This document shows, piece after piece, positions 1 to 64,000 of a stretch of DNA of 64,000 nt. This stretch comes from a virus: the IMG/VR virus record IMGVR_UViG_3300017991_004311, positions 34,937 through 98,936 of that record; one strand, given 5' to 3'. The translations under genes and the position numbers were made by a program. The number at the start of each line of letters is the position of its first letter. Within the stretch, counting starts at the first letter, position 1. The notes beneath the pieces were generated by a model. It was given only the letters and a program-made list of their open reading frames with translations, searched no databases and was not told the DNA's origin.

Positions 1-8
1 TGCGGTCG

Positions 9-389
9 TTGCGGGAGTTCGGATGGACGAACCCCGTACTTGCCGATAAAAACGGAACGGTCGTCGCGGGACACGGACGTTTGGAGGCGGCGAGGAAGTT
101 GGGGATGGATCGCGTTCCCGTTATTTCCCTTCCGTTCGGCGGGTGTTCGGCGGAGGCGTATATGTTGGCCGACAACAGGATCGCGTTCGACGGCGGTTGG
201 GACGAGGCGAAACTCCGTTTGATTTTGGAGTCGTTGTCCGAAAAGGATATTGATCTTTCGCTGACCGGATTCGAGGAGGACGAGTTGGCGGCGTTGGAAA
301 AGGCCGTGATTGAATTGGCCGAGGAAAGGGACATCGACGGCGAGATCGCAACGACGAACAAATGCCCGAAATGCGGATATGAATGGTAA
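9..389 (+). CDS. ParB/Srx N-terminal-domain protein (5' truncated)
   Basis: FGWTNPVL...VVAGHGRLEAA...LADNR motifs; C-terminal CPKCG knuckle; typical position before phage methylase/terminase. Confidence 0.85.
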   Translation: MREFGWTNPVLADKNGTVVAGHGRLEAARKLGMDRVPVISLPFGGCSAEAYMLADNRIAFDGGWDEAKLRLILESLSEKDIDLSLTGFEEDELAALEKAVIELAEERDIDGEIATTNKCPKCGYEW

Positions 390-1350
390 CGGGTTGTCCT
401 TCGTGTCCTTGTTCGCTGGATGCGGGGGTTCGTCGTTGGGTTATTTGCGGGCGGGATTCAACGAGCTTTTGGCAATCGACTTGGATATTGACGCGATGGC
501 CACGTTCGTGATCAATTTTCCCGATATTCCCGTTTGGAGAAAGGACATAAGGGATGTCGGCGGGGACGAGATCCTCCGGTTCTGCGGATTGCCGAAGGGC
601 GGGCTTGGCCTTCTCGACGGGAGTCCGCCGTGTCAGGGGTTCTCCATTTCCGGGAAACGTATTGTTTCCGATTCGAGGAACGACCTTTTCGGGCATAATA
701 TCCGGTTGATCCGCGAGATCGAGCCGAAGGCGTTCGTTATCGAGAACGTTCCCGGGATGGCCGTTGGAAGGATGCGCGGGATTTTCAACGGATACATGCG
801 GGCTTTGCGGGCTTTGCCGTATTGCGTCAGGTGCAGGCTCATGAACGCGGCACGGCATGGCGTCCCTCAGGCGAGGCGGCGTCTTGTGTGGCTCGGCGTC
901 AGGAACGATCTTTCCGTGATTCCGGAATTCCCGATCGGCGATCACCGTTCCGTGACGGTCAGGGAGGCTTTGCGCGGATGCCCCCGTGGTCCGGTGCCGA
1001 AATTTGACGACAGATATGCGAAGTTGTGGTGGAGGGTGGAACCGGGTCGGAGTGCGGTGGATGTTATCGGGAAAGGATACAACAGTTGTTATAAAATACA
1101 TCCGGACAGGCCCGCTCCCGTTCTTCCGGCGTTGCAGACGGGGAGAGGGTTCGCCACGGTATGCCATTGGGCGGAGCCGCGGGCGCTTTCCATAGCGGAA
1201 GCGAAGCGGTTGCAGAGTTTTCCGGACGGATTCACGATATCGGGCGGATACCAGTCGCAATGGAGGCAATTGGGGAATTCCGTGCCGCCGAAGCTGATGG
1301 AGGCGGTGGCGGTTGCGATGGGGAACGTGTTGGGGGGCGCGGATGGATAG
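379..1350 (+). CDS. dcm: DNA (cytosine-5) methyltransferase
   Basis: Motif I FAGCGG, catalytic GSPPCQGFS, ENV, QARRR, C-terminal RLQSFPD/QLGNSVPP; start moved to ATG 379. Confidence 0.95.
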   Translation: MNGNGLSFVSLFAGCGGSSLGYLRAGFNELLAIDLDIDAMATFVINFPDIPVWRKDIRDVGGDEILRFCGLPKGGLGLLDGSPPCQGFSISGKRIVSDSRNDLFGHNIRLIREIEPKAFVIENVPGMAVGRMRGIFNGYMRALRALPYCVRCRLMNAARHGVPQARRRLVWLGVRNDLSVIPEFPIGDHRSVTVREALRGCPRGPVPKFDDRYAKLWWRVEPGRSAVDVIGKGYNSCYKIHPDRPAPVLPALQTGRGFATVCHWAEPRALSIAEAKRLQSFPDGFTISGGYQSQWRQLGNSVPPKLMEAVAVAMGNVLGGADG

Positions 1351-1762
1351 GATCGGTCCTGCGACGAGAAGCAGGCTGATGTCGCGGATACGGTCGGTCG
1401 ACACGAGTTCCGAACGCGCGCTCCGCCGCGAGTTGAGGGCGCGCGGATTCGGTTACAGGAAGAACGTCCGCGGATTGCTCGGGCGTCCCGATATCGCGTT
1501 CCCGGGCGAACGGATCGCGGTTTTCGTCGACGGATGCTTCTGGCACGGATGCCCGCGATGCTATCGGGAACTCGCGTCGAACACGGCGTTCTGGAGGCGG
1601 AAGGTCTCCGCGAACAGGGAGCGCGACGGGAGGCAGAATCACGAACTCGCGGCGATGGGGTGGACGGTGCTCAAATACTGGGAGCACGAATCGCTCGTAT
1701 TCGTCGCCGACGAGATCGAGGACGTGGTTATAACACGAAGGAGGCGAGCGCAGCATGGGTAG
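1343..1762 (+). CDS. vsr: very short patch repair endonuclease
   Basis: RSRLMSRIRS, GRPDI, FVDGCFWHGC, FWRRK..NRERD, GWTVL.YWEH; directly after the C5 MTase. Confidence 0.95.
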   Translation: MDRIGPATRSRLMSRIRSVDTSSERALRRELRARGFGYRKNVRGLLGRPDIAFPGERIAVFVDGCFWHGCPRCYRELASNTAFWRRKVSANRERDGRQNHELAAMGWTVLKYWEHESLVFVADEIEDVVITRRRRAQHG

Positions 1763-2267
1763 GATCTCGAAGTACGACCCGGACACGTTCCCCGCTAGGG
1801 CGAAGGCATTGGCCCTGAAGGGGTTGTCGGACAAGCAGATCGCGCACAGGCTGGGGATCAACCCCAGGACTCTCAGGCGCTACAGGGACAGGTATCAGGA
1901 ATTCAAGGAGGCGTTGAAGGAGGGGAAGATGCCGGTGGACCGCGAGGTCGAGAACGCGCTCCTGAAGCGAGCGCTCGGATACGAGACCGAGGAGACGCGC
2001 ACCACGGTCCGGGAGGGGGGCAATTACGGCATGATGAGACAGGTGGAGCGCATCAAACGCTTCGTGCCCCCGGACGTGAACGCCCAGATGTTCTGGCTCA
2101 AGAACCGTCAGCCGGAGAGGTGGCGGGACAAGCAGGAGATCAAGCACAGCGGCACGCTGGCCGATTTCCTGTCGCGCACCGGCTCCCTTTCTGATACGGA
2201 ACAAAAGGTGGTCGACGAGTATTACGAGCGTTATGACACCCTGGGCATGAGGGTTTCCCGGAATTGA
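1755..2267 (+). CDS. terminase small subunit
   Basis: N-terminal HTH, VENALLKRALGY and PDVNAQMFWLKNRQPERWRDK signatures. Confidence 0.85.
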   Translation: MGRISKYDPDTFPARAKALALKGLSDKQIAHRLGINPRTLRRYRDRYQEFKEALKEGKMPVDREVENALLKRALGYETEETRTTVREGGNYGMMRQVERIKRFVPPDVNAQMFWLKNRQPERWRDKQEIKHSGTLADFLSRTGSLSDTEQKVVDEYYERYDTLGMRVSRN

Positions 2268-2337
2268 GGAGGGGGGCGGCGTAGAGGCGACAAGGAAGAT
2301 CCAGTTCTGGGACAGGCGCTACAAGAAGCTGCGCACC

Positions 2338-2679
2338 GTGGTTGTCATGAACACGTCCGATATCGCCTTTCTCGGCAACGACGGCGTGATCTCGACGGTC
2401 GAGGAGCAGATGGACGACAGCGGGTTCGACCCCGCCTCGATTCGTCTGCTCTTTTCCGTTAAGGACAACCTGAAGGGGGGGTTGGACGCGCTCATCGCCT
2501 ACCTGTACTATTGGGAGGGGAAGACCCAGTCGGAGATAGCCAGGATCATCGGCGTCTCCGCCTCCTTCGTGTTCAACCGCCTGCAGGACTTCCGTGAAGC
2601 CGTGCGCGGTTCCCGGGAGTGCCGTGAACTCTGGGAAGAGATGGTCGGGGGCAACGGCGACGGGGAGGTCACCGGATAG
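2338..2679 (+). CDS. sigma70 region-4-like HTH protein
   Basis: LYYWEGKTQSEIARIIGVSASFV; start uncertain (frame is open further upstream, a GTA at 2281 follows a G-rich RBS-like run). Confidence 0.6.
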   Translation: MVVMNTSDIAFLGNDGVISTVEEQMDDSGFDPASIRLLFSVKDNLKGGLDALIAYLYYWEGKTQSEIARIIGVSASFVFNRLQDFREAVRGSRECRELWEEMVGGNGDGEVTG

Positions 2680-2680
2680 C

Positions 2681-3499
2681 ATGGAGATACTCACGAGGTC
2701 ACCGCAGCCGATTCACCGCCCGTGCTGGGAGCTGAGCGACCGGAACACCCCGGCGGTGCGTTGGGTGGACGAGCATATCGGCATCCCGTTGTGGAGCAAA
2801 CAGATCGAGGTATTGAACGCGGTTTTCACGCAGGGGTCCGTCACGGTGAGGAGCGGGCACGGGATCGGGAAGACGCTCATCGCGGCCGTGATCACGCTCT
2901 GTTTCATCGACACGCTCAGGCCGAGCAAGGTCATCACCACCGCCCCAACCTGGCGCCAGGTGGCCCATATCCTCTGGGCGGAGATCAACACGCTCTATCG
3001 CAAGTCGAAGATCCCGCAGCTCATCGGGGGGCGGATGCTGAACATGAGCTACTGGCTCAGCGACGAGCATTTCGCGGTCGGGTTCCACCCCCGCGAGAAC
3101 CGCCTGGAGGAGTTCCAGGGTTACCACAGCCCGAACATCCTCATCATCATGGACGAATCCCCCGGCATCTCCCAAGTGCTCTACGACGCGGCGATGGGGC
3201 TCATGACCACGAACGCCTACATCCTCCAGATCGGCAACCCGACCGAGCCGGCGGGGCACTTCTGGGGATCGTTCCAGGACGATGCGTACCACAAGGTGCA
3301 CGTGTCCTGCTTCGACAGCCCGAACGTGACCGGGGAGGCGCACATCCCCGGGCTGGTCACGAGGGAGTGGATCGAGGCGAGGAGGAATGACTGGGGGGAG
3401 GACGACCCCCGCTACAGGAACAAGGTCCTGGGCGAGTTCTCCGACACCACGGAGGACCGCGGCATCCCGATGGATTGGATCAGGGCGGCGTTCGCATGA
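2681..3499 (+). CDS. terminase large subunit, ATPase half
   Basis: Walker A VRSGHGIGKT, TAPTWRQV, Walker B IIMDE, IGNPT coupling motif, RNKVLGEF. Confidence 0.9.
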   Translation: MEILTRSPQPIHRPCWELSDRNTPAVRWVDEHIGIPLWSKQIEVLNAVFTQGSVTVRSGHGIGKTLIAAVITLCFIDTLRPSKVITTAPTWRQVAHILWAEINTLYRKSKIPQLIGGRMLNMSYWLSDEHFAVGFHPRENRLEEFQGYHSPNILIIMDESPGISQVLYDAAMGLMTTNAYILQIGNPTEPAGHFWGSFQDDAYHKVHVSCFDSPNVTGEAHIPGLVTREWIEARRNDWGEDDPRYRNKVLGEFSDTTEDRGIPMDWIRAAFA

Positions 3500-4236
3500 G
3501 GGTGCTCGGGGGGGATTACGCGAGGATGGGACCGGACCAGACGGTGTTCTGCCTCGCCGACAACGAGGGATGGTCGGAGCATGTCGTGCACGGGTTCTGG
3601 GAGTTCTCCGGGTTGAAGAACCCGCAGCGCGTGCAGAGGACGAGGGACCTTTATGTGTCAGAGCATCCGATGTTCGTGTCGGTGGACGCGGTGGGGATCG
3701 GCTCGGGCACGGCGGACGATCTGGAGGCGATCGGGGTCCCGGTGTTCCGGGTGATGGGGGGAGCGGCGGCGTTCAACCCGGACTACTACGATCTGCGTTC
3801 GGAACTGTTCTGGATCATGCGGAGGAAGTTCGAGCGCCATATCATGCACATCGTCGCCCAGGGGGTCACGAAGGCGCAGAGGGAGAGGATCATCCGGGAG
3901 GTCAGCAGCCTCCGTTATTATACCACGTCGAAGGGGAAGATCAGGTTTGAGTCGAAGGAGGAGTACATCAAGCGGGTCGGGAAGTCCCCCGATTATGCCG
4001 ACACCCTCTCCTACACCATGGTGACCATGGAGATGTGGGAAGGGGCGATGGGCGACCAGGGCGACATCGAGGTGCTCGCCGGCGATCCCGGCCCGTATCC
4101 GAGGAGCACGTGGGGCGGAGGGGGGATCGGGAATCGGGACAACATCCCCGACGACCCGGATAGGGGAGCGTTCGGCGAGGTGTCGATCGTGCGATTCGGA
4201 GTCAGGGACGACTACGACGATGAGGATGACGGGTAG
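3496..4236 (+). CDS. terminase large subunit, RNase H-like nuclease half
   Basis: Starts RVLGGDYARMGPDQTV, VDAVGIGSGTADDL, ESKEE.IKR.GKSPDYAD; ATGA overlap with the ATPase half. Confidence 0.88.
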   Translation: MRVLGGDYARMGPDQTVFCLADNEGWSEHVVHGFWEFSGLKNPQRVQRTRDLYVSEHPMFVSVDAVGIGSGTADDLEAIGVPVFRVMGGAAAFNPDYYDLRSELFWIMRRKFERHIMHIVAQGVTKAQRERIIREVSSLRYYTTSKGKIRFESKEEYIKRVGKSPDYADTLSYTMVTMEMWEGAMGDQGDIEVLAGDPGPYPRSTWGGGGIGNRDNIPDDPDRGAFGEVSIVRFGVRDDYDDEDDG

Positions 4237-4269
4237 GAAGAGGGGTTTGGTGTTAATATAAAATGAGAA

Positions 4270-4445
4270 GCCTCCGTTGTGGTGGAATAGGTAGACACTA
4301 GTGAAAGGCATAAGCGAGTCTAGTGGTGTAAATTTGGGAACACGTCTCCGAAACTATAAACGATTTGCCATCGTAGGAAGTAGGAGGGATACCAGGTTAG
4401 AGTCCTGGCGGGACATCCAAAGTGCAAATCCTTGGCAGCGGGGGC
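4270..4445 (+). ncRNA. nested double tRNA-like RNA (no usable anticodon)
   Basis: Outer stem GCCTCCGTTG/CAGCGGGGGC with Leu-type D arm and T-like arm encloses an inner D arm (GTGT/ACAC), TCTCC/GGAGG stem and CCAGG-TTAGAGT-CCTGG T arm; intergenic. Confidence 0.6.
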
Positions 4446-4464
4446 ATACAAGAGGAGGAATGGC

Positions 4465-4866
4465 ATGAAGCTCGACACTGAGGCGTTGGTGAAAGCGTTG
4501 GGGACTCTGGAGGGCATGCAGAAGAAAGTGAATGCCCAGAAAGCGGCTATTTTGGCGATGCTCCCGGTCCGCACGGGTGACGCGGTATTCTATGACGGGA
4601 ACCCCGGCAAGGTGATTGATAGGAGCGTCATGGGACCGCCGTTCTGGATGAAGGTGTCCGTCATGGTGATTATCGGCGAGAAGGGCAGGGATTTTGATTA
4701 CGCCGATGTTGACCAGAAGACGCTGCGGTTCCCGTTCGATGATAAGGCGGTAGGGAATTATTCGCCCCGTGACCACAAGGCCGATTGGGACAAGTTGACG
4801 TTCTTCCCCCGGAGGGAGGAGGCGGTTGAGGACCCACTTCAACGCCCGGATATGGAGGGATGCTGA
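4465..4866 (+). CDS. hypothetical protein
   Basis: AGAGGAGG RBS, ATG 4465, fits operon packing. Confidence 0.65.
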   Translation: MKLDTEALVKALGTLEGMQKKVNAQKAAILAMLPVRTGDAVFYDGNPGKVIDRSVMGPPFWMKVSVMVIIGEKGRDFDYADVDQKTLRFPFDDKAVGNYSPRDHKADWDKLTFFPRREEAVEDPLQRPDMEGC

Positions 4867-4867
4867 C

Positions 4868-5221
4868 TTGGACGCTGTAACAGTGGGTTCGGCGACGATA
4901 TTCATGGGCGCGTGGCTCGGATTCTGGGGTCTCGTCATCAGCAGGAGCTACAAGGGGCAGTTCGATATCCTCATCCCTGTGGTGGTGTTCCTGGTCCTGG
5001 CGGGTATAGTCTGCACCGTGGGCCGGTGGATCGTCCCGGTGGCGTTTCTCAATCTGGTCGTGGGCATCATCCTCGGCACGCTGTTCATCCCCACGTGGAA
5101 GGACAACAAGGAGAGGAACGACAAGCCGGGCCAGCTGATGGCGGTGCTCATGATGGGGGTGCCGGGCGCGGTCGGACTGGGAAGCGCGGTGCCGGCGCTG
5201 ATGACGATATTGGGAGGGTGA
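4868..5221 (+). CDS. hypothetical membrane protein (about 4 TM)
   Basis: GGAGGG RBS before TTG 4868; hydrophobic segments. Confidence 0.6.
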   Translation: MDAVTVGSATIFMGAWLGFWGLVISRSYKGQFDILIPVVVFLVLAGIVCTVGRWIVPVAFLNLVVGIILGTLFIPTWKDNKERNDKPGQLMAVLMMGVPGAVGLGSAVPALMTILGG

Positions 5222-5224
5222 ACG

Positions 5225-5458
5225 ATGAGAACACGCAAAGAAATCGTTGACGGAGTGAGGAGCGTGAGGGTGGGCACGGAGGACGACTTCGCGCCGGATG
5301 CTCCGCAACAGCCACCCCCGTGGGTTATGCCCCAGGCGCGCGATCCGATGCTGCGGACGCAGGCCGCGATCGACTACGCGCTGCTGGAGGTCATGCTCGA
5401 CTGCAGGGGCCTGCTCCAGAGGATATTGAACAGGCTTCCGAAAAAAGAGGTGAAGTGA
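5225..5458 (+). CDS. hypothetical protein
   Basis: GGAGGG RBS, tight packing before the portal. Confidence 0.6.
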   Translation: MRTRKEIVDGVRSVRVGTEDDFAPDAPQQPPPWVMPQARDPMLRTQAAIDYALLEVMLDCRGLLQRILNRLPKKEVK

Positions 5459-5459
5459 C

Positions 5460-6896
5460 TTGACGAGACAGACCCCGGCCGTGGTCACGGTCGGTGACAT
5501 ACTGGAGGGCAGGCTCCCGTTCAGGCGCGGGAAGTACGGCACGATCCTGACGATCGACCAGGGAAGCTGGGAATATGCGAAGGGGAAGCGGTGGAAGAAG
5601 CCGGAGAAGCGCCTGGACCGCTACGAGATGGGGTACGAGTATTACTTGGAGCACCAGTTCGCCCGTCCGGTCACCAACCTGACCGCGAGCGCGGTCTTCG
5701 GCAAGGGCGTCCACTTGGTCGGGGAGAACGACCACGTGGACTTCGCCCGGCCCATCATCGACCAGTTGGACCATTTCATGGTGGGCATCGAGAGCAGTAT
5801 CTACGGGGACAATTTCATCCGCATCTTCGACGCTCCCCCGGACAGCGGCCGTCCGGTCGACGTCGCGCTCATCCCCCCGGTGACGATCGCGGACAAGATC
5901 ACCGCGGATGGGAACGCGATGGAGCCGACGGCGTACGTCCAGAAGTTCAGCAACGAGCAGAAGGGCGAGTCGATCCCGGCCTCCGACATGGTGCACGCGA
6001 TGGTCAACGCGGTCTCGAACTCGCTGTTCGGCAACAGCGACCATTTGCACTTGTTCTACTGGTACGACCTCTACGATTCGATGACGGAGGAGGCGGACAA
6101 GCGCCGGCTTTTCGCCTCCCAACCCATCGGGAAATTCACGGGCGTGAACATGCGCTACCGGACGCAGCTGAAGACGCGGATCAACAAGGTCGCGCGCGAC
6201 AAGGACCAGAAGACGGGCCTGCGCCGGAGCCTGCCGCCCGGGACGCAGCTCATCCTCCCCCCGGGGGCCGACTACGTGTTCGCGGAGCCGAGGGGGGCCT
6301 TCGACCTGGAATCGATGCTGAACCGGATCGCGCTCATCATCGCCATGGCGGCGGAGGTGCCGATCCACTGGCTGAACCTGGGGAAGGACGTGAACCGCGC
6401 CACCAGCACTAACATGACGTTCCCGTTCATCAAGAAGATCCAGCGCCGTCAGGAGATATTCTCGCGCAAGTACGAGGAACTGCTGCGCAAGTCGTTCGCC
6501 CGGCTGAAGGCGCAGCGCGAGAAGGGGGAGAAGTTCCGGAGGCTGCCGAGCGCGAGGATCCTCGCGGCGGACGAACTGGACGTGCGCGTGGAGTTCCCGC
6601 CCATTTTCGACTACGAGCTGGAGGACGTGGAGCGGGCGCTAAAGTCGGTCACGCTCCTGTACCAGCAGGGACTGGTGAGCCACAAGACGGCGGTGGACAC
6701 GGTGTGCAAATACCTCGGGCTCGACGTGGAGGAGGAGGAGCGATTGTTGGATGAGGAGCGGGAGAAGGCGGAGACCGCGGAACAGGAGTACAGTCCGGTC
6801 GACCGTCTGGTCCAGGAGATCGGGAGCATGGTGAGCGACGGCGACATCGACCGGGACACGGCGAACCGGATGATCGAGAAGTTGACGAAGGCGTGA
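5460..6896 (+). CDS. portal protein
   Basis: 478 aa, between terminase and MuF; SIYGDNFI, AAEVPIHWL..G.DVNRATS, VEFPPI portal-like segments. Confidence 0.85.
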   Translation: MTRQTPAVVTVGDILEGRLPFRRGKYGTILTIDQGSWEYAKGKRWKKPEKRLDRYEMGYEYYLEHQFARPVTNLTASAVFGKGVHLVGENDHVDFARPIIDQLDHFMVGIESSIYGDNFIRIFDAPPDSGRPVDVALIPPVTIADKITADGNAMEPTAYVQKFSNEQKGESIPASDMVHAMVNAVSNSLFGNSDHLHLFYWYDLYDSMTEEADKRRLFASQPIGKFTGVNMRYRTQLKTRINKVARDKDQKTGLRRSLPPGTQLILPPGADYVFAEPRGAFDLESMLNRIALIIAMAAEVPIHWLNLGKDVNRATSTNMTFPFIKKIQRRQEIFSRKYEELLRKSFARLKAQREKGEKFRRLPSARILAADELDVRVEFPPIFDYELEDVERALKSVTLLYQQGLVSHKTAVDTVCKYLGLDVEEEERLLDEEREKAETAEQEYSPVDRLVQEIGSMVSDGDIDRDTANRMIEKLTKA

Positions 6897-6903
6897 GGGC
6901 TAA

Positions 6904-8415
6904 ATGGCCGACATCACCGGCGCGATAGCGCGTGCCACCGACAAGGCGGTCAACGAGTACGGTCGCTATACGGAGCAGCAGATCGGGAAGCTCACCCGCC
7001 ATTACCGCGAGGCGCAGAAGCAGGTGCTCGCGAGGGTGCGCGAGTTCAAGGGGGACCTGGGGGGAGCGGAGCGCGTCGCCTCCGTGCAGCATTTCGAGGC
7101 CATCGAGCGGGAGATCGCAATGGAGATGGGCGTGCTCCAGCGGCGCACGCAGGCGCAGCTCAGGGAGATGATGGGCGGCGCGGGCGAGCACGGAGTCAGG
7201 GCGGGTGAGCAGCAGCTCTCCGCGCTCCTGGCGAATATCAAGACCGATCTCTCGCCCTCCTATTCCCTCATCAACCGGGACGCCATCGAGGTCTACACCA
7301 ACTACGCGCTCCAACTCACCGACGCCGACACGATCCAGGCGCTCCGCCAGATCCAGGGGAGGCTCCGCCTGGGGCTGATCCAGGGCGACACCATCGGGAA
7401 ACTCACCACGGACATCCGCCAGATGATCGGAGCGGAGTTCCGCAAGCCCAACAGGGCGCTCACCTACAAGGCCGAGAGGATCGCGCGGACCGAGATGGCG
7501 CGGGCGTACCAGACGGGGCACCATGCGTACGGGAAGAGCGTGGATTGGATCATCGGGGAGAGATACCTGACCAACCCGATCGGTCCCTGGCCATGCCCCG
7601 AGTGCGCCGAGCTGGACGGGCACGAGTACTATTTCTCGCGCGGGGAGGCGGCCCCGATTCCGAAGCATCCCCAATGCCGCTGCTACTCCACCCATATTTT
7701 CCGCCAGGACATCTTTACCAAGGAGGAGTTGGAGCAGATTCGCCAGCAGGCCGGGGTCTTCGCCCCGGTGCGCGGAGCGGTCGCGCCTCCGAGAAGAGGG
7801 CATTTGCCGATTCATGGAAGGGAGGAAGGGGTTGCTAGGATAATGGCCGACGCAAAGGCGGCTGGCGTTAATTTGACGCAGAAAGGGGCGGAGAACATGT
7901 TCGATGCGATATATTCGTACACGAGCATGGCTTATGAACCGATTCGACATTATCAGCAATTCGGTTTTCAGGCAGTAGTCGATCATTGGTCGAAAGGAAT
8001 TGCCACTACTGCCAGAAAGTATGCTAATGCGATTGAAAAATATCTTCGATTTGCCCCTAAGTTCAACGGGAAAATCATGCGTGCCGTACCTAGTAAGGCG
8101 CTTTACGGAGAATTTTCGAAAGCTTCTGCCGTTGGCAAGACCGTGGACATGAGGGGTTTGGCATCGTGGACGAGCGAGGCTGACCAGTTGTGGGGATTTT
8201 CTGACGCGGCCACGAGGACGAACGTATTTTTTGAGCTTACCCAAACGGGAAGGGGCAGTTCTGTCATGCACATGTCGCATATTTCCGATGAGATGGAGGT
8301 ATTAGTTTCGTCTAAAGCGAAATATAGGATCGTGAAGACCGCGTCAAGGGTCGTGAAAAATCAGAATACCGGCAAAAACATCGAAGCACTTTTTGTCACC
8401 GTAGAGGAGATATAA
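6904..8415 (+). CDS. MuF/SPP1 gp7-like head protein with C-terminal ADP-ribosyltransferase domain
   Basis: AERIARTEMARAY, CPEC..LDG, PKHPQCRC MuF motifs; C-terminal YSYT..Y, IMRAV, ASWTS, DEMEVL (R-S-ExE ART); lower GC from about 7790. Confidence 0.85.
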   Translation: MADITGAIARATDKAVNEYGRYTEQQIGKLTRHYREAQKQVLARVREFKGDLGGAERVASVQHFEAIEREIAMEMGVLQRRTQAQLREMMGGAGEHGVRAGEQQLSALLANIKTDLSPSYSLINRDAIEVYTNYALQLTDADTIQALRQIQGRLRLGLIQGDTIGKLTTDIRQMIGAEFRKPNRALTYKAERIARTEMARAYQTGHHAYGKSVDWIIGERYLTNPIGPWPCPECAELDGHEYYFSRGEAAPIPKHPQCRCYSTHIFRQDIFTKEELEQIRQQAGVFAPVRGAVAPPRRGHLPIHGREEGVARIMADAKAAGVNLTQKGAENMFDAIYSYTSMAYEPIRHYQQFGFQAVVDHWSKGIATTARKYANAIEKYLRFAPKFNGKIMRAVPSKALYGEFSKASAVGKTVDMRGLASWTSEADQLWGFSDAATRTNVFFELTQTGRGSSVMHMSHISDEMEVLVSSKAKYRIVKTASRVVKNQNTGKNIEALFVTVEEI

Positions 8416-8547
8416 ATGAGGAAGAAAAGAACAAAGAAAGATATCGAGGCCAGGATCAGGAGCAATGCGATTATTGACGTGTGGGACAAGTACGGCCGCA
8501 AGGTCATCGAGGACGGGAAGGCGGTGAAGGTGCGGAGGAAGGCGTGA
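8416..8547 (+). CDS. small basic protein after MuF-ART (possible immunity)
   Basis: 43-aa ORF with GAGGAG RBS abutting the MuF stop; function inferred from position only. Confidence 0.4.
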   Translation: MRKKRTKKDIEARIRSNAIIDVWDKYGRKVIEDGKAVKVRRKA

Positions 8548-8751
8548 CCTCGCACTTGCTGCAATGCCCGCGCTGCGGCCACATATCCGTGGCGCAGGAC
8601 GGGGCCCTGATGGTCATGGCGCTCTGCCCATATTGCGCCTACGGCGAGGTCATGGAAAAGTACAGGGAGGACGGGGTCGCGGTTGAGATCGAGGTTCCGG
8701 TCATCGGCCGTCAGGACATGCTCGCGAATTTCCTGATGATGGGGGTGCTGG

Positions 8752-8967
8752 ATGGACAAGGAAGAGCTGAGGGGGAAGGTGGTCGGGAAGATGATGGAGT
8801 ACAGGGGGTTGCTGAACAAGCGCTACACGGCGGCGAACTACGTGGACATCGACCGGGCGGGCCCGGCGCTCGCGGACGAGATCATCGACCTCGTGCTCGG
8901 CTCCGGCCAACGGGAGAAGGAGATACTGGAGGGGAACCGTCCGATGGCCTACGGTGACGGGACGTGA
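8752..8967 (+). CDS. hypothetical protein
   Basis: GTGA overlap with the next ORF; overlaps the tail of a CxxC..CxxC ORF starting at 8544. Confidence 0.5.
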   Translation: MDKEELRGKVVGKMMEYRGLLNKRYTAANYVDIDRAGPALADEIIDLVLGSGQREKEILEGNRPMAYGDGT

Positions 8968-9251
8968 CCGCGATCCCCATCCCCCACGGGCAGGTCCTCG
9001 TGCATGAGCGGGACGGCGTGGCGCACGTGGAGATACGGCCGGGGTTCGGCTACCGGCTCGGGGTGCTCGGGGCCACCAAGGAAGGCGGGAGCGTGAGCCA
9101 GGCCGCGCGTGTCCAGCTCTACCCCGACATGGAGCAGCGCTGGCGGGATATGGAGGCGTGCCATGCGGAGCGCGGGGCCAGACGGTTCGGGGCGACGCAG
9201 GCGAGGCGGATGGGGAAGCGGTTGGACGAGGCGCTGGCGAGGGGGGCGTGA
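8964..9251 (+). CDS. hypothetical protein
   Basis: Coupled start and stop with neighbours. Confidence 0.55.
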   Translation: MTAIPIPHGQVLVHERDGVAHVEIRPGFGYRLGVLGATKEGGSVSQAARVQLYPDMEQRWRDMEACHAERGARRFGATQARRMGKRLDEALARGA

Positions 9252-9505
9252 TGCCGCTGCCGATGGTGACCGACGAGGCGTTCAAGGCGGCGATGAACAA
9301 TTGGAACCACATGCGCACGCGCGGCGAGAACCCGTTTCTGAAGACGCTCGACACCATGTCCGGGGAGAACCCGATGTTGATGCTCTCGGCGCACGGGTTC
9401 TTCAAAGGCGACCCGCCGCTCGACTTCCTCACCGGGATGGCGTTCGTCTATTCGCTCCTGAAGATCCAGCACGAGCTGGACGAGATCAAGACCATGAGTC
9501 GATAA
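9248..9505 (+). CDS. hypothetical protein
   Basis: GTGA overlap with the upstream ORF; coding-like composition. Confidence 0.55.
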   Translation: MMPLPMVTDEAFKAAMNNWNHMRTRGENPFLKTLDTMSGENPMLMLSAHGFFKGDPPLDFLTGMAFVYSLLKIQHELDEIKTMSR

Positions 9506-9524
9506 ATTATTACCCGGTAATAAT
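9506..9524. promoter_or_regulatory. palindromic operator-like site, copy 1
   Basis: ATTATTACC-C-GGTAATAAT; second copy at 20577. Confidence 0.55.
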
Positions 9525-9719
9525 ATGAGCAAGTACATGAGGTGGCTCAGCGGCCAGAGGGGATTCGACAGGGCACCGGAGCGGGAGATACGCTCGAGGA
9601 TGCTGAGGCGGTTCCCGGAGCTGCCGAGCCAGAGGGCGCTCTCGCTCATCCTGCTGTGGAAGCAAAGGCAAGGGAAGCGGGGGCATGATACGGGATGATG
9701 GATTAGAGGAGGGGGAATC

Positions 9720-10751
9720 CTGAAGCTCAACTGCGGAACCGAACCCAGGGACGGGTACACCACGATCGGACTCGACCGCGCCTGCGACGTGGTTTGGGAC
9801 GTGGCCCATGGTTTCCCGTACGGTGATTCGTCCGTGGAGATGGTGCGCCTCTCCCGCCTCCCCGATGCGGACGGCGCGGCGTTCCTGCTCTCCGATGCGT
9901 GGCGCGTGCTCCGTCCCGGGGGGATGCTCGTCGTTGACGCTGCGGTCGGTAGCACTTGGGACCCGGACACGTTGCTGCGCTTCTGCCTCGACGACCGGAG
10001 GGTGCTGCATTCGATCCGGGCGAAGTTCAGGGTGGAGCGTCTGGAAGACCATCAGGAAGGCGACGGGCACCGGGTGCGCGCCTGGCTCACCGCTGAGAAG
10101 GGCAAGCGGCACCATGAGGATCTGATGGCGCACGTGCGCAATTCCATCCTCTACGTGCGCATGTCGGGTGAGGGCGCCGGCTCCCCCAAGGGCGTGCTCG
10201 GCATCCGCCACGGGGTATGTGGTGACGGGTGCCTCCAGCTCCACGTGACCGGGCTCACGCCTGACGGGGAGGGATTGCTGGCGGGGCGCTCGAAGGGGAT
10301 ACGCCGTGCCGCGCGGAAGGGGGTGCGCGCCCTGCGCGGCCTCGGATTGGGACGGTTCGGGTCACATTTCGACTTCCGTCTCCTGCAGGATTCGAGGACG
10401 GGATGGCAGGGCGGGGAGATACGATGCGGGGGATCAGCGGTCGAGTCGTGGGAGCCGGGCGAGCCGTCGCCGGTGCGGTTCAAGGCGGTGGAGACGGGGC
10501 ATCCGGGGCCGATCATCTTCGTGGGGGAGAGGGAATGGATGGCCAGGGGCAGGGAACCGCAGGTCATCGACGGTTCCATGCTCGTGCTCATCGACACCTT
10601 CCGCTGGGTGGCGGAGAGCGTCCAGAGGCCGGAGGCGCACGACATCACGGTCAGGGGCGCGAAGGACTCCACGTTGAACGGTGTGTGGCGGTTCCGCCAC
10701 CGGAGGACGGACGCCGGCGGCGGATGGACCCTCCAGATCACGAAGAGCTGA
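9720..10751 (+). CDS. degenerate SAM-methyltransferase domain fused to an unknown (LigD phosphoesterase-like?) domain
   Basis: GAGGAGGGGG RBS before in-frame CTG 9720; KLNCG..RDGY..DVVWD..GFPY.DSSV..AWRVLRPGG; C-terminal LQLH...SHFDFRL. Confidence 0.55.
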   Translation: MKLNCGTEPRDGYTTIGLDRACDVVWDVAHGFPYGDSSVEMVRLSRLPDADGAAFLLSDAWRVLRPGGMLVVDAAVGSTWDPDTLLRFCLDDRRVLHSIRAKFRVERLEDHQEGDGHRVRAWLTAEKGKRHHEDLMAHVRNSILYVRMSGEGAGSPKGVLGIRHGVCGDGCLQLHVTGLTPDGEGLLAGRSKGIRRAARKGVRALRGLGLGRFGSHFDFRLLQDSRTGWQGGEIRCGGSAVESWEPGEPSPVRFKAVETGHPGPIIFVGEREWMARGREPQVIDGSMLVLIDTFRWVAESVQRPEAHDITVRGAKDSTLNGVWRFRHRRTDAGGGWTLQITKS

Positions 10752-10763
10752 CTTGCCCCCTTA

Positions 10764-10791
10764 TTGACATTTTGTGATATTGTGCTATAAT
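10764..10791 (+). promoter_or_regulatory. sigma70-type promoter with extended -10
   Basis: TTGACA-16nt-TATAAT with TGn. Confidence 0.85.
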
Positions 10792-10828
10792 ATATAGTGT
10801 AATACCATCAAGAAGAAGGAGAGAGAAG

Positions 10829-11455
10829 ATGACCAAGACTATCATCATCCCGGAAGCCTTGAAAGCCATCGGAGGCAGCGAGTGGATCAGGGGAGACAAG
10901 CACCGCATTTATTTCAACGACCTCCCGAAATGGTATGGTCTCCAATACACCACCTACAACACCGGCAACGTCAAATCAGCCCAACTCGATGGCCAGCCCA
11001 TCAGCAACAGTCAGGCGCGGGGGATCATCTACGGACTGGACAAGATCTGGTACGATGTCAAAAACGGTGATTTCTCCTATCGCGGTGACCCCGAATACTG
11101 CGAAAAGGCTATTGAGAAAATCAAGGCGGAAGCCGAGAAAGCGGATGTTCCGCCAGTCCCGGAAGTCGAAGAACTCACTTCCGAAACTCCTCCCGCAGAT
11201 GGCGCATACATACTCGCAGACGAGAGTGGCCAGGTGATAGGGGCGTACCCCATCCAAGATGCACCGCCCTTTGATGAGGTAATCGCGCAACAGCGCCGGG
11301 AAGTCGCCGGATTTGATGGGACCATCACTGTATATCATATCGACGATGGTCAGGCACAGGATCTGCATCGCGCGGCGATTGATAGCCCTGATCCCATAAC
11401 CGCGGCGACAGGGTGGCTCAAAAAAGCTGGGTTGCAGGCATACTGCACCCGATAA
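10829..11455 (+). CDS. hypothetical phage protein
   Basis: AAGGAG RBS after the promoter; lower GC. Confidence 0.75.
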   Translation: MTKTIIIPEALKAIGGSEWIRGDKHRIYFNDLPKWYGLQYTTYNTGNVKSAQLDGQPISNSQARGIIYGLDKIWYDVKNGDFSYRGDPEYCEKAIEKIKAEAEKADVPPVPEVEELTSETPPADGAYILADESGQVIGAYPIQDAPPFDEVIAQQRREVAGFDGTITVYHIDDGQAQDLHRAAIDSPDPITAATGWLKKAGLQAYCTR

Positions 11456-11466
11456 GGAGAGGAACG

Positions 11467-11682
11467 ATGACAACCGAAGACCACGAAGCGCTGATAGCGG
11501 AATTGGTCGAAGCGATACTCGACGTCCGCGATCTCTGCGGTGACGAGGTCTAGGCGGTGAAGGATGCGATGGCCAGGCATGGTCTCCTGTTCGATTTGGC
11601 TCTCTATCGGAAGGCGCAAGTCCGGGCGGATGCCCAATGGAAGCGGGATGAGCAAATAATCGAGCGGGCGGTGAAAGTATGA
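11467..11682 (+). pseudogene. small ORF interrupted by an in-frame TAG (11551-11553)
   Basis: AGGAGAGG RBS; frame continues past TAG to a TGA overlapping the next ATG. Confidence 0.45.
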
Positions 11683-11825
11683 AAACCTACTGTATTCAGC
11701 ACCGGGAGGCCGATGGCACGTTGTCCCGCCCGGAATACGCGTTCGCCGAGGACGCGCAGGAGGCGTGCGAACGGTTCGGGTGGATGGTCGGGAACTGTTT
11801 TGTCAAGGAAGAAAAGGAGGGATGA
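11679..11825 (+). CDS. hypothetical protein (48 aa)
   Basis: ATGA-coupled, ends just before the next ATG. Confidence 0.5.
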   Translation: MKTYCIQHREADGTLSRPEYAFAEDAQEACERFGWMVGNCFVKEEKEG

Positions 11826-12110
11826 ATGACCGTCGTGACGGTGAACTATAAGGGTAGGGCGTGGGGCATCCGGTTGGTGTGGCAGGGCGCGGGCGAGTAC
11901 TGGTTCAACGCCCCCGATGGACAGCCGGGGGCTATCGCCTTGGGCTACTGCGCCGACCTGCACGAGTTGCGCGACGCAGTGCGGGAGGCGGTCGAGGCCG
12001 GGTCGGGCGATGAGGACTGGGGCGGATGGTCCGTGAGGCGGGAGGATGTCAGCGACCCCCACAACGCCGGGGACGAGACACGGCTCACGAAGGATGAGAT
12101 TGCCGGGTGA
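11826..12110 (+). CDS. hypothetical protein
   Basis: AAGGAGG RBS. Confidence 0.65.
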   Translation: MTVVTVNYKGRAWGIRLVWQGAGEYWFNAPDGQPGAIALGYCADLHELRDAVREAVEAGSGDEDWGGWSVRREDVSDPHNAGDETRLTKDEIAG

Positions 12111-12130
12111 TGATAGGAGGAGGAGCAGTC

Positions 12131-12883
12131 GTGAACATTGCCGAGATGAACGCGCAGTACGAAAAAGTGGGGGGGTTCCTGTCCGAATTGGAGCGGATAG
12201 ACAAACGGTTCAGGGAGGAGAACGGGATTGGAGAAGTGTATGCGAGTCCGTTCCACCAAGAGATTAATATGAAGAAACTGATCCGGGAACTCAGGAACGA
12301 CCTGACCAAGTTCGCCATCAGGCGGTTGGCGCAGGAGCATTGCCCGAACGTGGCGGTGGATGCGGCCCGGATAAAAAAAGAGATGGACGAAAAGTGTGGT
12401 GATTCCGGGTTCGACGCTGGGGTGATTGCAGGTTACATTCAGACCCAGTATCTCCCGCATGTCGCTAAACTGAGCTGGAAAAGGATACTGGACGATGCCC
12501 GGAAATTGTTGCCCGTTGTCTGGGGGGATTTCGGGAGGGAGAACGTCTGCGCCAAGGAGATTCAGAAGAAGAAGACCCTTTCCTTGAGGATGTACGTTGG
12601 AGAATATGGATGGGGCATCAGGACGGACGAGCTGATCGCGATAGAGCAGCTTGTCAGGGTCGTCCTCGGGGGCGAGGACCCGGTGAGGGTTGAGGGGCGG
12701 GAGCTGGCGGAGGCGTACCAACATAGCGATGAACTGTACGAAGTCCACGACGTGGATGTCGGGAAGCTGCGCAAGGCGAGGTTGTACAAGAACGGGAAGC
12801 TCTTGCTCTATTTCGAGGACGAGGACGCGGCGAGGAAGGTGGCAATGGCTTTGACAAACGGGCATTACAGGGGGCGGCCATGA
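12131..12883 (+). CDS. hypothetical protein
   Basis: GGAGGAGG RBS before GTG 12131. Confidence 0.7.
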   Translation: MNIAEMNAQYEKVGGFLSELERIDKRFREENGIGEVYASPFHQEINMKKLIRELRNDLTKFAIRRLAQEHCPNVAVDAARIKKEMDEKCGDSGFDAGVIAGYIQTQYLPHVAKLSWKRILDDARKLLPVVWGDFGRENVCAKEIQKKKTLSLRMYVGEYGWGIRTDELIAIEQLVRVVLGGEDPVRVEGRELAEAYQHSDELYEVHDVDVGKLRKARLYKNGKLLLYFEDEDAARKVAMALTNGHYRGRP

Positions 12884-13064
12884 CACACCAAGAGGACACG
12901 TACCGGAGGGCATCGTTGGGGGCGGTCTGTTCGGTGCACGGGTGCGGGCGGTTCGCTGATTATGTCAGGGTGCACAGATGGCATGGCGGGACCGGGTTCT
13001 ATCCGATATGCCGTCTGCACCTGTCGGGACCGAATGCGTAGACAATTGATACGAGGAGGGAGGG

Positions 13065-13274
13065 ATGAAACGGGATTATAGCAAGTTGACGGCCAGCGTC
13101 GTGTGGTTTCTGGTGGACGCGTTGCTGCTGATGTTTCTGTGGAACGCGCTGTTCCCTGCACTGCTGGGGGCCGGGCGCATGAGCTATTGGCAGGCATTGG
13201 GGGTAGTGTTACTGTGGCAGATAGTTTTCGGCGGTTGGCGATTGAAGAGAATAGGTGATGAGATTATCAAGTAG
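13065..13274 (+). CDS. small 2-TM membrane protein
   Basis: Strong RBS; LWNALFP..G.GRMSYWQALG pattern. Confidence 0.65.
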   Translation: MKRDYSKLTASVVWFLVDALLLMFLWNALFPALLGAGRMSYWQALGVVLLWQIVFGGWRLKRIGDEIIK

Positions 13275-13283
13275 GAGGGAGGA

Positions 13284-13844
13284 ATGAATGCCGAGAAGTG
13301 GAAGGGCGCAGTCGCCAAGTTGTGTCGGGGGTGGCTGTCGGACACGACCATAACACTGGACGGAATCAACGATTCGGTCGAGCCCCCGTTTGTGGGGAGC
13401 GCGGCGTGTGATCCCCTTGCCGTGAGCACGGTGATGTATCATGCCTATCTGGGCGATGCCCCCGCATTCCTGGACACGGTGCTGGTGCAGGCGTGGCTGA
13501 CCGCCGATGGGGTGCGCAGCATCGTCGACGGGAAGTGGTGGATGGGCATGTGGGATCGTATTCAGGCACTCATGGTGGGCGCGGAGTTCGACGATTGGAG
13601 GCTGCATGCGGTCTCGGTCCAACGAACGGCCCCATCCAGCGGCAGGGTCGAGAATTTCCTTACCGGGAAGAGCGGGAGCCACTACAGATATTCCGACTGC
13701 GACCCCGACGGCACCGACACGCTCCGGGTGGCGCTTCCGGGCGGCGCACTACCCGGATCGGGTTGGGTGCTCGGGATCGCGCTCATGTTCCGGGGGCCGA
13801 ACCCGGAGGTGGCGCAGGCGCTTATCGGGGAGGTGGAGAAATGA
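13284..13844 (+). CDS. hypothetical protein
   Basis: GGAGGGAGG RBS, ATGA overlap downstream. Confidence 0.65.
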
Positions 13845-13993
13845 GCATAGTGGGCACGCTGTTCAGGTTGGCGAGGTTGGGGGCGGACGTGAAAGCGTTC
13901 GGTTCCGGTGATCCGGTGAGGATGGCCCGGAGGGTCAAGAACAAGGCGGTGGGGAGGACGGTGGCGAGCAGGCTGTTCAGGTGGCCGTGGTAG
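13841..13993 (+). CDS. small basic hypothetical protein
   Basis: GGAGG RBS; [28 protein letters not shown]. Confidence 0.6.
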
Positions 13994-14001
13994 TGTGATT
14001 C

Positions 14002-14029
14002 TTGACATTGAGCGGAAATAATGTATAGT
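14002..14029 (+). promoter_or_regulatory. sigma70-type promoter for the Y RNA/Ro60 unit
   Basis: TTGACA-16nt-TATAGT, 6 nt before the RNA 5' end. Confidence 0.75.
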
Positions 14030-14035
14030 GTAATT

Positions 14036-14168
14036 GACGGGGGTAGCTCAGTTGGTAGAGCGCTAACGTACCCTGTGCGATTGTTCGGCCTTTTCAGGTT
14101 GCGCAGTGGAGGGTTACTTCTCCTGCTAAGAGAGAGGTCGCAGGTTCGAGTCCTGCCCCCCGCCACCA
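14036..14168 (+). ncRNA. Y RNA (YrlA-like) in tRNA order with encoded CCA
   Basis: TAGCTCAGTTGGTAGAGC D arm, GCAGG-TTCGAGT-CCTGC T arm, 8-nt acceptor GACGGGGG/CCCCCGCC + ACCA; anticodon arm replaced by a long paired insert; adjacent to Ro60. Confidence 0.8.
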
Positions 14169-14190
14169 TATTTGTATTGGGCAATGATTC

Positions 14191-14277
14191 GAGAGAAGTG
14201 GCGCAGGAAAGGGATACTTCATCATACGGAGATGACGCCGAAAGGCATGTTCCCTGTCCGATTGTTCCACTTCTCTT
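14191..14277 (+). ncRNA. second Y-RNA-like RNA without a tRNA domain
   Basis: Terminal stem AGAGAAGTGG/CCACTTCTCT; shares GCGCAGnnnAGGGnTACTTC and CCCTGTnCGATTGTT with RNA 1. Confidence 0.7.
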
Positions 14278-14299
14278 ACTATTTTAAAGGGGGGGATGA

Positions 14300-15793
14300 A
14301 TGAAGTTCAACCAGCCGGTTGCGAACAGCACGAAGACGGTCAATTTCGAGGGGGCGGTGAGCTATCGCACCGATCCCAGAACGGAACTAGTTTCGCGGGT
14401 GCTCTGCACGCTCGTAGGTGAGCCGAAGTTCTACGCTTCGGGGGAGGAGAGCGATCAGGAATTGGTGACGCTTTTGCGCAGTGTGGGCGCAGCTAACCCT
14501 GAATTCTGCCTGAAACTGGCGGCGTACGCCCGCAACGAGATGCACTTGCGCTCGGTGCCGCAGCTCATTTTGGTGGAGATGGCGCAGCTCGACAGCGTGA
14601 GGGGGACGGGTCTGCTCTTGAAATATGCGCCCGCCATCATCCGCAGAGCCGATGAGATCACCGAGTGCATCGCCTACCAGATCGGCAAATTCGGACGATC
14701 AATCCCGAAGCGGTTGAAGAAGGCAATCGCGCTCACGTTCAATTCCTTTTCCCGCTACCAATTCGCCAAGTACAACCGCGATGGCCAGGTAAGGATGCGG
14801 GACGCCATGTTCCTTTGCCATCCCAATCCGAAGGACGAGGAGCACGGGTTGATATTCAGGCAGTTGGCGGATCAGACGCTGGAGCCTCCGAAGACGTGGG
14901 AGGTTATCATCTCGGAGAATGGCAGCACGAAGGAAGCATGGGGAGAGGTCGTGCGCTTGTGGCTGGAGAGCCCCCGGTTTGGGAACTATATGGCGGCGCT
15001 TCGGAATCTGAGAAATCTTCTACAGGCTAAGGTTGACGCGGGATTGATGCGGCGGGTATGCGATCAGCTCCGGGATAGGGAGAACGTAAGGCGGAGCAAG
15101 CAGCTCCCGTTCCGTTTTTTGTCCGCGTACCGCCAGATTGAGCGGGTTCCGTCTCCGTTTTCCGGCATGGTGCTGGCGGCCGTCAGCGACGCCATGGACG
15201 CGAGCGTGACCAACATCCCTCATCTTCCAGGCATGACCGGGATTTTGGCTGACTTATCGGGTTCGATGGAATCGCCGTTGTCGGAGCGTGGTTCGCTCAC
15301 ATATAGCGATGTCGGGGCCGTATTGGGCGCGGGCATCGACACTATATCAAATGGATTTGTGGTCGGGTTCGGCGAGATCGCGGAATTGGCGGTGCTGAAT
15401 CGGCGGGATAGTGTGCTTACCAATGCACAGAAGATTCGGCGCATGGATGTCGGGGGAAGCACGAACGCATGGAGGGCAATGGAACTTCTGGAGCGGGAGC
15501 ATATTGTGCTCGATCGGGTGATCTTATTGTCGGACATGCAGTGCTGGGACAGTTCCCCGTGGTCCGAGAGTTTCGCTGATTCGTTCCGTTCCTACCGGAA
15601 GACCGTTGCCCCCAAGTGTCTGTTGTATTCGGTTGATCTTGCGGGCTATGGGCAGGGGGTGCAGATCCCTCAGGGCGAATATGGGGTGGCGTTGCTTGCC
15701 GGATGGTCGGACCGGTTGTTCCAGTTCATCTCTGGGTGGGAAGAGAATCGGGAATCGCAGGTGAAGGCAATCGGGAAGTATGATGTGAATTGA
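14300..15793 (+). CDS. rsr: Ro60/Rsr TROVE-vWA RNA-binding protein
   Basis: LAAYARNEMHLRSVP, RADE, YQFAKYNR, TWE, YMAALRNLRNLL, SKQLPFRFLSAY, MIDAS DLSGSM, T and SDMQ. Confidence 0.92.
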   Translation: MKFNQPVANSTKTVNFEGAVSYRTDPRTELVSRVLCTLVGEPKFYASGEESDQELVTLLRSVGAANPEFCLKLAAYARNEMHLRSVPQLILVEMAQLDSVRGTGLLLKYAPAIIRRADEITECIAYQIGKFGRSIPKRLKKAIALTFNSFSRYQFAKYNRDGQVRMRDAMFLCHPNPKDEEHGLIFRQLADQTLEPPKTWEVIISENGSTKEAWGEVVRLWLESPRFGNYMAALRNLRNLLQAKVDAGLMRRVCDQLRDRENVRRSKQLPFRFLSAYRQIERVPSPFSGMVLAAVSDAMDASVTNIPHLPGMTGILADLSGSMESPLSERGSLTYSDVGAVLGAGIDTISNGFVVGFGEIAELAVLNRRDSVLTNAQKIRRMDVGGSTNAWRAMELLEREHIVLDRVILLSDMQCWDSSPWSESFADSFRSYRKTVAPKCLLYSVDLAGYGQGVQIPQGEYGVALLAGWSDRLFQFISGWEENRESQVKAIGKYDVN

Positions 15794-15838
15794 CCTTTTT
15801 CATTCGGCCCGGACCCGGTCAGTCCGGGCTCTCTCCTT

Positions 15839-15872
15839 CGGGGTGCCTCAGAAATGGGGCGCCCCGTTTTTT
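15839..15872 (+). terminator. intrinsic terminator
   Basis: CGGGGTGCCTCA-GAAA-TGGGGCGCCCCG followed by TTTTTT. Confidence 0.85.
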
Positions 15873-15887
15873 GTGGAAATTTCCAAG

Positions 15888-16084
15888 CCTGTGGATAAGG
15901 TGTAACCTAGCGTTACATGTTATCCACAAGTTATCCACAGACAGTCTTTAGATTTCAATCAATCCCTTTCTTGCTGAAATCCTGTAAATCCGCTCCGATC
16001 CTGCCTTGCGTCTATTCCGGGGGAAAATGGGGTTCCTTGAGCCTGTGGATAAAGTGTAACCTAGCGTTACAGGTTATCCACAGG
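15888..16084. repeat. 197-bp DnaA-box element, copy A
   Basis: Five TTATCCACA boxes; both ends are TGTGGATAA-nn-TGTAAC-N5-GTTACA-nn-TTATCCACA; inverted copy at 52058-52254. Confidence 0.9.
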
Positions 16085-16262
16085 GAAACGTGCAATTCCG
16101 TCAATCGCCCGTTGGAAAAGACGGGCGTTTTTCATGGAATGCGGTCCCGCTTTTTTGTTGGAATCGCGCAATCCCGCTCCAGTCTTGCGTTGCCTCCACC
16201 CCAACCTGAAATAAATTTTCTCTAATATAAGAGGGCAATGAAAAATGTGATATGGTTGAGAG

Positions 16263-18482
16263 GTGAGCGCTGTGCCTGAAGAGACTGAGAGGTTCGTGAG
16301 CATCCCGGCGAAGGGGATGGCGGACCATACGAGGAAGCACCCGAGCCACAAGATCGTCACCAAGACGCTGTCGAAGCGCGAGGGGATCTCCGCGCTCTAT
16401 TGCGTGACCTGCGCGAAGATCGCCACGTACCTGTTCGAGAAGGCCAAGGGCTGGACCATGTCGAAGGCGAAGGCGTGGATGAAGCAGCACAAGGCGTTTT
16501 CCCTGGTGGAGGTCGGGGAGGCCGGTCCCGTGTTCCGGCGCATCACGGAGTCGGGCACCGAGGATGTCACCGTTCCCGTGTTGGCCGATGAGATGAAGGA
16601 GCAGGAGGCCCCGGAGAAGATCGCGGCGGAGAACCGCACCATCTTCATGTTCTCGGCGATCGAGGACGGCCTGGCGGAGCTCATGTGCCGGCGTCTGCTG
16701 GCGCTGGACAAGATCAGCGACACGGAGCCGATCACCATCATCATCTCGTCCTTCGGCGGGAGCGTGTACGCGTCCTTCGCGATCACGGACATGATGGAGT
16801 ACATTCGGGCCCCTATCGTGACTATCGGCATCGGCAAGATCATGAGCGCGGGCCTGATGATTTTCATGGCGGGCGACGAGCGCCTGGTGAGTCAGAACGT
16901 GAACATTCTGGCGCACCGGTTCTCCGCAGGCGTGGGCGGCACGCAGGCCGAGATCAAGGCGCGTCAGCGGGAATTCGACATCATCCATGACCAGATGGTC
17001 GCGCATTTCATCAAGCACTGCAACCTTACCACCAAGGAAGAGATCGAGGATACGCTCCTGCGGGAGACGGACACGTACCTGACCCCGGAGGAGCTCATGC
17101 AGTACGGCATCGCGGACAGGTTCTTCGACAAGGCGGACGACGACCGGTCGGAGACGCCCGAGCAACCCGAGAGCATTTCTCCTCCTCTTACCCCCTCGGC
17201 TGACGGCACGGTCGAGGGTAGCTCGGCGAATGACACCAAAGGGCCTCTTCCGGGCACGGGGGAGGCCCCCGAGCAGGAGATCAGGGAGGCAATCGGCGGA
17301 TCGCGCACCCTGCCGCTGGACAAGTCTTCAAAGTGGGACGGGTCCGCAGCGGAGGGGAGGATCAGGCGATGGGCCGGGGGTCCGAAGAAGGAGGAGATGG
17401 AATGGGCCCGGTACCGCAGGGCATTCGTCTGGTACGACCCCAAGCAGAAGGATGCATTTGCGGGCTATAAGCTCCCGTTCGCCGACGTGACCGGCGGCAA
17501 GCTCACGGCGGTGTGGGGAGGGGTGTCGGCGGCCATGGCCGCGGTGCTCGGTTCCCGGGGTGGAGTAAACATCCCGGACAAGCGGGCCGCGTACAATTTC
17601 CTGGCGGGCTATTACCGGAAGTTCGAGAAGAAGCCCCCGAAGTACCACACGAGCCAAAGCATATACGGATTCTACGGGTACGGGCAATACGGGTATGTGA
17701 GTGCCCAGTTCCAGAAAGCGCTCATCCTGCTGAAGCGGATGATCACGGCCGACCCCGACAGCGAGAAGCTGCGGAGGGCGTACCGGCTCCTGGACCCGGC
17801 GGTGAACCGGAGGACCGCGTTCAAGGCGATCGATTCGACGATGACGGCGGTCGCGACCCTCCAGACCGTGAAGGGCACGAAGGGGATCATCGACCTCGTG
17901 CGGACCACGCGCGGGGAGGTCATCACGCGCACCCCGCGCATCATCGAGGGCAAACCGATGGCCGGGACGTGGGCGGCCCCGGTCGACTCCGTCGATTGGG
18001 TGGAGAGCGACAGGAACAAGCCGTTCCGGTTCTCCGGGATTGCGCTGAGGACCGAGGCCGTGTCCGGGAACGGGCGCTATTATCCCCGGAAGGTCGTGGA
18101 GACGGCGGTGGCCGAGGCGCAACAGGAGGCTTCGGCCGTGCTCACGATCTGCGCCGGACACCCGGACGAGGAGGACACCAGCCCCATGTCCATCGTGGGC
18201 AAGGTGCCGGAGATACAACTGAACGACCAGGGCGAAGTCACATTTGTCGGGGAGATTGTCGATACGAGGCTGGGAGAGGATGTGCGGAAGCTGCTCAGAT
18301 TCCTCCCCGCGGGAACGCAACCATTGTCCCTGCGGGCTAGCGGCAGCACGGTGTATGAAACGGTTGGTGGGAGCCGTCGCGAGAGGGTGCTTGAGATGCA
18401 CTTTCGCGGATTTGACCTCGTGCGTCACGGGGGCGTTGTCGGTGCGGCGGTGCAGCAGGTACTCGAAAGCGGAGGTGAATAG
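16263..18482 (+). CDS. multidomain head maturation protease (ClpP domain + prohead core protease domain)
   Basis: ClpP: ISSFGGSV, IMSAG, ILAH, RETDTYL; C-terminal SGNGRYYP, AGHPD, LSLRASG, GFDLV (T4 gp21-like). Confidence 0.85.
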   Translation: MSAVPEETERFVSIPAKGMADHTRKHPSHKIVTKTLSKREGISALYCVTCAKIATYLFEKAKGWTMSKAKAWMKQHKAFSLVEVGEAGPVFRRITESGTEDVTVPVLADEMKEQEAPEKIAAENRTIFMFSAIEDGLAELMCRRLLALDKISDTEPITIIISSFGGSVYASFAITDMMEYIRAPIVTIGIGKIMSAGLMIFMAGDERLVSQNVNILAHRFSAGVGGTQAEIKARQREFDIIHDQMVAHFIKHCNLTTKEEIEDTLLRETDTYLTPEELMQYGIADRFFDKADDDRSETPEQPESISPPLTPSADGTVEGSSANDTKGPLPGTGEAPEQEIREAIGGSRTLPLDKSSKWDGSAAEGRIRRWAGGPKKEEMEWARYRRAFVWYDPKQKDAFAGYKLPFADVTGGKLTAVWGGVSAAMAAVLGSRGGVNIPDKRAAYNFLAGYYRKFEKKPPKYHTSQSIYGFYGYGQYGYVSAQFQKALILLKRMITADPDSEKLRRAYRLLDPAVNRRTAFKAIDSTMTAVATLQTVKGTKGIIDLVRTTRGEVITRTPRIIEGKPMAGTWAAPVDSVDWVESDRNKPFRFSGIALRTEAVSGNGRYYPRKVVETAVAEAQQEASAVLTICAGHPDEEDTSPMSIVGKVPEIQLNDQGEVTFVGEIVDTRLGEDVRKLLRFLPAGTQPLSLRASGSTVYETVGGSRRERVLEMHFRGFDLVRHGGVVGAAVQQVLESGGE

Positions 18483-18485
18483 CAC

Positions 18486-19019
18486 ATGGGCATGACCAAC
18501 GAGGAGCTCCTGGCAAGTCCCGAGGTCCAGACGCTGATCGAGGCGAAGGCCACGTCGTTGATGGAGGAGATCGATTCCCTCAAGGCGGAGCGCGACGGAC
18601 TGAAGGGCAAGGCCAAGGAGCTTGAGACGCAGCTCGCGGACGCCCGGGGCAAGGTGGAGGCCTACGAGGCCGAGAAGGCGCAGAGGGAACTCACCGAATA
18701 CCGGGCGGGGAAGATCGCCGCGCTGGAGATCAGCCAGAGGGCGAAGGAGCTGCTCACGGAGCGCGTTGCGGGCGACACGAAGGAGACGGTCGACACGTCG
18801 ATCGAGTCCGAGATGGCCTTCATCAAGAAGGTGGCGCCGGACGTGCTGACGAAGGAAGCGCCGAAGAATCGGGGCATCCCGCCCGCAGAGCATGAGGAAG
18901 GGGACGCGAAGCCGAAGGACAAGCCGAGCGACCGCGACATCCTGCGGGAGGGCAACCCGAATTTCGAGATAGCGGAAGCGATCGGGCACATCAAGGAGCC
19001 GTCCGAGGACGAGGACTAG
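18486..19019 (+). CDS. capsid scaffolding protein
   Basis: Acidic coiled-coil between protease and capsid genes. Confidence 0.7.
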   Translation: MGMTNEELLASPEVQTLIEAKATSLMEEIDSLKAERDGLKGKAKELETQLADARGKVEAYEAEKAQRELTEYRAGKIAALEISQRAKELLTERVAGDTKETVDTSIESEMAFIKKVAPDVLTKEAPKNRGIPPAEHEEGDAKPKDKPSDRDILREGNPNFEIAEAIGHIKEPSEDED

Positions 19020-19033
19020 GGGGTGAAACATCA

Positions 19034-19504
19034 GTGGCTAAGCAGATCATGACCTACAACGCCCAGGTGGAGAATTTCCTCCGGGCGGGGGTCCTGACGG
19101 AGTTCGAGGCCGCGGAGACCATCTACGCCGGTGACCAGGTTTACCTGGACGGCGGGGGGCTCCTGCGGCGAGCGACCGACCCCATGCTGGTGAACACCAC
19201 GGGCGGAATCTGTGGTGTGGCCGAGGGGGCCGGGGTTGCGGGGGATGACGTATTGGTATGGCAGAGTGGCGTGTTTGAGTTCACCACGAACCAGACCTGC
19301 GCGATCAACCCCGGGAATTACGTGTATGTGGCGGGGAATGCCACCATGGTTGACCTTGGTGGGGGCAATTCGAACGAGATTTCGAGCGGTGTGGCCGAAT
19401 CGAATACGGCCGGGACCGCGGCCGGGGAGGTAGTGGAGGTATTCATCACCCCGGTGCGCAAGCGGAGCCCGTACTTGTACGACAGCTCCACACCGTATCT
19501 ATAG
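19034..19504 (+). CDS. head decoration/cement protein
   Basis: AAETIYAGD.V, GVA, GVFEF pattern; precedes the major capsid gene. Confidence 0.7.
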   Translation: MAKQIMTYNAQVENFLRAGVLTEFEAAETIYAGDQVYLDGGGLLRRATDPMLVNTTGGICGVAEGAGVAGDDVLVWQSGVFEFTTNQTCAINPGNYVYVAGNATMVDLGGGNSNEISSGVAESNTAGTAAGEVVEVFITPVRKRSPYLYDSSTPYL

Positions 19505-19538
19505 ACTACCGCGCTTTTAGCGACGGAGGTGAAATTCT

Positions 19539-20507
19539 GTGAACGACGACAAGGTGATGTCCACCAAGGACATGAACGAAGCCCTGAGTCGCGGCACCTC
19601 TGGCTGGAATGAGGCACAGATCCGCGTGCTTCAGCGCCTGCTCACTGAAGCGCGGGTGACCAGCGAGGTTCCCGAGCTCCTGCGGACCGCGTTCAACACG
19701 AAGCTGTTGGACGGGTACGCGGAGTACACGGCGATGTGGCCGCGGGTGTTCGACACGCTGACCCTGACCAAGGGGAAGGCGGTCGACCTGCCGGGATTGA
19801 AGGGGATCCACATCTATAAATCTGGTGCGCAGGCAAGCGGTGAGACCGGGAGGGAAGTGCGTCATACCGGTCCCGTTTCCGGCGAGGCCAAGATGGAAGT
19901 GGACAAGTACGAGTGTATCGTGGGATTCGACGAGGATATGCTTGAGGATATCGAGGTCGATCTGATGGGATGGTTCCTGCGCATGGTCGGCCACCGCTTC
20001 AAGCAGAAGGAAGATTATGTGGCGTTCGCCTCGGTCACCACGCGCGGTGGCTCGATGACGGCGAACACGGCGACGGGACTGACCGCGGCTTCAATCGCGA
20101 GCGCGATCGCACTGGAGATGAACCGGACCTACACGGCGAACAACTACACGGAACGGGAGCCGATCGCGCCGGACACGATCATCGTGGACCCGACGCACCT
20201 CTACACCGCGCAGGAGATCCTGAACACGACCCTCACGGTGACCACGAACATGGCGGGGACGACCGCCGCGGGCGGAAGCAACGTGTTCCAGAACATCCTG
20301 AACATCGTTTCGACCCCCTACATCGACAGCGACTACTACTACATCGGGAAGGCGCGGACGTTCGGAGGATGCCTGTTCCTGCGGCGTCTGATGCTCCAGA
20401 TCAAGAACTGGGAGGACCTGCTCCGGGATACCGAGAACACACGGGCGAAGGCACGGTTCGACGCGGACGTGGTCGAACCGGACAAATGGGTGCGGACTGC
20501 GTATTAG
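19539..20507 (+). CDS. major capsid protein (HK97 fold, Mu gpT-like)
   Basis: LLDGY..Y...W, KY...VGF.EDML.D, PI.PDTIIVDP.....A.EILN; position in head module. Confidence 0.85.
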   Translation: MNDDKVMSTKDMNEALSRGTSGWNEAQIRVLQRLLTEARVTSEVPELLRTAFNTKLLDGYAEYTAMWPRVFDTLTLTKGKAVDLPGLKGIHIYKSGAQASGETGREVRHTGPVSGEAKMEVDKYECIVGFDEDMLEDIEVDLMGWFLRMVGHRFKQKEDYVAFASVTTRGGSMTANTATGLTAASIASAIALEMNRTYTANNYTEREPIAPDTIIVDPTHLYTAQEILNTTLTVTTNMAGTTAAGGSNVFQNILNIVSTPYIDSDYYYIGKARTFGGCLFLRRLMLQIKNWEDLLRDTENTRAKARFDADVVEPDKWVRTAY

Positions 20508-20542
20508 AGAGGACGCGAATGCGGACTTTGAGTTGACGGATA

Positions 20543-20570
20543 CGGGCGGCGGGTTGATTCTCGCCGCCCG
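20543..20570 (+). terminator. strong hairpin after major capsid (stabiliser/attenuator)
   Basis: CGGGCGGCG...CGCCGCCCG; no clear U tract. Confidence 0.5.
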
Positions 20571-20576
20571 CGCTGC

Positions 20577-20597
20577 AATTATTACCGGGTAATAATT
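20577..20597. promoter_or_regulatory. palindromic operator-like site, copy 2
   Basis: AATTATTACC-G-GGTAATAATT. Confidence 0.55.
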
Positions 20598-20616
20598 TTC
20601 AGGGAGGGAATGACGG

Positions 20617-20838
20617 ATGGTTGATGACGGGTTTGTGGGCATACCGGTGAGGTTGGGGAAAATGGGGAGGAAGGGAAGCCCCGAGGCGCTGGAGCAGTGG
20701 CGCGACCTGGACCGGAAGAGGCACGAGAGGGAGGAGCACAGGGCCGAGAAGGAGTTCCGGGACAGGCGCAAGACCAAACGGGCGAAGAAGCGGGCCCCGG
20801 CCAAGCGCACGCCCGCCACCACGGGGAAGGGGGGATGA
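20617..20838 (+). CDS. small basic hypothetical protein
   Basis: GGGAGGG upstream; K/R-rich. Confidence 0.45.
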   Translation: MVDDGFVGIPVRLGKMGRKGSPEALEQWRDLDRKRHEREEHRAEKEFRDRRKTKRAKKRAPAKRTPATTGKGG

Positions 20839-20842
20839 CACA

Positions 20843-21148
20843 ATGGCGATAACGAGGAACTCGCTCCCGATGGGCGACTGGCTGAAGGGGGGTATTCTTT
20901 CGACGCAGGTGAACGTGGGCGCGACGGCCACGGCGCTCCCGACCACGGCGCTGACCAACCGGCGCCTGCTGATAGTCTACAACAACTCGGGTGGGGTGAT
21001 TTACCTGGGTGACTCGACGGTGACGGTGACGAACGGGTTCCCCCTTGCCAATGGCGGGACATTCGAGATAAAGCTGGACGCGGGCGTGACCCTGTACGCG
21101 ATCGCATCGGCCGCGAACAAGGACGTGCGGGTGTTCGAGGGGGCCTGA
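20843..21148 (+). CDS. putative virion structural protein (beta-rich)
   Basis: Thr/Val/Gly-rich, IYLGDSTVT..NGFPL. Confidence 0.6.
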   Translation: MAITRNSLPMGDWLKGGILSTQVNVGATATALPTTALTNRRLLIVYNNSGGVIYLGDSTVTVTNGFPLANGGTFEIKLDAGVTLYAIASAANKDVRVFEGA

Positions 21149-21194
21149 AGGTTCGGCATTATTCACGCGGGGACATCCCGCGAAGGAGGATGAC

Positions 21195-21560
21195 ATGAAG
21201 AAGGCGGTGGTAGGGATTATGGCGGTGGCATTGGCCTTGGGTATCGGGGTGGCGTTCGCGGCCCCTCCGCAAGCAGTCAACTCGGCGAGCTTCGATATCG
21301 GGGCGTTCACCGGGGCGACCGCGTTCGTGGGGGAGGACGCGAAGCTCGGTATCGAGGCGGGATGGTACTGGGGCGACTTCGGGGTCGGGGCGCGATACGA
21401 TCTCTACCAGAAGGATGAGTTCACCGTCGGCCCGACGCTATCGGTTGCCGATGGGAAGCTGGTGTACGGCGGGTATATACGGTACAGGGAATACCAGATC
21501 GGACTGCGCACGACTCGGGCCAAGACAGCGTTTACATTCGGATATCGCTACACGTGGTAG
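21195..21560 (+). CDS. secreted small beta-barrel-like protein
   Basis: Sec signal MKKAVV...AFA; alternating aromatic strands; ends GYRYTW. Confidence 0.6.
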   Translation: MKKAVVGIMAVALALGIGVAFAAPPQAVNSASFDIGAFTGATAFVGEDAKLGIEAGWYWGDFGVGARYDLYQKDEFTVGPTLSVADGKLVYGGYIRYREYQIGLRTTRAKTAFTFGYRYTW

Positions 21561-21580
21561 GACACTAGGGGACAGAAACC

Positions 21581-22147
21581 ATGAGCGAAGAGAGGAGCGG
21601 AACGGGGACGCGGGGATCGCCGAAGGACAACCCCCGCGACGATGAGGAGCGGAGGAAGGAACGGGAAAGGCGGGAACGCAGGAAGAGGCAGGAGGAGCGT
21701 AGGGAGAAGCGGAAAGAAAAAAAGGGGGAAGACATGGCAGAAAAGGAAAGGGAGGTCGGATGGGACCTGAACGCCAAGGAGATGAACGACGAGTACTTGG
21801 CGGGGAACCTTGATGCGAGGAATCAAACCAGGTTCCTCTGGCAGAGGATGGAATCGGCGGCCATCCAGGACGAGCGGACGTCGACGCAGAACAGGGAAGA
21901 GGAGCGGCACCAGCGCGAACTGCTCGCGATCGCGCGCGAACGGAACGAGTTGGAGACCACGAACATGGTCGCGAAGATGAACCAGAGGGCGTCGGAGCTA
22001 TCGATCGACCGCTGGTGGAACCTGGACGAGGCCTCGGCATTCCACACCAACATCGTCGGAACGTTGGCGAGCAACCCGGTGTTCCAGGATGCGATTCGTG
22101 CGATTGTCGTCAAGGTGTTGGAGGACATGGGAGTGAAGAAGGAATAG
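21581..22147 (+). CDS. hypothetical protein
   Basis: Charged coiled-coil; true start may be the internal MAEKE. Confidence 0.55.
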   Translation: MSEERSGTGTRGSPKDNPRDDEERRKERERRERRKRQEERREKRKEKKGEDMAEKEREVGWDLNAKEMNDEYLAGNLDARNQTRFLWQRMESAAIQDERTSTQNREEERHQRELLAIARERNELETTNMVAKMNQRASELSIDRWWNLDEASAFHTNIVGTLASNPVFQDAIRAIVVKVLEDMGVKKE

Positions 22148-22206
22148 CACCCTTCGGGGCTAGGGCCAAAGACCCCGGCCCCATGCCATATTCGACGGGG
22201 GTCGCG

Positions 22207-22515
22207 ATGAACGGGTGTCCGTTCTGCCCATTGGAGCGGCTCACGGAATGGTACCTGGAGGAGCGGAGCGGGATCGTCGTCTGCCGCGACCTCCACGACC
22301 GGGGCTACAAGAGAAGGCTGCTGGTGGTCGGGTCGGGGAGTCGGTGGCACCGCCCGAGGGAAGAATACACACGCAGGGAGCTCAAGCATCTCGTCGCCCT
22401 CGGCCACCGGATCGCGTGGGAGCTTATCACCAGGGGCGAGGCGTCGAGGATCGCGGGCATCGACTATGAGGTGAGCGTGATGGACCACTATCATATCCAG
22501 GTGTGCCTGACATGA
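22207..22515 (+). CDS. HIT-like protein
   Basis: N-terminal CPFC, C-terminal DHYHIQ (HxHxQ). Confidence 0.55.
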   Translation: MNGCPFCPLERLTEWYLEERSGIVVCRDLHDRGYKRRLLVVGSGSRWHRPREEYTRRELKHLVALGHRIAWELITRGEASRIAGIDYEVSVMDHYHIQVCLT

Positions 22516-23069
22516 CGAACAGAGAGAAGTTGAGGATGATGCTGGGGGACCGGGACAAGGTGAAGGTCTCCGACAAGTTCGGGGTCGGCGACGGGCACGC
22601 CACGCATTTCACCCTGTCGCTATGCCCGGTCCGCTCCACCACGGAGGCCATCACCCTGGACGATGTGGTCCAGACCAGGGACTCCGACTACACCATCAAC
22701 AACGATACGGGCCTGGTGACGATGGCGACGGCCCCGACCCTGGGGCAGGTCCTGGTCGCGGGCAAGTACGAGTACAATGCCTTTTCCGACGACGAGATCG
22801 ACCAGGTGCTCTCCGACTACGGGAACGACCTCAATTTGGCGGCGGCGCACTGCTGCCGGGCGCTCGCGGTCGAGGCGAGCCGGTGGTTCGCGTACTGGAG
22901 CGGGGACGAGAAGGTCGACAAGACCCAGAACGCCGAGCACTTCCGGAAGATGGCGGAGATGTTCGAGGCGCAGGCGGCCAGGGAGCAGACGGGCGACATT
23001 GCCATCGGGCTCCAGCGTTCGGAGATCTACGGGGACGAGACCGACACCTACGGTCTCCTCCAGGACTGA
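22512..23069 (+). CDS. head-tail adaptor/connector
   Basis: KLRMMLGD, FSDDEID..L, LNLAAA..CRALA with an inserted Ig-like GDG...F.L segment. Confidence 0.7.
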   Translation: MTNREKLRMMLGDRDKVKVSDKFGVGDGHATHFTLSLCPVRSTTEAITLDDVVQTRDSDYTINNDTGLVTMATAPTLGQVLVAGKYEYNAFSDDEIDQVLSDYGNDLNLAAAHCCRALAVEASRWFAYWSGDEKVDKTQNAEHFRKMAEMFEAQAAREQTGDIAIGLQRSEIYGDETDTYGLLQD

Positions 23070-23467
23070 TGGCGATGCTAAGCGAGAGGGACAGGGACTT
23101 CATCAGGGAGAGCGAGCGCGGGATACAGTCGGCCCGGCGCTGCGCCCCCGGGAGCTTCTACCTCATCCACCGGTTGGGCGTGTCGGAGAGCGACCCGTTC
23201 ACCGGGGAGGAGGACTACTCGGAGGAACGGGAGTACGTGGAGCCGGTGGTCGAGGTGATGAAAGGCGACGAGCGCGAGGTCGTGCCCTCCGGCATCCTGA
23301 GCCAGGGCGATATCATCTGCACCTTCGAGGACGCCGACGGCCTTGACCTCGACGACGTGCGCCAAGTGGTGTACGGCGGCGAGACCTACCGGGTGGCGAG
23401 GCACTACAACAAGGGACTCGGGGAGATGTACTCCCGCAAGCAGCTGTTTTGCAGCAAGGAGACATAG
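23069..23467 (+). CDS. head closure (stopper)-like protein
   Basis: Position and size; DPFTGE, G.L.QGD, YGGETYRV. Confidence 0.6.
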   Translation: MAMLSERDRDFIRESERGIQSARRCAPGSFYLIHRLGVSESDPFTGEEDYSEEREYVEPVVEVMKGDEREVVPSGILSQGDIICTFEDADGLDLDDVRQVVYGGETYRVARHYNKGLGEMYSRKQLFCSKET

Positions 23468-23469
23468 CG

Positions 23470-23889
23470 ATGGCATGGACACCGCCTGTGCGCAATTTCG
23501 ACCGGGTGCAATTCGCGGATTTGCGGAAGAAGGTTGATCCGATGATCAACGAATTGCACGACTCGCTTACACGGGCCTACTACGACTATTGGCGACACGG
23601 CCAGTCATGTCCCTGGCAGAGCTTCGACGTTCAGGCGACGCCGAAGGAATCGAAAGTGCTCTTTGATACACTGCACGGGCTGATTTTCGAGCATCACACG
23701 CGGGTGTTCCATGAGGAGAATCAGGCACTGCCCGCAAAAGACCGTATCCCGGAGGAGAAATACAACGAAATCCGGGACGAGACCGGCGCATTGGTTGGCA
23801 CGCGATCAGATGAGGCAGCGACGAAAATAGCAGCCCTGAAGGCAGAAGGGATCGAAATCACAGTACCCGATATCAGCCGGGAGCGGTAG
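23470..23889 (+). CDS. hypothetical protein (possible fibre chaperone)
   Basis: AAGGAG RBS; lower-GC block shared with the next gene. Confidence 0.6.
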   Translation: MAWTPPVRNFDRVQFADLRKKVDPMINELHDSLTRAYYDYWRHGQSCPWQSFDVQATPKESKVLFDTLHGLIFEHHTRVFHEENQALPAKDRIPEEKYNEIRDETGALVGTRSDEAATKIAALKAEGIEITVPDISRER

Positions 23890-23892
23890 ACG

Positions 23893-24855
23893 ATGGTTCC
23901 GGTCACGCGAGTTGAAATCTCACCGGGTACGACCGGGTCATGGCAGGACGTTGATGTCAGCGCCTATGTCGATGCCGGGAACACCGCATTCGTAGTCCTG
24001 GAGATCGTCAGCAAGACTAACCAGAACGAGTTCTGGGGAGCTCGCTGCAACGGTTCCACCGATGATCGTTATTCCAGCGTGTACAAATACAGCCATACGT
24101 ATATGGCCGTAGCGGTTGATGACGATGACATCCTAGAAATCAAGCTGGAAAATGCCTTTATCGATGTCTTTCTGGTCGCCTACGCCACGGATGACGAAGC
24201 GGGGGCACTGACAAACGGCACGGACGTGACTCCCGATTCTTCTGGCGATTGGGTGGATATTGATATATCGTCCGATACCGGTGATGACACGGCGGTATGT
24301 GCGTTTTTCGACGTGATGCCAACCGGGGATGATATCGGCTTCCGGCAAAACGGCTCTAGCGATGATCGTTATGACGGGTATCACGGGTGGCATGATGCGG
24401 GCATGATGGCCTGTGACGGAAGTGAGATTGTTGAATGTAAAATTGAAGATGAAGTCAACATGGAGATTTATCTTCTGTGCTGGCTGACCGACAATTTCAC
24501 GGCAATTACGAATGCCACGTTGTGTACTGTGTCCGAGCTTAGTGCCTGGGAGGACGAGGACCTTTCCGCTATCATTGATACCGGCCATGATGGGGCATTT
24601 TTCCACTTGTATTATGGATCAGCAGATTATGCTGGTATCAGGAAGAACGGGACAGAGATCGACAACACGGATGATGTAAGCCAGCATACCTATGGTTGGG
24701 TAGAAACGGATGGATCGCAGGTTATCGAGTGGAATAGCGAAGCATGGGCGCTCGACCTCTATATCTGGGGATCGACCGCACAGCCGTCAGCTGGACCAGA
24801 GACGCTGGAGATAAGTGTGTCGGAATGCGGTGAAGTGGGCGAGGCGGTGGCCTAG
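23893..24855 (+). CDS. acidic protein with three internal ~95-aa repeats (putative fibre head/receptor-binding)
   Basis: Three W.D.D.S ... G.R.NG(S/T) units; ends with an ISVSE..EVGEAV unit. Confidence 0.6.
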   Translation: MVPVTRVEISPGTTGSWQDVDVSAYVDAGNTAFVVLEIVSKTNQNEFWGARCNGSTDDRYSSVYKYSHTYMAVAVDDDDILEIKLENAFIDVFLVAYATDDEAGALTNGTDVTPDSSGDWVDIDISSDTGDDTAVCAFFDVMPTGDDIGFRQNGSSDDRYDGYHGWHDAGMMACDGSEIVECKIEDEVNMEIYLLCWLTDNFTAITNATLCTVSELSAWEDEDLSAIIDTGHDGAFFHLYYGSADYAGIRKNGTEIDNTDDVSQHTYGWVETDGSQVIEWNSEAWALDLYIWGSTAQPSAGPETLEISVSECGEVGEAVA

Positions 24856-24894
24856 GGACTAATACCAGAAAAGCGGTTCGAGGAGTTGATGATC

Positions 24895-25392
24895 ATGTCG
24901 AAAAAGGGATCGGAGAGCCTCGTCAAGATCAAGGGTTTCTCCCGGGTGATGATCAGGAACAGCGACGGGATCATTGCGGGGGATTCCGGGTGGACGGGGC
25001 CGAACACGGTGACGAACCTCGGTAAGCGTCAGTACCTGTGCATGGCGCTCGGGTCCGAGGTGGGGTCGAAGTATGTGCATTATGTCTCCCTGGGCGAGGG
25101 TTCGGAGCCTGCGGCTGCGGGGACCACTCTGGAGAGCGAGTGCTCGGGCACCGACAACGTGCCTCTGCGGAAGGCGGTCACGGCGGCGAGCAACGGGTCG
25201 ACGGCGGAGCGGTTCACCGCCACCCTGGGATCGTCCGACAGTTTCGTGACGGCGACCGAGAACATCGCGAACATCGGCCTGTTCGACGCGACGACCACGG
25301 ATGCGACAATTTTTGCCGGAAACACGTTTGCATCAAGTTCGTGCGCGACGAACCAGGATGTCAACGTCACCTATGACATAACCTTCACGTAG
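24895..25392 (+). CDS. putative tail fibre/collar-associated virion protein
   Basis: NTVTNLG, SLGEGS.PAA.GTTLESE, IGLFDA motifs typical of phage fibre-attachment proteins. Confidence 0.6.
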   Translation: MSKKGSESLVKIKGFSRVMIRNSDGIIAGDSGWTGPNTVTNLGKRQYLCMALGSEVGSKYVHYVSLGEGSEPAAAGTTLESECSGTDNVPLRKAVTAASNGSTAERFTATLGSSDSFVTATENIANIGLFDATTTDATIFAGNTFASSSCATNQDVNVTYDITFT

Positions 25393-25440
25393 GCCGGCGG
25401 GGGATGTTGACGGGCCCGGGAACTGGTGAAAGGAGCGAAC

Positions 25441-25968
25441 GTGACGACCGAGATTGGCAAGCTACTCAGGAACAAACGGGGCATACAGCTCGACGTGGGG
25501 TGTGGGAGGATCTCCCGGACGAACTTCGTCGGGATGGACAAGGACCCGGACGTCGGAGCCGATATCGTGCACGACATGGAAATGTTCCCGTATCCCCTCC
25601 CGGACGGATGCTGTCTGACGATCGTGGCGAGTCACATCATGGAGCATATCAAGCCGTGGCTCACCGTCGACGTGATGAACGAACTGTGGAGGATCGCGAA
25701 GCCGGAGGGGAGGCTGGCGATCTCGACCCCCTACGCGGGGAGCCACGGGTTCTGGCAGGACCCGACGCACTGCAACGGGTTCAACGAGTCGACCTTCACT
25801 TATTTCGACCCGAGCTTCCCGTTCTGGCAGGTTTACCGTCCCAAGCCGTGGAAGATACTGAAGGGCTTCCCCGTGTGGCACGTGAACGGGAACATCGAGG
25901 CGGTGCTGGAGAAGGTCGCGGGGGAAGTGGTGGAGGCAACGGTGGAGGTGTCGCATGCCGAACCCTGA
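25441..25968 (+). CDS. class I SAM-dependent methyltransferase
   Basis: LDVGCG, ASHIMEH, NELWRIAKPEG, WQDPTH. Confidence 0.85.
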   Translation: MTTEIGKLLRNKRGIQLDVGCGRISRTNFVGMDKDPDVGADIVHDMEMFPYPLPDGCCLTIVASHIMEHIKPWLTVDVMNELWRIAKPEGRLAISTPYAGSHGFWQDPTHCNGFNESTFTYFDPSFPFWQVYRPKPWKILKGFPVWHVNGNIEAVLEKVAGEVVEATVEVSHAEP

Positions 25969-26761
25969 TCCGATCCAGAGGCAGCAGGTAACGAAGCGGT
26001 TCATGGTCGCGACCCCGGTGACGGGACTGGTGAGGATAGAGTGGGTGCACGGGAGGTACCATCAGGTGATCCCGTGCAACTGGAGCCAGGTGGAGATGTA
26101 CGAGTTCGTGCGGACCGAGGCCCCCTACCGGTCTTTGGTGGCGGACGCGAGGAACATCGTCTGCCAGTCGTTCCTGGAGCAGGAGTTCGAGTGGCTGTTC
26201 TTCGTCGACCACGACGTGGTGCTCCACCCGACCACCATCGTGCAGTGGAACCGGAGGATGTTAGAGGGTGACATACCCGTATGGTGCGGGCTCTACTTCA
26301 CCAAGAGCCGGCCGTCGGAGCCGCTGGTCTACCGGGGCAGGGGCAACGGGTTCTACAACCGGTGGAAACTTGGGGACCTGGTGTGGGTCGACGGCATCCC
26401 GATGGGTTGTACGGTGATCCACCGGTCGATCATCAGGACCATGTACGATGAGAGCGAGGAGTACGAGGTGAAGCCGGGTATAAAGGTGCGCAGGGTGTTC
26501 ACCAGCCCGCGCGACGCGTGGTTCGACCCGGACACGAACACGTTCAACACCAGCGGGGGGACCGAGGACCTGTGGTGGTGCACCCGGGTGATGAGGGACG
26601 GCATCTTCAGGAAGGCCGGGTGGCCCCAGTACCAGCGCAGGAAGTACCCGTTCCTCATCGACACCAACGTGTTCTGCCGCCATATCGACTGGAGCGGGGT
26701 GCAGTACCCCGCGTTCGGGGAGGAGAAGGAGTTCACGCGCAGGGAGGCCACGCATGGATGA
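25955..26761 (+). CDS. GT-A glycosyltransferase
   Basis: DARN, WLFFVDHD (DxD), GMGCT-like, TEDLWWC. Confidence 0.8.
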   Translation: MPNPDPIQRQQVTKRFMVATPVTGLVRIEWVHGRYHQVIPCNWSQVEMYEFVRTEAPYRSLVADARNIVCQSFLEQEFEWLFFVDHDVVLHPTTIVQWNRRMLEGDIPVWCGLYFTKSRPSEPLVYRGRGNGFYNRWKLGDLVWVDGIPMGCTVIHRSIIRTMYDESEEYEVKPGIKVRRVFTSPRDAWFDPDTNTFNTSGGTEDLWWCTRVMRDGIFRKAGWPQYQRRKYPFLIDTNVFCRHIDWSGVQYPAFGEEKEFTRREATHG

Positions 26762-27107
26762 GAGGCTGAGGGCGATCCTGGCCCTCGCGTGCTTGAGGAG
26801 GGTCATGCGTTCGGGGATGCCTCCGCGCGGTCCCTCCGGGGGCGAGGTGCTCGATTTCGAGTACCATGTCCGGGTCAACGCCCGCAACCTCGCCGATATC
26901 GCCGCCCTTTCGGAGCGGAAGGCTAAGGAGGTGCTCGCGGACGTCCGGGAGCTCCTGGGGAAGGACACCCTGGAATGGTGGGGCCTGCCCCCGGTCTCCG
27001 ACAGCCAGGCCGTGGGTGAGCGGGTGAGGATGGGCCTCGGGGTCGCGCCCCTGGCCAGGGACGGGGTCGGCATACGCGAGCGGATAGCGGTTGCGATGAA
27101 GAACTGA
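26754..27107 (+). CDS. hypothetical protein
   Basis: GGAGG RBS, overlaps the upstream stop. Confidence 0.5.
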   Translation: MDERLRAILALACLRRVMRSGMPPRGPSGGEVLDFEYHVRVNARNLADIAALSERKAKEVLADVRELLGKDTLEWWGLPPVSDSQAVGERVRMGLGVAPLARDGVGIRERIAVAMKN

Positions 27108-27121
27108 GGGGCTGAGACGCC

Positions 27122-28714
27122 ATGAGCATCTCCGTATCGGAATCGGTAGTCCTGAAGCAGGGGCTTCCCGGTGTTTCGACCAGCGACGACTTGACCGTAG
27201 GGGAGTCCACCGTTGTCAGACTTGCTTCTCATGTCAACGTGTCCGATGGGGCTGCGGTAGGGGAGGCTGTCGTCAGCAGGCTTTTGCCCCCCGTGCCGGT
27301 GTCGGATGGGCTTACGATTGGCGAGGCGGTCGCAGCCGGTATCTCGGCGGGCAAGGGGAGCGCAAGCGACGGTTTGACCGTAGGTGAATCGGCGGTCCTG
27401 TCGCTCTCCACCATGGGGGCCGACGTCGACGACGGCTTGGCTGTCGGCGAATCCCTCTCCTCCACGCTCATTCCCCTCATTGAGGTCTCCGACGGCCTGA
27501 CTGCGGCGGAATCTGTTTCTGCTATTGCCAAGTTCAACGCTTCGGTTTCGGGCGGGGTAACCGTCGGAGAGTCCGTTGCCTTAGGGACGGGGGACCTTGT
27601 GGTCTCCATCTCCGATGGCCTCACGCTTGGCGAATCGGTCTCGTCGGTGGCGGGCGTCCCGGGGCAGAGCCTGTCGGACGGCCTTGCGTTGGGGGAGGCG
27701 GTCTCGACCGTCCTTATATCATTCATTGAAGTCTCCGACGGTCTCACCCTGGCGGAATCCCTTGTCTCCACGCTCGTTTCCCTGGTCTCGGTATCCGACG
27801 GTCTCACGCTCGGTGAGGCCGTGGACTCAGGAGTGTCGACGGCGGAGGTCGGCGTTTCCGATGGATTGACGATTGCGGATTCCCCGGCCGCGCAACTCGC
27901 CGGATTGATCTCCATCCCCACCTCCGACGGCCTGACCGTGGGCGAGGCGGCGGTGCTCGGCATGAACACCGCCGGGATCAGCGTTTCCGACGGTTTGGCA
28001 GTGGCGGATTCGTCGGTAGCGGATGTGCAGTCGGCTACTGTGAGAGTTGTCTCGGTCTCCGACGGCACCACTGTAGGGGAATCGATTGACCGGGGGGCGG
28101 GTGCGCTTGGGATTTCCGTCTCCGACAGTGTAGCGATGGGAGAATCCCTGAACCGCGGGACGGGTGCGCTTGGAATCAGTGTCTCCGACGGGATTGCGAT
28201 CGGGGAGTCGTCATCGGCCGATATTGCGGCACCGTCATCGCGTAGCGTGTCCATATCGGATGGCCTCACGCTCGGTGAGAGAGTGGGGGGGTGTCTCCAT
28301 GCGCTCACTGGTGTCTCGGACGGGCTTGCCCTGGGCGATACCGCATCCGCGTCCGTTGGGGCCGGGATCAGCGTTTCCGATACGGTCACCGTCAGCGAAA
28401 GCGTAGATGCCTATATCACCGCCTATTTCCTCGGGGTGTCGGACGCGCTCACGATCGGGGAGAGCGCGCTAGGGGCGCTGGGATATTACGAGGTCTCGGT
28501 CTCGGACGCGCTCACGATCGGCGAGTCGGCCAGCGGGCTGAGCTACATATTCGTCAGGGCGTACCTCTCCCTGCTGGAGGCGGAGGCGGGGATCTCCTTC
28601 TTGTCCGCCGCCGCGTCCCTGGAGAACAAGGGGGCTGAGGCGGAGACCGAACTCCTGACCGCGAGGGCGGCCACGGAGAACGAAGAGGCTGACGCGGAGG
28701 TCGAGTTCATTTGA
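27122..28714 (+). CDS. Ser/Thr-rich repetitive fibre-like virion protein
   Basis: >20 tandem ~19-21-aa units (I/V)SVSDGLT(V/L/I)GE(S/A). Confidence 0.75.
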   Translation: MSISVSESVVLKQGLPGVSTSDDLTVGESTVVRLASHVNVSDGAAVGEAVVSRLLPPVPVSDGLTIGEAVAAGISAGKGSASDGLTVGESAVLSLSTMGADVDDGLAVGESLSSTLIPLIEVSDGLTAAESVSAIAKFNASVSGGVTVGESVALGTGDLVVSISDGLTLGESVSSVAGVPGQSLSDGLALGEAVSTVLISFIEVSDGLTLAESLVSTLVSLVSVSDGLTLGEAVDSGVSTAEVGVSDGLTIADSPAAQLAGLISIPTSDGLTVGEAAVLGMNTAGISVSDGLAVADSSVADVQSATVRVVSVSDGTTVGESIDRGAGALGISVSDSVAMGESLNRGTGALGISVSDGIAIGESSSADIAAPSSRSVSISDGLTLGERVGGCLHALTGVSDGLALGDTASASVGAGISVSDTVTVSESVDAYITAYFLGVSDALTIGESALGALGYYEVSVSDALTIGESASGLSYIFVRAYLSLLEAEAGISFLSAAASLENKGAEAETELLTARAATENEEADAEVEFI

Positions 28715-29016
28715 GATCATTCGAGCGCGGTTCGACGATACGGTTCAAGGTGACGTTCGAGAACACATCGGGTACGGCGACGGACCCGATCGACAACAAG
28801 GCGTATTGCACGGTGGTTGACCCTTCGGGGACGAAACAGCTCGATTATCAGCTAGGGACGCGCAGCACGACGGGGGTCTACTACTACGATTACACCGTCA
28901 CCACCTCGAAATCGTTGGGGATATGGAAGGTCGAGTGGGAAGCGGCGGTCGGGACGCTCACCTCGATCGGGCGCGAGCAGTTCAGGGTCGTCCACACTGA
29001 ACCGGGGACGTCGTAG
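28711..29016 (+). CDS. small Ig-like virion protein
   Basis: GSTIRF.VTF...G.ATDP, TGVYYYDY, G.WK.EW. Confidence 0.6.
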   Translation: MRSFERGSTIRFKVTFENTSGTATDPIDNKAYCTVVDPSGTKQLDYQLGTRSTTGVYYYDYTVTTSKSLGIWKVEWEAAVGTLTSIGREQFRVVHTEPGTS

Positions 29017-29024
29017 GTGGCATC

Positions 29025-29480
29025 ATGAGCGAACTGTTCAACTGGGACCGGGCGGTCAGGATCGCCGACCCTGGTCCGATCATCCGGGCATTGGATAAGG
29101 TGGTCGAACGGTGCGCGGTGGAGGGCGCCGACTACGCTCGCGACCGCGACCGGTGCCCGGTGCTGACGGGGACGCTGCAGAAGTCCCTTGCGGCCAGGGA
29201 GCACTGGGAGCACCCGACCTACGAGGGCAGGGCGGTGCCTATAGTTTCGGGCGAGAAGCTCTCGTTCAGGCCCATGGAGCGGGCCATCGCCTCGGCGCTC
29301 CCCTACTGCAGGAGGCAGGAATACACGAATCCGAACGGCAAGGACCATTTCATCCACAAGGCGATCAAACACATGGAGCCGAAACTGAAGGCGATGACGG
29401 CGGCCACGCTTCGGGCGATATTCGACGAACAATGGCAAGGGGGTGTTTCGATCCATGACCTCGGAGACCTCGGAACCTGA
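29025..29480 (+). CDS. HK97 gp10-like tail completion/neck protein
   Basis: CPVLTGTLQKS, PY..RQEY, FI.KA. Confidence 0.7.
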   Translation: MSELFNWDRAVRIADPGPIIRALDKVVERCAVEGADYARDRDRCPVLTGTLQKSLAAREHWEHPTYEGRAVPIVSGEKLSFRPMERAIASALPYCRRQEYTNPNGKDHFIHKAIKHMEPKLKAMTAATLRAIFDEQWQGGVSIHDLGDLGT

Positions 29481-29760
29481 CGGATGCGCATACGGACGGG
29501 AAACGCGCGCGATACTGAGGGGCATAAAGGAGCAGTTCACCACGATCACCTCGTTGCTGAAGCAGATGGTGGCGAATGAGCTTCAGCACATGCGGGACGA
29601 TCAGGAGAAGATGGTGGCGGAGATGGGGGAGATCAGGCGGGAGCTGTCGCAGACGAAGAAGGATTCGCGGCGCACCGTCTACCTGGTGCTGGCCACCATC
29701 ATCGGCGAGCTGGCGACCGCGCTATTAGTGCTGACGCAGACGAAGATACTGGGAGGGTAG
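29455..29760 (+). CDS. coiled-coil protein with C-terminal TM helix
   Basis: ANELQHM...YLVLATIIGELATALLVL. Confidence 0.55.
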   Translation: MTSETSEPDGCAYGRETRAILRGIKEQFTTITSLLKQMVANELQHMRDDQEKMVAEMGEIRRELSQTKKDSRRTVYLVLATIIGELATALLVLTQTKILGG

Positions 29761-29761
29761 C

Positions 29762-30784
29762 ATGAAGGTCCTCGTGACCGGGGGATGCGGGTTCATCGGG
29801 ACGAATTTCATCATGGCGCTGCTGGACGAGGAGCCGGGCTGCGAGGTGGTCAACCTCGACGCGCTCACCTATGCGGGCAACCCGCGGAACAGCGAGCGCA
29901 TCCGGGACGGGTACCCGCAGGCGCGGTACAGCCTGGTGGTGAGGGACATCTGCGAGCTTCCGGGCAAGGGGTTGGAACACGCCCCCTTCGGGAGCTCGCA
30001 GCCGTTTGATTGGGTGGTCAACTTCGCCGCCGAGAGCCACGTGGACCGGAGCGTGATGGGGAGCGACGCTTTCACCCGCTCGAACGTGGTGGGCGCGCAG
30101 CGGCTCATGGACTGGATGCTTTCCCTCCCGGGAGCCGAGCGCCCGAGGCTGCTTCAGGTGTCGACCGATGAGGTCTACGGCGACGTGGGCCTGGAGGCGT
30201 CCTTCGAGGAGGACCGCCTGCACCCGTCCTCGCCCTACTCGGCCTCGAAGGCGGCGGCCGACCTTCTCGTGATGGCGTACGGACGCACGTTCGGCCTGGA
30301 TTACATCATCACCCGCTCCTCCAACAACTTCGGCCCTTTTCAGCATCCGGAGAAGCTCATCCCGAAGGCGATCACCCGGATGGTGGAGGGGCGGACCGTC
30401 CCGGTCTACGGCGACGGGAGGCAGCGCCGGGACTGGATTCCGGTCTCGGAGAACGCGCGCGCGATCCTCCACCTCATGGACGTGGGCATCCCCGGGGAGG
30501 TCTACAACATCGGATCGGGGGAGACGACGGCCAACATCGACATCATCAGGTTCCTGGCCGACGAGGTGGGGGTGAACGTGAACAGGTGCACCGAGTTCAC
30601 GCGGGATCGCCCCGGGCACGACCGCCGCTATTGCCTGGACAACACGAAACTCCTGAGCACGGGCTTCGCGTTCGACTGGGATTTCAAGGTGAGCCTGCGG
30701 GAGACGGTCGGGTGGTACCGGGACAATCGGGACTGGTGGGAGCCGTTGGCAAATATCGACCGGGAGGAATGCTTCGATGGATGA
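29762..30784 (+). CDS. rmlB: dTDP-glucose 4,6-dehydratase
   Basis: GGCGFIG, DALTYAGN, FAAESHVDRS, STDEVYG, YSASKA, DRPGHD.RY. Confidence 0.95.
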   Translation: MKVLVTGGCGFIGTNFIMALLDEEPGCEVVNLDALTYAGNPRNSERIRDGYPQARYSLVVRDICELPGKGLEHAPFGSSQPFDWVVNFAAESHVDRSVMGSDAFTRSNVVGAQRLMDWMLSLPGAERPRLLQVSTDEVYGDVGLEASFEEDRLHPSSPYSASKAAADLLVMAYGRTFGLDYIITRSSNNFGPFQHPEKLIPKAITRMVEGRTVPVYGDGRQRRDWIPVSENARAILHLMDVGIPGEVYNIGSGETTANIDIIRFLADEVGVNVNRCTEFTRDRPGHDRRYCLDNTKLLSTGFAFDWDFKVSLRETVGWYRDNRDWWEPLANIDREECFDG

Positions 30785-31178
30785 ATGGGAACCGATACCG
30801 ATCAACAATAGGTCGGCGGAGAACCACGACGTCACCCTTTCGGTGACCCGCACCGGGAAGGTGACGCTGTACTTCACCCAAAGATTGCGTAAACGAAGAT
30901 ACAAGGGTCATGATGCCGCTCTTATGCAATGGTGCAAGCTGAGCCGCAGGGGGAAGCAGATCATGGCGCAATTCAGCACCAAGAAGCGGGATGAGTATTA
31001 TCGGAAGCTGTACGACAACGGAAGCGTGGTATGTCTTCGTTCCGCTGACCTTCCGGGAGGGTTCGTCCCCGGTCACCGGTACGGGCTCTGGGCACAATGC
31101 GACAACGGGCTGGTCGTCATGGATATGGGCGAGCCCGTCGATCTCGGGCCGATGAGGAGCTGGAGGCGATCGAAATGA
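30777..31178 (+). CDS. hypothetical protein
   Basis: GGAGG RBS; coupled to both neighbours. Confidence 0.55.
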   Translation: MDEWEPIPINNRSAENHDVTLSVTRTGKVTLYFTQRLRKRRYKGHDAALMQWCKLSRRGKQIMAQFSTKKRDEYYRKLYDNGSVVCLRSADLPGGFVPGHRYGLWAQCDNGLVVMDMGEPVDLGPMRSWRRSK

Positions 31179-31909
31179 AGGGAGTGCTGCTTGCGGGGGG
31201 CGTCGGCACCAGGCTCATGCCGTGCACGAGGGTGACGAACAAGCACTTGTTGCCGGTGTACGACCGGCCGATGGTCTACTACCCGGTCTCGACCCTGGTG
31301 GGCGCGGGCATTGCCGAAATCATGGTCATCACGGGCCGGGAGCACATGGGCGCGGTGATGGAGACGCTCGGGAGCGGACGGGAGTTCGGCGCCGAGTTCA
31401 CCTACCGCATCCAGGATCAGGCGGGCGGGATCGCGGAGGCGCTGCTGCTGGCCAGGGCGTTCGTGGACACGGACAACGTGGCCGTCATCCTGGGCGATAA
31501 TATCTTCGAGGACACGTTCGCCGAGGACGCGCGCGCGTTCGAGTTCGACGGGGCGGCGGGCCAGGCGAAAGTGTTCCTGAAGAAGGTTCCTGACCCCAGC
31601 CGCTTCGGGGTGGCGACGGTGCACGGGGACCAGGTGGTGGGGATAAAGGAGAAGCCGGCGCTCCCGGAGAGCGACCTGGCGATCACGGGCCTCTATTTCT
31701 ACGATTGCGGGGTGTTCGACACGCTCTCGTCCCAGACGTACTCCGAGCGGGGGGAGCTGGAGATAAGCGACACGAACAACGACTACCTCGCGCGCGGCCT
31801 GCTCACCTACCGGATACTTGATGGATTCTGGAGCGACGCGGGGACGTGGCCGTCGCTGATGCGCGCGGCGCGCCACTGCCAGGGGGGCAACCATGGCGAC
31901 GGTGAATAA
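31175..31909 (+). CDS. rmlA: glucose-1-phosphate thymidylyltransferase
   Basis: GVLLAGG.GTRL.P.T..TNKHLLPVYD.PM, LGDN, EKP, SERGELEISD, WSDAGT. Confidence 0.95.
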   Translation: MKGVLLAGGVGTRLMPCTRVTNKHLLPVYDRPMVYYPVSTLVGAGIAEIMVITGREHMGAVMETLGSGREFGAEFTYRIQDQAGGIAEALLLARAFVDTDNVAVILGDNIFEDTFAEDARAFEFDGAAGQAKVFLKKVPDPSRFGVATVHGDQVVGIKEKPALPESDLAITGLYFYDCGVFDTLSSQTYSERGELEISDTNNDYLARGLLTYRILDGFWSDAGTWPSLMRAARHCQGGNHGDGE

Positions 31910-32432
31910 CCTTTCGGAGGCCTTCTTCCAGAGTCTCGTCTATTTCCTGCGGCAGGCGGCGGGTCTGAACTCGGACTTCGCGGACCGGATGTGGTGGACC
32001 CATCCGGGATTCAACCTCTCGAACCAGACGCTGCCGTTCATCCTCGTGCGCCACTACCACACGGGCGACGAGTTCGCCTCCCAGCCCGACGTGACCGGGT
32101 ACGAGTCCAGGGACATCACCTTCTCCTTCGACATCATGGTCTACTGCCAGGACCATGCGCACCAGCAGCACCTTCCGCAGCTGGTCAAGCGCACAATCGA
32201 GTCGGCGACGGTGAGCGGGGAGAGCGGGATTCAGGTGTATTCCGGGTTCGACGCCAACGGCGATCCCGATGTCGGTTCGGAGCTGGACGTGGCCGAGCCG
32301 TTCCTGGGGGCCATCGTGCCGATCGGCTCCGAGGAGGAGGAGGACGTGCTCCACAAATTCGCGTCGTCGATCGAAGGCGAGTGGAGCGTGTTCCGGGACA
32401 AAACCAAGAAGTTCATCTCGACGAACACATAG
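31893..32432 (+). CDS. putative tail terminator-like protein
   Basis: Acidic, LPFILV, FSFDIMVY; inferred from fold pattern and gene order. Confidence 0.45.
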   Translation: MATVNNLSEAFFQSLVYFLRQAAGLNSDFADRMWWTHPGFNLSNQTLPFILVRHYHTGDEFASQPDVTGYESRDITFSFDIMVYCQDHAHQQHLPQLVKRTIESATVSGESGIQVYSGFDANGDPDVGSELDVAEPFLGAIVPIGSEEEEDVLHKFASSIEGEWSVFRDKTKKFISTNT

Positions 32433-32681
32433 GGGCGGAAAATAAGACTCGCGTTGGGGCACCAAATAGCGCCGATATCGTATAGTGCAATACTATCATA
32501 TTATATGGTATTTTCAGTGGCCTTATTCGCGATTTTTTTGTCAAGCCAGTCCTGCGTTTCAGCGATTTTGGCGATTTTTGCGGCAAGATCGGAACCACAA
32601 GGGAAATGTGATTCTGAAACCCTTGTCTATACAGGGTTTCATGGGATGGGAATTGCAGCATACTTGACATAAGGAGACAGC

Positions 32682-33428
32682 ATGCCGGCATTCATACCCG
32701 GATCGGCGCAGCGGGCCAAGCGGCCGAGGGACGTGGGCAGGTGGTGTGACGCTGACTATTTCGACGGGCTCGCCGATCCGCGCGGATACTCCGACCTCCG
32801 CTACGACCACCGCAAGGGCTACGGGCTCACCTTCTGGAGCGACGGCTTCCTCGGGACCGCGCGCACCCTCGCCAAGCGCTACTCGCCCCTGGGTACGTTC
32901 CTGGAGCTCGGTTGCGCCAAGGGGTTCCTGGTGCAGGCCCTGCGCATGGTCGGCGTCGAGGCGTACGGCGTCGACATCAGCGGGTACGCGCTCTCCTGTT
33001 CCCACCCCGACATCTGCCAATTCCTCCACCGGCAGTCGGCGGCGGACCTTTCCAATCTTCCTGATTCCTATTTCGATCTTGTGTGGAGCTGGGATTTCAT
33101 GGAGCACCTAGACGAGGCCGAGATCGTGGCCTGCCTGGGGGAGAGCCTGCGCGTGGGGAGGCGGCGCGTGGTCCACAACCTCACCGTCTTCGACCGGGAA
33201 TACGGGAGCATCGCCCAGGCGTTCCCGGACGAACCTCAGGACCCCACGCACGTCTCCTGCCACACGAAGGGATGGTGGGCGAAGTTGGTTCGGGAGTTCG
33301 TCCCGGCGGAGAGGATACGGGCGATCGAGTACATCGGGGAGCCGTTTCGGGAGGACGCGCCGCGGAGGGCGATGCTCACGGTCGACCTGTGGGCGGGGGA
33401 GTTCATCGGGGAGGATGCGGATGCGTAA
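32682..33428 (+). CDS. class I SAM-dependent methyltransferase
   Basis: LELGCAKGF, GVDIS, DFMEHL, DPTH. Confidence 0.85.
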   Translation: MPAFIPGSAQRAKRPRDVGRWCDADYFDGLADPRGYSDLRYDHRKGYGLTFWSDGFLGTARTLAKRYSPLGTFLELGCAKGFLVQALRMVGVEAYGVDISGYALSCSHPDICQFLHRQSAADLSNLPDSYFDLVWSWDFMEHLDEAEIVACLGESLRVGRRRVVHNLTVFDREYGSIAQAFPDEPQDPTHVSCHTKGWWAKLVREFVPAERIRAIEYIGEPFREDAPRRAMLTVDLWAGEFIGEDADA

Positions 33429-35082
33429 GGTCAACATCGTGGTGCCGACGTACAACGGGATCAGGTTCCTCGATCCGCTATGGCGGGCGCTGAACGAATC
33501 GATCAGGGATATCGATTGGGTGATGACGCTCGTCGACGACGGCTCGCGCGACGCCACGGACAAGTGGGCGGCGGCCCACCCCGAGGTCAACTACGTCAGT
33601 CACGGCGGCGCCAACCTGGGCTTCTCGAAGTCGTGCAACGATGGGGCGAGGTCGGTCGAGAGCGAGTGGGTCCTGTTCCTGAACAACGACACCGAGCCCC
33701 AGCCCGGGTTCTTGGAGGAGATGCTGAGAGCGACGGGGGAGATGATCGCCCCGCAGATCGTCGGGGCGAAGCTGGTGTTCATGGACGGGAAGGTGATCCA
33801 GCATGCGGGCATCCGCTTCATGGCGTCGGGTTATCCCTACGAATTCGGGACCGGACGCGCGCTTCACGATCCCGAATGCGACCGGGCGCAGGAGGTGGAC
33901 GCGGTCACGGCGGCATGCATGCTGGTGGAGCGGGAGCTGTTCCTGGAACTCGGCGGCTTCGACGAGAAGTTCCTGAACGGATGGGAGGATTCCTCGTTCT
34001 GCCTCACGGCCCGCGAGCACGGGGCCCGCATCTACTACTGCCCCACGGCGGTGGTCAGGCACCATCATTCCGGCTCCGAGGGGCGCTTCCTGCACGAGAT
34101 CGAGAACAAGGAGCGCTTCCGGCAGCTCTGGATACACCGGCGTAAAGTACACGTGCTCACGCCGTTCTGGATGGCGGTGGCGGCCACGTGGCGCTGCAAC
34201 TACCGCTGCCGGCACTGCGACATCTGGAGGCAGCGGGCCAAGCCCGATATCCAACCGAGAGAATTCTGCCGCGGCGTGGGGCACGACTTCTACTCCAACA
34301 TCGTGAACGTCGCCATCTTCGGCGGCGAGCCCGTGCTCATGGACCGGGAGCTGGTGAACCTCATCGCGGTGTGCGCGGACCGGTGGAAGGGGGCGGAGAT
34401 AGGCATCGTCACCAACGGCTCTATTCCCAGGAATCAGGAGGAAATCTGGCTCACCGTGAGCCGGAATCTGACGGGCAATTTCCTGGTGCGTGTGTCGGTT
34501 GATGGCCCCGAGGAGGTACACGACAAATTGAGGGGGATCAAGGGCGCATTCGCCGACGCGGTGGAAACGGTCAGGATCGTCGATGGAATCTGGCCGGGGA
34601 AGGCGGGGATATCGGTCACGGTCTATCCCGACACGGTGGAGCACCTGCCCTACCTCGTCGAGCTGGTGGAGCGGATGGGCGTCACTTTCTGCCTCCGGGC
34701 GGGAGTGAGCGGGACCTATTTCGGCGGGAAAGTGCTCGGGGAATGGACCCCGGATAAAGTGGCATTCCTGCGCAGGACGATGGAGGCGACTCCGAAGAAG
34801 CTCAAGTCGCTTGATGCGTTCACGAAGGCGCTGCCGGGCTACCTCGGGACCGGGGAGCATCGCCCGTGCTCGGCGTACCGTTCGGCCCTGGTGGTCGACA
34901 CGGACCTGCAGGTGTCGGTGTGCCACAACCGCCCGCCCATGGGCCACCTTATCGACATCCCCTCGTTGTGGGGGAGGACGGCCGAGTGGTGCCAGGCGGG
35001 GGTGGAGTGCCTGACGGGGCAGTGTTTCGAGCCCAGCTGCTTCGTGGACGGCCCCTACGCGGCGTCGGCGTATGTGGACTGA
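33415..35082 (+). CDS. GT2 glycosyltransferase fused to a radical SAM domain
   Basis: IVVPTYN, VDDGS, NLGF, FLNND, GGFDE, ED; then CNYRCRHC, GGEP, TNG, VSVDG...HDKLRG and Cys-rich C-terminus. Confidence 0.9.
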   Translation: MRMRKVNIVVPTYNGIRFLDPLWRALNESIRDIDWVMTLVDDGSRDATDKWAAAHPEVNYVSHGGANLGFSKSCNDGARSVESEWVLFLNNDTEPQPGFLEEMLRATGEMIAPQIVGAKLVFMDGKVIQHAGIRFMASGYPYEFGTGRALHDPECDRAQEVDAVTAACMLVERELFLELGGFDEKFLNGWEDSSFCLTAREHGARIYYCPTAVVRHHHSGSEGRFLHEIENKERFRQLWIHRRKVHVLTPFWMAVAATWRCNYRCRHCDIWRQRAKPDIQPREFCRGVGHDFYSNIVNVAIFGGEPVLMDRELVNLIAVCADRWKGAEIGIVTNGSIPRNQEEIWLTVSRNLTGNFLVRVSVDGPEEVHDKLRGIKGAFADAVETVRIVDGIWPGKAGISVTVYPDTVEHLPYLVELVERMGVTFCLRAGVSGTYFGGKVLGEWTPDKVAFLRRTMEATPKKLKSLDAFTKALPGYLGTGEHRPCSAYRSALVVDTDLQVSVCHNRPPMGHLIDIPSLWGRTAEWCQAGVECLTGQCFEPSCFVDGPYAASAYVD

Positions 35083-35095
35083 GGGATTGAGAGTG

Positions 35096-35139
35096 AGGTG
35101 TAACGCTAGGTTACATGTTATCCACAGGTTATCCACAGG
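35096..35139. repeat. half copy of the DnaA-box element
   Basis: AGG-TGTAAC-GCTAG-GTTACA-TG-TTATCCACA-GG-TTATCCACA. Confidence 0.85.
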
Positions 35140-35161
35140 CGTTTGAGACAAAGGAGCTAGA

Positions 35162-36073
35162 ATGATCGAGTACACGGTCGTAATTCCGGTGAAGGATCGG
35201 AACAGGAACCTCGCATGTAGCCTCATGGCGCTCGCGAAGCAGACGTTCCCCACGGACAGGTGGGAGGTGCTGGTGGCTGACGGGAGCGAATCGGACTTCG
35301 CGCTCCCCACGGTGGCGCGCTATGCCGACGCGCTCAACATCCGCTACCTCTGGTGGATGGACGGGACGGGCAACCCGGGCGCGCGGAAGACGTGGGCGGC
35401 CCATAACGCGCAGGGGGAAGCGCTCGTCTTCGTCGATTCCGACGTGGTATTGAACGAGAGAGCGCTCGCCGCGCACGACCGCCTGCACCGGAAGTGGCCG
35501 AATGCGATCATCTGCGGGCGCTATGATTGGCTCATGCCGATGGACGTGCGCGAGGAGGACATCGCCGAGCGCTTCGATGCGGTGGTGAGCAATCGGCTCC
35601 CCCTCATCGCCCCCGCGACCGGGGGGCCGCTGCCCGGAGTCGATCCGCGCTTCCAGGACGAGAGGACGAGGGAATGGGACGAACCCTCGCGGACCTCGAA
35701 GGCGGGCAAGCCGTTCGCCCTGGGCGTGTTCGGGGGCAACCTCCTCATCCCGAAGGCGCTGTTCATGGAGGCGGGCGGGTTCGACCCGGAGATACGCGGC
35801 CACGGCGGAGAAGATTCTTGCCTCGGCTGGAAGCTTCAGAAGATGGGGGCCGAGGCCGTGTTCTCGGAGGAGGTCATCGGTTGGCACGTCTGGCACCCGC
35901 GCAGGCAGGTGGAGAACGAGGAGAGCGTGAAGCGGAACATTGAATATATCGAACGAAAATATCACGATTTACACGTCAAATACGGGGTCATCGCGGACCC
36001 CGACAGCAACATGGAGTACAACGACGACGGCCTCTTCGTGCCGCCCGACAAGCGGGAGGAACTGGGGATATGA
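35162..36073 (+). CDS. GT2 glycosyltransferase
   Basis: VVIPV.DR, ADGS, FVDSD, GGFDP...HGGED, H.WH. Confidence 0.9.
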   Translation: MIEYTVVIPVKDRNRNLACSLMALAKQTFPTDRWEVLVADGSESDFALPTVARYADALNIRYLWWMDGTGNPGARKTWAAHNAQGEALVFVDSDVVLNERALAAHDRLHRKWPNAIICGRYDWLMPMDVREEDIAERFDAVVSNRLPLIAPATGGPLPGVDPRFQDERTREWDEPSRTSKAGKPFALGVFGGNLLIPKALFMEAGGFDPEIRGHGGEDSCLGWKLQKMGAEAVFSEEVIGWHVWHPRRQVENEESVKRNIEYIERKYHDLHVKYGVIADPDSNMEYNDDGLFVPPDKREELGI

Positions 36074-36870
36074 GATACCTCGACGACCTCAGGGACGCCC
36101 ACAAGGGCCGGGAGATATGGGTCATCGGCTGCGGCCCGTCCATCGAGGCGTTCCCGGAGGACTTCTTCGGCGGGAAGGTGAGCATCGCTCTGAACTGGGC
36201 TCATATCGCGTTCCCGAATACCACCTACGTCCACTGGTACCACAGCGTGTGGGGAGGGCACAGGGAATACGCGAAGGAGCACCCGGAGATACTCGGGAAG
36301 ACGATCCTCCCGCTCCCCCACGAGTTGGTGAAGCGCCCGGAGGACTGGGGCGGGGGGTTCGAGGTCCCGATATGGATGCGGTGGACGGAGGCCGTATCGA
36401 ACCGGGACGAATTCGCCGAGGGCGTGCGCATGCTCGTCGAGGACGGCAGGACGGACCAGTGCCGGAGCCGGTACACGGTGGCGCACACTGCGATCCAGGC
36501 GGCCGTGCTCCTGGGCGCGCGCGACGTGACGCTCGCCGGGTGCGAGCACCATGTGGGCAGGGACAGCAACAACTCGCAGGTCCGGGGTATGGGCCGCTAC
36601 AACCAGGAACGGGTGGAGACGAGGACGCGGAAGGACGGCACCGAGGAGCGCGTCATCGTGCACCGTCCGACCGGGACGAAATTCGACGGTTCTAAAATAG
36701 AGTGGAAGGAGCATACATTTGAAGAAATGGATGAACATTGGAAGGGGGCTCGTATTGGTACGTGGTGGCTGGCGTCGCTCTTGGGGGAACGGGGTATCCG
36801 GGTACGACGTTATTTCTACCCGGAGGGCTACAGGGAAATAACACAGGAGGAAACGGATGAGAGCTATTAG
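36070..36870 (+). CDS. DUF115/Maf-like protein (putative nonulosonate transferase)
   Basis: HKGREIWVIGCGPS, IALN, TVAHTAIQAA..LGA..V.LAGCE. Confidence 0.7.
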   Translation: MRYLDDLRDAHKGREIWVIGCGPSIEAFPEDFFGGKVSIALNWAHIAFPNTTYVHWYHSVWGGHREYAKEHPEILGKTILPLPHELVKRPEDWGGGFEVPIWMRWTEAVSNRDEFAEGVRMLVEDGRTDQCRSRYTVAHTAIQAAVLLGARDVTLAGCEHHVGRDSNNSQVRGMGRYNQERVETRTRKDGTEERVIVHRPTGTKFDGSKIEWKEHTFEEMDEHWKGARIGTWWLASLLGERGIRVRRYFYPEGYREITQEETDESY

Positions 36871-38122
36871 CGTGGTGGCCGCCGTGCTGCTGTGCGCCGT
36901 GTTCGCACTGCCAGTCGCAGCGGTCGAGGTGGAGTACTGGCATCCGCAGCAGCCCCCGAACGGGGACGTGCTGGACCGGGACATGGCGGCGGAGCACATG
37001 AGGGCGTACCCGGAGGTGAAGATACGCCTGCAGGAGATTCCGACCGAGAACATGGCGGACAAGATGACCCTGGCGGTCGCGTCGGGGAGGCTCCCGGACG
37101 TGGTGAGGGACTACCTCGGCAGGGTCGGCGCCTGGGGCAACATGGGCCTGCTGGAGGACCTCGCGGGCACGATGCCGCAGGAGGATATCGACGACTTCTA
37201 CCCGGACATTCTCCAGAGTTTCGTGGTCAACGGGCAGCTGATCGGCTACCCCCATCGCATGTGGGTCCAGACCTACGACGCGAACAAGACGATACTGGAC
37301 AGGGCGGGGGTGGAGCTGCCCCGGGGCGAGTGGGACATGGCGCAATGGAACGCGATGGCGGAGAAGATCAGCGCCGTGCCCGGTGTCTACCCGACCGTGC
37401 TGTTCGCCGGGGGGCGCGGCGGCGACTACTGGATGCTCCAGGTCTTCGAGTGCTTCGGCGCGCATCTCTACGAAAGTGGGGACTATGCCCACACTTCTCT
37501 GAACTGCGGCGAGGGCATCGCCGCGCTGGAATGGATGCTGGAGGTGCTGGCGAACGGGTGGGCCCCGGCCGGGGCGGCCGGGATGAGCGGGAAGGAATGC
37601 ACGGGGTACTGGAACGAGGGGAGGATCGCGCTCGGGTGCGCCGGGACCAGGATTGCCCTGCCCGAGTACAACCGCGAGAACTTCGAGAGCGGGGTGGCGA
37701 AGGAGCTGCAGGACATCCGGGTGGTGACGCAGCCGCACGCGGCGGGGGCGCCGACGCCGGGGCTGTTCGCGGGCCCGAGCGGGTTCTGCGTGTTCAGGCA
37801 GGACAGCGACGGGGTGAGGAACGCGGCGGTCGCGTTCGTGCAGGACATGACCGGCGCGGAGCGCTCCGAGTACTGGGTGCGCACCTACGATTGTCTACCG
37901 GTGCGCAGGTCGGTCAACCCCTGGGTCGGGATCGACGCCTACGAGAGCACCGTGCGGCTGGTGGGGGAGTACGGCTTGGCGGACATGGGGATCGTCTCGG
38001 AGCACTACCTGGAGGCACGGGACCTCTTCTCGCTGCTGCGTCAGGAAGTGTTCGCGGGGTTGAAGGGGCCGCGGGAGGCGCTGGACGATTTCGAGGCGTC
38101 CATGGCGGCGTTGTGGGAGTGA
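36857..38122 (+). CDS. sugar ABC transporter substrate-binding protein
   Basis: Sec signal, YPEVKI, ASGRLPDV, G.LEDL...IDDFYP; 421 aa, CUT1-type. Confidence 0.9.
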   Translation: MRAISVVAAVLLCAVFALPVAAVEVEYWHPQQPPNGDVLDRDMAAEHMRAYPEVKIRLQEIPTENMADKMTLAVASGRLPDVVRDYLGRVGAWGNMGLLEDLAGTMPQEDIDDFYPDILQSFVVNGQLIGYPHRMWVQTYDANKTILDRAGVELPRGEWDMAQWNAMAEKISAVPGVYPTVLFAGGRGGDYWMLQVFECFGAHLYESGDYAHTSLNCGEGIAALEWMLEVLANGWAPAGAAGMSGKECTGYWNEGRIALGCAGTRIALPEYNRENFESGVAKELQDIRVVTQPHAAGAPTPGLFAGPSGFCVFRQDSDGVRNAAVAFVQDMTGAERSEYWVRTYDCLPVRRSVNPWVGIDAYESTVRLVGEYGLADMGIVSEHYLEARDLFSLLRQEVFAGLKGPREALDDFEASMAALWE

Positions 38123-38123
38123 C

Positions 38124-38987
38124 ATGACACGGCAGGAGTGGTCGGGGTACCTCTTCGTGGTCCCGGCCACCATCCTCTTCTCGGTGTTCGCGATCAAGCC
38201 GATGGCGGAGGCCATCGCGATGAGCCTCACCTGGGTGGACGTGCAGACGCGCGGCTTCGTGGGGTTGGCGAACTTCTCCGCGCTGTTCCGGGACAGGGTC
38301 TTCTGGCTGGAGCTGAGGAACACGCTCACCTATGTCGGCATCATCGTTCCGGTGAACTTCTGCCTGGCGCTCGGCGTCGCCCTGGTGCTCGACCGCCTGG
38401 GCCACAGGGCGCGTTCGGTGCTGAGGGGCTGCTTCTACCTCCCGGCGGTGTCCTCGGGCGTGGTGATGAGCATCGTGTGGCTCTGGATCTTCAACCAGAA
38501 CTGCGGACCGGTGAACTACGTGCTGGGCCTCGCCGGCCTCGGGCCGGTCATGTGGCTCAGTCATCCAGCATGGGCGAAGCTGGCGATATCGGCCGTGGTG
38601 GTCAACTGGATCGTAGGGTTGAACGTGATCCTGTTCCTCTCGGCGCTGGCGGGGGTGCCGAGGCAGATACACGAGAGCGCGCTCATCGACGGGGCGGGCG
38701 CGTGGAGAAGGTTCGTGGGTGTCACCCTCCCGCTCATCGCCCCGGTGAGCGCCTACGTGGTCGTGATGACGACGATCGGCATCTTCCAGATATGGGCGGC
38801 GATATTCCTGATGACCGCTGGGGGCCCGGCGTACACCACCGCGTCGATCACCTATCGCATCTATCAGGTGGGGTTCGCCTACGGGAAGCTGGGCGCGGCG
38901 AACGCTCGGGCCGTGGTGCTGTTCCTGATCGTGCTCTCGGTGGCGTTCCTGCAGTTCCGGTACCTGAATAGGAAGGTGGAATACTGA
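38124..38987 (+). CDS. carbohydrate ABC permease (MalF/UgpA-type)
   Basis: FVGLANF..LF.D..F, EAA loop HESALIDGAGAWRRF..VTLP, MTAGGP. Confidence 0.92.
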   Translation: MTRQEWSGYLFVVPATILFSVFAIKPMAEAIAMSLTWVDVQTRGFVGLANFSALFRDRVFWLELRNTLTYVGIIVPVNFCLALGVALVLDRLGHRARSVLRGCFYLPAVSSGVVMSIVWLWIFNQNCGPVNYVLGLAGLGPVMWLSHPAWAKLAISAVVVNWIVGLNVILFLSALAGVPRQIHESALIDGAGAWRRFVGVTLPLIAPVSAYVVVMTTIGIFQIWAAIFLMTAGGPAYTTASITYRIYQVGFAYGKLGAANARAVVLFLIVLSVAFLQFRYLNRKVEY

Positions 38988-39799
38988 TGAATGTGATCCC
39001 CCTGGTGCTGGTTGTCTTCCTGGCGGGCCTGTTCCTGTTCCCGCTCTACTGGATGGCGATAGGCTCCTTCGAGCCGATCCGCTGGTCGCCCAAGTACCCG
39101 CCCGACTTCTGGCCGGTCGACGTGACGCTGCGGAACTACCGCGCCATGACCGCGAACTACCCGTTCCTGCGCTGGACGGCGAACAGTGTAATAGTCGCGG
39201 GTTCGACCACGGCGATAAGCGTGGGCGCGGCGCTGGCGGCGGGCTATGCGTTCGCCAAGAAGCGGTTCCCGGGCAGGGATGTGCTCTTCTGGCTGCTGCT
39301 CTCGACGGTGATGATCCCGTTCTACGCGAGGCTCATCCCGCTGTTCCTGACCATGAGCAGGCTGGGGCTCTACGACACCTACCCCGGGGTGTTCCTCCCG
39401 CTCTGCTGCCAGGCGGGGAACATCTTCCTCGCGCGCCAGTACATGTCCACGCTCCCGAGCGAACTCATCGACAGCGCGAGGGCGGACGGGGCCTCGGAGC
39501 TGCAGGTGTTCGCGCGGGTGATCCTTCCGTTGAGCAAGCCGCTGGTCGCGGCCTTGGCGATATTCAACTTCGTGTGGGCCTGGCGGAGTTTCTTCTGGCC
39601 CCTGGTGGCGACGGGGAGCGACGAGATGCGGGTGCTGCCCACGGCGGTCGCGACGGTGTGCAGCTTTCCCGGGGGGCTGTCGGAGTACGGGCTAGCGATG
39701 GCAGGGGCGATGCTGGTGACGGCGCCGACATGCGTGGTGTTCGTGCTGTTCCAGCGGTATTTCGTGCGGGGGATCACGATGGGGGCGGTGAAGACATGA
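38987..39799 (+). CDS. carbohydrate ABC permease (MalG/UgpE-type)
   Basis: AGYAFAK..FPGR, LPSELIDSARADGASE, FQRYFVRGITMGAVK. Confidence 0.92.
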   Translation: MNVIPLVLVVFLAGLFLFPLYWMAIGSFEPIRWSPKYPPDFWPVDVTLRNYRAMTANYPFLRWTANSVIVAGSTTAISVGAALAAGYAFAKKRFPGRDVLFWLLLSTVMIPFYARLIPLFLTMSRLGLYDTYPGVFLPLCCQAGNIFLARQYMSTLPSELIDSARADGASELQVFARVILPLSKPLVAALAIFNFVWAWRSFFWPLVATGSDEMRVLPTAVATVCSFPGGLSEYGLAMAGAMLVTAPTCVVFVLFQRYFVRGITMGAVKT

Positions 39800-40599
39800 T
39801 GGATGTGGTGGAACGGAACGAGAGGAATGCCGCGTTGGGCGCAAAGATTAAACGCAGGATCAGGGCCAACAGGATAGTAGGGTTGATACGGTTCCGCGAC
39901 CATTTTTCCAGTTCGGGGGGCAAGAACAGTTGGTCGCTTTGCGGTTATCCGATGTATTATTGGCCGATCCGCGCCGCGTACAGGTCGAGCTACCTGGAGA
40001 AAATCCTGGTTTGGACTGAAGTGGAGAGCGCGAGGGAAGTATTGGCCCCGTTCTCGGACAGGGTGATCCTGATGGAGCGCACCGTGGAGCAGTGTCGGGA
40101 ACCGACATGGAGGACCGTGGACGACCTGAAGCGCCCAGACTCCCGGGTCGACGTGAGCACCAATGCGGAGCCGTACAACGTGCTCCACGGCAAGATCAGG
40201 GACGCACTCGACTTCGAGCCCACCATCATCGTGCGCTTCTCCGCCGACTATCCGCTCACGCGGGCCGAGACCTTCGACCGGGTAGTCGAGAGGTACTTCG
40301 GGGACGACGTGGCCGAGGAGTGCCGGGCGATGACGGTTGCCCCGCAATACCTGTGGCAACATCATCCGGAGCACCCCGAATGGTTGGTGAGGACGGGTTT
40401 CTCGAACCATGCCAACCGGCGCCAGGTGATGCCGTTTATTTACACCCCGGCCAGTCCCTACATCATCACCTACCCGTGGTGCGGGATGAAACGGGTTGCT
40501 TACGTGCTGGTCCCGTTCAGCGAGGCCGTTGACGTGCATACCAAGGATGATCTGGAACTGGCGGAGTTCTACATGCGGAAGCGGTTGGGGGGAGGATGA
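39796..40599 (+). CDS. acylneuraminate cytidylyltransferase-like (NeuA/PseF family, divergent)
   Basis: GKN...LCGYPM.YW.IRAA..S..LEKI.V.T, ILMER, C-terminal AVDVHTKDDLELAEF. Confidence 0.7.
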   Translation: MMDVVERNERNAALGAKIKRRIRANRIVGLIRFRDHFSSSGGKNSWSLCGYPMYYWPIRAAYRSSYLEKILVWTEVESAREVLAPFSDRVILMERTVEQCREPTWRTVDDLKRPDSRVDVSTNAEPYNVLHGKIRDALDFEPTIIVRFSADYPLTRAETFDRVVERYFGDDVAEECRAMTVAPQYLWQHHPEHPEWLVRTGFSNHANRRQVMPFIYTPASPYIITYPWCGMKRVAYVLVPFSEAVDVHTKDDLELAEFYMRKRLGGG

Positions 40600-41522
40600 G
40601 GTTTGTCGAGGAGTTGCGCGGCCGGCACGAGGGCGAGGAGATCTGGGTGCTTGGCAGCGGGAGGAGCCTGGATGATTTCCCGGCCGGGTTCTTCGACGAC
40701 AAGACCACGATCGCGGTCAACTGGAGCGCGTGGGGGCTGCCGAACGCGACCTACCGCCTCTGGTGGCATCAGGTGTTCAGCGAGATGCAGATGCTCCAGG
40801 ACCCGGAGGGGTTCCGGGGGTGCATCATCGGCTACCCGACGGAGCGCTGGGGACCGGAACAATGGGGGAAGTGCATCGACTACCCGACGCTGTTCAAGTG
40901 GGAGATCAACATCTACCGCAGGGAGCAGCTGGCCTACAATGTCAGGCGCATCATGCACGGACAGACATGCGGCTATGGCGGCTTCGGGACCACGGTGCAC
41001 GCTGCGCTTCAGATCGCGGCGGTCATGGGCGCGAAGGAGATCACGCTGGTCGGGTGCGAGCACCGGTGGGACGAGTCCTACTACCCCGAAGATTCCTACT
41101 GGGTGAAGACGCATCCCTACCTCCATTGGACGACGGAGAAGATTGAACGGTACCGCGAACTCACGAAGGAACCGGCCCTGTTTCTCACGAACATCGGACG
41201 GTTCACCGCGATGCTGCACGGGTTCTTGAAGCAGACCAGGGCCGACAAGGGCAGGCATCAGCGCGACGTGTTCGGTTTCGCCCAGCTCAACCTCCGGGGC
41301 ACGTGGTACTTCGCCGAGGAATTCGCTCGCTACGGAGTCAACGTGAGGCGCTACTACCACGGCGAGGGATACCGGAGGATCATCGAAGAGGACGGGGTCG
41401 AGCACTGGGACGTGGGGCAATTGGAGGAATGGAAACGGCGCTATCCGCTCCCGAAGCACCTGGAGGGGTTGACCCTGGAGCGGATACGAAACGGGGAGAC
41501 GGTTGCGGTCGAACAACTATGA
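40596..41522 (+). CDS. DUF115/Maf-like protein (second paralogue)
   Basis: HEGEEIWVLGSGRSL, IAVN, TTVHAALQIAA.MGAKEI.LVGCE. Confidence 0.7.
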   Translation: MRFVEELRGRHEGEEIWVLGSGRSLDDFPAGFFDDKTTIAVNWSAWGLPNATYRLWWHQVFSEMQMLQDPEGFRGCIIGYPTERWGPEQWGKCIDYPTLFKWEINIYRREQLAYNVRRIMHGQTCGYGGFGTTVHAALQIAAVMGAKEITLVGCEHRWDESYYPEDSYWVKTHPYLHWTTEKIERYRELTKEPALFLTNIGRFTAMLHGFLKQTRADKGRHQRDVFGFAQLNLRGTWYFAEEFARYGVNVRRYYHGEGYRRIIEEDGVEHWDVGQLEEWKRRYPLPKHLEGLTLERIRNGETVAVEQL

Positions 41523-41827
41523 CTAATGATATCGATAGCCGGTACCGGTTACTTCACGACGCGCTCATGGCCGCATTCGGCCAGGCATCCGAGGGCAAGG
41601 GCAGGGAACGGCACGCGAACGGCCTCCCGTTCGAGCGGCAGCCCATCCTGGAGATCACGCGGATGGTGGGCGCAGGGTTCCCCCTAGGGCAGGTCATGAA
41701 GAAGGCGCAGGAGGCCCAGGGGATGGCCAAACGCGGCGAGTTTTCCCACGCAAGGGGGGAATGCCTGGGGATCATAAACTACGCGGCGGCGGCGGTCATT
41801 TGGCTGTCTGAGCAGGAGACAAAGTGA
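41519..41827 (+). CDS. conserved phage hypothetical protein
   Basis: QAS.GKG.ERHA...PFE.QP, GQ.MKK..E, LG.INY.AAA. Confidence 0.7.
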   Translation: MTNDIDSRYRLLHDALMAAFGQASEGKGRERHANGLPFERQPILEITRMVGAGFPLGQVMKKAQEAQGMAKRGEFSHARGECLGIINYAAAAVIWLSEQETK

Positions 41828-42124
41828 ATGATATTGGACATATTCTTCGACATTTTGGTCATGAAATGTCTTTTCGCGGTTGTCAAACATACATTGCGCA
41901 CACTAACACTGCGGATGTTGTCGTGCGGATTGTGCGATAATTGGAGACCCTCCAATCTTCCGCGCATAAAATGGAACGCGGCGATTTCCGGATATTTGCT
42001 AGTAAACTAATTTGGGCTACAACTTGCGATGTTAGTTTGTAGCCTTAGTTTGGGGAACCAGTGATTTCCATTTTGGAAATAGCTTGCTAATTTTGCACAT
42101 AGAATCAAGCACAGGGGGTGACGG

Positions 42125-42961
42125 ATGAAGATAGGGATCATCGGCGTCGGCGTGGTGGGCGGAGCGACGAAGGCCGTCATGGAGCGCGCCCACGAGGTGC
42201 GGGGCTACGACCCGTACCGAAAGGAGTTCGAGGACACGGATAATCTCCGTTGGATCGCGCGTGAAGCGGACATAGTTTTCGTCTGCGTGTCCACGCCCGG
42301 GAAGGAGGACGGCGGGGTCGGCTGCCAACATATCGACGCCTCGTTGGCCGCGCTGCGGCACGAAATGGCGGAGGTGGGTCGCCTACCCTCCGAACTCGTG
42401 GTCGCGATACGCTCGACGGCGATGGGCCCGGAACTCGACAGAGTGCTCAACGCTTACGGGTTCCGCTACGTGTGCAACCCCGAATTCCTGCGCCAGGCGA
42501 GAGCGACCGAGGACATGGAGCACCCGGCGAGGGTCGTGGTCGGGACCGACGACCGGGACGCGGGGCGGACGGTGCTCTCGGCCTACGTGCAGGCGTACGG
42601 GAACGAGAACGCGCCGCAGTTCGTGTTCACCAGCCTGAAAGCGGCGCAGGTGACGAAGTACGCCGCGAACGCGATGTTGGCGGGCCAGATCGCCCTCGCG
42701 AATGAGATCGAGGAGATATGCCGCCGCCACGGGATACGCTACCGGGGCATCATGCACGCGCTGCGCATGGACCCGAGGATCGGGAAAAACATCGAGGTGC
42801 CCGGCCCGGACGGGAAGCGCGGCTACGGGGGCAGGTGCTTCCCGAAGGACCTGAGCGCGCTCATCATGTGCGCTGAGGATACCGGCTACGGAGCCCCGCT
42901 CCTGAAGGCGGTGCGCGACAGCAATACGCAGGCGCGGAGGAGGAAAGACGATGCGGAATAA
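42125..42961 (+). CDS. ugd: UDP-glucose/GDP-mannose 6-dehydrogenase (short form)
   Basis: GVGVVG, CV.TP, IRST, NPEFLR, KY..N, DPRIG, GYGGRCFPKD. Confidence 0.9.
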   Translation: MKIGIIGVGVVGGATKAVMERAHEVRGYDPYRKEFEDTDNLRWIAREADIVFVCVSTPGKEDGGVGCQHIDASLAALRHEMAEVGRLPSELVVAIRSTAMGPELDRVLNAYGFRYVCNPEFLRQARATEDMEHPARVVVGTDDRDAGRTVLSAYVQAYGNENAPQFVFTSLKAAQVTKYAANAMLAGQIALANEIEEICRRHGIRYRGIMHALRMDPRIGKNIEVPGPDGKRGYGGRCFPKDLSALIMCAEDTGYGAPLLKAVRDSNTQARRRKDDAE

Positions 42962-43295
42962 GGACATCATCGCCATGGCGATAGCGGTGGGGATAATCCT
43001 GCTCGTGCTGTTCTTCTACTTGGCGCCAGTGCGGGCGGGGGAAGCCGACCACGTGGCACTGGAGAGCGAGTGCCTTGAGCTGGCCGAGCGGATCGACGGG
43101 TGCGTGAAAATCCTGGTGCGCTACTGGGGGGCGAACGAGGGAACCCCGACCGGGGCGCGGAAGGCGGTCATCGAATCGCAACTGAGGGAACTGGAGCGGC
43201 TCTCGACGGAGCTGCGCCAGAAGCTGAGCGTCCTGGACCGGGGGCGGATGGAGCGGCTGCTGCTTCAGTTCAGCCGGCAGCGGCGCGGGTGGTGA
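42951..43295 (+). CDS. hypothetical protein with N-terminal TM/signal
   Basis: GGAGG RBS; hydrophobic N-terminus. Confidence 0.55.
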   Translation: MRNKDIIAMAIAVGIILLVLFFYLAPVRAGEADHVALESECLELAERIDGCVKILVRYWGANEGTPTGARKAVIESQLRELERLSTELRQKLSVLDRGRMERLLLQFSRQRRGW

Positions 43296-43336
43296 TGCGG
43301 ATGGGGGACTGGCTGGAACGGACGGGGGGTGACCTC

Positions 43337-44290
43337 ATGGACGTGGTGAGCGGCGGGGCCGGATTCATCGGGAGGCACCTGGTCAGGGCACTGTTGGACA
43401 AGGGCGACTGCGTGACCGTGGTCGACAACTTCTGCACCAGCAGCGATGCGGGATTCATAGATGAGTTCCACAAGGAGCTGTCGGGGCACAGGCTCAAGCT
43501 CATGGTGGAGGATGTGGCGAAGGTGCGGCCCGGCGCGTACTTCGAGGGTGCCGGTGTGGTCTACCACCTGGCCTCGCCCGCAAGCCCGGCGGATTACGTG
43601 CGCCTGCCGCTGGAGACTCTGGAGGTGGGGAGCGTGGGCACGGAACGCATGGCCCGGATCGCCTACGCGAACAATGCCCGTCTGGTGTTCGCCTCCACGA
43701 GCGAGGTCTACGGGGACCCCGAGGTGCACCCGCAGACGGAGGGCTATTGCGGGAGCGTGAACCCGGTCGGGCCCCGGGCGATGTACGATGAGGCCAAGCG
43801 TTTCGGGGAGGCGACGGTGTCGACGTGGGTGCGCCACCGGGGATTGAACGCGAGGATCGCCCGGTTGTTCAACACCTACGGTCCCGGGATGAGGACGGAC
43901 GACGGGCGCGCGGTCCCGAACTTCATCACTCAGGCGCTCACGGAGCGGCCGCTCACGGTGTACGGCACCGGCCGGCAGACCAGGAGCTTCTGCTACATCG
44001 ACGACACGGTCCGGGCGCTGCTCATGCTCGGATTCAGGGAGGGCCCGGATATGGGGCCGTTCAACGTGGGTAACCCGGAGGAGATCACGATCATGCGCCT
44101 GGCGAAGCTCATCAGGACGATGGCGTGCTCGGGGAGCGGAATCGAGGTGCGACCGGCCCCGGAGGAGGACCCCCGGAGGCGGTGCCCGGACATCACCACC
44201 ATCACCGAAGCGTTCGGCTGGCGGCCGACGATCCCCCTGCGGGATGGGTTGGCGAACACCATCGGATGGTTCAGGGAGAAGATGGGATGA
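43337..44290 (+). CDS. uxs: UDP-glucuronate decarboxylase (UDP-xylose synthase)
   Basis: GGAGFIG, HLASPASP, STSEVYGDP.VHPQ.E.Y.G.VNP.GPR..YDEAKR, DPRRRCPDIT. Confidence 0.9.
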   Translation: MDVVSGGAGFIGRHLVRALLDKGDCVTVVDNFCTSSDAGFIDEFHKELSGHRLKLMVEDVAKVRPGAYFEGAGVVYHLASPASPADYVRLPLETLEVGSVGTERMARIAYANNARLVFASTSEVYGDPEVHPQTEGYCGSVNPVGPRAMYDEAKRFGEATVSTWVRHRGLNARIARLFNTYGPGMRTDDGRAVPNFITQALTERPLTVYGTGRQTRSFCYIDDTVRALLMLGFREGPDMGPFNVGNPEEITIMRLAKLIRTMACSGSGIEVRPAPEEDPRRRCPDITTITEAFGWRPTIPLRDGLANTIGWFREKMG

Positions 44291-45108
44291 GGCTGGCGGT
44301 GATAATCCCGGTCTACAATCGGACCAAGGAGCTGGAGTGTTGCCTGCTCTGCCTGCACCGGCAGGATTACGGAGAATTTGAGATCACAATCTGTGATGAC
44401 GGGTCGAGCGAGGACACGCTGTCCCTGGTGCGCCGCTTCTCGGACGAGGGGCTCAACGTGCGCTACTGCTGGCAACCGGACAGGGGCTTCCGCGCGGGGC
44501 AGGCGAGAAACGCGGGCGTGAGGCTGGCGCAAGGGCGCGATCCGGTGTTCCTGGACTCGGACATCATTGTGCAGGAGAACTGGGTGGGCGAGCACATGAG
44601 GCTGGCGGCGCTGTTCCCGCAGGCGGTGATCTGCGGACGCTACGATTTCCTGCTCCCCTGCGACTACACGGTTGAGGATGTGGCGTACCGGTTCGACCGG
44701 GTGGTCAGCAACACGCTCCCGAGCGTCAAGTCGCCCCCGGCGAACCAGCTGGTCGGCCCCGACATCAGGCAGTCGCTCTTCGACCGGGACCGGAGGATAC
44801 GGGAGGAGCACGGGGACGGGAGCGAGAAGCGGCTCATCCGCGGGTCGGGAGGGGCGCTGTTCGGGGGGAACGCGCGCATCCCCGAAGATTGGTTCGGGAA
44901 GGTCGGGGGCTTCGACGAACATTTCATCCGCCATGGGGGGGAGGACTCGGATTTGGGGCAGACGCTCGACGAGGCCGGGGTCCCGTTCATATTCACCGAC
45001 GAGGTCATCGGCTGGCACCTGTGGCATTGGAAGAATCAAAGGGCGAACGAGGTCAGTCTCAGGGCGAACATCGAATATATCGACCGGAAACACGGGAAGA
45101 TACCATGA
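44287..45108 (+). CDS. GT2 glycosyltransferase (paralogue of 35162)
   Basis: IIPVYNR, DDGS, ARNAG, FLDSD, GGFDE...HGGED. Confidence 0.9.
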   Translation: MRLAVIIPVYNRTKELECCLLCLHRQDYGEFEITICDDGSSEDTLSLVRRFSDEGLNVRYCWQPDRGFRAGQARNAGVRLAQGRDPVFLDSDIIVQENWVGEHMRLAALFPQAVICGRYDFLLPCDYTVEDVAYRFDRVVSNTLPSVKSPPANQLVGPDIRQSLFDRDRRIREEHGDGSEKRLIRGSGGALFGGNARIPEDWFGKVGGFDEHFIRHGGEDSDLGQTLDEAGVPFIFTDEVIGWHLWHWKNQRANEVSLRANIEYIDRKHGKIP

Positions 45109-45896
45109 GAGTGTCGGTCATCATCACGACATACAACCGGGCGGGGCACCTGAAGTACGGACTGTATTCGGTGATGGGGCAGAAATTCAAACCTTATGAG
45201 GTGCTTGTGGTCGACGACGGGAGCACGGACCACACGGAGAGGGTCGTCCGCGAGGCAAAGGAGAAGTGGCCGACGATACGGTACATCTACAACAGGAACC
45301 CCGGCTACACGAACGGGTGCCTGGCGAAGAACATCGGGGTCAGGCAGGCGGCGGGTGATCTCCTGATCTTCACCGAACCGGAGGTGCTGCACATCGGCGA
45401 GACCATGATGCAGCACGTCCTGCGCCATGGCGACGACACGCGCCTGTTCATCTCGACAGGGACGGTCTATTTCGTTTTCGGCGGGGTGGTGAAGATGCTC
45501 AGCCTCGCCGACCTGCGGGACCCGAAACGGATCGTGCGGGCATGGGACGCGAAGGAATGGAAGGACGGCTACGAGCCGCAGGCCGACGAGATGGCGGTGA
45601 ACCGGCATGTCTGCGCCACCTATTGCGCCAGCGTGAAGCGCGAGGACGTGATGCGGATAGGGGGCTACGACGAGAGGCTCCTGAAATGGTGGGGCTGGGA
45701 AGACCTCGATCTACAATCGCGCCTCTCCCGGGACGGGGTCACGTGCCTCCCGGACCCGTCGATGCAGGTGGTCCATCTGGCGCACGGGAGGACCGGGTGC
45801 TTCGAGGTGTGGGAATACAACCGTCGGCTGCACGAGGACCCGGACAAGCCGACGGTCGCGAACCAGGGCCGTGAATGGGGGGTGATCCGCACATGA
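45105..45896 (+). CDS. GT2 glycosyltransferase
   Basis: VIITTYNR, VDDGSTD, KNIG, EPE in place of DxD, GGYDE...WGWED. Confidence 0.88.
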   Translation: MRVSVIITTYNRAGHLKYGLYSVMGQKFKPYEVLVVDDGSTDHTERVVREAKEKWPTIRYIYNRNPGYTNGCLAKNIGVRQAAGDLLIFTEPEVLHIGETMMQHVLRHGDDTRLFISTGTVYFVFGGVVKMLSLADLRDPKRIVRAWDAKEWKDGYEPQADEMAVNRHVCATYCASVKREDVMRIGGYDERLLKWWGWEDLDLQSRLSRDGVTCLPDPSMQVVHLAHGRTGCFEVWEYNRRLHEDPDKPTVANQGREWGVIRT

Positions 45897-46720
45897 CGCT
45901 ATCGGTGATAATGCCGTGCTACAACCGGGGGCACCTGCTCCATTGGGCGCTGCGCTCGCTCCTGAACCAGAGCGATTGGGCGGATGAGATCATCGTGATC
46001 GACGACGGGTCGGACGACGCCACGGAGGCCATCACGAGGCGGGCCATGGGCGAGCACCCGAACGGGAACATCAGCTATCATTTCAACAACCGGCCGGGAT
46101 GGAACATCTGCGTGCACGCGATGAACTGCGGGATCAGGCTGGCCACGGGCGACATCCTCATGCTCACGGAACCGGAGGTGCTCCACCCGACCGACGACAT
46201 CGCCGTCATGCGGCGTTACTTTGAGGACGAGACGAACCAGGACAGGATTCTCATCGGAAGCCCGCTCTATTGCGTCTACGAGGAGGCGCTGAGGGACATG
46301 CCCCGGCAGAACCTAGAGGAACCGCGGAGAATCCTGGAGATGGGGGGGCTGATCCACGAATGGCAGAACGGCTACTGCAGCCCCCCGGACACTATCACTT
46401 ACTTCCCCCGCGGCGGGACGCATCATATCGCAGGGGTGATGCGGCGGCACATGCTCGCCATCGGCGGCTACGACGAGGAGTTCCTGGCGGGCGGCGCGGG
46501 CGGCTACGACGACATCGATATGCTCACCCGGCTCAGGAACTACGGGGTCAAGGAGGAACGGACCGAGGACATCATCGCGATCCACCTTGACCATTTTCCT
46601 CCCCCGCCGGAGGTGCAGAAACCCGAACTCGTGCGGAAGAACTACGAGCGCATGGTCAACCGCGATCCTGAGGATTGGAAAGTGAACAGAGGAAAAGAAT
46701 GGGGCGTTTTAAGGAGATGA
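45893..46720 (+). CDS. GT2 glycosyltransferase (paralogue of 45105)
   Basis: VIMPCYNR, IDDGSDD, EPE, GGYDE...GYDD. Confidence 0.88.
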   Translation: MTLSVIMPCYNRGHLLHWALRSLLNQSDWADEIIVIDDGSDDATEAITRRAMGEHPNGNISYHFNNRPGWNICVHAMNCGIRLATGDILMLTEPEVLHPTDDIAVMRRYFEDETNQDRILIGSPLYCVYEEALRDMPRQNLEEPRRILEMGGLIHEWQNGYCSPPDTITYFPRGGTHHIAGVMRRHMLAIGGYDEEFLAGGAGGYDDIDMLTRLRNYGVKEERTEDIIAIHLDHFPPPPEVQKPELVRKNYERMVNRDPEDWKVNRGKEWGVLRR

Positions 46721-46727
46721 GAGTGGC

Positions 46728-47894
46728 ATGAAATGGCGCGAGCATCCCGAGAGCGAGAAGCGCGTGATCGAGCTCATGGCGGACAATTCCCCCGACCGGA
46801 TCGCCGACATTCTGCAGCGGGAGTACCCGGACGAGACGATCACGCAGGTCGGGGTCGAGAGGAAGATCGATCGCCTCCGCCGGCACATGAGGGAGCGGGG
46901 GATACCGTGTAAGAAGGTAATCGGCGACCCGGTGAAGAAGGTGCTCCAATGGCTCAACCGGGCCCCATTGAGCGTGGGCGAGCTCTCGCGCCGCCTCGAC
47001 CGCTCGAAGGAGACGGTCGTCAGAATCGTGCAGGAGTTGAGGGACAAGGGCTACGACGTGGAGTTGGGCCGGGATACGAAGCAGGTGGCCCTCCACAAGA
47101 CGCGGATACGGAAATTCGAGCCGCTCAAATTGGAGCGCATCTTCCGCCGTCACCTTAAGGTGCTACTGGTGAGCGATACGCATTTCGGTTCCCGTTTCCA
47201 GCAGCCCACGCTCCTGCGGACCGCATACGAGGTGGCAACGAGGGAGAAGGCCGACTTCGCCATTCACTGCGGGGATGTGACCGACGGCATCCGCATGTAT
47301 CGGGGGCATGAGTTCGAGTTGTTCCTCCAGGGTGCGGACGAGCAGCGCTCGTACGTCATCGAGCACTTCCCGAAGGCACCGTTCAAGACCTACATGGTGA
47401 GCGGGAACCACGACCTCAGCTACAAGAAGGCGACGGGACACACCATCGTGGAGGCGATCTGCAAGGAAAGGGAGGACCTGGTGTACCGGGGTGATATCGG
47501 GGCCAGAATTGAATTCAAAAATTGCGCGGCGGAGACGATACACCCGAGCGGCGGAGTGCCCTATTCCCGGAGCTGGAGGCTGCAGCGGATGATCGAGGCC
47601 ACGGTGGGGGACTTCATCCTGCACGCGCGCAATGCGCCCGAGGACATGGCCGGGATGGCGCATCTGTACCTCTCCGGACACCTGCATCAGGCATTCTATC
47701 TGCCCTATCTCGGCTTTCACGGATTTCTCGTGCCGTGTTTCCAGGCGGTGACGCCGTACCTGCGGGCGAAGGGGTTGTTCCCGACGGTGGGCTTCTGGAT
47801 TATCACCGTGCACTTCGACGACGAGGACAACGTGACCGGGCTCGACCAAACGCTCTACGATTGGACGCATCTGGCGAGGGAGAACGACTATTGA
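46728..47894 (+). CDS. HTH + calcineurin-like metallophosphoesterase
   Basis: SDTHFGS, CGDVTDG, GNHD, HP, GHLH; N-terminal winged-HTH-like region. Confidence 0.85.
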   Translation: MKWREHPESEKRVIELMADNSPDRIADILQREYPDETITQVGVERKIDRLRRHMRERGIPCKKVIGDPVKKVLQWLNRAPLSVGELSRRLDRSKETVVRIVQELRDKGYDVELGRDTKQVALHKTRIRKFEPLKLERIFRRHLKVLLVSDTHFGSRFQQPTLLRTAYEVATREKADFAIHCGDVTDGIRMYRGHEFELFLQGADEQRSYVIEHFPKAPFKTYMVSGNHDLSYKKATGHTIVEAICKEREDLVYRGDIGARIEFKNCAAETIHPSGGVPYSRSWRLQRMIEATVGDFILHARNAPEDMAGMAHLYLSGHLHQAFYLPYLGFHGFLVPCFQAVTPYLRAKGLFPTVGFWIITVHFDDEDNVTGLDQTLYDWTHLARENDY

Positions 47895-47909
47895 CACCAG
47901 GGGGTGAAC

Positions 47910-48596
47910 ATGCAGGCGCTGATACTCGCGGGCGGGGAAGGAAGACGGCTCAGGCCCCTGACGCTGATGCGGCCCAAACCGATGATGGAGGTCCGGGGCA
48001 TCCCGTTCCTGGGACACGTGCTGAGGCTGCTGAGGGAAGGGGGGATCGACCGGGCCGTCGTGAGCACGTGCTACCTCGGGAGCCAGATCAGGCACTACTT
48101 CGGGAACGGCTCCGCGTTCGGCGTCGACATCGTCTACAGTCACCGGACGGAGTACACGGAGACGCTGATGGCGCTGAGGGCGGCATGGGATAGCCTCGAC
48201 GAGGAGCCGTTCTTCCTGGTCAACGGCGACACCTACACGGAGCTGGACTACCGGGACATGTGGCGGACATGGAAGCGGAGCAATCGGCTGGCGATGGTGG
48301 CGGCGCACGAACCCGACCCGGCCCCGAACTGCCTGGTGGACCGGAAGGACGGAGACCTGGTGATGCGTCTCCCGGAGTTTCCGTGGGGACTCTGCATCGA
48401 CGCGGGGGTATGGGTCTTGGCTCGTGAAGTTCTGCCATTTCTGCCCGAGGGTGACGGGTCACTCTCAAAAACATTACTTCCGGCGTTGGCGCATGAGCGA
48501 CAGGTAAAATCATACCCAGTAGGTCCGTTCTGGGATATCGGGACGAAGGAGAAACTTGAGGCGTTCCGGGAATATATGGGGGGAAAACCATGCTGA
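47910..48596 (+). CDS. hddC: heptose-1-phosphate guanylyltransferase-like nucleotidyltransferase
   Basis: ILAGG.G.RL.PLT...PKPM, NGDTY, DIGT; adjacent to hddA. Confidence 0.75.
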   Translation: MQALILAGGEGRRLRPLTLMRPKPMMEVRGIPFLGHVLRLLREGGIDRAVVSTCYLGSQIRHYFGNGSAFGVDIVYSHRTEYTETLMALRAAWDSLDEEPFFLVNGDTYTELDYRDMWRTWKRSNRLAMVAAHEPDPAPNCLVDRKDGDLVMRLPEFPWGLCIDAGVWVLAREVLPFLPEGDGSLSKTLLPALAHERQVKSYPVGPFWDIGTKEKLEAFREYMGGKPC

Positions 48597-49552
48597 CAAG
48601 CAAAACGCCGTTTAGGGTGAGCTTCGCAGGAGGAATGACTGATATTCCAGCGTTCTATCGGACCGAGCCGGGGGCGGTGCTCTCGGCGACGATAAACCGC
48701 TACATGTACGTCTTCGTCAACCGGAGGTTCGAGGACGGGTACCGCTGCAGCTACTCGGAGGTCGAGACGGTCCAGCGGGTACCGGAGATCAGGAACGACA
48801 TCATCCGAGAGGCGCTGCTGGAGTTCACCCCCGGCTTCGTGGATGTGTCGTCCCTAGCCGACATCCCGCAGGCGTCGGGCCTCGGTTCCTCGTGTAGCTA
48901 CGCGGTGGGGTTGGTGAACGCCCTGGCGCTCCTTTGCGTCAAGGAGATGACGCGGGAGGAGATCGCGGAGACGGCGTGCCGCCTGGAGATGGAGAGGTTG
49001 GGAAGGAACATCGGAAAACAGGACCAGTACGCGGCCGCGTTCGGGGGCATGAACCTGATCGAATTCCATCCCGACGAGTCGGTCAACGTCATCCCGGTGC
49101 GGGCGGACCGGGAGACGGTGGATGAGCTCAACCGCTCGCTCATGCTGGTCTACCTCGGCGGGAAGACGAAGCGCTCGGAGGAGATCATTGCCACCTACGA
49201 CTTCGAGGGCGAGCGGGAGACGCTCGGGGAGATGCGCGACCTGGCCTATGAGATGAAGGACGTGCTGGAGCATTGCCAGACGCTCTCTGATTTCGGATTG
49301 CTCCTGGGCGAGGAATGGGGACTGAAGAAGCGGATATCCCCGGAGGTGAGCACCCCGGAGATAGACGAGGTGTACCAGCGGGCGCTCGGGGCCGGGGCGC
49401 TGTCGGGCAAGATCTGCGGCGCGGGCCAGAACGGGTTCCTCCTCCTGTTCGTGGAGGGGGTGAACCGGGACAAGGTGCGTAAGGCGCTGTTCCCGCTGCG
49501 CGAGATCCCGTTCCGGTTCGAGTGGGGAGGTTCGAGGGTGTATGTTGAGTGA
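48590..49552 (+). CDS. hddA: D-glycero-alpha-D-manno-heptose-7-phosphate kinase (GHMP)
   Basis: TPFRVSFAGG.TD, P..SGLGSS, IGKQDQYAAAFGG, GKICGAG..GF. Confidence 0.9.
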   Translation: MLTSKTPFRVSFAGGMTDIPAFYRTEPGAVLSATINRYMYVFVNRRFEDGYRCSYSEVETVQRVPEIRNDIIREALLEFTPGFVDVSSLADIPQASGLGSSCSYAVGLVNALALLCVKEMTREEIAETACRLEMERLGRNIGKQDQYAAAFGGMNLIEFHPDESVNVIPVRADRETVDELNRSLMLVYLGGKTKRSEEIIATYDFEGERETLGEMRDLAYEMKDVLEHCQTLSDFGLLLGEEWGLKKRISPEVSTPEIDEVYQRALGAGALSGKICGAGQNGFLLLFVEGVNRDKVRKALFPLREIPFRFEWGGSRVYVE

Positions 49553-50450
49553 CAGGATCAAGAGGATCGCGGTCACGGGGGCGTCGGGACTCTTGGGCAC
49601 GGAGCTCTTGAGAGCGCTCAGGGGATCCTACGAGCTCCTCCCCTTCTCCTACAGGCGGGAGGGCCAGGCGATGGGGTTGAAGTTCAGGAGACTCGACCTG
49701 CGCATGGGCAGCACGCTCCTGAACGAGCTGGCCAGGTTCGCGCCCGACCTCGTCATCCATGCGGCGGCAATGACGGCGGTCGATACCTGTGAGCAACAGC
49801 CCACGGCGGCGTACCAGGCGAACGTCGCGGCGACGAGGAACGTGTGCCTCGCGGCCCGGGCCATCGGTGTGCCGGTGGTGTACTACAGCACCGACTTTGT
49901 CTTCGACGGGCGCGCACGGAAGCCGATGCGGGAGAACCACACGCCCTCGCCCATCGGGATGTACGGGTGGACGAAATGGATGGGAGAGCGCGCGGTGGCG
50001 CGGCTCCCGAAGCACCTTACCATCCGCACCTCCTGGCTCTTCGGGGAGCACGGGGTGAACTTCGTGGCGGCGATCCTGAAACAGGCGGAGTACAAAAAGG
50101 AGCTGCACGTGGTGGACGACCAGCGGGGATGCCCGACCTACGCCCCGGACCTGGCGGCGGCGACACGCACGCTCCTGGGGCTGGGTGCGACGGGCACCTA
50201 CCACGTGTGCAATGCGGGCGAGTGCTCGTGGTGCGGGTTCGCGAGGGAGATCATCCGCCTGAGCGGGAAGCGCGTCACGGTCAAGGCGATCCCCACGAGG
50301 GACCTCGACCGCCCGGCGGAGCGCCCGCGCTATTCGGTGCTCTCGACGGAGAAATACGAACGGGCGACGGGGGATGCCCTGAGGCCGTGGCAGGACGCGC
50401 TCAGGGACTACATAACAGGAGAGAATCATGGGAAAAATGATTCATCTTGA
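49542..50450 (+). CDS. rmlD: dTDP-4-dehydrorhamnose reductase
   Basis: TGASGLLG, AAMTAVD.CE, STDFVFDG, YG.TK, VVDDQ.G.PT, RP.YS.L. Confidence 0.95.
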   Translation: MLSDRIKRIAVTGASGLLGTELLRALRGSYELLPFSYRREGQAMGLKFRRLDLRMGSTLLNELARFAPDLVIHAAAMTAVDTCEQQPTAAYQANVAATRNVCLAARAIGVPVVYYSTDFVFDGRARKPMRENHTPSPIGMYGWTKWMGERAVARLPKHLTIRTSWLFGEHGVNFVAAILKQAEYKKELHVVDDQRGCPTYAPDLAAATRTLLGLGATGTYHVCNAGECSWCGFAREIIRLSGKRVTVKAIPTRDLDRPAERPRYSVLSTEKYERATGDALRPWQDALRDYITGENHGKNDSS

Positions 50451-50958
50451 CGGGATGCCGAAGGACAGAGTCGAACTGGACGTCACCCTGGGGACCCGTC
50501 CGGCATCGATCGAGGGGGTCACGGTCAAGTCGCTGCGCCAGATACCGGACGCGCGCGGTCGTCTCATGGAGGTGCTGCGGTGCGATTGGGACCAGTTCGT
50601 GGGGTTCGGCCAGGCATACGTGACCACGGCGTACCGGGGCGCGGTGAAGGCGTGGCACATGCACCGGAAGCAGACGGATAATATCGCGGTGGTCTCGGGC
50701 ATGGCGCGGGTGGCCGTGGCGCAATTCGATCCCAAGCGACCGGAGCGGGCGCGGGTGGAGGAATGGTTCGCGGGGGTGCTGAACCCGCTCCTGATCCATG
50801 TGCCCCCGGGAATATGGCACGGGTTCATGGGACTCACCGACGACGTGGTGGTCATGAACGTGCCCGACAAGCTCTACAACTACAAGGACCCCGACGAGGA
50901 GCGCCTGGACCCGGACGGCCTCCCGTCGTTCGACTGGCATGCGGGGAGGGCGGGATGA
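50428..50958 (+). CDS. rmlC: dTDP-4-dehydrorhamnose 3,5-epimerase family cupin
   Basis: DARG.L.E, KAWH.H..QTD, VPPG.WHGF. Confidence 0.85.
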   Translation: MGKMIHLDGMPKDRVELDVTLGTRPASIEGVTVKSLRQIPDARGRLMEVLRCDWDQFVGFGQAYVTTAYRGAVKAWHMHRKQTDNIAVVSGMARVAVAQFDPKRPERARVEEWFAGVLNPLLIHVPPGIWHGFMGLTDDVVVMNVPDKLYNYKDPDEERLDPDGLPSFDWHAGRAG

Positions 50959-51515
50959 AAGAATACCTGAACGAGCTCATCGGAGCCATCGGAAGGTTCC
51001 CCCGGGACGAGATAAGGAGGCTGGCGCAGCGCGCCGTCTACTCGTCGACCGTCTACATCGCGGGCAACGGGGGTTCGGCGGCGACCGCGAACCATTTCGC
51101 CGTGGACCTGATGAAGTCGGCGCAGGTCCGGGCGGTCAGCCTGTGCGCGAACCCGGCGCTGATAACGGCGCTGGGGAACGACATCGGGTTCGCCTACGTG
51201 TTCAGCGAGATGGCGCGCTACCACGGCATGGGTTCGGACGACACCCTGGTCATCATCAGCGTGTCCGGGGACTCGATCGACCTGGTGAACCTGGCGAAGG
51301 AATGCCGGCGCCCGAAGGAGACCCTGCGCGGGGACGACCCCTACCCCGGCACGATCGCCTCGCTGCTCGGGAGGAGCGGCAGGGGATTGCTCGCGCCGTT
51401 GTCCGACACCGTGGTCGCGATCGAATCGGACGACTACGGCGTGTGCGAGGACATGCACAGCATCTGCTGCCACCTCATCGCAAGGGAGGCGGAGGCGATC
51501 CGTGCCCAACAATAA
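50955..51515 (+). CDS. gmhA: phosphoheptose isomerase (SIS)
   Basis: GNGGSAA.A.H, TALGND.GF, IS.SGDS, ED.H. Confidence 0.88.
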   Translation: MKEYLNELIGAIGRFPRDEIRRLAQRAVYSSTVYIAGNGGSAATANHFAVDLMKSAQVRAVSLCANPALITALGNDIGFAYVFSEMARYHGMGSDDTLVIISVSGDSIDLVNLAKECRRPKETLRGDDPYPGTIASLLGRSGRGLLAPLSDTVVAIESDDYGVCEDMHSICCHLIAREAEAIRAQQ

Positions 51516-52047
51516 GGCGGTGTTCCTGGACCGGGACGGGGTCATCTGCCCGGTGCGCGGGGCGAAGTTCCAGGACAGGCCGCAACCCGACAAGTACCTC
51601 CTGGACCCGGACGACTTCGAGCTGCTCCCCGGGGTCGCGGACGCGATGCGCGCGCTCAAGCGGGAGGGGTACCTCGTCATCGTGGTCACGAACCAGCTGG
51701 CCCCGTACCTCGGCATCGCCACCAGGGAACAGGTGGACGCGGTGAACCGCCACATGGTCACGGAGCTGGCGAAACGGGGGGCCACGATCGACGACGTGTT
51801 CTGCTGCTGCGACCTCAGCCACCGGAGGAAGCCGAGCCCGGGCATGCTGGTGGAGGCGATGGTGAAATGGGATATCGACCCGGCGCGGTCCTACGTGGTC
51901 GGGGACTCGACATGGGACCTGCAGGCGGCGGAGGCGGTCGGACTCTGCCCCGTCCTGGTCACCAGTCCGCTCAGTCCGCTCGTGGCAGAGAGCCTGCATA
52001 GGGTGGCACCCCGGCTGCTCCGGGGGGAACGGCCTCCGGTGTACTGA
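51502..52047 (+). CDS. gmhB: heptose 1,7-bisphosphate phosphatase (HAD)
   Basis: FLDRDGVI, VTNQ, RKP.PGM, VGD...D. Confidence 0.9.
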   Translation: MPNNKAVFLDRDGVICPVRGAKFQDRPQPDKYLLDPDDFELLPGVADAMRALKREGYLVIVVTNQLAPYLGIATREQVDAVNRHMVTELAKRGATIDDVFCCCDLSHRRKPSPGMLVEAMVKWDIDPARSYVVGDSTWDLQAAEAVGLCPVLVTSPLSPLVAESLHRVAPRLLRGERPPVY

Positions 52048-52057
52048 TGGGATCGCG

Positions 52058-52254
52058 CCTGTGGATAACCTGTAACCTAGCGTTACACCTTATCCACAGG
52101 CTTAGGGAAGCTCATTTTCCCTCAGAATAGACGTAAGGTAGGATTGAAGCGGATTTACATTGTTTTAGCAAGAAATAAATTGATTGAAGTCTAAAGGCTG
52201 CCTGTGGATAACTTGTGGATAACATGTAACGCTAGGTTACACCTTATCCACAGG
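52058..52254. repeat. 197-bp DnaA-box element, copy B (inverted relative to copy A)
   Basis: Reverse complement aligns end to end with 15888-16084; five DnaA boxes. Confidence 0.9.
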
Positions 52255-52286
52255 GGCAAAAAATTCATTTACGATTGGAGGACCGG

Positions 52287-53339
52287 ATGAAGATTCTCAT
52301 CACGGGGGGGTGCGGCTTCGTGGGGAGCAACGTGGCACGCTACGCATTGGGGCGCGGCCACGAGGTGGTGGCGTTTGACAACCTCGTGCGGATCGGCTCC
52401 AGGAGCAACCTTGACGAGTTCAAGGCTGAAAATAATTTTCTCTTTATTGAAGGGGACGTGCGGGAACAGGCGGACTTCGAGGCTGCCCCTGAAGTCGATG
52501 CGGTGATCCACACCGCGGCGCAACCGGGCGTCCCGACATCGATGAGGAATCCGCGCTATGATTTCGAGGTGAATGCGCTCGGCACGTTCAATGTGCTGGA
52601 ATTCGCGCGGGAGCGGGGACTGTTGCCGTTGATATTTACGAGTACCAACAAGTGCTATTCCTGCGAAGTCAACGAGATCGGGGTGGAGATGGCCCAAAAC
52701 GGGCGAGTTTTCACCGGGGAGTACCGTGGGGGCATCCCCGAGGGGTTCCCCGTGGATTCGGCCGGGAAAGCGGCATATTCCCCCTACGGGTGCAGCAAGT
52801 ACACCGGTGATCGCTACTGCCAGGAATACTGGCACACCTACGAGGTGCCGACGGTCGTGAACCGGATGAGCTGCATCGCCGGCGAACGCCAGATGGGCGT
52901 GGAGGAGCAGGGATGGGTCGCGTGGTTCGCCTACGCCAAGATGTTCCACATCAACCTGAACATCTTCGGCGACGGGAAACAGACCCGCGACGTGCTCTAC
53001 GTGGGCGACCTGGCGAGGCTGTTCCTGGAGGAGTTGGAGCACATCGACCGGCACCGGGGGCAGGTCTACAACGTCGGCGGGGGTCCGGACAAGATGATAA
53101 GCCTCCAGGGCGTCATCGACCACCTGGTGGACCTGGAGGGATCGCTCTTTGACATCACGTACCACGAATGGCGGCAGGCGGACCATCTCGCCTACTACAC
53201 GGACATCACGAAAGTGAGCGAGTTCTGGCAACCGGAGATAGGCCCGATCGAGACGGTCGACCGCATCTGGGATTGGGCGGGGAGGAACCGTTCGCGCATC
53301 TGGAGAATGCTGAAGAAGACGCTGGGAGAAGGCGCATGA
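52287..53339 (+). CDS. NAD-dependent epimerase, CDP-paratose/tyvelose 2-epimerase-like
   Basis: GGCGFVG, AAQP....S..NPR.DF..NA.GT.N.LE, STNK.Y, YGCSK, RMSCI.G..Q.G.EEQGWVAWF. Confidence 0.85.
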   Translation: MKILITGGCGFVGSNVARYALGRGHEVVAFDNLVRIGSRSNLDEFKAENNFLFIEGDVREQADFEAAPEVDAVIHTAAQPGVPTSMRNPRYDFEVNALGTFNVLEFARERGLLPLIFTSTNKCYSCEVNEIGVEMAQNGRVFTGEYRGGIPEGFPVDSAGKAAYSPYGCSKYTGDRYCQEYWHTYEVPTVVNRMSCIAGERQMGVEEQGWVAWFAYAKMFHINLNIFGDGKQTRDVLYVGDLARLFLEELEHIDRHRGQVYNVGGGPDKMISLQGVIDHLVDLEGSLFDITYHEWRQADHLAYYTDITKVSEFWQPEIGPIETVDRIWDWAGRNRSRIWRMLKKTLGEGA

Positions 53340-54223
53340 ACGAGACCGTGTTGCGTGTAGTCGGCCCCAACGGCAAACCCGGGGGGGAGGGGCTGTCCCT
53401 GGCATGGTACGAGCGCCCCGACGTGCAGGTGGTCCGGGATATCGGCACGCGCTGCTTCCCGCTCTCATCGGGCACGATGGACGAAGTGGTCCTCGATAAC
53501 GCGATCGACTACTTGGACGACTGGCCGCACCTTCTCAACGAATGCCACCGCGTGCTCAAACCGGAAGGGAAGGTGTCGGTGCGGGGATCGCTCGACACGG
53601 CGCTGTTCTCGGCGATGGCGAGGGCGACCGGGATGGAAAAGGCCGCACTCGGCCTGCGCTGCGCGTTCGAGGAGACGAACGAATGGGGACTCGCCCTGCG
53701 GTCCGAAAGCGAGCGCTCCGGTGGAGCCCGCCCGCTCCTGACGAGACCGGGTATCGCGCTCCACAACGGGCACCCGAGCTGCGTCCGGGTGGAGCTGGGA
53801 TGCGGGTCGAGGAAGCGCGGCGTCCCGGGACCGTTCATCGGCGTCGACCGCCATGAATATCCCGGGGTCGACGAGGTGGCCGACATCGAGCGGGGGCTCC
53901 CGTTCCATGACGGTTCGGTCGATTTCGTCTTCGCCTCGCACCTGATGGAGCATATCGGCGACCTCATCTTCGCGATGGAGGAGATATGGCGGGTGCTGCG
54001 GAACCGAGGGATTTTTGAAATGATTAATCCTTGGTGGAATTCTATGTATGCTTTTGTAAACCCTGATCATAAACGCGTTTTACACAACGATTTGTGGAGT
54101 TATTGGTCAAGTCAAGGAAATATAATGGACAAAGAAGCATACGGAATAAAAGCTCGCTTCGATGTTGTAAGCAATTCGCATATGGGAGATGGAAATTTTG
54201 TTACTTTAGAAGCAGAAAAATAA
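53336..54223 (+). CDS. tandem SAM methyltransferase domains
   Basis: NECHRVLKPEG, then ELGCG, ASHLMEH, EEIWRVL, NPDH; last ~200 nt AT-rich. Confidence 0.8.
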   Translation: MNETVLRVVGPNGKPGGEGLSLAWYERPDVQVVRDIGTRCFPLSSGTMDEVVLDNAIDYLDDWPHLLNECHRVLKPEGKVSVRGSLDTALFSAMARATGMEKAALGLRCAFEETNEWGLALRSESERSGGARPLLTRPGIALHNGHPSCVRVELGCGSRKRGVPGPFIGVDRHEYPGVDEVADIERGLPFHDGSVDFVFASHLMEHIGDLIFAMEEIWRVLRNRGIFEMINPWWNSMYAFVNPDHKRVLHNDLWSYWSSQGNIMDKEAYGIKARFDVVSNSHMGDGNFVTLEAEK

Positions 54224-54242
54224 ATACAAAGGAACCGTTATT

Positions 54243-54998
54243 TTGACTTTCTCTGGAGAAAAAAATCCATTTTTTGGGCACAAACACACAGAAGAACAAA
54301 AGAAGCGGTGGAGTATAATGCGAACTGGAGTTAAACTTTCAGAGCAAACAAGAAAAAATATGAGTAAAGCTCAACAAGCACGGAAAAAGAAATTTGGTTA
54401 TATGCATTCAAAGGAGACTAGGAAGAAAATAAGCGAAGCACTTAAGGGGAAACGCTATAAGAGAAAACCTTTTTCAGAAGAACACAAACAAAGAATGAGC
54501 GAAGCGAAAAAGGGAATTCGTAATCCCATGTTTGGTAACTCCCATTCTGAAGAGGCAAGAAAAAAGATAAGGGAAGCTACAAAAGGCAAGAACAATCCAT
54601 TTTTTGGAAAGCGCCATAATATATTAACAAGAAAGAAAATGAGTCTCTCTGCTAAGGGAAAGCATGCCAATGAAAAAAATCCTAATTGGCACGGGGGAAT
54701 TACTCCGTTATATGGGAAAATAAGGGGAAACGACGAATATGATCAGTGGAGGAAAAAAGTCTTTACAAGAGACGGTTTTACTTGTCAACAATGTGGCAGT
54801 TCTAAGAGCGGCAGCCTTAATGCTCACCATATTAAACCTTTTTCTGAAATTATCACGTCCAATAAGATAACCACTTGTCAGCAAGCGATTGCCTGTAAAG
54901 AGCTTTGGAATATTGATAATGGAATAACTTTGTGTAAAACTTGTCACTTGAAAACGTACAGAACTATCACAGCGGGGAGGGACTGTTTACGACGATGA
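54243..54998 (+). CDS. NUMOD3-HNH homing endonuclease
   Basis: Repeated NPFFGK.H(S/T)EE motifs; RDGFTCQQC, AHHIKP, NGITLC..CH; strongly AT-rich. Confidence 0.9.
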   Translation: MTFSGEKNPFFGHKHTEEQKKRWSIMRTGVKLSEQTRKNMSKAQQARKKKFGYMHSKETRKKISEALKGKRYKRKPFSEEHKQRMSEAKKGIRNPMFGNSHSEEARKKIREATKGKNNPFFGKRHNILTRKKMSLSAKGKHANEKNPNWHGGITPLYGKIRGNDEYDQWRKKVFTRDGFTCQQCGSSKSGSLNAHHIKPFSEIITSNKITTCQQAIACKELWNIDNGITLCKTCHLKTYRTITAGRDCLRR

Positions 54999-55008
54999 TG
55001 GCGATGAA

Positions 55009-55638
55009 ATGACACTCAAAGATATGCCCGACATCGGGCTGACAGAAGAGGCGTTACGGAGAATACATGCGGCTGCGCTCCTGACCGAACTCGACATCTA
55101 CCATTTGTTCCAGTTCGCCCGCGAGATCCCCGAGGGCGGGACCTACCTTGAGCTAGGGGCCTATGCCGGGGGAGCGGTCATGTGCGTCGGGGAGGCGGCG
55201 AGGGCGGTGGAACGGCACGTCACCCTGATCGCGGTTGACCTGAACTTCGGCCTCGGATTCAGCGGCAATACTGGCGGCCTCCCGGTGAGAGTGATAGAGG
55301 GGAGGATCGGCGACAGGGACACGGTCAACAGGATCGACGGCGTTTCGGTTGACCTCATCTTCAACGATGCGGACCAACCGTACGGCGATCTGTGCCGTGA
55401 CATCGCTCTCTATTGGGGCAAGCTGAAGCCGGGAGGGGTGCTGCTCGGACATGATTATTGGAACGGGACCGACCGTGGGTTCATGGACACGAAGCGGGCG
55501 GTCGACGATGTGTTCGGGGAGCTGGCGACGGTGATGGAGGGGAACACCACGATGTGGATGGTGGGGAAGACGGACGAGACCGACACCATTGTCAGGAAAC
55601 TGGCGAAGGAGATCGAGGGGGAGCGGCGTGCAGAATAA
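55009..55638 (+). CDS. class I SAM methyltransferase (Methyltransf_24-like)
   Basis: LELGAYAG, DLIF.DA, KLKPGG.L.GHDY. Confidence 0.85.
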   Translation: MTLKDMPDIGLTEEALRRIHAAALLTELDIYHLFQFAREIPEGGTYLELGAYAGGAVMCVGEAARAVERHVTLIAVDLNFGLGFSGNTGGLPVRVIEGRIGDRDTVNRIDGVSVDLIFNDADQPYGDLCRDIALYWGKLKPGGVLLGHDYWNGTDRGFMDTKRAVDDVFGELATVMEGNTTMWMVGKTDETDTIVRKLAKEIEGERRAE

Positions 55639-56392
55639 GTTCCTGAGCGACACGGAGGAGCGCATCCCCTACCTGAGCGTGGGGGACTGTCCCCTGGCTT
55701 CGTTGGTGGTCCTGAGCTTCAACCGGCCGCAGTTCCTCCACCAGACCATTGCGAGCCTGAAACGGAACACGGAATATCCGCACGAGCTCATCGTGGTGGA
55801 TGATGGCTCCATGGACCCGGCGAACGTCGAGTTCCTGATGCGTCTGTATGGAGCAAAAGAGCTGAGCACGCTCGTCCTGAACGCGGGCAGGAACCAGGGC
55901 GTGGGCGCGAGCATCAACCGGGGATTCCACGCGGCCCACGGCAAGTGGCTCTTCAAGCTGGACTCGGACCTGGAGTACAGGCCGCAGTGGTTGGAGAAGG
56001 CAGTCGCGATCCTGGAGACCTTCCCGGAGATCGGGGTGCTGGGCCTGTTCCGCTACTGGCACGACCCGTGCGACTGGCGGAAGATGCTCATACGGCGCGA
56101 GGAGCGCGACGGGCTGGTGGTCCAGGTCGCGGAGGACCAGGTGGGTTCGACGATGGCGATGAGCCGGGAAACGTACGAGTCCCACGGTGACTTCATTGAG
56201 GGCTCCTATGCCTTCGGCGCCGACTACGAATACAAGATGGCGCTGAAGCGCGGGGGGCGTTGGATCGCCCTGCCCGACGAGGACCTGGTGGAGAACTTCG
56301 GCTTCGGGCTGACGACCACCTCGCTCCGGTGGAAGGGGGAGCCGGTCACGGTGTCGAAGGTGCCGCTCATATTCGGGAAGGGGATATCATGA
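55628..56392 (+). CDS. GT2 glycosyltransferase
   Basis: VVLSFNR, VDDGS, NQG....NRG, KLDSD. Confidence 0.88.
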   Translation: MQNKFLSDTEERIPYLSVGDCPLASLVVLSFNRPQFLHQTIASLKRNTEYPHELIVVDDGSMDPANVEFLMRLYGAKELSTLVLNAGRNQGVGASINRGFHAAHGKWLFKLDSDLEYRPQWLEKAVAILETFPEIGVLGLFRYWHDPCDWRKMLIRREERDGLVVQVAEDQVGSTMAMSRETYESHGDFIEGSYAFGADYEYKMALKRGGRWIALPDEDLVENFGFGLTTTSLRWKGEPVTVSKVPLIFGKGIS

Positions 56393-57048
56393 ACGTGCTC
56401 GACGAGGAACTGAGGACCTGGAAGATAGAGGACGAGGCGGGGCGCTGGGAGAAGCTGGAGCGCGAACGGGTGCGCTATCCCCGCATGCTCCGGGAGATGG
56501 GCGTGCCGCTCCTGCGCCTGGACAACAAGTCGGTCCTGGACGTGGGCTGCGGCCCGGTATCGGCGCTGGAGTTCCTGTCCCGCGCGGGGAGGAGGGCGGC
56601 GACCGACCCGCTGGCCGGGGAATACGCGGAGATATACCCGGAGCGCGACTCGTGCATCGAGTGGTACGACTGCCCGGCCGAGAAGCTGGAATTCGGCGAC
56701 GGCGAGTTCGACCTGGTCCTGTGCATGAACGCGCTGGACCACGTGGCGGAGCCCGTCACCGCGCTCGTCGAGATGAAGCGCGTGCTCAGGCCCGGGGGCT
56801 TCCTGGCGGTGCACTGCTGCGAGGACAACGCGAGGATCAACCCGCACCCGGCGCACCGGCACAACCTCACCCTGGGATGGCTCAAGGGGCTGGTGGACGA
56901 TAGCTTCGAGACCGTGGTGGAGCGCAGGGTCAGGTACGGGTGGGTCAAATGGCGCGGCAAGGTCGGCCAGCCTGCGTTCGCATGGTTGGGGAGGCTGACG
57001 ACGGGATACAAGGCATTGCCCGATAGTACGCAGGAAGGGAACGGATGA
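56389..57048 (+). CDS. class I SAM methyltransferase (type 11)
   Basis: VLDVGCG, AE.L.F.DG.FD.V...NALDH, EMKRVLRPGG. Confidence 0.88.
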   Translation: MNVLDEELRTWKIEDEAGRWEKLERERVRYPRMLREMGVPLLRLDNKSVLDVGCGPVSALEFLSRAGRRAATDPLAGEYAEIYPERDSCIEWYDCPAEKLEFGDGEFDLVLCMNALDHVAEPVTALVEMKRVLRPGGFLAVHCCEDNARINPHPAHRHNLTLGWLKGLVDDSFETVVERRVRYGWVKWRGKVGQPAFAWLGRLTTGYKALPDSTQEGNG

Positions 57049-57863
57049 TGAAAGGCACGATGTCGATCACATGCGCCGAATGCGGGAAATTCTTCCGGGT
57101 CGCACCTTGGGAATTGAGGATAGGGAAGAAATACTGTTCTCTTAAATGTAGGTCGGCCGCAAGAGGAAGATGGCCCGAAGAAGAGTTGGTTATTCTCAGG
57201 GAACATTTCCCGCACGCTTCCAAGAAAGAGATGATGGCGCTACTCCCGCATCGGACCTATGATCGGATTCAGAAAAACGCGAAGGCGATGGGGCTGGAAA
57301 AGACGTGGGAAGCGAAACACAAATCACTTTCTGATAGACTGGTATGGAACAAGGGGAAAGGTGGATACCATGTGAGTCCGGCGAAGCCCGATGACGCGAG
57401 ACGTTATCATGTCCCTTGGAATAAGGGCAAGACGAAGGAGACGGATAAGAGAATAAAGGCAGTAGCGAAAGCTAGAGAAGGGGGAAGGAATCCAGTTCAT
57501 AAACCTGGGGTGAAAGAAAAGATATCTAAATCGCTTATGGGAAGATACGGAGGAGAGAAAAACCCGGCATATATAGACGGGAGAAACTCGATTCCGTACA
57601 CCCCGGAATTCAGGAAGGTACGGGATAGGATAAGAGCGCGCGACGGGTATAAGTGTCAGCTGTGTGGAGTTCCTGAGCGGGAATGTAAGCGGAAGCTTGA
57701 CGTGCACCATATCGACGACGATAAGTCGAACAATGCCATGGGCAATCTCGTGAGTCTATGTATGATGTGTCATTTGCACACGAGATATGATCGTGAGTTC
57801 TATCGGATGGTATTGACATCAATGATGCGTGAAAAGGAGAAAGTGAGTGGACCAAAACGCTAA
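57045..57863 (+). CDS. HNH homing endonuclease
   Basis: CAECGK..KYCS..C, PWNKG repeats, RDGYKCQLCG, VHHID..K.NN...NL..LC..CH. Confidence 0.88.
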   Translation: MMKGTMSITCAECGKFFRVAPWELRIGKKYCSLKCRSAARGRWPEEELVILREHFPHASKKEMMALLPHRTYDRIQKNAKAMGLEKTWEAKHKSLSDRLVWNKGKGGYHVSPAKPDDARRYHVPWNKGKTKETDKRIKAVAKAREGGRNPVHKPGVKEKISKSLMGRYGGEKNPAYIDGRNSIPYTPEFRKVRDRIRARDGYKCQLCGVPERECKRKLDVHHIDDDKSNNAMGNLVSLCMMCHLHTRYDREFYRMVLTSMMREKEKVSGPKR

Positions 57864-57900
57864 CAGAGGAGGTGCAGCGGCCAGGAGCGAGAAGGGTTCA

Positions 57901-59041
57901 ATGCGAATCTTACTCGTTTCACCTGGCCACTGAGCCCGGGATATCAACTGTCGATGTATATCACGGCCTCGGCAACGCCCTGGCCAAGAAGCTCGGTCAG
58001 GCCAATGTGTTGCCGTTCGACCTGAAACCGATTCTTAAATTCTACCGGACGGCGGTCAAGAAGATGATCGAGGGGACGGCGAAGCGGGTGGACATCAACG
58101 ACGTCTACAACAGCGCCTGCAAATCGCTCATCGTGAACGTGCTGCAGACCATGCCCGACCTCATCATCTACATCACGGGCCAGTACATACCGCAGTGGGT
58201 CCCGGCGATGATCCGCGACCGCCTCCACATCAAGCAGGCGGTCTGGTTCACCGAGAGCCCCTACCAGGTGGCCCTGGAGGCGAGGATGGCGCCGCTGTTC
58301 GATTACGTGTTCACCTGCGACAAAGCATGTGAGAGGATCTACCGGGGATTCAACCCGAACACATGGTACCTGCCGACCGCCTACGATTCCCTTTATGAGT
58401 GGGAAGTGACGGACGAACTCAAGCGGTGGGAGAGGATCATCTACACGCCCGACCTCTTCTTCGTCGGCTCCGAGGTTCCGGGGAGGCTCGACTTCCTGCG
58501 GGAATTGGTGAGCCACCTGAAGGGGCAACGGCTGCGGTTCCGCATGTTCGGCGTGTTCCCGAGTATCGAGGAGGGCAAGTGCCCGGAACTGGAGCCGTTC
58601 TACACGCCGAGGGTGCTGACGAAGTTCGATGTCATCAAGTACTACCGGTGGGCGAAGATCGTCCTGAACCATTTCAGGATCAATGAGAGCAAGAGTTTCT
58701 ACCGTGACGCGAAGACGGGGCAAGTGGTTCGCGACCCGGAGGGTAAGGTGATGGTGAGGACCATCGAGCCCTACTCGCTGAGTCCGAGGGTGTATGAGGC
58801 GCTGGCGGCGGGCGGGTTCCTGCTGACGCAGAAGAGGACCGAGATCGGCGACCTCTTCGTGCCGGGGCAGGACCTGGTGACGTACGATGACGCCGCCGAC
58901 TGCGCGAGGATGGTACGGGAGTGGCTCCCGAAGGAGAACGAGCGGCGGGAGATCGCCGACTCCGGGAGGCACAAGGTCGAGCAGGGCCATGACTACCTTG
59001 ACAGGGCGGCCCGGCTGCTCGACGCGATTCACTTCATGTAG
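57901..59041 (+). CDS. GT-B glycosyltransferase (CgeB/DUF3880-like) with a +1 frameshift near the start
   Basis: ATG 57901 gives MRILLVSPGH then TGA; body continues in the +1 frame (STVDVYHGL, TESPY, AKIVLN, PRVYE.LA.G.F.L, H.Y..RA). Confidence 0.75.
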
Positions 59042-59059
59042 GCCAGGAGGTGAAACGGC

Positions 59060-59452
59060 TTGGCTAAGATTCACGGAAAAGGGGGGTACGCGATCATCGA
59101 GGGGCTCGGTATCATCACGCAACTCCACGGGTGGTCGCTTAACTTCAACCGGGACACGAGCCCGACCCCCCAGCAAGGGTACGAGTGGGTCGACTCCATC
59201 CGCGGCCAGGGACACTGGGGCGGGGCGCTGTCGATCTACTACGACGGGGCCAACCTCGGGAACCTGTACGACATTGTGAACAGCACCACGGAGAAGGACG
59301 TCTATCTCTACCCGCAGAAGAGCGACACCACGAAGTATTTCTACGGTGACGCGTGGGCGGACGTCGATTTCAGCGTCCCGGTGGACGGTCCCGAGGACAT
59401 CTCGGTCACCCTGACGGGAACGGGCCAGCTGCTCGAAGAGGGCGTAGAGTAG
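59060..59452 (+). CDS. major tail (tube) protein
   Basis: AGGAGG RBS, TTG start; KIHGK.G, W....G...W.G, SVTL.GTG.L; precedes chaperones and tape measure. Confidence 0.8.
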   Translation: MAKIHGKGGYAIIEGLGIITQLHGWSLNFNRDTSPTPQQGYEWVDSIRGQGHWGGALSIYYDGANLGNLYDIVNSTTEKDVYLYPQKSDTTKYFYGDAWADVDFSVPVDGPEDISVTLTGTGQLLEEGVE

Positions 59453-59462
59453 CGATGAACTA

Positions 59463-59489
59463 CTGCGGGGCCCTCTCCGGGTCCCGCAG
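59463..59489 (+). terminator. hairpin after the tail tube gene
   Basis: CTGCGGGGCCC-TCTCC-GGGTCCCGCAG; no U tract. Confidence 0.45.
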
Positions 59490-59507
59490 GGACAAAAGGA
59501 GCGATGG

Positions 59508-59906
59508 ATGAGTACCCAAAGACAACCAAACAAGGATTTGCGCTCGGCGATTTTCGCCGCCGACGACCGCAAGCTGAAGTCAACGGTGATAGAAGAATGG
59601 GGTGTGACGGTGTATCTGAAGCCCTTGGACTACCGGCAAAGAATGAAACTTATGGAGACGGTGAACCCGAAACATCAGGAGAATGCCCCGGTAACCCCGG
59701 AGGTGGCGCAGACATTCACGCTTAGTCTCATCATTCATGGAGTATGCGACGAGAACGGGACTCCGATATTTACCGATGCCGACAAGGAACAGCTTCTAGG
59801 AAGGAACAGTGCGGTGCTCGACCGTCTTTCCACGGAACTCGGTACGCTTTCCGGGTTTGGGCCCGAATTCAGGGAGGAATTGAGGGAAAGGTTTCGAGGC
59901 AAATGA
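59508..59906 (+). CDS. tail assembly chaperone (gpG-like)
   Basis: IEEWG.TV..K.L, CDENG..IF..AD.E.L, LSG; position before tape measure. Confidence 0.8.
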   Translation: MSTQRQPNKDLRSAIFAADDRKLKSTVIEEWGVTVYLKPLDYRQRMKLMETVNPKHQENAPVTPEVAQTFTLSLIIHGVCDENGTPIFTDADKEQLLGRNSAVLDRLSTELGTLSGFGPEFREELRERFRGK

Positions 59907-60105
59907 CGAAGCGATTTTCGCATTGACCTTGGCTGAGAAAATGGGGATGACGCTCGCTGAGCTCGGCGCTAGGATGTCGAGCCGGGAATTCACGATATGG
60001 AAGGAGTTCTATGCTTGGCGCGAAGAGAAACGGGAAGAGACACGCCGGGATCAACAGATGTTCAGTAATCTCGATGCGAGGGCGGCTAAGGCAGCGAGAA
60101 ATTGA
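59893..60105 (+). CDS. tail assembly chaperone gpT-like extension (+1 frame)
   Basis: LAEKMGMTLAEL.ARMSSREF..W..FY; overlaps the gpG 3' end at TTT CGA. Confidence 0.65.
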   Translation, partial: FEANDEAIFALTLAEKMGMTLAELGARMSSREFTIWKEFYAWREEKREETRRDQQMFSNLDARAAKAARN

Positions 60106-60120
60106 CGGAGGTGGGTGGGA

Positions 60121-63100
60121 TTGGCGCTAGGTAGTTCGTTCAGCGAGGGGTTCGGGCTCAAGCTCAAGATACACGACCAATTCTCCGGGCCCCTTTCGCG
60201 CTATTCAACCGGGATAACGTCGGCGAAGATGAAGACGCAGGGCCTCACGCAGGCGTCGAAATTCAACGAACAGTCGCTTCGCAAAATGGGAATGGCCGCG
60301 ACCGTCGCTGGTGGCGCTATCGTAGCTGGGCTCGGACTTGCCGTGAACACGACCAGGAAATTCGAGTATTCCATGGCGAACGTGGGCGCGGTCGCCGGGG
60401 CCTCGGCCGAACAGTTACAACAACTAGGCACGTTTGCCCGGAAAATGGGGAAGGACACTATCTTCGCCGCGTCAGAAGCGGGGGACGCGATGTACTATTT
60501 GGCGTGTCTTCCGCCTGACGAGTTTATCCTTGGTGGGGACTACCGAGTAAAGAAGATAGGGGGATTTAAGGAAGATGAGGTCATATCGAGCAGCGGCGAA
60601 TGCCAAATGGTTCACGAGCATACGAGCCGCCCATGCGTCGAGGGAGAGGTATACAAGATAAAACCGCGCATGATGCGGCCGTTCCGTGCCACCGGGAACC
60701 ACCCCATCCTCGCGGTCAGGACAAAACAGTGCTTACCCTATATGAGGAAGAAAGGATGCAGTTCCAAGCATTTATGCACTCCAAACTGTAGCGACGAAAA
60801 GTGCACCAGGCGATATTACGAGAACTACGAACCGGAATGGATACGAACGGAAGACTTACGCCAGGGTGACGCGCTCCTTATCCCGAAGATAAAGCGGGAG
60901 GAGGATGTCGAAATCACATGGAAAACAAAACGGCATCTGAAAAGGCATAACCTTCTCCCGAGACAGATTGACGATGATTTCGCTCGATTCCTTGGCCTTA
61001 TCATGGGGGATGGTTGGGCTGATAAAGAAAGAGTTTTTTGTGCGTTTTCAAACAAAGGCAAGGATGCCAAATCGAAAATGTGGTTCATGGAATATGTGCG
61101 GAGCATTGGGTATGCTCCCTATGAGCGAAGAATGACCAACTGCACACAAGTGGCATTTTGGTCTCGCCCGTTGGCCACCCTCATCGCCGAATGGATCGGG
61201 AAAGGGGCGAAGCACAAGCGCATCCCTCCTGCAATGTTTCGCGCCAAGAAAAGCAATGTGCTTGCGTTTCTTCGGGGATATTTCCAGTCAGACGGCTGTC
61301 ATTTTGTCGAGAACGGAAGAACCCGTATTAGTGCCACCACAACTTCCCCCCATATCGCGTATTTTATCAATCTATTGGCCGCGAAAGCGGGGATTGTGTT
61401 TTCGATAGGGGAGGACAAGGGAGGACGGAAAACCACGCTCCCTAGCGGACACTCTTCTATTTCAGGGATAAGTTACACTATCGTCACGACAAACCCCCGT
61501 TACGTTTCGGCGATAGTCGGGCACCCACTGAGTACAAAACCGATAAAGTATGAGAAATTCTGGCAGGATGAGGATTACGTGTATCTCCCCATTATCTCCA
61601 TTGAGAGACAGGAATACCATGGACACGTCTACAATATGGAGACAGAGGACAACACGTATTCCACCGGGGTGATTGTCCATAACTCCGCCGGCTACGACGT
61701 CGAGAAGATGATGAAGGCCCTCCCCGGCACCCTGAACTTCGCCGCCGCCACCCAGAGCGGGCTCGCGGAGACGACGCAGCTCGTGGTTTCCACCCTGAAC
61801 CAGTACGAGATGGCCGCTGAGGACGCCACCAAAGTGTCCAATATCTATTCGGCGGTTATCGGCAAGTCGCAGGCGACGATGGAGCGCCTCGGACAATCCA
61901 TGCAATATGTCGGTCCGGTCGCGGCTGGACTCAACTACTCATTGGAGGAGACGTCCGCCGCATTGGGTATCCTCTACAACGCGGGCATTGACGCATCTAT
62001 GGCGGGCACGGCATTAAGAGGAGCGCTCGCCCGATTGATGGACCCCACCAACGAGGTGCAGGGGACTCTCGCCCAACTGGGGTTGACTGTGGAAGACATT
62101 TCCCCCACCACGCACAACTTCGCCGAGATCGTGGAGACACTGAACAAGGCTGGGATCACCACCGAACAGACCATGAAATTATTCGGCCTCCGCGCCGGCC
62201 CCGCCATGATGCGGATGCTTTCCGCCGGTTCCGATGCGATAAGGCAACTCACCAAGGATGTCACCGGAACCAATCGGGCGGCCGAAATGGCGGAGAAGCA
62301 ACTCGCGACCCTCCAGGGCCAGATGAAGCTATTGAAGTCGGCGGTGGAGGAGGTCCAGCTCGCTGTAGGGGAGGCCCTCATTCCAGTTCTCGTCCCCATG
62401 ATCCAGAAAATCAGGGATATTGCCAAGGCGATCGGGGATTGGGGGAGAGAACATCCGCAACTCCTTGCATTCCTCGTCAAACTGGCTGCCGTGCTCGGGG
62501 GGATGTTGGTCGTGGGCGGTCCGCTGATGATGTTCGCGCCCGCAATAAGTTCGGCCGCGACGGCGTTCATCGGCCTAGTGGGTGCGATGGGACCCGTCGG
62601 GTTGGCGCTGGCGGGGATCTCGGTAGCCGTCTATCTGCTCTATACCAGGTGGGACGCGTTTGCCGGAGTGGTGGACAGAGCGATAGAGAAGCTAAGGGAA
62701 CTCCCGGTCATCGGACACGCAATCAAGGGAGTGACGATGTTGCTCACGGATTTCCCCAGAGCAACCGAGATCATCCTCTTGAGCTTGCAGGCGGTATGGA
62801 CGGCGCTCAAGAACACCTTCACTGACTGGGAAGTGTTCAAGGCATTCTTGACCATGAGCGCCGAAGTCGCAAAATCGCTCATCGTTTTATGGAAGGATGC
62901 GTGGGTCACCATCGGACGAATCCTGCTCCGGGCTAGTTCCGTCATCTGGGCCCCTTTGATAAAGTCGCTGCAGTGGGTCGGTGACCAGATGGCGTATTAT
63001 TTTCGGCTCGGAATCGAAAGCGCGCGCAATGCGATTATCGAGGGTATCAACTTCATTACGGGTCAGGGGTTCGTTCCGCTCGCCAATGCGTTCGTCACCG

Positions 63101-64000
63101 CTGCCAATACGATGATCGGCGGAGCCGAAAATTTCGTGAACTTCTTCCTCACCGGGATCAACAATCTGCGCAAGGGCTGGGACGCGATGATGAAGGGAAT
63201 CGGCTGGTTCGCAAAGAACGTCCTTCGTCAGGAACTCCCGGACTGGATGACCGCATTCGAGGAAGACTGGAAGGTGTCGTTCAGCCGTATCGAAGGGATC
63301 GCCGCCGATGCGCTTGCCATTAAGATCCCCGAATCGACGTTGAAGGAACCCGAGAAGTTCGCCGCAAGAATGTCCGAAGCCTGGGCGACAATAGAGGAAC
63401 AGTTCTCCGAGATTCCCGGTGAGTTCCAGACTTACGTCAACCAGATTAAGAGGACGTGGGACGAGATTGTGGCTGCGGGTAGGAAGTTCGGTGTTGAAGC
63501 TGGCATCGAGGAATACATGCAAAAGATTGAAGCTTTGGTTGCGGAGTACGAAAAAGGAACGATAACCGGGGAGCAGTTTGGAAGACAACTTGATGAGGTT
63601 TCTGAATCGGCCAAAGAAGCGGCAGAGAATGCTGGAAATGTGGCAACCGCTATTTCAAGAATCCCTCGATGGAAATGGGGGATAACCCAGCCCGAATATG
63701 ATATCATGGTGGCGTTTTGGGAAAAGATGGAATCGATCCGCCAAGAGGCGGAACGCATGGCAGAAGCCTCCAAAAAGCTCCATGCTCCTGGATTCAAATG
63801 GGCACCTACCCAATCTGAATACGATATCATGGTCGTATTCTGGAAGGAAATGGAAAAGATACGTCAAGAGGCAGAACGCATGGCGGAAGCCTCCAAAAAG
63901 CTCCATGCTCCTGGATTCAAATGGTCTCCCACCCAACCTGAATACGATATCATGGTGGCATTCTGGAAAGAGATGGAGAAAATCAGAGAGGAAGCAGAGC
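60121..64000 (+). CDS. tape measure protein (TP901 family), intein-containing, 3' truncated
   Basis: Manual translation from TTG 60121: FEYSMANVGAVAGAS, A.EA.DAMYYLA|SAG, LPGTLNFAAA, LGQSMQYVGPVA, GIDASMAGTALR, LQGQMKLLKSA; absent from the ORF track because it runs off the window. Confidence 0.92.
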   Translation, partial: MALGSSFSEGFGLKLKIHDQFSGPLSRYSTGITSAKMKTQGLTQASKFNEQSLRKMGMAATVAGGAIVAGLGLAVNTTRKFEYSMANVGAVAGASAEQLQQLGTFARKMGKDTIFAASEAGDAMYYLACLPPDEFILGGDYRVKKIGGFKEDEVISSSGECQMVHEHTSRPCVEGEVYKIKPRMMRPFRATGNHPILAVRTKQCLPYMRKKGCSSKHLCTPNCSDEKCTRRYYENYEPEWIRTEDLRQGDALLIPKIKREEDVEITWKTKRHLKRHNLLPRQIDDDFARFLGLIMGDGWADKERVFCAFSNKGKDAKSKMWFMEYVRSIGYAPYERRMTNCTQVAFWSRPLATLIAEWIGKGAKHKRIPPAMFRAKKSNVLAFLRGYFQSDGCHFVENGRTRISATTTSPHIAYFINLLAAKAGIVFSIGEDKGGRKTTLPSGHSSISGISYTIVTTNPRYVSAIVGHPLSTKPIKYEKFWQDEDYVYLPIISIERQEYHGHVYNMETEDNTYSTGVIVHNSAGYDVEKMMKALPGTLNFAAATQSGLAETTQLVVSTLNQYEMAAEDATKVSNIYSAVIGKSQATMERLGQSMQYVGPVAAGLNYSLEETSAALGILYNAGIDASMAGTALRGALARLMDPTNEVQGTLAQLGLTVEDISPTTHNFAEIVETLNKAGITTEQTMKLFGLRAGPAMMRMLSAGSDAIRQLTKDVTGTNRAAEMAEKQLATLQGQMKLLKSAVEEVQLAVGEALIPVLVPMIQKIRDIAKAIGDWGREHPQLLAFLVKLAAVLGGMLVVGGPLMMFAPAISSAATAFIGLVGAMGPVGLALAGISVAVYLLYTRWDAFAGVVDRAIEKLRELPVIGHAIKGVTMLLTDFPRATEIILLSLQAVWTALKNTFTDWEVFKAFLTMSAEVAKSLIVLWKDAWVTIGRILLRASSVIWAPLIKSLQWVGDQMAYYFRLGIESARNAIIEGINFITGQGFVPLANAFVTAANTMIGGAENFVNFFLTGINNLRKGWDAMMKGIGWFAKNVLRQELPDWMTAFEEDWKVSFSRIEGIAADALAIKIPESTLKEPEKFAARMSEAWATIEEQFSEIPGEFQTYVNQIKRTWDEIVAAGRKFGVEAGIEEYMQKIEALVAEYEKGTITGEQFGRQLDEVSESAKEAAENAGNVATAISRIPRWKWGITQPEYDIMVAFWEKMESIRQEAERMAEASKKLHAPGFKWAPTQSEYDIMVVFWKEMEKIRQEAERMAEASKKLHAPGFKWSPTQPEYDIMVAFWKEMEKIREEAE
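60505..61683 (+). mobile_element. intein with LAGLIDADG homing endonuclease (393 aa)
   Basis: CLPPD start, TGNHPI block B, FLGLIMGDG and FLRGYFQSDG, VYNMET block F, VHN|S end. Confidence 0.93.
63664..64000 (+). repeat. 123-nt (41-aa) tandem repeat in tape measure
   Basis: GAATAyGATATCATGGT at 63694, 63817, 63940; unit PGFKWAPTQSEYDIMVVFWKEMEKIRQEAERMAEASKKLHA. Confidence 0.85.

Follow-up and report, generated by a model that had tools for sequence, protein, structure and literature searches.

A tRNA-like fold nested within another at a phage gene border belongs to a family of intercistronic elements and may be a processing signal

We analyzed a tRNA-like element in a phage genome, within a 64,000-nucleotide stretch of DNA referred to throughout as the window. 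The element is 176 nt long (window 4270-4445) and fills the 228-nt noncoding gap between the stop codon of the terminase gene (4236) and the ATG of the next gene (4465), on the same strand as both. The ATG lies 19 nt downstream of it, with the sequence GAGGAGG in between, and simple scans of the gap revealed neither a promoter nor a terminator. The downstream gene, orfA, had no match outside its own cluster in a search of 1.84 billion representative proteins, and no Pfam family was found for the neighboring ORFs. The terminase and portal genes adjoin in three relatives, and others carry different inserts at this place; the element and orfA-C are therefore a lineage-specific insertion. A collection of cultured phages contained no relative by DNA or portal protein, and an initial portal search of viral contigs found none. 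Four public DNA runs over the region consist of contigs and show no variants, and they thus supply no covariation; no RNA run is listed among the public runs that contain the sequence. The virus is present at sediment and seawater sites. A second copy, E1, is encoded in the same virus (genome 13281-13422), and the TROVE (Ro60) gene lies 9.9 kb downstream of the element on the same strand. The features are as follows.

3475-4236, plus strand: upstream gene, encoding the nuclease portion of the large terminase; 33 nt separate its stop codon from the element
4270-4279, plus strand: 5' strand of the closing helix, extended and acceptor-like, GCCTCCGTTG; pairing probability ~1.0
4280-4298, plus strand: UG and outer D hairpin of tRNA-Leu type, GTG-GAATAGGTAGA-CAC at 4282-4298
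4299-4316, plus strand: 18-nt linker from the outer D hairpin to the inner fold; no conserved counterpart elsewhere in the family
4317-4419, plus strand: inner fold overall (AGTCTAG/CGGGACA, GTGT/ACAC, TCTCC/GGAGG, CCAGG-TTAGAGT-CCTGG)
4317-4323, plus strand: inner acceptor-like 5' strand, AGTCTAG; weak, five of seven pairs with 4409-4415, pairing probability ~0
4324-4343, plus strand: inner UG and D arm, GTGT-AAATTTGGGA-ACAC, of E1-like design
4345-4387, plus strand: central stem-loop (TCTCC/GGAGG, GAA/A internal loop, ACT/AGT, AUAA/AGGA loop, ACGAT-TTGCC-ATCGT hairpin); pairing probabilities 0.7-0.9
4392-4408, plus strand: inner T arm, CCAGG-TTAGAGT-CCTGG, near-canonical save for A at the C56 position; pairing probability 0.43
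4409-4419, plus strand: inner acceptor-like 3' strand, CGGGACA, then TCCA, the CCA overlapping the outer T-like stem
4417-4435, plus strand: outer T-like hairpin, CCAAAG-TGCAAAT-CCTTGG, abutting the closing helix; one A.C mismatch, degenerate loop
4436-4445, plus strand: 3' strand of the closing helix, CAGCGGGGGC, the same as the E1 3' strand; family covariation
4446-4464, plus strand: 19-nt spacer with Shine-Dalgarno sequence GAGGAGG at 4452-4458, followed by ATG at 4465
4465-4866, plus strand: orfA, the 133-aa ORFan that the element would directly serve; no Pfam or PHROG family
14037-14164: tRNA-shaped Y RNA beside Ro60 in the same genome
14300-15793, same strand as the element: TROVE gene

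A sequence check located every motif that an earlier note on this DNA had named, each at its window position. The note's description of one tRNA-like fold nested inside another proved correct, with all listed motifs present and the outer scaffold above chance. The closing helix, GCCTCCGTTG paired with CAGCGGGGGC, comprises 10 bp including two G.U pairs; the homologous 5' strand reads GCCCCCGCTG in E1 and GCCCCGCTG in the copies F0-F2, L063, and L091 described below. Rather than a 7-bp acceptor stem with discriminator and CCA, the outer layer has this 10-bp helix followed by AUA, and the inner layer has a stem with five of seven positions paired, followed by UCCA. Both layers lack a 7-nt anticodon loop, as had been claimed: the anticodon stem-loop (5 bp/7 nt) is replaced in the outer layer by the 18-nt linker plus the inner fold, and in the inner layer by a 5-bp stem, TCTCC/GGAGG, which encloses a structured 33-nt loop containing the ACGAT/ATCGT hairpin. 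In the outer layer, the D arm conforms to canonical tRNA but the T loop reads TGCAAAT, a degenerate form; in the inner layer, GGG is present in the D loop, and C56 is missing from the T loop (TTAGAGT). The inner fold keeps U8, A14, GG, A21, G53, T54, T55, A58, and C61, and its T arm is the sole motif of the GGTTNRANYCC type within the element. The likening of the outer D arm to that of tRNA-Leu held as well, its 19-mer being identical to the annotated tRNA-Leu D arm of Bacteroides phage DAC19. Thus, given this identity and the near-canonical inner T arm, the tRNA ancestry, as judged by sequence, is real.

Relative to the class II tRNA-Leu of phages and bacteria, the element shares the D arm over 19 nt and a U8-G9-type junction, but it has no anticodon arm, discriminator, or CCA, its helix is 10 rather than 7 bp long, its T loop is degenerate, and it is recognized neither by ARAGORN nor by the Rfam tRNA model. 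ARAGORN reported 0 tRNA or tmRNA genes in the window, and no Rfam family matched at E values up to 10 over 4150-4560; with membership in RF00005 defined as a score of at least the 29-bit gathering threshold or detection by ARAGORN, the element falls outside that family on both counts. When introns were allowed (-i 0-300, default threshold), the element was again undetected, the matches being E1, which was called a tRNA-Leu-like gene, and the Ro60-linked RNA only. ARAGORN detected the inner fold only at -ps85, in a forced parse that is one of 156 noise-level hits in the genome. The check with these two programs that the earlier note had proposed thus gave no match to a known Rfam family or to an intron-containing tRNA. 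A tmRNA was rejected on the negative ARAGORN tmRNA and Rfam searches, the length of 176 nt, and the lack of CCA after the closing helix; retron, integron attC, and group I intron readings were considered and set aside for want of their defining motifs.

Thermodynamic folding gave pairing probabilities of ~1 for the closing helix, 0.8 for the central stem, 0.43 for the inner T arm, 0.13 for the inner D arm, and ~0 for the outer D and T hairpins and the inner acceptor-like stem. The full model of the earlier note has an energy of -39.1 kcal/mol, versus -55.9 for the minimum free energy structure, a rod-like fold in which CACTAG (4296-4301) pairs instead with CTAGTG (4320-4325); that pairing has a probability of 0.28. 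The outer D and T hairpins, which nearest-neighbor folding of this copy did not predict, are aligned to the D and T arms of the family by the family models described below.

E1 and the element share the 10-bp closing helix, the UG, a D arm, a T arm directly next to the helix, and a flank that leads to a Shine-Dalgarno site and ATG, with the E1 flank, CATCACAAGGAGG, resembling the Shine-Dalgarno flank of the element. The helices of E1 all have pairing probabilities of 0.7-0.9. A covariance model built from E1 alone (R1) had one match on the two strands of the 64-kb window, at 4270-4445 (19.2 bits, E ~0.02); model R2, run with default filters, had none anywhere in the window. The inner fold is also related to E1: a model of the E1 core found its best match at 4324-4408 (12.1 bits, E 0.008, in a 4-kb search), and local alignment of the inner fold with E1 gave p ~0.004. 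The D arm of E1, GCGT-TCTGGTGAAA-ACGC, and that of the inner fold both consist of a 4-bp stem and a 10-nt loop, with a compensatory change from C-G to T-A, and the inner T arm with its flanking bases is identical to the E1 T arm at 16 of 19 positions, as counted by eye in the local alignment. The central stem-loops have a like layout, with a different stem sequence in E1 (CGTTCGG/CCGAACG), and the local alignment places the flanking motifs GAA(G)ACTAT and GAAGTA in both. Together, the E1-core model and the local alignment lend the inner fold modest support. This inner cloverleaf, with its resemblance to the D arm, central stem, and T arm of E1, is unique to this copy; the insert of this copy is a second, E1-like cloverleaf.

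The element belongs to a previously unlisted family of tRNA-shaped intergenic elements that occurs in several phages. R1 found copies in two related viral contigs, including F1 and F2 in record G001 (53.6 bits, E ~1e-10), and had no family match in four of the five first related records; G001 also contains F0, and further copies are F2', from the related record G010, and L091. Model R3 gave weaker matches to L063, L044, and three places in L088, with no family match in four of five further records. We count E1, F0-F2, and L091 as members, and L063 and L088a-c as candidates. The family is characterized by a 9-10-bp GC-rich closing helix, read as a 7-bp acceptor stem plus 2-3 pairs, by UG followed by a D arm, by a T arm stacked directly on the helix, and by the lack of an encoded CCA; a freely variable insert occupies the position of the anticodon arm, with the centre ranging from ~40 to 140 nt. 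F2 scores 27.0 bits against the Rfam tRNA model, with a 50-nt insert in place of the anticodon arm, and the present copy scores 63.7 bits against the family model, the training set of which includes it. When viral and metagenome contigs were scanned for exact matches to the two end sequences or to the central motifs common to E1 and the element, none turned up; the sole genome-contig match, L013, lies in coding sequence and was rejected as a chance match. L018, L020, L022, L023, L089-L090, L092, L095-L111, and most of L027-L087 were set aside as chance matches to coding DNA or as ordinary tRNAs.

The earlier note had called for homologues and covariation; the 11 sequences collected, among them weaker candidates found on three additional contigs, support the closing helix, the D stem, and the T stem. 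In these helices 95% of cells are paired, a count that is inflated because the family alignments were fitted to the model, and double compensatory changes are present in 10 of the 19 pairs. The covariation score was 0.445, versus 0.194 for shuffles (0 of 500 reach it) and at most 0.09 with slid partners. The closing helix and both stems show covariation, and RNAalifold independently predicts the same three helices.

Eight members are intercistronic (E1, E2, F0, F2', L088a-c, and L091). All eight lie on the coding strand and have a start codon 11-29 nt 3' of the element, each after a purine-rich, Shine-Dalgarno-like run. In six, a stop codon closing a long open frame is found 2-34 nt upstream; none was detected for F2', and L091 is outside this count. 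The downstream ORFs encode proteins of 47-133 aa, which are not related to one another.

RNase P and RNase Z read the D/T elbow and acceptor-T stack, and RNase E cuts just 3' of tRNAs; stack and elbow together are the footprint of the tRNA end-processing enzymes. Retention of this stack and elbow around an unconstrained centre fits this footprint, as it fits the t-elements of plant mitochondria, reportedly described by Hanic-Joyce et al. in 1990. The present copy, like a t-element, is a noncanonical tRNA-like fold at a gene border, with a stop codon 33 nt 5' and a start codon 19 nt 3'. By analogy, we tentatively propose, with a confidence that falls a little short of even, that the element is the phage equivalent of a t-element, in which a tRNA-like fold within a polycistronic transcript directs cutting by RNase P and by RNase Z or RNase E. 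The element encodes a structured, tRNA-derived RNA inside the late-operon transcript; RNase P and RNase Z would recognize its D/T elbow and acceptor-T stack, and RNase E would cut just 3' of it. We infer that the polycistronic RNA would be cut at both ends of the element, which would part the terminase message from that of the small accessory ORFs downstream, leave the latter with a short leader that retains the Shine-Dalgarno site, and set free a stable tRNA-shaped by-product. Among the roles suggested in the earlier note, that of an RNase P processing element fits best: the intercistronic position ahead of a Shine-Dalgarno site and ATG, the conservation of only those parts used by processing enzymes, and the freedom of the anticodon-arm site all speak for it. 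The analysis establishes the structure, the family, its covariation, and its placement between genes; that the transcript is cut, by which enzymes, and what becomes of the freed RNA is what we infer.

Some features sit less easily with a processing signal. A paired discriminator position is unfavorable for RNase P cleavage, and the 9-10-bp helix leaves that position paired. The unpaired central motifs GAA-ACUAU and GAAGUA, common to E1 and the element, would be superfluous for a plain processing signal, and the outer T loop is degenerate in this copy. The sequence of the closing helix is conserved beyond structural need, which hints at sequence-specific recognition by some factor.

The MALAT1 mascRNA, a tRNA-like structure reportedly described by Wilusz et al. 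in 2008, and the tRNA punctuation of mitochondrial transcripts, said to have been described by Ojala et al. in 1981, resemble the proposed arrangement in placing a tRNA or tRNA-like fold in a long transcript as a site for RNase P and RNase Z. Both are eukaryotic, nuclear or organellar, and have neither a nested second cloverleaf nor a link to a ribosome-binding site. The closest parallel is with plant mitochondrial t-elements, which are RNase P and RNase Z cutting signals near mRNA ends (Forner et al. 2007, PMC1920247). Both kinds are noncanonical, tRNA-like cloverleaves that retain the T arm and form part of a long transcript, close to the end of an mRNA; the present elements differ in that they are phage-borne, their closing helix is extended to 9-10 bp, a large variable insert takes the place of the anticodon arm, and the distance to the Shine-Dalgarno site and start codon is fixed and short. 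Cutting is known for the plant elements and is proposed for the present ones.

If the elements are cut by tRNA-processing enzymes, some phages would punctuate their operons as mitochondria do, which we did not find described for phages in the literature searched. Such cutting would also account for the independent expression of small accessory genes that have entered an essential operon, as here between terminase and portal. The RNA family is currently missed by tRNA finders and Rfam, or is open to mislabeling as intron-bearing tRNAs. Its members could provide compact natural insulator parts for synthetic operons, and the nested copy, a rare natural case of one tRNA-like fold inside another, could serve as a test object for site choice by RNase P and RNase Z. 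An extension of the processing reading, which we think improbable as it stands, is that the elements are portable expression adaptors for phage accessory genes, each a tRNA-shaped module with its own Shine-Dalgarno flank. Cutting of a read-through transcript by host tRNA-processing enzymes would then free a small ORF for translation, modules would move or recombine between sites, and a module landing in another module would yield the nested double cloverleaf.

The released double-elbow RNA might instead act in trans as a tRNA mimic, either as a scaffold or adapter for proteins, including the phage Ro60, or as a decoy for host factors that bind or cleave tRNAs; we consider this rather unlikely. 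The genome encodes Ro60, a tRNA-shaped Y RNA, and a second Y RNA, and tRNA-shaped adapter RNAs are therefore a theme of this phage. Moreover, central motifs and an internal-loop layout recur in E1 and the element that a cutting signal could do without, and UCCA stands at the end of the inner fold; in bacteria, RNase P cuts YrlA RNAs, which also have CCA added (Chen et al. 2014, PMC4201824). With YrlA and the tRNA-shaped Y RNAs (Rfam RF02553), the element has in common a tRNA-like D/T elbow joined to a non-tRNA module, but simple scans revealed neither a promoter nor a terminator belonging to it, its arms are not permuted, its centre is variable rather than a conserved docking helix, and it has no Rfam match to YrlA. 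The Ro60 docking motif is generally GNCGAAN0-1G or GGUCCGA (PMC4201824) and was defined as CUGUSCGAUUGUUC in this phage. Its phage form, CTGTSCGATTGTTC, occurs only in the two RNAs that adjoin the Ro60 gene (window 14073 and 14254) and is absent from E1 and the element even with two mismatches allowed; nor is there a GNCGAA-type match inside 4270-4445. The Y RNAs described in the literature are encoded no more than ~4 kb from the Ro60 gene (PMC4201824), and no TROVE gene was found in the five other records with model matches, four of which are fragments. With the docking motif confined to the RNAs beside the Ro60 gene and the element 9.9 kb away, the earlier suggestion of a third Ro60 ligand is not supported. 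Against a trans-acting mimic, the central domain of the family is freely variable, and the strict position before start codons would be left unexplained.

The fold might also act in cis uncut, stabilizing the message from the edge of the ribosome-binding site or offering a standby or regulatory platform to the ribosome. The constant, short spacing to the start codon (11-29 nt in all eight intercistronic members) would suit such a role, and the C-rich 5' strand of the helix (CCUCC) is complementary to the GGAGG of the Shine-Dalgarno site just 3', so that opening of the helix could mask that site. A match of this kind is, however, expected by chance in a GC-rich helix beside GGAGG, and the tRNA-specific D and T loops, which action without cutting would not need, are exactly what is conserved. 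We regard this reading as doubtful.

At the DNA level, the element could be a mobile palindrome of the MITE or REP type with a tRNA-derived interior, in which the 9-10-bp inverted ends are recombination or transposition sites and the RNA fold is incidental. The terminal inverted repeats are indeed conserved around a variable interior, copies are nonsyntenic among related phages, F1 and F2 stand in tandem where one relative has F2 alone, and the same 9-bp repeat pair flanks a complete tRNA-Ala in a metagenome contig. Compensatory changes nevertheless keep both the D and the T stem paired, the invariant bases of the tRNA loops persist, and every one of the eight intercistronic copies points the same way with respect to its neighboring genes (p ~0.004 if random); no target-site duplication was seen, and no transposase is adjacent. 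We consider a mobile palindrome very unlikely.

A decaying tRNA pseudogene or a functional intron-bearing tRNA would account for the tRNA-Leu D arm in the outer layer and for the retained invariants (U8 to C61) and UCCA end of the inner fold, but it is hardly credible, given that no removal of an insert restores an anticodon stem-loop, that ARAGORN with introns is negative at its default threshold and Rfam tRNA at E up to 10, and that the helices are kept by wobble and compensatory changes among phages whose portals are only ~54% identical, which argues against neutral decay.

The position between terminase and portal had led the earlier note to raise a packaging RNA, for which we found no support: E1 and the copies in relatives lie at unrelated places, and related phages are without such an RNA between these genes. 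The element resembles the phi29 pRNA in length (176 versus ~174 nt) and in lying beside packaging genes, but the pRNA is not tRNA-like, the paralogues and relatives of the element are away from packaging genes, and related phages lack it at the junction; a phi29-type pRNA was rejected on negative Rfam searches, in which the element had no pRNA match.

An archaeal host was considered as well, since the best match of Ro60 is in a haloarchaeal virus (36% identity). It was dropped because the window contains 12 perfect DnaA boxes, versus 0.2 expected, and a TTGACA-N16-TATAGT promoter precedes the Ro60-linked RNA.

E2, the 176-nt element at window 4270-4445, sits in a 228-nt noncoding gap between the large terminase gene and a small ORFan in an uncultivated virus, whose 98,936-bp record has direct terminal repeats; the window covers positions 34937-98936 of that record. 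Simple scans of window 3900-5600 found no promoter or terminator. The host is most likely a bacterium, because the window contains 12 perfect DnaA boxes, where 0.2 are expected by chance, and a TTGACA-N16-TATAGT promoter. Where contigs from sediment and seawater metagenome runs of several studies cover window 3600-5400, they show zero differences; two additional runs hold short fragments only.

Features of the window
stop at 4236: large terminase, nuclease part, upstream of E2
ATG at 4465: orfA, a 133-aa ORFan, downstream of E2
between orfA and the portal gene: two further small ORFs
5460-6896: portal gene, 3' of the small ORFs
14036-14168: tRNA-shaped RNA adjoining the Ro60/TROVE gene (14300-15793) on its upstream side, found by ARAGORN with introns allowed
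15890-16082, 35118-35137 and 52060-52252: three clusters of perfect DnaA boxes, TTATCCACA, 12 in all

All motifs that the earlier note had listed for E2 were found where it had placed them. The outer D arm, which it had assigned to the tRNA-Leu type, shares 19 identical bases with the D arm of an annotated tRNA-Leu from Bacteroides phage DAC19, and tRNA-Leu genes are among its best short matches in cultured phages. That note had seen no 7-nt anticodon loop in either fold. ARAGORN reported no tRNA or tmRNA in the window, and Rfam gave zero matches to E2, even at E up to 10. With introns allowed and the default threshold, E2 was again not reported by ARAGORN, and as a tRNA it fails every standard test (ARAGORN, Rfam, ARAGORN with introns). 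Its inner fold was reported only at a threshold that yields 156 hits genome-wide. In the thermodynamic ensemble, the closing helix (10 bp, 4270-4279 with 4436-4445, two G.U pairs) has a pairing probability of about 1 and the central stem-loop one of 0.7-0.9; the inner T arm reaches 0.43, the inner D arm 0.13, and the outer D hairpin, outer T hairpin and inner acceptor-like stem are all near 0. The folding free energy is -39.1 kcal/mol for the full nested model and -55.9 for the minimum-energy structure, and the whole element folds mildly better than its shuffles (z = -2.0). Single-sequence evidence secures the closing helix and the central stem-loop of E2 only.

When introns were allowed, ARAGORN found two tRNA-like genes in the whole genome, the Ro60-adjacent RNA and a paralogue of E2, designated E1.

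genome 13281-13422, outside the window: E1, found by ARAGORN with introns allowed

E1 folds as a clean cloverleaf, with pairing probabilities of 0.7-0.9 for all helices. On both strands of the 64-kb window, the sole match to a covariance model built from E1 only was 4270-4445, end to end (19.2 bits, E about 0.02). The two elements have the closing helix in common: the 3' strands are identical, and the 5' strand of E2 differs at two positions, both C-to-U, with pairing kept. In both, UG follows the closing helix and precedes the D arm, the T arm adjoins the helix, and the similar 3' flanks carry a Shine-Dalgarno site and then an ATG at 17-19 nt.

By local alignment and a second model, the nearest counterpart of E1's D arm, central stem and T arm is E2's inner fold (window 4317-4419). 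The D arm is built alike in the two, a 4-bp stem carrying a 10-nt loop, and one stem pair differs by a compensatory C-G to T-A change. The central stems occupy the same place with differing sequences (E1 CGTTCGG/CCGAACG, E2 TCTCC/GGAGG), in both cases between the motifs GAA(G)ACTAT (5') and GAAGTA (3'). Over the T arms and adjoining bases, 16 of 19 positions match by an eye count on the local alignment. This alignment of the E1 core with the inner fold has a p of about 0.004, and the top match of an E1-core model in a 4-kb search was 4324-4408 (12.1 bits, E 0.008). Once the two sequences are aligned by their shared motifs, the chance of five flanking bases pairing on each side is ~0.005-0.01 by our own estimate, (6/16)^5. 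Given the resemblance of its inner fold to the E1 core, E2 reads as an E1-like cloverleaf inside a second, tRNA-Leu-type scaffold that carries E1's closing helix; the same likeness supports the earlier note's idea of one tRNA-like fold nested in another. The sequences suggest that E2 may have arisen by nested duplication or insertion. Of the eleven sequences collected, E2 is alone in carrying a T-loop-type motif at a distance from the 3' end.

The motif ATGAG(G/A)A precedes both E1 and E2 (window 4263-4301; L012 772-864), opening a short frame of 12 or 30 codons that extends into the closing helix's 5' strand; both frames encode ...RCG..., and at E1 the ATG overlaps the TGA of the upstream gene. 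These frames may encode a leader peptide or may have arisen as a side effect of the duplication.

We reached nine related viral loci via portal homologues (about 50% identity), and an E2-like element between terminase and portal is absent from all nine. The two genes are adjacent in three of them, and others have different inserts, such as an endonuclease-like or methyltransferase-like ORF. Since these relatives have no element at the junction, E2 and the three small ORFs are a lineage-specific insertion. On the full related records, the E1 model found strong matches away from the junction; relatedness was confirmed for the contigs holding F1/F2 and F2'.

Family members and a shared motif
L019 13213-13493, one related contig: F1 and F2, in tandem
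same contig, further along: F0
another related contig: F2', identical to F2
window 4376-4384 in E2; also in E1, L063, L044, L088 and L091: AGUAGG/GAAGUARG motif

The motif recurs in many members, either in the variable centre or on the 5' side of the T stem, and in E1 and E2 it pairs with the upstream ACU of the common GAA-ACUAU motif. The centres of F1 and F2 are unrelated to each other. At L021 8453-8564, F2 stands alone after the same upstream gene as the pair in L019, a difference that indicates probable gain or loss of an entire element with its 8-nt spacer. Against the Rfam tRNA model, F2 scores 27.0 bits (threshold 29 bits), with a 50-nt insert instead of the anticodon arm.

L091, L063 and three L088 copies came from pattern scans whose matches were screened with the family model; ordinary tRNAs and tRNA-shaped Y RNAs were recovered alongside them. 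Eleven sequences were gathered in which the three helices of the outer fold proposed in the earlier note covary, with a score of 0.445 versus 0.194 in shuffles (0 of 500 reached 0.445) and at most 0.09 when partners were slid as a control. Across the closing helix, D stem and T stem, 95% of cells are paired, a percentage that tends to be high because the model was used to fit the alignments; the slide control is still clear, and so are the pair types, with CG, GC and AU all seen at the first pair of the T stem, for instance. Changes on both sides occur in 10 of 19 pairs, a five-sequence set gave the same picture, and RNAalifold independently predicts all three helices. Between their D and T arms, members differ in length from about 40 to 140 nt and do not align.

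Genomic context was compared for eight members (E1, E2, F0, F2', the three L088 copies and L091). All lie on the coding strand, with a start codon 11-29 nt 3' of the element that opens an ORF of 47-133 aa, and all have what we read as a purine-rich, Shine-Dalgarno-like run ahead of it. The seven members other than L091 were checked for a long open frame ending just 5' of the element: in six its stop codon is 2-34 nt away, and none was detected for F2'. The downstream proteins are mutually unrelated, no known family was found for them, and element positions are non-syntenic between related phages.

What the family keeps is the acceptor-T coaxial stack and the D/T elbow, with the anticodon arm replaced by anything. 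On a tRNA, RNase P, RNase Z and the CCA-adding enzyme recognise these parts, and tRNA-like folds within long transcripts are already known from organelles and MALAT1. The closest described analogue is the plant mitochondrial t-elements: their tRNA-like folds are non-canonical, the T arm is conserved, and mRNA ends produced by RNase P and RNase Z fall at the element borders (PMC1920247). Based on the conservation of the enzyme-read parts and on this analogy, we tentatively favour the reading that E2 may be a cis-acting cutting signal, freeing the small-ORF message from the terminase message. The absence of an encoded CCA would suit RNase Z, and the A/U-rich single strand directly 3' of the helix would suit RNase E. 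Against a cutting signal, the 9-10-bp helix keeps the discriminator position paired, its sequence is conserved beyond structural need, and the central motifs common to E1 and E2 are superfluous for cutting. We found no Rfam family for these elements and, in the literature searched, no description of intercistronic tRNA-like elements in phages; what is new is the occurrence in phages, the lengthened helix, the constant association with a ribosome-binding site and the nesting seen in one copy.

A decoy or other trans-acting role for E2, which we consider unlikely, would be compatible with cutting, which would release a stable tRNA-shaped RNA. That the family is a DNA-level mobile palindrome is very improbable. 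In its favour, the inverted ends are conserved, copies are non-syntenic, F1 and F2 are in tandem, and in a metagenome contig a complete tRNA-Ala lies between the two halves of the same 9-bp pair; against it, the covariation is of the RNA type and orientation is uniform.

L094 2451-2551, metagenome contig SDBT01205675.1: complete, canonical tRNA-Ala(CGC) with G3.U70 and encoded CCA

This tRNA is flanked by GCCCCGCTG ... CAGCGGGGC, the pair that closes the phage elements, and is a second example of a whole tRNA shape nested within the family closing helix.

The earlier note had also proposed a Ro60 ligand or a packaging RNA; neither gained support: the phage Ro60 docking motif common to both RNAs beside the Ro60 gene is missing from E1 and E2 even with two mismatches allowed, and for packaging only the location speaks. 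At 9.9 kb, E2 is further from the Ro60 gene than published Y RNAs are from theirs (within about 4 kb; PMC4201824), and no TROVE gene was found in five other records with model matches, four of them fragments. The tRNA-shaped RNA beside the Ro60 gene scores 42 bits against the Rfam tRNA model; its anticodon arm is interrupted by a 68-nt insert, and its CCA is encoded. It is followed by a second RNA, which is Y-like (pair at window 14037-14278); both contain CTGTSCGATTGTTC, and the TTGACA-N16-TATAGT promoter lies ahead of them.

The large terminase is encoded by two overlapping ORFs in different frames, an ATPase part and a nuclease part (window 2594-4236). Since the same frame change recurs in every related locus with both parts (L003-L011), the split is conserved, as two genes or through a frameshift, and does not stem from misassembly; the parts are set further apart in L009 and L010, with 0.6-1 kb between. 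The portal homologue P0008 has 811 aa and a LAGLIDADG-type domain (PF14528), and the portal match at L009 3488-5899 is interrupted by ~950 nt; both of these relatives' portal genes look like cases of intein or endonuclease insertion.

What the first reader, a model, noticed from the sequence alone, without database searches (positions are those of the whole stretch)
14002..15872. Phage Ro60 unit with a circularly permuted, CCA-ended Y RNA plus a second minimal Y RNA
Seen: promoter > RNA1 > RNA2 > Ro60 > terminator. Both RNAs share motif A (CCCTGT[G/C]CGATTGTT) and motif B (GCGCAGnnnAGGG[T/A]TACTTC), which pair with each other, but in opposite order: RNA2 is B...A closed by its own ends; RNA1 is acceptor-D arm-A-loop-B-hairpin-T arm-acceptor-ACCA. 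Known: in described YrlA RNAs the Ro-binding stem is formed by the RNA termini and the acceptor stem is a closed internal loop. Inference: RNA1 is the permuted form, a real tRNA body with free 5'/3'-CCA ends and an 8-nt acceptor (A.C mismatch) whose anticodon arm is a Ro-binding helix. It could be RNase P-processed, aminoacylated or EF-Tu bound, tethering Ro60 to tRNA-handling machinery or decoying tRNA-targeting defences. No rtcB is in the window. I cannot confirm that this topology is undescribed.
Basis: partly seen in the sequence, partly recalled or inferred. Interest (0 to 1): 0.85.

Follow-up and report, generated by a model that had tools for sequence, protein, structure and literature searches.

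The report
Phage Ro60 partner RNA shaped as tRNA
A phage operon encodes the ring protein Ro60 and two partner RNAs, the first of which is a complete tRNA look-alike with free ends and an extra docking arm; I found no description of this layout, although it is common in phages (including crAss001) and in bacteria.

Summary
A near-consensus promoter (14002-14029) precedes RNA1 (14036-14168), RNA2 (14191-14277), a Ro60/TROVE gene (14300-15793) and a terminator (15839-15866). Motifs A and B each occur twice in the window and nowhere else, in opposite order.

One correction. RNA1's anticodon arm is not the Ro-binding helix. RNA1 keeps a full anticodon-type arm (5 bp, loop CUGCUAA). The A-B "handle" is an extra arm inserted between the D and anticodon arms (tRNA position 26/27). 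Deleting the handle in silico makes ARAGORN of 36 family members ordinary tRNAs.

The design is a family, not a one-off. More than 50 covarying members lie in phage contigs, including an unannotated gap of crAss001, and more in Bacteroidota and Myxococcota genomes. An 8-bp acceptor stem sets them apart from neighbouring tRNAs. Xanthomonas phage Sopo carries the same core modules in the published YrlA order, which supports the permutation reading.

An encoded CCA is not conserved (15%, as in ordinary phage tRNAs). Decoding is unlikely: the anticodon is GCU (Ser) but there is no long variable arm. Ro60 binding, the mature ends and the function are untested.

This scan already noted related handle-bearing tRNA-shaped RNAs on other DNA. 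I found no paper or Rfam family for them. Verdict: a new variant of the known YrlA kind.

The parts
14002..14029 (+). sigma-70-type promoter TTGACA-16-TATAGT. The predicted start lies about 7 nt downstream, at or next to G14036, the first base of RNA1.
   Evidence: 11 of 12 matches; start site inferred from spacing only
14036..14168 (+). RNA1: a tRNA-order Y RNA, that is a complete tRNA-shaped RNA with an extra handle arm
   Evidence: Rfam tRNA 42.2 bits; model R1 110 bits; ARAGORN calls it a tRNA only after the handle is deleted in silico
14036..14043 (+). acceptor 5' strand: G-1 plus positions 1-7. Pairs with 14157-14164 (8 bp, A1.C72 mismatch).
   Evidence: family covariation
14046..14061 (+). 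D arm GCUC-AGUUGGUA-GAGC, with U8, A14, G18G19 and A21 kept
   Evidence: D stem paired in 99.5% of cells
14070..14114 (+). handle, the presumed Ro60-docking arm: basal stem ACCCU/AGGGU, motif A (14071-14085), apical hairpin (14086-14101) and the 5' part of motif B (from 14101)
   Evidence: (basal stem shows changes on both sides in 7 of 7 pairs)
14115..14122 (+). invariant UACUUC(UC) junction: the last bases of motif B, running into the anticodon-type stem
   Evidence: invariant in all 37 aligned members
14118..14134 (+). anticodon-type arm UUCUC-CUGCUAA-GAGAG: 5 bp, 7-nt loop, U33, 'anticodon' GCU, A37, A38
14135..14156 (+). variable loop AGGUC and T arm GCAGG-UUCGAGU-CCUGC
14157..14168 (+). 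acceptor 3' strand CCCCCGC, then C73 (paired with G-1), then ACCA
14191..14277 (+). RNA2: a minimal Y RNA. It has an 11-bp terminal stem formed by its own ends, motif B (14201-14220), a 5-bp/7-nt-loop hairpin (14219-14235), a small GAAA hairpin (14237-14246) and motif A (14252-14266).
   Evidence: z -3.9; the same layout recurs in L004, L002, L008 and L009
14300..15793 (+). Ro60/TROVE-vWA protein, 497 aa, with a G-rich ribosome-binding site at 14289-14295
15839..15872 (+). intrinsic terminator: 12-bp GC-rich hairpin plus T-run

Best explanation
The unit is a self-contained phage Ro60 ribonucleoprotein operon with two partner RNAs that share one docking 'handle'. The handle is the A:B helix with its internal loop and the invariant UACUUC.

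RNA2 presents the handle in the classical Y RNA manner, closed by the RNA's own 5' and 3' ends. RNA1 presents the same handle as a hairpin-capped extra arm, inserted between the D and anticodon arms (position 26/27) of an otherwise complete tRNA-shaped body. That body has an 8-bp acceptor stem with free ends, a D arm, an anticodon-type arm, a 5-nt variable loop, a T arm and all the usual tertiary-contact bases. RNA1 is therefore the tRNA-order counterpart of the circularly permuted YrlA class.

Proposed mechanism (inferred). Ro60 binds the handle, and the tRNA-shaped module serves as bait or adaptor for a host factor that recognises whole tRNAs, such as a processing, modifying, repair or cleaving enzyme. 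This would tether the Ro60 ring to that factor early in infection. RNA1 itself is not a decoder.

Shown here: the anatomy, family-wide covariation, linkage to Ro60 genes, and the occurrence of both topologies with the same core modules. Inferred: transcription, the mature ends, Ro60 binding through the handle, and the effector.
For: Anatomy and motifs.

Family. Model R1 finds 116-165-nt members at 60-123 bits in about 45 phage or metagenome loci and about 75 bacterial loci. On 52 members the acceptor is paired in 94% of cells, the D stem in 99.5%, the T stem in 99.6% and the handle's basal stem in 78%. Changes on both sides occur in 31 of 33 pairs, and 0 of 500 shuffles reach the observed values.

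Anticodon-type arm. 30 of 39 evaluable members have the canonical geometry, against 1.1 in shuffles; 24 of the 30 'anticodons' end in U followed by AA.

Handle deletion in silico turns 33 of 36 members into ARAGORN-recognised tRNAs, against 3 of 36 in native form.

The 8th acceptor pair (-1:73) forms in 49 of 58 members against 26.2 expected from base frequencies. Ordinary tRNAs of the same loci show 44 of 57 against 43.9 expected. The next pair outward forms in only 15 of 58.

Linkage to Ro60. 14 of 64 distinct Ro60-anchored metagenome loci hold a full-length member within 1.5 kb, 13 of them upstream on the same strand. 16 of 34 loci found by an RNA pattern alone hold Ro60 in the fetched stretch. 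Of 10 others checked, 3 encode it elsewhere in the record; the 7 without are 12-70% complete by CheckV.

Same core modules in YrlA order: Xanthomonas phage Sopo (Rfam YrlA 52 and 37 bits). Both orders occur within one locus, L045.

crAss001 has members in the unannotated gap after its TROVE gene gp96 (90.7 and 50.6 bits). That gene is an early gene (PMC8375218).

Not a needed decoder. The phage has no other tRNA. GCU is a Ser anticodon, yet RNA1 has only a 5-nt variable loop. In large phage tRNA arrays the member's anticodon duplicates an ordinary tRNA in 6 of 10 cases.
Against: There is no expression or binding evidence: no RNA-seq run holds this DNA. Rfam YrlA does not match the window even at E<=10. 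The published GNCGAAN0-1G motif is not present as such. Thermus phage phiLo, whose Ro60 is the nearest solved relative and has experimentally bound Yrl RNAs, gives no match to the RNA1-family model R1, which includes this handle. So handle-Ro60 binding rests on co-occurrence only. In bacterial genomes the same tRNA-order/UACUUC design more often lies beside a conserved 746-aa protein with no detectable similarity to Ro60 (43 of 80 loci, against 20 of 80 with Ro60). Part of the design may therefore serve another partner. About a quarter of members have a degenerate anticodon arm, so that arm is not universally required.
Confidence: 0.6

Rival explanations
1. Interrupted tRNA gene. The handle is an intron-like element at position 26/27, cut out and religated (for example by a host RtcB-type ligase) to give a working tRNA. 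Ro60 would bind the precursor or the excised piece.
For: Precise in-silico removal of the handle restores an ARAGORN-recognisable tRNA in 33 of 36 members. RtcB, a tRNA-splicing ligase elsewhere in life, is encoded beside related RNAs in Bacteroidota (16 of 80 loci). The YrlA structure preprint 10.1101/312249 raises the idea that some YrlA RNAs might be processed towards canonical tRNAs.
Against: The window's product would be a Ser(GCU) tRNA without the long variable arm that SerRS needs (established knowledge), with an 8-bp acceptor and an A1.C72 mismatch. No bacterial or phage enzyme is known that excises such an element (my knowledge). The same handle sits in RNAs with no tRNA body (RNA2) and in closed-acceptor YrlA-order RNAs. 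The anticodons are redundant with ordinary tRNAs in 6 of 10 large arrays. Nine of 39 members have decayed anticodon arms. There is no rtcB in this phage.
Confidence: 0.07
2. Decoy. RNA1 is a sacrificial tRNA look-alike that absorbs host tRNA-targeting defence nucleases (anticodon nucleases, acceptor-end cutters). Ro60 stabilises it or handles the cut products.
For: The anticodon-type loop is kept with the consensus YU-NN-UAA, and many members carry Lys(UUU), Asn(GUU), Thr, Ile or Arg-type triplets. Lys, Asn and Arg tRNAs are among the known targets of anticodon nucleases (established knowledge). The crAss001 TROVE gene is expressed early (PMC8375218). Members sit inside phage tRNA arrays, which are thought to replace cleaved host tRNAs.
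Against: There is no direct evidence. The anticodon arm is degenerate in about a quarter of members. A decoy needs no Ro60 handle. The mini RNAs and the YrlA-order RNAs with closed acceptors cannot mimic acceptor ends.
Confidence: 0.15
3. Cis-acting processing or stability element. The tRNA shape only recruits RNase P or RNase Z to cut the operon transcript, releasing RNA2 and the Ro60 mRNA. The mature RNA1 has no role of its own.
For: tRNA-like punctuation of transcripts is well known (established knowledge). In relative L008 a perfect promoter lies about 16 nt upstream of the predicted RNA 5' end, so 5' processing is needed there. M. smegmatis YrlA is cut by RNase P (PMC4201824).
Against: This does not explain why the handle is conserved inside the tRNA shape, with covariation and the invariant UACUUC. 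It also does not explain the family-specific 8th acceptor pair, or members that lie inside tRNA arrays far from the Ro60 gene.
Confidence: 0.08

Closest known systems
YrlA (Y RNA-like A; Rfam RF02553; Chen et al. 2014, PMC4201824; structure preprint 10.1101/312249)
   Same: Encoded beside Ro60 on the same strand. D and T arms with tRNA tertiary bases and an acceptor-type stem. A conserved helix thought to dock Ro60. Found in phages as well as bacteria. Xanthomonas phage Sopo carries RNA1's core modules (UACUUC, anticodon-type arm, T and D arms, covarying basal stem) in YrlA order.
   Different: Connectivity is reversed. YrlA has its ends at the Ro stem, a closed acceptor loop, no free CCA end and no anticodon loop (10.1101/312249). 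RNA1 has free acceptor ends plus ACCA, a hairpin-capped handle, a separate anticodon-type arm and an 8-bp acceptor. The Rfam model does not match RNA1, and there is no literal GNCGAAN0-1G motif.
[quoted passage not shown]
   Same: A Ro60-bound tRNA mimic that ends up with an open acceptor stem and a CCA tail.
   Different: There the open acceptor arises by cutting a closed loop, which gives a two-piece RNA that still has ends at the Ro stem. RNA1 is a single piece, and its only ends are at the acceptor.
YrlB of Salmonella and M. smegmatis, and Yrl1/Yrl2 of Thermus phage phiLo (PMC4201824; PMC12135203)
   Same: Short second Y RNAs encoded in tandem with the main one upstream of Ro60, with a stem closed by the RNA ends, like RNA2. 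The phiLo Ro60 is the nearest solved relative of this Ro60.
   Different: The phiLo RNAs were defined by a CGAA motif, and the phiLo locus gives no match to model R1. RNA2 carries the UACUUC handle and an anticodon-arm-like hairpin.
One-piece and circularly permuted two-piece tmRNA (Rfam RF00023 and RF04321), and permuted tRNA genes of algae and archaea (cited in 10.1101/312249)
   Same: A precedent that one tRNA-like RNA family can exist in two circular permutations.
   Different: Different function (ribosome rescue or decoding) and no Ro60 partner.
Phage T4 stable RNAs species 1 and 2 (rnaC, rnaD) - from memory and from earlier scan notes; not checked here
   Same: Phage-encoded RNAs longer than tRNAs, with tRNA-like ends, encoded among tRNA genes and of unknown function.
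   Different: No Ro60 gene in T4. Sequence and structural relation not tested.

Membership tests
YrlA (Rfam RF02553) | Scores at or above the family's gathering score (69 bits) on the covariance model | tested here: not met
   No YrlA match at E<=10 in 13900-14400. Relatives in YrlA order score 33-52 bits.
YrlA (Rfam RF02553) | Encoded within a few kb of a Ro60/TROVE gene, on the same strand | tested here: met
   RNA1 ends 131 nt upstream of the Ro60 start codon, on the same strand and in one promoter-to-terminator unit.
YrlA (Rfam RF02553) | tRNA-like D and T arms with conserved tertiary-contact bases | tested here: met
   U8, A14, G15:C48, G18G19, A21, G53:C61 and UUCGA are read directly; Rfam tRNA 42.2 bits.
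YrlA (Rfam RF02553) | Ro-binding stem formed by the 5' and 3' ends; acceptor-like stem closed by a loop; no anticodon loop | tested here: not met
   RNA1 is the reverse: ends at the acceptor, handle capped by a hairpin, anticodon-type arm present.
YrlA (Rfam RF02553) | GNCGAAN0-1G motif in the Ro-binding strand | tested here: inconclusive
   No literal match. Motif A holds GUGCGAUUG or GUCCGAUUG, on the strand that is 3' in the RNA closed by its own ends (RNA2).
Y RNA in the functional sense | Bound by Ro60 in vivo | not testable with these tools
   Only co-occurrence statistics are available.
Canonical tRNA | Cloverleaf recognised by tRNA finders; 7-bp acceptor; anticodon arm directly after position 26 | tested here: not met
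   ARAGORN finds nothing in the window or in the whole genome. There is a 55-nt insert at position 26/27 (14063-14117) and an 8-bp acceptor. RNA1 is recognised only after in-silico deletion of the handle.
Canonical tRNA | Anticodon and body identity elements agree | tested here: not met
   The anticodon is GCU (Ser), but the variable loop is the 5-nt AGGUC rather than the long arm of bacterial tRNA-Ser (established knowledge).
Ro60/TROVE protein (the ORF) | TROVE ring plus vWA domain; full-length similarity to solved Ro60 structures | tested here: met
   Pfam TROVE 2.9e-25. phiLo Ro60 9KOP matches residues 11-485 at 1e-40. PHROG 850 'RNA-binding protein' 1e-51.

The most novel reading that the evidence does not exclude
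The handle is a portable Ro60 tag that evolution has grafted at position 26/27 onto whole tRNA bodies. The resulting RNAs are matured like tRNAs (RNase P, CCA addition, modification). They are then engaged as full tRNA mimics by tRNA-handling or tRNA-cleaving machinery. This would give phages such as crAss001, and many Bacteroidota and Myxococcota, a 'tagged tRNA' system that couples Ro60 or an alternative 746-aa partner, often together with RtcB, to tRNA damage or defence.
Probability: 0.2. Interest if true: 0.85.

Novelty: new variant of a known kind. Interest (0 to 1): 0.6.

Why it matters
What bacterial and phage Y RNAs do with their tRNA-like domain has been open since 2014. Published YrlA RNAs lack a free acceptor end and an anticodon loop, which limits which tRNA-binding factors could be their effector. 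A widespread form with free 8-bp acceptor ends and a kept anticodon-type arm widens that list. Because it occurs in the culturable phage crAss001 and in genetically tractable Flavobacterium, it also makes the question testable at the bench: end-mapping, charging gels and Ro60 pull-downs. In addition, these genes are missed by tRNA finders and are unannotated in GenBank records.

Tried and rejected
1. Rfam search of the native region: only the tRNA model matches and YrlA does not. Natural chained loci (L118, L101) and phage Sopo served as substitutes.
2. Expression: no RNA holder was listed among public runs for this DNA; 7 DNA runs from sediment and seawater hold it.
3. The MAFFT/RNAalifold consensus alone recovered only the acceptor, D and T stems. 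The handle and anticodon arm needed a hand-set structure, a covariance model and a script that searches the possible registers.
4. RtcB and a CCA-adding enzyme in the phage genome: none found.
5. The phiLo locus gave no match to model R1, so the experimentally bound Yrl RNAs could not be used to validate the handle.
6. I tested whether handle-bearing tRNAs fill gaps in phage tRNA sets. They do not: 6 of 10 are redundant.
7. I tested whether their bodies derive from the neighbouring ordinary tRNAs: inconclusive.
8. The 746-aa partner in Bacteroidota: Pfam, hhalign against Ro60 and the ESM Atlas gave no family.
9. Burroughs and Aravind 2016 and two Wolin-lab reviews could not be opened. A description of this topology in those papers cannot be excluded.
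Full report
WHAT IS THERE. The window is part of a 98.9-kb IMG/VR viral record with direct terminal repeats. Between a gene ending at 13993 and a head-protease-like gene (16263-18482) lies one compact unit. It has a near-consensus promoter, TTGACA-16-TATAGT, at 14002-14029, and a GC-rich terminator with a T-run at 15839-15866. Inside are two structured RNAs and a 497-aa ORF (14300-15793). The ORF is a Ro60/TROVE protein: Pfam TROVE 2.9e-25, PHROG 850 at 1e-51, and its best solved relative is the Ro60 of Thermus phage phiLo (9KOP/9L5Y, 1e-40 over residues 11-485). Motif A lies at 14071-14085 and 14252-14266, and motif B at 14101-14120 and 14201-14220. Each occurs twice in 64 kb, against 0.02 and 0.00 expected. 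The order is A then B in RNA1 and B then A in RNA2.

ANATOMY OF RNA1 (14036-14168). The Rfam tRNA model matches end to end (42.2 bits, gathering score 29), with 68 nt where it expects 13. Reading the sequence gives these parts in order:
- acceptor 5' strand, 14036-14043;
- U8, A9;
- D arm GCUC-AGUUGGUA-GAGC, 14046-14061;
- G26;
- a 7-nt linker;
- a 45-nt arm, 14070-14114, made of a basal stem ACCCU/AGGGU, an internal loop that carries the conserved parts of motifs A and B, and an apical 6-bp hairpin;
- UAC;
- a hairpin UUCUC-CUGCUAA-GAGAG, 14118-14134;
- variable loop AGGUC;
- T arm GCAGG-UUCGAGU-CCUGC;
- acceptor 3' strand, 14157-14164;
- ACCA.

The hairpin at 14118-14134 has the exact geometry of an anticodon arm: 5 bp, a 7-nt loop, U at loop position 2, A at positions 6 and 7, and a 5-nt variable loop after it. 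The Ro-type helix does not replace the anticodon arm. It is a fifth arm, inserted at tRNA position 26/27. When everything between N26 and the anticodon stem is deleted in a script, ARAGORN calls the window RNA 'tRNA-Ser(gct)' and of 36 family members tRNAs. In native form it recognises 3 of 36, and it finds none in the window or in the whole phage genome.

RNA2 (14191-14277). This RNA folds with an 11-bp stem formed by its own ends. Motifs B and A then face each other as in RNA1. Next comes a 5-bp/7-nt-loop hairpin directly after the UAC of the UACUUC motif, and a small GAAA hairpin stands where RNA1 has the tRNA body (z -3.9, 0 of 200 shuffles fold as well). RNA1 and RNA2 thus carry the same 'handle', closed on opposite sides: by a loop in RNA1 and by the RNA termini in RNA2.

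IT IS A FAMILY. Ro60 relatives at 55-59% identity (L002, L004, L008, L009) have the same layout: a tRNA-order RNA first, then one to three or more mini RNAs, then Ro60. In L008 a perfect TTGACA-16-TATAAT promoter stands in front. A scan of metagenome contigs with the protein and a scan of IMG/VR with an RNA pattern gave 37 distinct examples (alignment A2). A covariance model built from them (R1) finds members of 116-165 nt at 60-123 bits in about 45 loci.

On 52 members, the share of cells forming a standard pair is:
- acceptor stem: 94%;
- D stem: 99.5%;
- T stem: 99.6%;
- basal stem of the handle: 78%.

Changes on both sides occur in 31 of 33 pairs, none of 500 shuffles reaches the observed values, and slid controls drop to 37-51% paired. 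The alignment was fitted to the model, so these numbers lean towards the structure. However, the unfitted MAFFT alignment already gave 82% against 60% in shuffles. UACUUC is invariant in all 37 aligned members.

Thirty of 39 evaluable members keep a canonical anticodon-type arm, against a shuffle mean of 1.1. The loop consensus is YU-NN-UAA, and 24 of 30 'anticodons' end in U: GUU, UGU, GAU, UUU, UCU, GCU, CAU. The remaining members have shortened or decayed arms.

A FAMILY-SPECIFIC MARK: AN 8-BP ACCEPTOR. Position -1 pairs with 73 in 49 of 58 members, where base frequencies predict 26.2. The pair types are G:C 12, U:A 17, U:G 10, A:U 5 and C:G 5. In 57 ordinary tRNAs from the same loci, the apparent pairing (44) equals the expectation from U-1 and A73 alone (43.9). 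The next pair outward forms in only 15 of 58, so the helix stops at 8 bp. The window RNA fits this pattern (G14036:C14164). An encoded CCA is not conserved: 10 of 66 members against 11 of 59 ordinary tRNAs. 'CCA-ended' is therefore true of this gene and of its relative L009, but it is not a family rule. As for ordinary tRNAs, a CCA-adding enzyme would have to supply it, and the phage encodes none.

RELATION TO YrlA. The literature describes YrlA as 5'-Ro stem-V-T arm-closed acceptor loop-D arm-Ro stem-3'. It 'lacks a free CCA end', 'lacks the anticodon loop' and resembles a circularly permuted tRNA (PMC4201824; 10.1101/312249). [quoted passage not shown]

Three observations tie RNA1 to that class as its other permutation:
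1. Xanthomonas phage Sopo (LR743529, in an unannotated gap upstream of its Ro60-like gene) has RNAs in YrlA order that carry GGUUACUUC, a covarying basal stem, and in the second copy a full anticodon-type arm. Rfam YrlA scores them at 52 and 37 bits.
2. Among Ro60-anchored loci both orders occur, roughly 10 in tRNA order and 8 with a closed acceptor, and both occur within the single locus L045.
3. In chained loci such as L118, the YrlA model and R1 match the same DNA in staggered register.

In the window the reading is unambiguous, because RNA1 begins at the predicted transcription start and no motif B lies upstream.

DISTRIBUTION AND LINKAGE.
- Ro60-anchored loci: 14 of 64 distinct loci hold a full-length member at 60 bits or more within the 1.5-kb flanks, 13 of them upstream on the Ro60 strand.
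- Loci found by RNA pattern alone: 16 of 34 contain Ro60 in the fetched stretch. Of 10 others, the 3 that encode it elsewhere are 96%, 71% and 30% complete; the 7 without it are 12-70% complete.
- Cultured phages: crAss001 has two members (90.7 and 50.6 bits) plus mini RNAs in the unannotated gap after TROVE gene gp96. That gene is transcribed within 10 minutes of infection (PMC8375218).
Ro60 is nearby in 20 of the 80 listed loci. A conserved 746-aa protein with no detectable similarity to Ro60 is nearby in 43 of 80, never together with Ro60. RtcB is nearby in 16 of 80. The tRNA-order/UACUUC design is therefore not exclusive to Ro60.

WHAT IT PROBABLY DOES. Several points argue against decoding:
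- The phage has no other tRNA.
- GCU is a Ser anticodon, but the body has a 5-nt variable loop, whereas bacterial SerRS needs the long arm (established knowledge).
- An arm at position 26 would sit where 23S rRNA helix 69 contacts the D stem of ribosome-bound tRNA (established knowledge; inference).
- The 8-bp acceptor lengthens the acceptor/T stack, as in tRNA-Sec (inference).
- In large phage tRNA arrays the member's anticodon duplicates an ordinary tRNA in 6 of 10 cases.

The best-supported reading is that both RNAs dock Ro60 through the shared handle, and that RNA1 displays a whole-tRNA mimic as an adaptor or bait for a tRNA-recognising factor. This parallels Y RNA tethering Ro60 to PNPase in Deinococcus (PMC4201824) and the phiLo Ro60-Yrl-PNPase complexes (PMC12135203). 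Docking and the effector are inferred, not shown. The rival readings (interrupted tRNA, nuclease decoy, pure processing signal) are weighed in their own sections.

NOVELTY. None of the following describes a one-piece Y RNA with its ends at the acceptor, an inserted handle and a retained anticodon arm:
- Rfam 15, which gives only the generic tRNA match;
- Chen et al. 2014 (the word 'permut' does not occur);
- the YrlA structure preprint;
- the phiLo paper;
- the jumbo-phage survey;
- two crAss papers;
- a 2026 preprint on tRNA mimics.

Three relevant papers could not be opened. This scan has already noted closely related handle-bearing tRNA-shaped RNAs on other DNA, including crAss001. Those notes are unchecked AI notes, and some place the handle in the D loop. 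In this window the D arm is intact and the handle follows it. I class the finding as a new variant of the known YrlA kind. It is real, widespread and testable, but it is an extension of an established theme rather than a new kind of system.

Noticed in passing
L188:1046-5900 (Flavobacterium johnsoniae) and 42 other genome loci among L126-L205: In Bacteroidota, tRNA-order RNAs with UACUUC (some in arrays of small RNAs sharing GGUCAA..UUACUUC) lie upstream of a conserved 746-aa protein of no known family. RtcB follows in 13 of these 43 loci (in L188 with a SUKH-like gene between). This protein and Ro60 never co-occur in the 80 loci.
   Followed up: partly
window 15880-16090: A cluster of perfect DnaA boxes (TTATCCACA / TGTGGATAA) is arranged as inverted pairs around TGTAAC-N5-GTTACA, directly after the Ro60 terminator. 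Earlier scan notes list further copies in this genome.
   Followed up: no
L002:1205-1355: A third layout: a hairpin-capped handle (A-loop-B) inside an RNA closed by a 7-bp stem GGCAGGG/CCCUGCC, whose other arms are not tRNA-like.
   Followed up: no
L016:1-193: An archaeal-type RNase P RNA (RF00373, 109 bits, cut at the locus end) lies next to a tRNA array and a Ro60 gene with YrlA-order RNAs.
   Followed up: no
L005:1-1500: A 113-kb viral contig carries a tmRNA (RF00023, 73.8 bits), a cold-shock-like ORF and a tRNA with a CAU anticodon directly upstream of its Ro60 gene. It has no handle-type RNA.
   Followed up: no
L087 and L105: These phage tRNA arrays include tRNAs with a CUA anticodon, which ARAGORN labels Pyl. 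They are possible amber suppressors.
   Followed up: no
L008:3003-3075: An extra mini Y RNA with both handle motifs lies downstream of the Ro60 ORF rather than upstream.
   Followed up: no
window 16263-18482: A 739-aa ORF after the Ro60 unit matches head maturation protease / ClpP-like families in two separate regions.
   Followed up: no

Follow-up and report, generated by a model that had tools for sequence, protein, structure and literature searches.

A phage-encoded 33-kb sugar gene block between the neck and tail-tube genes of an uncultured tailed phage: possible glycosylation of virion proteins

The window, a stretch of 64,000 nucleotides from the 99-kb genome (62% GC) of an uncultured tailed phage of marine or sediment origin, was shown to contain a block of sugar genes at 25.4–59.0 kb that is flanked by neck and tail-tube genes. 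The approximately 38 sugar genes and two homing endonucleases make up about one third of the genome. A sequence-only reading had proposed such a block of about 33 kb among the virion genes, and this observation was confirmed, nearly all gene classes named being found where they had been placed (Table 1). The accompanying interpretation was partly supported: the best reading, and on balance a probable one, is that virion proteins receive a complex methylated sugar in the cytoplasm.

Table 1. Features of the sugar gene block and adjoining virion genes (window positions; all on the + strand). GT, glycosyltransferase; MTase, methyltransferase.
Feature	Position	Evidence and conservation
SAM MTase 1, window-specific fibre module	25426..25968	Pfam Methyltransf_11/23, weak; relatives: weak paralogue matches elsewhere
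GT-A-like GT (Anp1-like, weak)	25955..26761	PF03452 E 6e-6, just under cut-off; no match in PDB sequence search
Repeat fibre, 530 aa, candidate glycan acceptor	27122..28714	about 19-21 'VSDGLTxGES' units; 23% Ser+Thr
Ig-like (MG2-like) small protein	28711..29016	PF01835 3e-5; phrog_18294
Neck/tail-completion-type connector	29025..29480	phrog_5 E 1e-4, weak; 40-45% conserved, directly 5' of rmlB in all relatives
RmlB, dTDP-glucose 4,6-dehydratase	29762..30784	TIGR01181, 353 bits, 1e-105; relatives 48% identical, same position
RmlA, glucose-1-phosphate thymidylyltransferase	31175..31909	TIGR01207, 223 bits, 3e-66; relatives 58-65% identical
Tail terminator	31893..32432	AF2 model (pLDDT 58) matches T5 p142, Chi neck, DT57C, lambda gpU; relatives 53-57% identical
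SAM MTase 2	32682..33428	Methyltransf_11 2e-9; kept in L008 and G002
GT2-radical SAM fusion	33415..35082	PF00535 + PF04055; relatives 59-62% identical, full length
GT2-a	35162..36073	PF00535; relatives 60% identical
Maf-fold (DUF115/GT42-like) transferase 1	36070..36870	AF2 pLDDT 82; Z 11.7 to Maf 5mu5, 10.7 to Cst-I/CstII
CUT1 sugar-binding protein, signal peptide	36857..38122	SBP_bac_8; PDB sugar SBPs
ABC-importer permeases (two)	38124..38987, 38987..39799	BPD_transp_1 in both; 5-6 TM each
NeuA-family (CMP-ulosonate) cytidylyltransferase	39796..40599	profile of 32 homologues vs CMP-Neu5Ac synthetase PDB 6ifd 1.7e-49
Maf-fold transferase 2, paralogue of 36070	40596..41522	33% identical to 36070; GxGPS, GCEH motifs in both
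Ugd-like short nucleotide-sugar dehydrogenase, 278 aa	42125..42961	TIGR03026 6e-49, profile positions 62-297 of 413 only
UXS, UDP-glucuronate decarboxylase	43343..44290	PDB 4gll/2b69 about 1e-83; next family 6e-30
GT2-b, GT2-c, GT2-d, tandem	44266..45108, 45105..45896, 45875..46720	PF00535; relatives 54-60% identical, same order
HTH + metallophosphoesterase protein, window-specific	46728..47894	MarR_2/HTH_11 + Metallophos
Sugar-1-P nucleotidyltransferase, MurU/ManC/HddC-like	47904..48596	relatives 45% identical
HddA, GHMP kinase	48590..49552	best family, 149 bits; relatives 57% identical
RmlD reductase, window-specific	49542..50450	TIGR01214, 276 bits, above cut-off
'RmlC', dTDP-sugar-isomerase-type cupin only, window-specific	50428..50958	PDB 3ejk 3e-15, RmlC about 5e-4
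GmhA-like SIS isomerase	50955..51515	frame plot; TIGR00441 9e-15, weak, 55 bits; SIS_2
GmhB-type HAD phosphatase	51502..52047	frame plot; PRK08942 8.5e-33
CDP-tyvelose-2-epimerase-like SDR	52275..53339	PDB 9rl0 7e-68, 1orr 1e-54; relatives 63% identical
SAM MTase 3	53336..54223	Methyltransf_11 4e-19
HNH-NUMOD3 homing endonuclease, selfish insert	54243..54998	GC3 0.45
MTase 4	55009..55638	Pfam
GT2-e	55628..56392	relatives 75% identical
MTase 5	56389..57048	relatives 59% identical
HNH endonuclease	57045..57863	relative G003 has one at same site
Glyco_trans_1_2 (CgeB-type) GT, directly 5' of tail tube	57872..59041	PF13524 5e-24; relatives 60% identical
Tail tube	59060..59452	phrog_1407; relatives 70% identical, followed by chaperone and tape measure genes
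Tail assembly chaperone	59508..59906	phrog_344 1e-22
Tape measure protein, runs across contig end	60115 onward (to 63999)	tape measure PHROGs 1e-81

Genes in the block were called by Pfam, NCBIfam and PDB sequence searches, and several enzyme assignments score below curated cut-offs. The block genes, all on the + strand, are tightly coupled throughout; nine overlaps are of the ATGA type, and structural genes stand immediately next to rmlB, rmlA and the last GT, in agreement with the co-orientation and coupling described earlier. The sugar genes were also found to split structural genes as proposed, namely the weakly assigned neck gene, a gene with a tail-terminator fold and the tail-tube gene. 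Missing from the earlier gene list were the ABC importer, two HNH endonucleases, the HTH-metallophosphoesterase protein and the repeat fibre; the latter has repeats with diverged DNA copies and adjoins a GT/MTase pair.

The activated-sugar enzymes encoded are those for a dTDP-6-deoxyhexose (rhamnose type), an NDP-heptose-type sugar with SDR tailoring, UDP-xylose and, from an imported precursor, a CMP-ulosonic acid. From the rmlABCD set claimed earlier, rmlA, rmlB and rmlD were recovered, the rmlC candidate being an RmlC-like cupin of the dTDP-sugar-isomerase type only. HddA and GmhB stood, GmhA was matched only weakly, and the supposed HddC was nearer to MurU and ManC. UXS and the tyvelose-epimerase-like gene were recovered, and the Ugd-like protein was short and lacked the C-terminal domain. 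In the sugar list proposed, rhamnose is plausible, as is xylose even though Ugd is truncated, and the heptose corresponds to HddA/GmhB-type matches plus a MurU-like nucleotidyltransferase. Transfer and tailoring would be carried out by eight soluble GTs, two Maf-fold transferases, five MTases and a radical SAM domain fused to a GT2, and the GT, MTase and radical SAM counts equal those given before.

Both Maf-like genes were upheld, one by its structural model and the other as its paralogue, and so was the NeuA-like gene, for which PF02348 was matched by 30 of the 32 homologues. No NeuB homologue is encoded in the genome, and a search of the whole genome found no ABC_tran ATPase as partner of the sugar importer. 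Thus, the term self-sufficient does not hold for the nonulosonate branch, because the phage cannot make the nonulosonate and must import a substrate with the help of a host ATPase.

The block was shown to be phage-encoded and non-chimeric. A 113-bp terminal overlap makes the contig self-closing, and its IMG/VR entry lists direct terminal repeats. The RSCU correlation of each sub-module with the head and replication genes was 0.89–0.98, and the block junctions were bridged by identical unitigs in four independent metagenome runs from three other studies. Together with synteny in relatives, these results contradict the chimera with a host locus that had been named as a possible objection.

The comparison with related viral contigs showed that a core is kept inside the neck-to-tail-tube interval. 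G002 and G003 (36% GC) belong to the lineage of the window phage (capsid 67% identical; about 20 sugar-block genes in the same order and position) and have, from tail terminator to tail tube, a core of about 17 kb with unchanged gene order. In these two and in L003 and L008 the order is neck–rmlB–rmlA–terminator–MTase–GT2-radical SAM–four GT2, then nucleotidyltransferase–HddA–SDR–GmhA–GmhB–SDR, and finally MTase–GT2–MTase–GT–tail tube, the shared core genes showing 45–75% identity to those of the window phage. Compared to this core, the window block is an expanded 33-kb form with about 16 kb added: the fibre module (23.4–29.0 kb), a Maf/ABC/NeuA/Ugd/UXS block (36.1–44.3 kb), RmlD and the cupin, the HTH-phosphoesterase, one extra MTase and one HNH gene.

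In the best explanation, on balance a probable one, the block is a late-operon glycosylation system owned by the phage. A methylated hetero-oligosaccharide would be built in the cytoplasm directly onto virion proteins during particle assembly. The conserved core may serve a putative acceptor common to the lineage, and the window-specific additions may serve the Ser/Thr-rich repeat fibre. Within the Maf/NeuA/ABC cassette, a host ATPase would drive import of a sugar acid, which would then be activated with CTP and transferred as a cap. If so, the glycan coat would mask or stabilise the virion, or alter what it adheres to.

Glycosylation of virion proteins is supported by phage ownership, core conservation and coupling to virion genes, and by the lack in this genome of a lipid-carrier route and of a known entry enzyme for DNA glycosylation. 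Besides, the NeuA-family gene adjoins a Maf-like gene, a GT/MTase pair neighbours the Ser/Thr-rich fibre, and in structure the modelled Maf-like protein matches best to Maf, a flagellin glycosyltransferase, which suggests a protein acceptor, although the Maf fold is also found in MptE and thiamine pyrophosphokinases. Against it, no enrichment of a glycan-acceptor motif was seen in proteins of the head, neck, tube or distal tail, capsid and tube proteins lack Ser/Thr-rich C-terminal tails, and relatives that retain the 17-kb core lack the fibre. The incomplete Ugd and the enzyme scores under curated cut-offs also count against it.

Searches by family and a TM scan of the whole genome revealed no undecaprenyl-phosphate priming transferase, flippase, polymerase or ligase, as the sequence-only reading had stated; Bac_transf and Glycos_transf_4 are absent from the genome, and apart from the two importer permeases, a single 4-TM protein is its only polytopic membrane protein. 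This does not by itself imply a protein target, because a lipid-linked primer of the host could also be elongated by soluble GTs. In such a reading, the soluble GTs and MTases of the phage would lengthen or cap a host acceptor, either lipid-linked or lipid A-core, on the inner side of the membrane, with display by host exporters (Wzm/Wzt, MsbA, Wzx), and so block superinfection or keep progeny from sticking to debris. ABC-exported O-polysaccharides typically bear methyl caps, the importer is a membrane-active module in the block, and host flippase and priming enzymes could be used although the phage encodes none. In marine T4-like phages, many GT and sugar-nucleotide genes beside tail-fibre genes are usually read in this way (PMC7029224). 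However, such remodelling of the host envelope is rather unlikely here, as the phage encodes neither a membrane-anchored GT nor a priming enzyme, exporter or ligase, a surface change by genes of the late neck-to-tail operon would gain little, the phage is apparently lytic (no integrase among the scanned genes), and an order kept across hosts as far apart as 36% and 62% GC is hard to square with host-specific envelope acceptors.

A soluble or lipid-linked glycoconjugate unrelated to the virion (glycolipid, glycosylated small molecule or peptide) is improbable. The GT2-radical SAM fusion and the MTases could act as natural-product-type tailoring enzymes, since the GT part matches best to the mycofactocin GT MftF and the radical SAM part to SPASM-type maturases, and the lack of acceptor-motif enrichment in virion proteins fits as well; yet the block has no visible peptide precursor, lipid or polyketide genes, and its terminator-to-tube position is conserved in relatives.

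Sugars on a modified base of the phage DNA, evading restriction as in T4, 5hmC-glycan phages and arabinosyl-5-hydroxycytosine phages, are highly improbable. The phage encodes a C5 cytosine methylase (window 310–1350), L008 has DNA methylases just 3' of its rml/terminator/MTase genes, and the block's nucleotidyltransferase is MurU-like, as in phage DNA arabinosylation, which is fed by an isomerase, kinase, HAD phosphatase and MurU-like nucleotidyltransferase (PMC13326640). But the genome encodes no TET/JBP (Tet_JBP) or thymidylate-synthase (Thymidylat_synt) homologue to put a hydroxyl on the base, the kinase is of GHMP/HddA and not RB69/DLP3 type, the block lies among tail genes away from replication genes, and 8–10 transferases with five O-MTase-type enzymes are more than is seen for any DNA glycan in the cited literature. 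Lastly, although the contig was assembled from a metagenome and CheckV gives its completeness as 67%, an assembly chimera, or a host polysaccharide locus captured recently and without phage function, is almost certainly not the explanation, given the terminal overlap, uniform codon usage, matching independent runs and synteny in relatives of very different GC.

Glycosylation of virion proteins by phage enzymes has precedents. The mycobacteriophages Che8, Corndog and Myrna are reported to have likewise soluble phage GTs and an O-methyltransferase in the virion operon (for Corndog, GT and MTase genes within the structural operon; PMC4351075) and no lipid-carrier machinery; capsid and tail proteins are the proposed acceptors, and mycobacteriophage virions reportedly carry glycans on the capsid and the tail tube (Freeman 2023, cited in PMC12619734). 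Those systems comprise 2–4 GT/MTase genes using host sugar donors, whereas the putative system of the window phage has about 38 sugar genes (besides the two homing endonucleases) and includes nucleotide-sugar pathways of its own, the radical SAM fusion, transferases of Maf fold and the importer; its capsid and tube proteins have no Ser/Thr-rich C-terminal tails. Of the earlier claim of a system more elaborate than typical ones, it is borne out that the block is far larger than these actinophage systems. Giant viruses (chlorovirus capsid glycans, Megavirinae fibril clusters) similarly combine viral nucleotide-sugar pathways, GTs and methyltransferases that reportedly work on virion proteins in the cytoplasm, independent of host lipid-carrier routes (PMC9614988, PMC10117803); they differ in eukaryotic hosts, genomes above 300 kb and no sequence relationship to the window genes, which lie inside a siphovirus tail-assembly operon. 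Pelagimyophages and cyanomyophages are also uncultured marine phages with many GT and sugar-nucleotide genes beside virion genes, but their regions are hypervariable, belong to T4-like myoviruses, accompany tail-fibre genes and are read as host O-chain modification (PMC7029224), while the core order of the window block is kept across distant siphovirus relatives.

In Maf-dependent flagellin glycosylation (Campylobacter, Aeromonas, Magnetospirillum; PDB 5mu5), a Maf-fold transferase also adjoins a CMP-ulosonate synthetase, and the acceptor is likewise probably Ser/Thr-rich. In contrast, the window phage has an ATPase-less ABC importer instead of a NeuB/PseI-type synthase or upstream pathway, its Maf-like proteins are single-domain with 266–308 aa, where Maf has 632 aa, and their acceptor would be something other than a flagellin. 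The Maf/NeuA/ABC-importer cassette was also found in two unrelated viral contigs, one of which is a phage by its terminase gene.

The window was found to form the last 64 kb of a 98,936-bp single viral contig for which direct terminal repeats are listed in IMG/VR and whose ends overlap by 113 bp in direct orientation, which closes the contig on itself. It has a GC content of ~62%, carries nearly all genes on the + strand and, as judged by PHROG and Pfam scans, is a long-tailed phage. Among 50,697 records of cultured phages no match was found at the nucleotide or protein level (portal and capsid queries). Relatives were found in IMG/VR by capsid alignment. Pattern scans with single proteins (terminator; SBP) gave no matches, and a metagenome scan for relatives returned the related contig L003 again and nothing more.

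Positions of structural genes, add-ons and selected elements in the window
Feature	Position	Basis or remark
Portal	5460	PHROG/Pfam scans
Head morphogenesis	6904	PHROG/Pfam scans
TROVE/Ro60-like protein	14300-15793	PF05731, phrog_850
Prohead protease	16263	PHROG/Pfam scans
Scaffold/decoration	19034	PHROG/Pfam scans
Capsid	19539	homologues carry PF25209/PF05065
Add-on: fibre module	23.4-29.0 kb	
Neck	29025	matches neck/tail-completion PHROG 5
Terminator	31893	predicted fold matches T5 p142, Chi and lambda gpU terminators (moderate model confidence)
Add-on: Maf1 - SBP - permease - permease - NeuA - Maf2 - small ORF - Ugd - TM protein - UXS	36.1-44.3 kb	
Further add-ons: HTH-phosphoesterase; RmlD and cupin; extra MTase; an HNH		
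HNH genes	54243-54998; 57045-57863	
Tail tube	59060	
Tail assembly chaperone	59508	PHROG/Pfam scans
Tape measure	from 60115, crossing contig end	PHROG/Pfam scans
43-nt palindromic elements	15886; 16040; 35084; 52056; 52210	intergenic

Two 56-kb relatives of 36% GC showed the same gene order from neck to tube, with 45-75% identity. This order runs neck, small TM protein, RmlB, RmlA, terminator, (methyltransferase, MTase), a fusion of a GT2 glycosyltransferase (GT) with radical SAM, four GT2, nucleotidyltransferase and HddA, continues with SDR, GmhA, GmhB, SDR, tyvelose-epimerase-like SDR, MTase, GT2, MTase and GT, and ends in tube, chaperone and tape measure; a third relative showed neck - RmlB - RmlA - terminator - MTase. 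The comparison with these relatives thus identifies a core of ~17 kb and ~20 genes as an old, vertically kept part of the virion operon of this lineage, beyond which the window carries ~16 kb of add-ons. In this expanded form the island spans 33 kb, contains ~38 sugar genes and two homing endonucleases, and takes up one third of the genome. Module order varies within the lineage, since the related contig L008 (1-4553; from relative G001) has, after its rml/terminator/MTase genes, no GT block but DNA methylases (N6_N4, MT-A70) together with an RNA ligase and a UDG-PolA exonuclease fusion. The capsid-to-neck interval of L003 (12818-17200) and of the 36% GC relative G003 (reverse complement, 8900-10282) was seen to encode several proteins whose N-termini resemble signal peptides, among them one of 541 aa that is beta-helix-like and one with an Lcl_C domain. 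Such proteins are unusual for virion modules, and the window contains no counterpart of them.

The coupling of sugar genes to structural genes proposed from the sequence alone was borne out. The neck, terminator and tube calls were all upheld, and ATGA-type overlaps were found at nine gene junctions. The rmlB gene starts 1 nt past the stop of the preceding gene, rmlA and the terminator gene overlap by 17 nt, and 18 nt separate the end of the last GT gene from the tube gene.

Gene calls were fixed by a GC3 frame plot, and identities were assigned by Pfam, NCBIfam and PDB sequence searches. Almost all sugar genes named in the sequence-only reading were present, and its approximate counts of eight GTs, two Maf-like proteins, five MTases and a radical SAM protein became eight GTs (one of them the radical SAM fusion), two Maf-fold proteins and five MTases. 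Within the proposed rmlABCD set, A, B and D stood as best families (RmlD above the curated cut-off; RmlB with 353 bits, below the cut-off of 365; RmlA with 223 bits, below 361), but the presumed C is a cupin of dTDP-sugar-isomerase type (3ejk, 3e-15) and no clear RmlC was found; of the Rml enzymes, the relatives retain RmlA and RmlB only. The gmhA/hddA/gmhB/hddC series was retained for the GHMP kinase, for which HddA is the best family (149 bits against a cut-off of 600), and for a GmhB-type HAD-IIIA phosphatase above its domain cut-off; the GmhA-like SIS isomerase, read in a frame different from the longest ORF, matched weakly (55 bits), and the supposed HddC is nearer to MurU/ManC. The same four-step logic of isomerase, kinase, HAD phosphatase and nucleotidyltransferase also serves other sugars in phages (PMC13326640). 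From the ugd and uxs pair, UXS was confirmed (PDB match ~1e-83), but Ugd is short, with 278 aa and no C-terminal domain. A frameshifted full-length ugd-like gene was considered and rejected, the downstream ORF encoding a small TM/coiled-coil protein and not the absent domain. The tyvelose-epimerase-like gene is a CDP-tyvelose-2-epimerase-like SDR (PDB 7e-68).

The NeuA-like protein alone scored barely above the PF02348 cut-off (24.7 bits); a profile of 32 homologues, 30 of which carry PF02348, matched CMP-Neu5Ac synthetases over their full length (PDB 6ifd, 1.7e-49; 1eyr, 3e-34), in agreement with the earlier call. The Maf-like call was likewise backed by a modelled structure (pLDDT 82) of predicted Maf/GT42-type fold, with the catalytic domain of a Maf flagellin glycosyltransferase (5mu5) as the best VIA match (Z 11.7, rmsd 3.8, 187 aligned), followed by the Cst-I/CstII sialyltransferases (Z ~10.7); beyond this fold group Z was below 4. 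Distant homologues carry PF01973. PDB sequence searches gave no matches for the Maf-like and Anp1-like proteins, and the Maf profile yielded an insignificant MptE match only. Because the fold is common to MptE/TPK kinases, the Maf-like proteins are putative transferases. The earlier list lacked two permeases and a CUT1-type binding protein, the latter with a signal peptide, as well as a pair of HNH endonucleases, an HTH-metallophosphoesterase and a 530-aa fibre of ~19-21 'VSDGLTxGES' units (23% Ser+Thr) whose gene (27122-28714) has no tandem repeats at the DNA level.

Maf-like genes were found in 23 other viral contigs, and two unrelated contigs carried the same Maf/NeuA/importer cassette as the window (36070-41522). 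One of these (L030, 42% GC) encodes Maf, a NeuA-like protein, the binding protein and two permeases, with transporter parts 41-55% identical, and has a large terminase gene 1.2 kb downstream, which marks it as a genuine phage. The other (L031, 35% GC) has three tandem Maf genes, a NeuA-like gene and a binding protein gene reaching the contig end. The CUT1 importer set of the window is incomplete, consisting of the binding protein and two permeases without an ATPase. Neither an ABC_tran match above cut-off nor a NeuB/PseI/LegI-type synthase (PF03102) was found in this genome, L030 or L031, and the importer would therefore need a host ATPase. From its gene content in these three genomes, the cassette looks like a mobile unit for import, CMP-activation and transfer that depends on the host ATPase.

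Regarding the target of the glycan, virion proteins are the acceptor that we consider probable, if by no means assured. A search of the whole 98.9-kb genome gave no match at E <= 1 to an initiating phosphoglycosyl transferase (Bac_transf, WecA/MraY type), while positive controls were detected, and a hydrophobicity scan of all GC3-supported ORFs revealed no flippase or exporter, polymerase or ligase, in line with what the sequence-only reading had stated. Polytopic membrane proteins were limited to the two importer permeases (BPD_transp_1) and, outside the island, one 4-TM protein of 131 aa. Eight GT and two Maf-fold genes are thus encoded without lipid-carrier or export genes. Together with the absence of DNA-modifying entry enzymes (see below), this favours a cytoplasmic, non-DNA acceptor. 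The late position in the neck-to-tail operon, its retention in widely differing hosts, the Maf fold, the adjoining Ser/Thr-rich fibre and the actinophage precedent (Corndog; PMC4351075) point to virion proteins, for the glycosylation of which a further precedent is reported (Freeman 2023, as cited in PMC12619734). Against such a target count the lack of enrichment of Ser/Thr motifs (SG, TG, VSG, SDG, C-terminal GS) in head, neck, tube and distal-tail proteins, the fibre excepted, the absence of Ser/Thr-rich C-terminal tails from capsid and tube, and the absence of a similar fibre from the head-neck interval of relatives that keep the core.

Remodelling of the host envelope appears unlikely. 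Soluble GTs could elongate lipid-linked primers of the host, the usual assumption for the GT clusters of marine myophages (PMC7029224), but the genome encodes neither a priming enzyme nor polytopic proteins beyond those named, and retention of the core in relatives at 36-62% GC suggests that its function is linked to the particle or life cycle of the phage rather than to the envelope of one host. Another glycoconjugate as the product is quite improbable. Glycosylation of DNA is more improbable still, as the genome showed no match at E <= 1 to a ThyA homologue (PF00303) or a TET/JBP dioxygenase (PF12851). Enzymes of these two kinds, the thymidylate-synthase homologue and the TET/JBP dioxygenase, open the DNA-glycosylation routes described in PMC13326640 and, reportedly, in a preprint by Pyle et al.

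A chimeric assembly or captured host locus is hardly credible given the codon usage, the bridged junctions and, decisively, the synteny in the 36% GC relatives; the island belongs to the phage. Codon usage of the core, each add-on and the fibre module correlated at 0.89-0.98 with that of head and replication genes, and foreign composition was confined to the two HNH genes that break into the island (GC3 0.45 against ~0.86 for the phage). For the second of these, G003 carries a counterpart of 54% identity at that site, but G002, the other 36% GC relative, does not, which fits homing elements. Near-identical sequence was present in five runs from four studies (sediment 2018, seawater 2021), none of which was listed as RNA. 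Error-free unitigs from four runs, excluding the possible source run of the assembly, bridged fibre - neck - rmlB, rmlB - rmlA - terminator - MTase, Maf - SBP, permease - NeuA, Maf2 - ugd and uxs - GT2; short 'joints' in rmlB (29.8-30.6 kb) were left out because they come from the rmlB of other organisms at 90% likeness. All four independent runs showed two extra G after 43275, which may represent a 2-nt deletion in the window assembly or a population variant and which alter only the C-terminus of the TM/coiled-coil ORF at 42951-43295, upstream of uxs. In each of the four runs, a contig of low depth connected position 35658 in GT2-a with 44529 in GT2-b, its paralogue, via 18 other letters. This junction would take out exactly the Maf/ABC/NeuA/Ugd/UXS add-on; it may stem from a variant or relative that lacks the add-on and occurs alongside, or from a mapping artefact between the two paralogues.

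Glycosylation of virions by phage GTs is already known. What is new is the conservation of the core across 36-62% GC, seen by sequence comparison, the expanded 33-kb form, the backing of the Maf and NeuA calls at fold and profile level, and the finding that the importer cassette without an ATPase recurs in viral contigs unrelated to the window, of which one is a confirmed phage. As a tentative joint reading, the particle may bear a giant-virus-scale, multi-sugar, O-methylated glycan, with an imported sugar acid capping a mucin-like fibre. The phage lineage would make the donors for the particle glycan itself, and this member would in addition take in a sugar acid from the environment by hijacking the ABC ATPase of the host, CMP-activate it and cap it onto the fibre with Maf-type enzymes. 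Such 'scavenge and display' glycosylation, if true, would be a phage-encoded route without described counterpart in viruses, and the cassette would represent a rare virus-encoded nutrient uptake feeding a modification pathway. Should the virion carry the product, no other tailed phage would have a glycosylation system nearly as elaborate; complete cytoplasmic protein-glycosylation factories would then occur in phages too and not in giant viruses alone, which would matter for the stability and adsorption of phages, for their immune recognition in therapy and for how 'LPS-like AMGs' in viromes are read. The GT2-radical SAM fusion, the compact Maf-fold transferases and the methyltransferases are candidates for glycoengineering.

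Elsewhere the genome encodes DnaB, primase, RecA, SbcCD, ParB, a C5 DNA methylase and a TROVE/Ro protein, the last located among the head genes. A DNA polymerase III alpha with a C-terminal uracil-DNA-glycosylase-superfamily domain was found at genome positions 24874-28257 (L002 6874-10257). The palindromic elements have DnaA-box-like arms, TTATCCACA; they are absent from the gaps 32432-32682 and 41827-42125, and within the island they lie at 35.1 kb and 52.1-52.2 kb.
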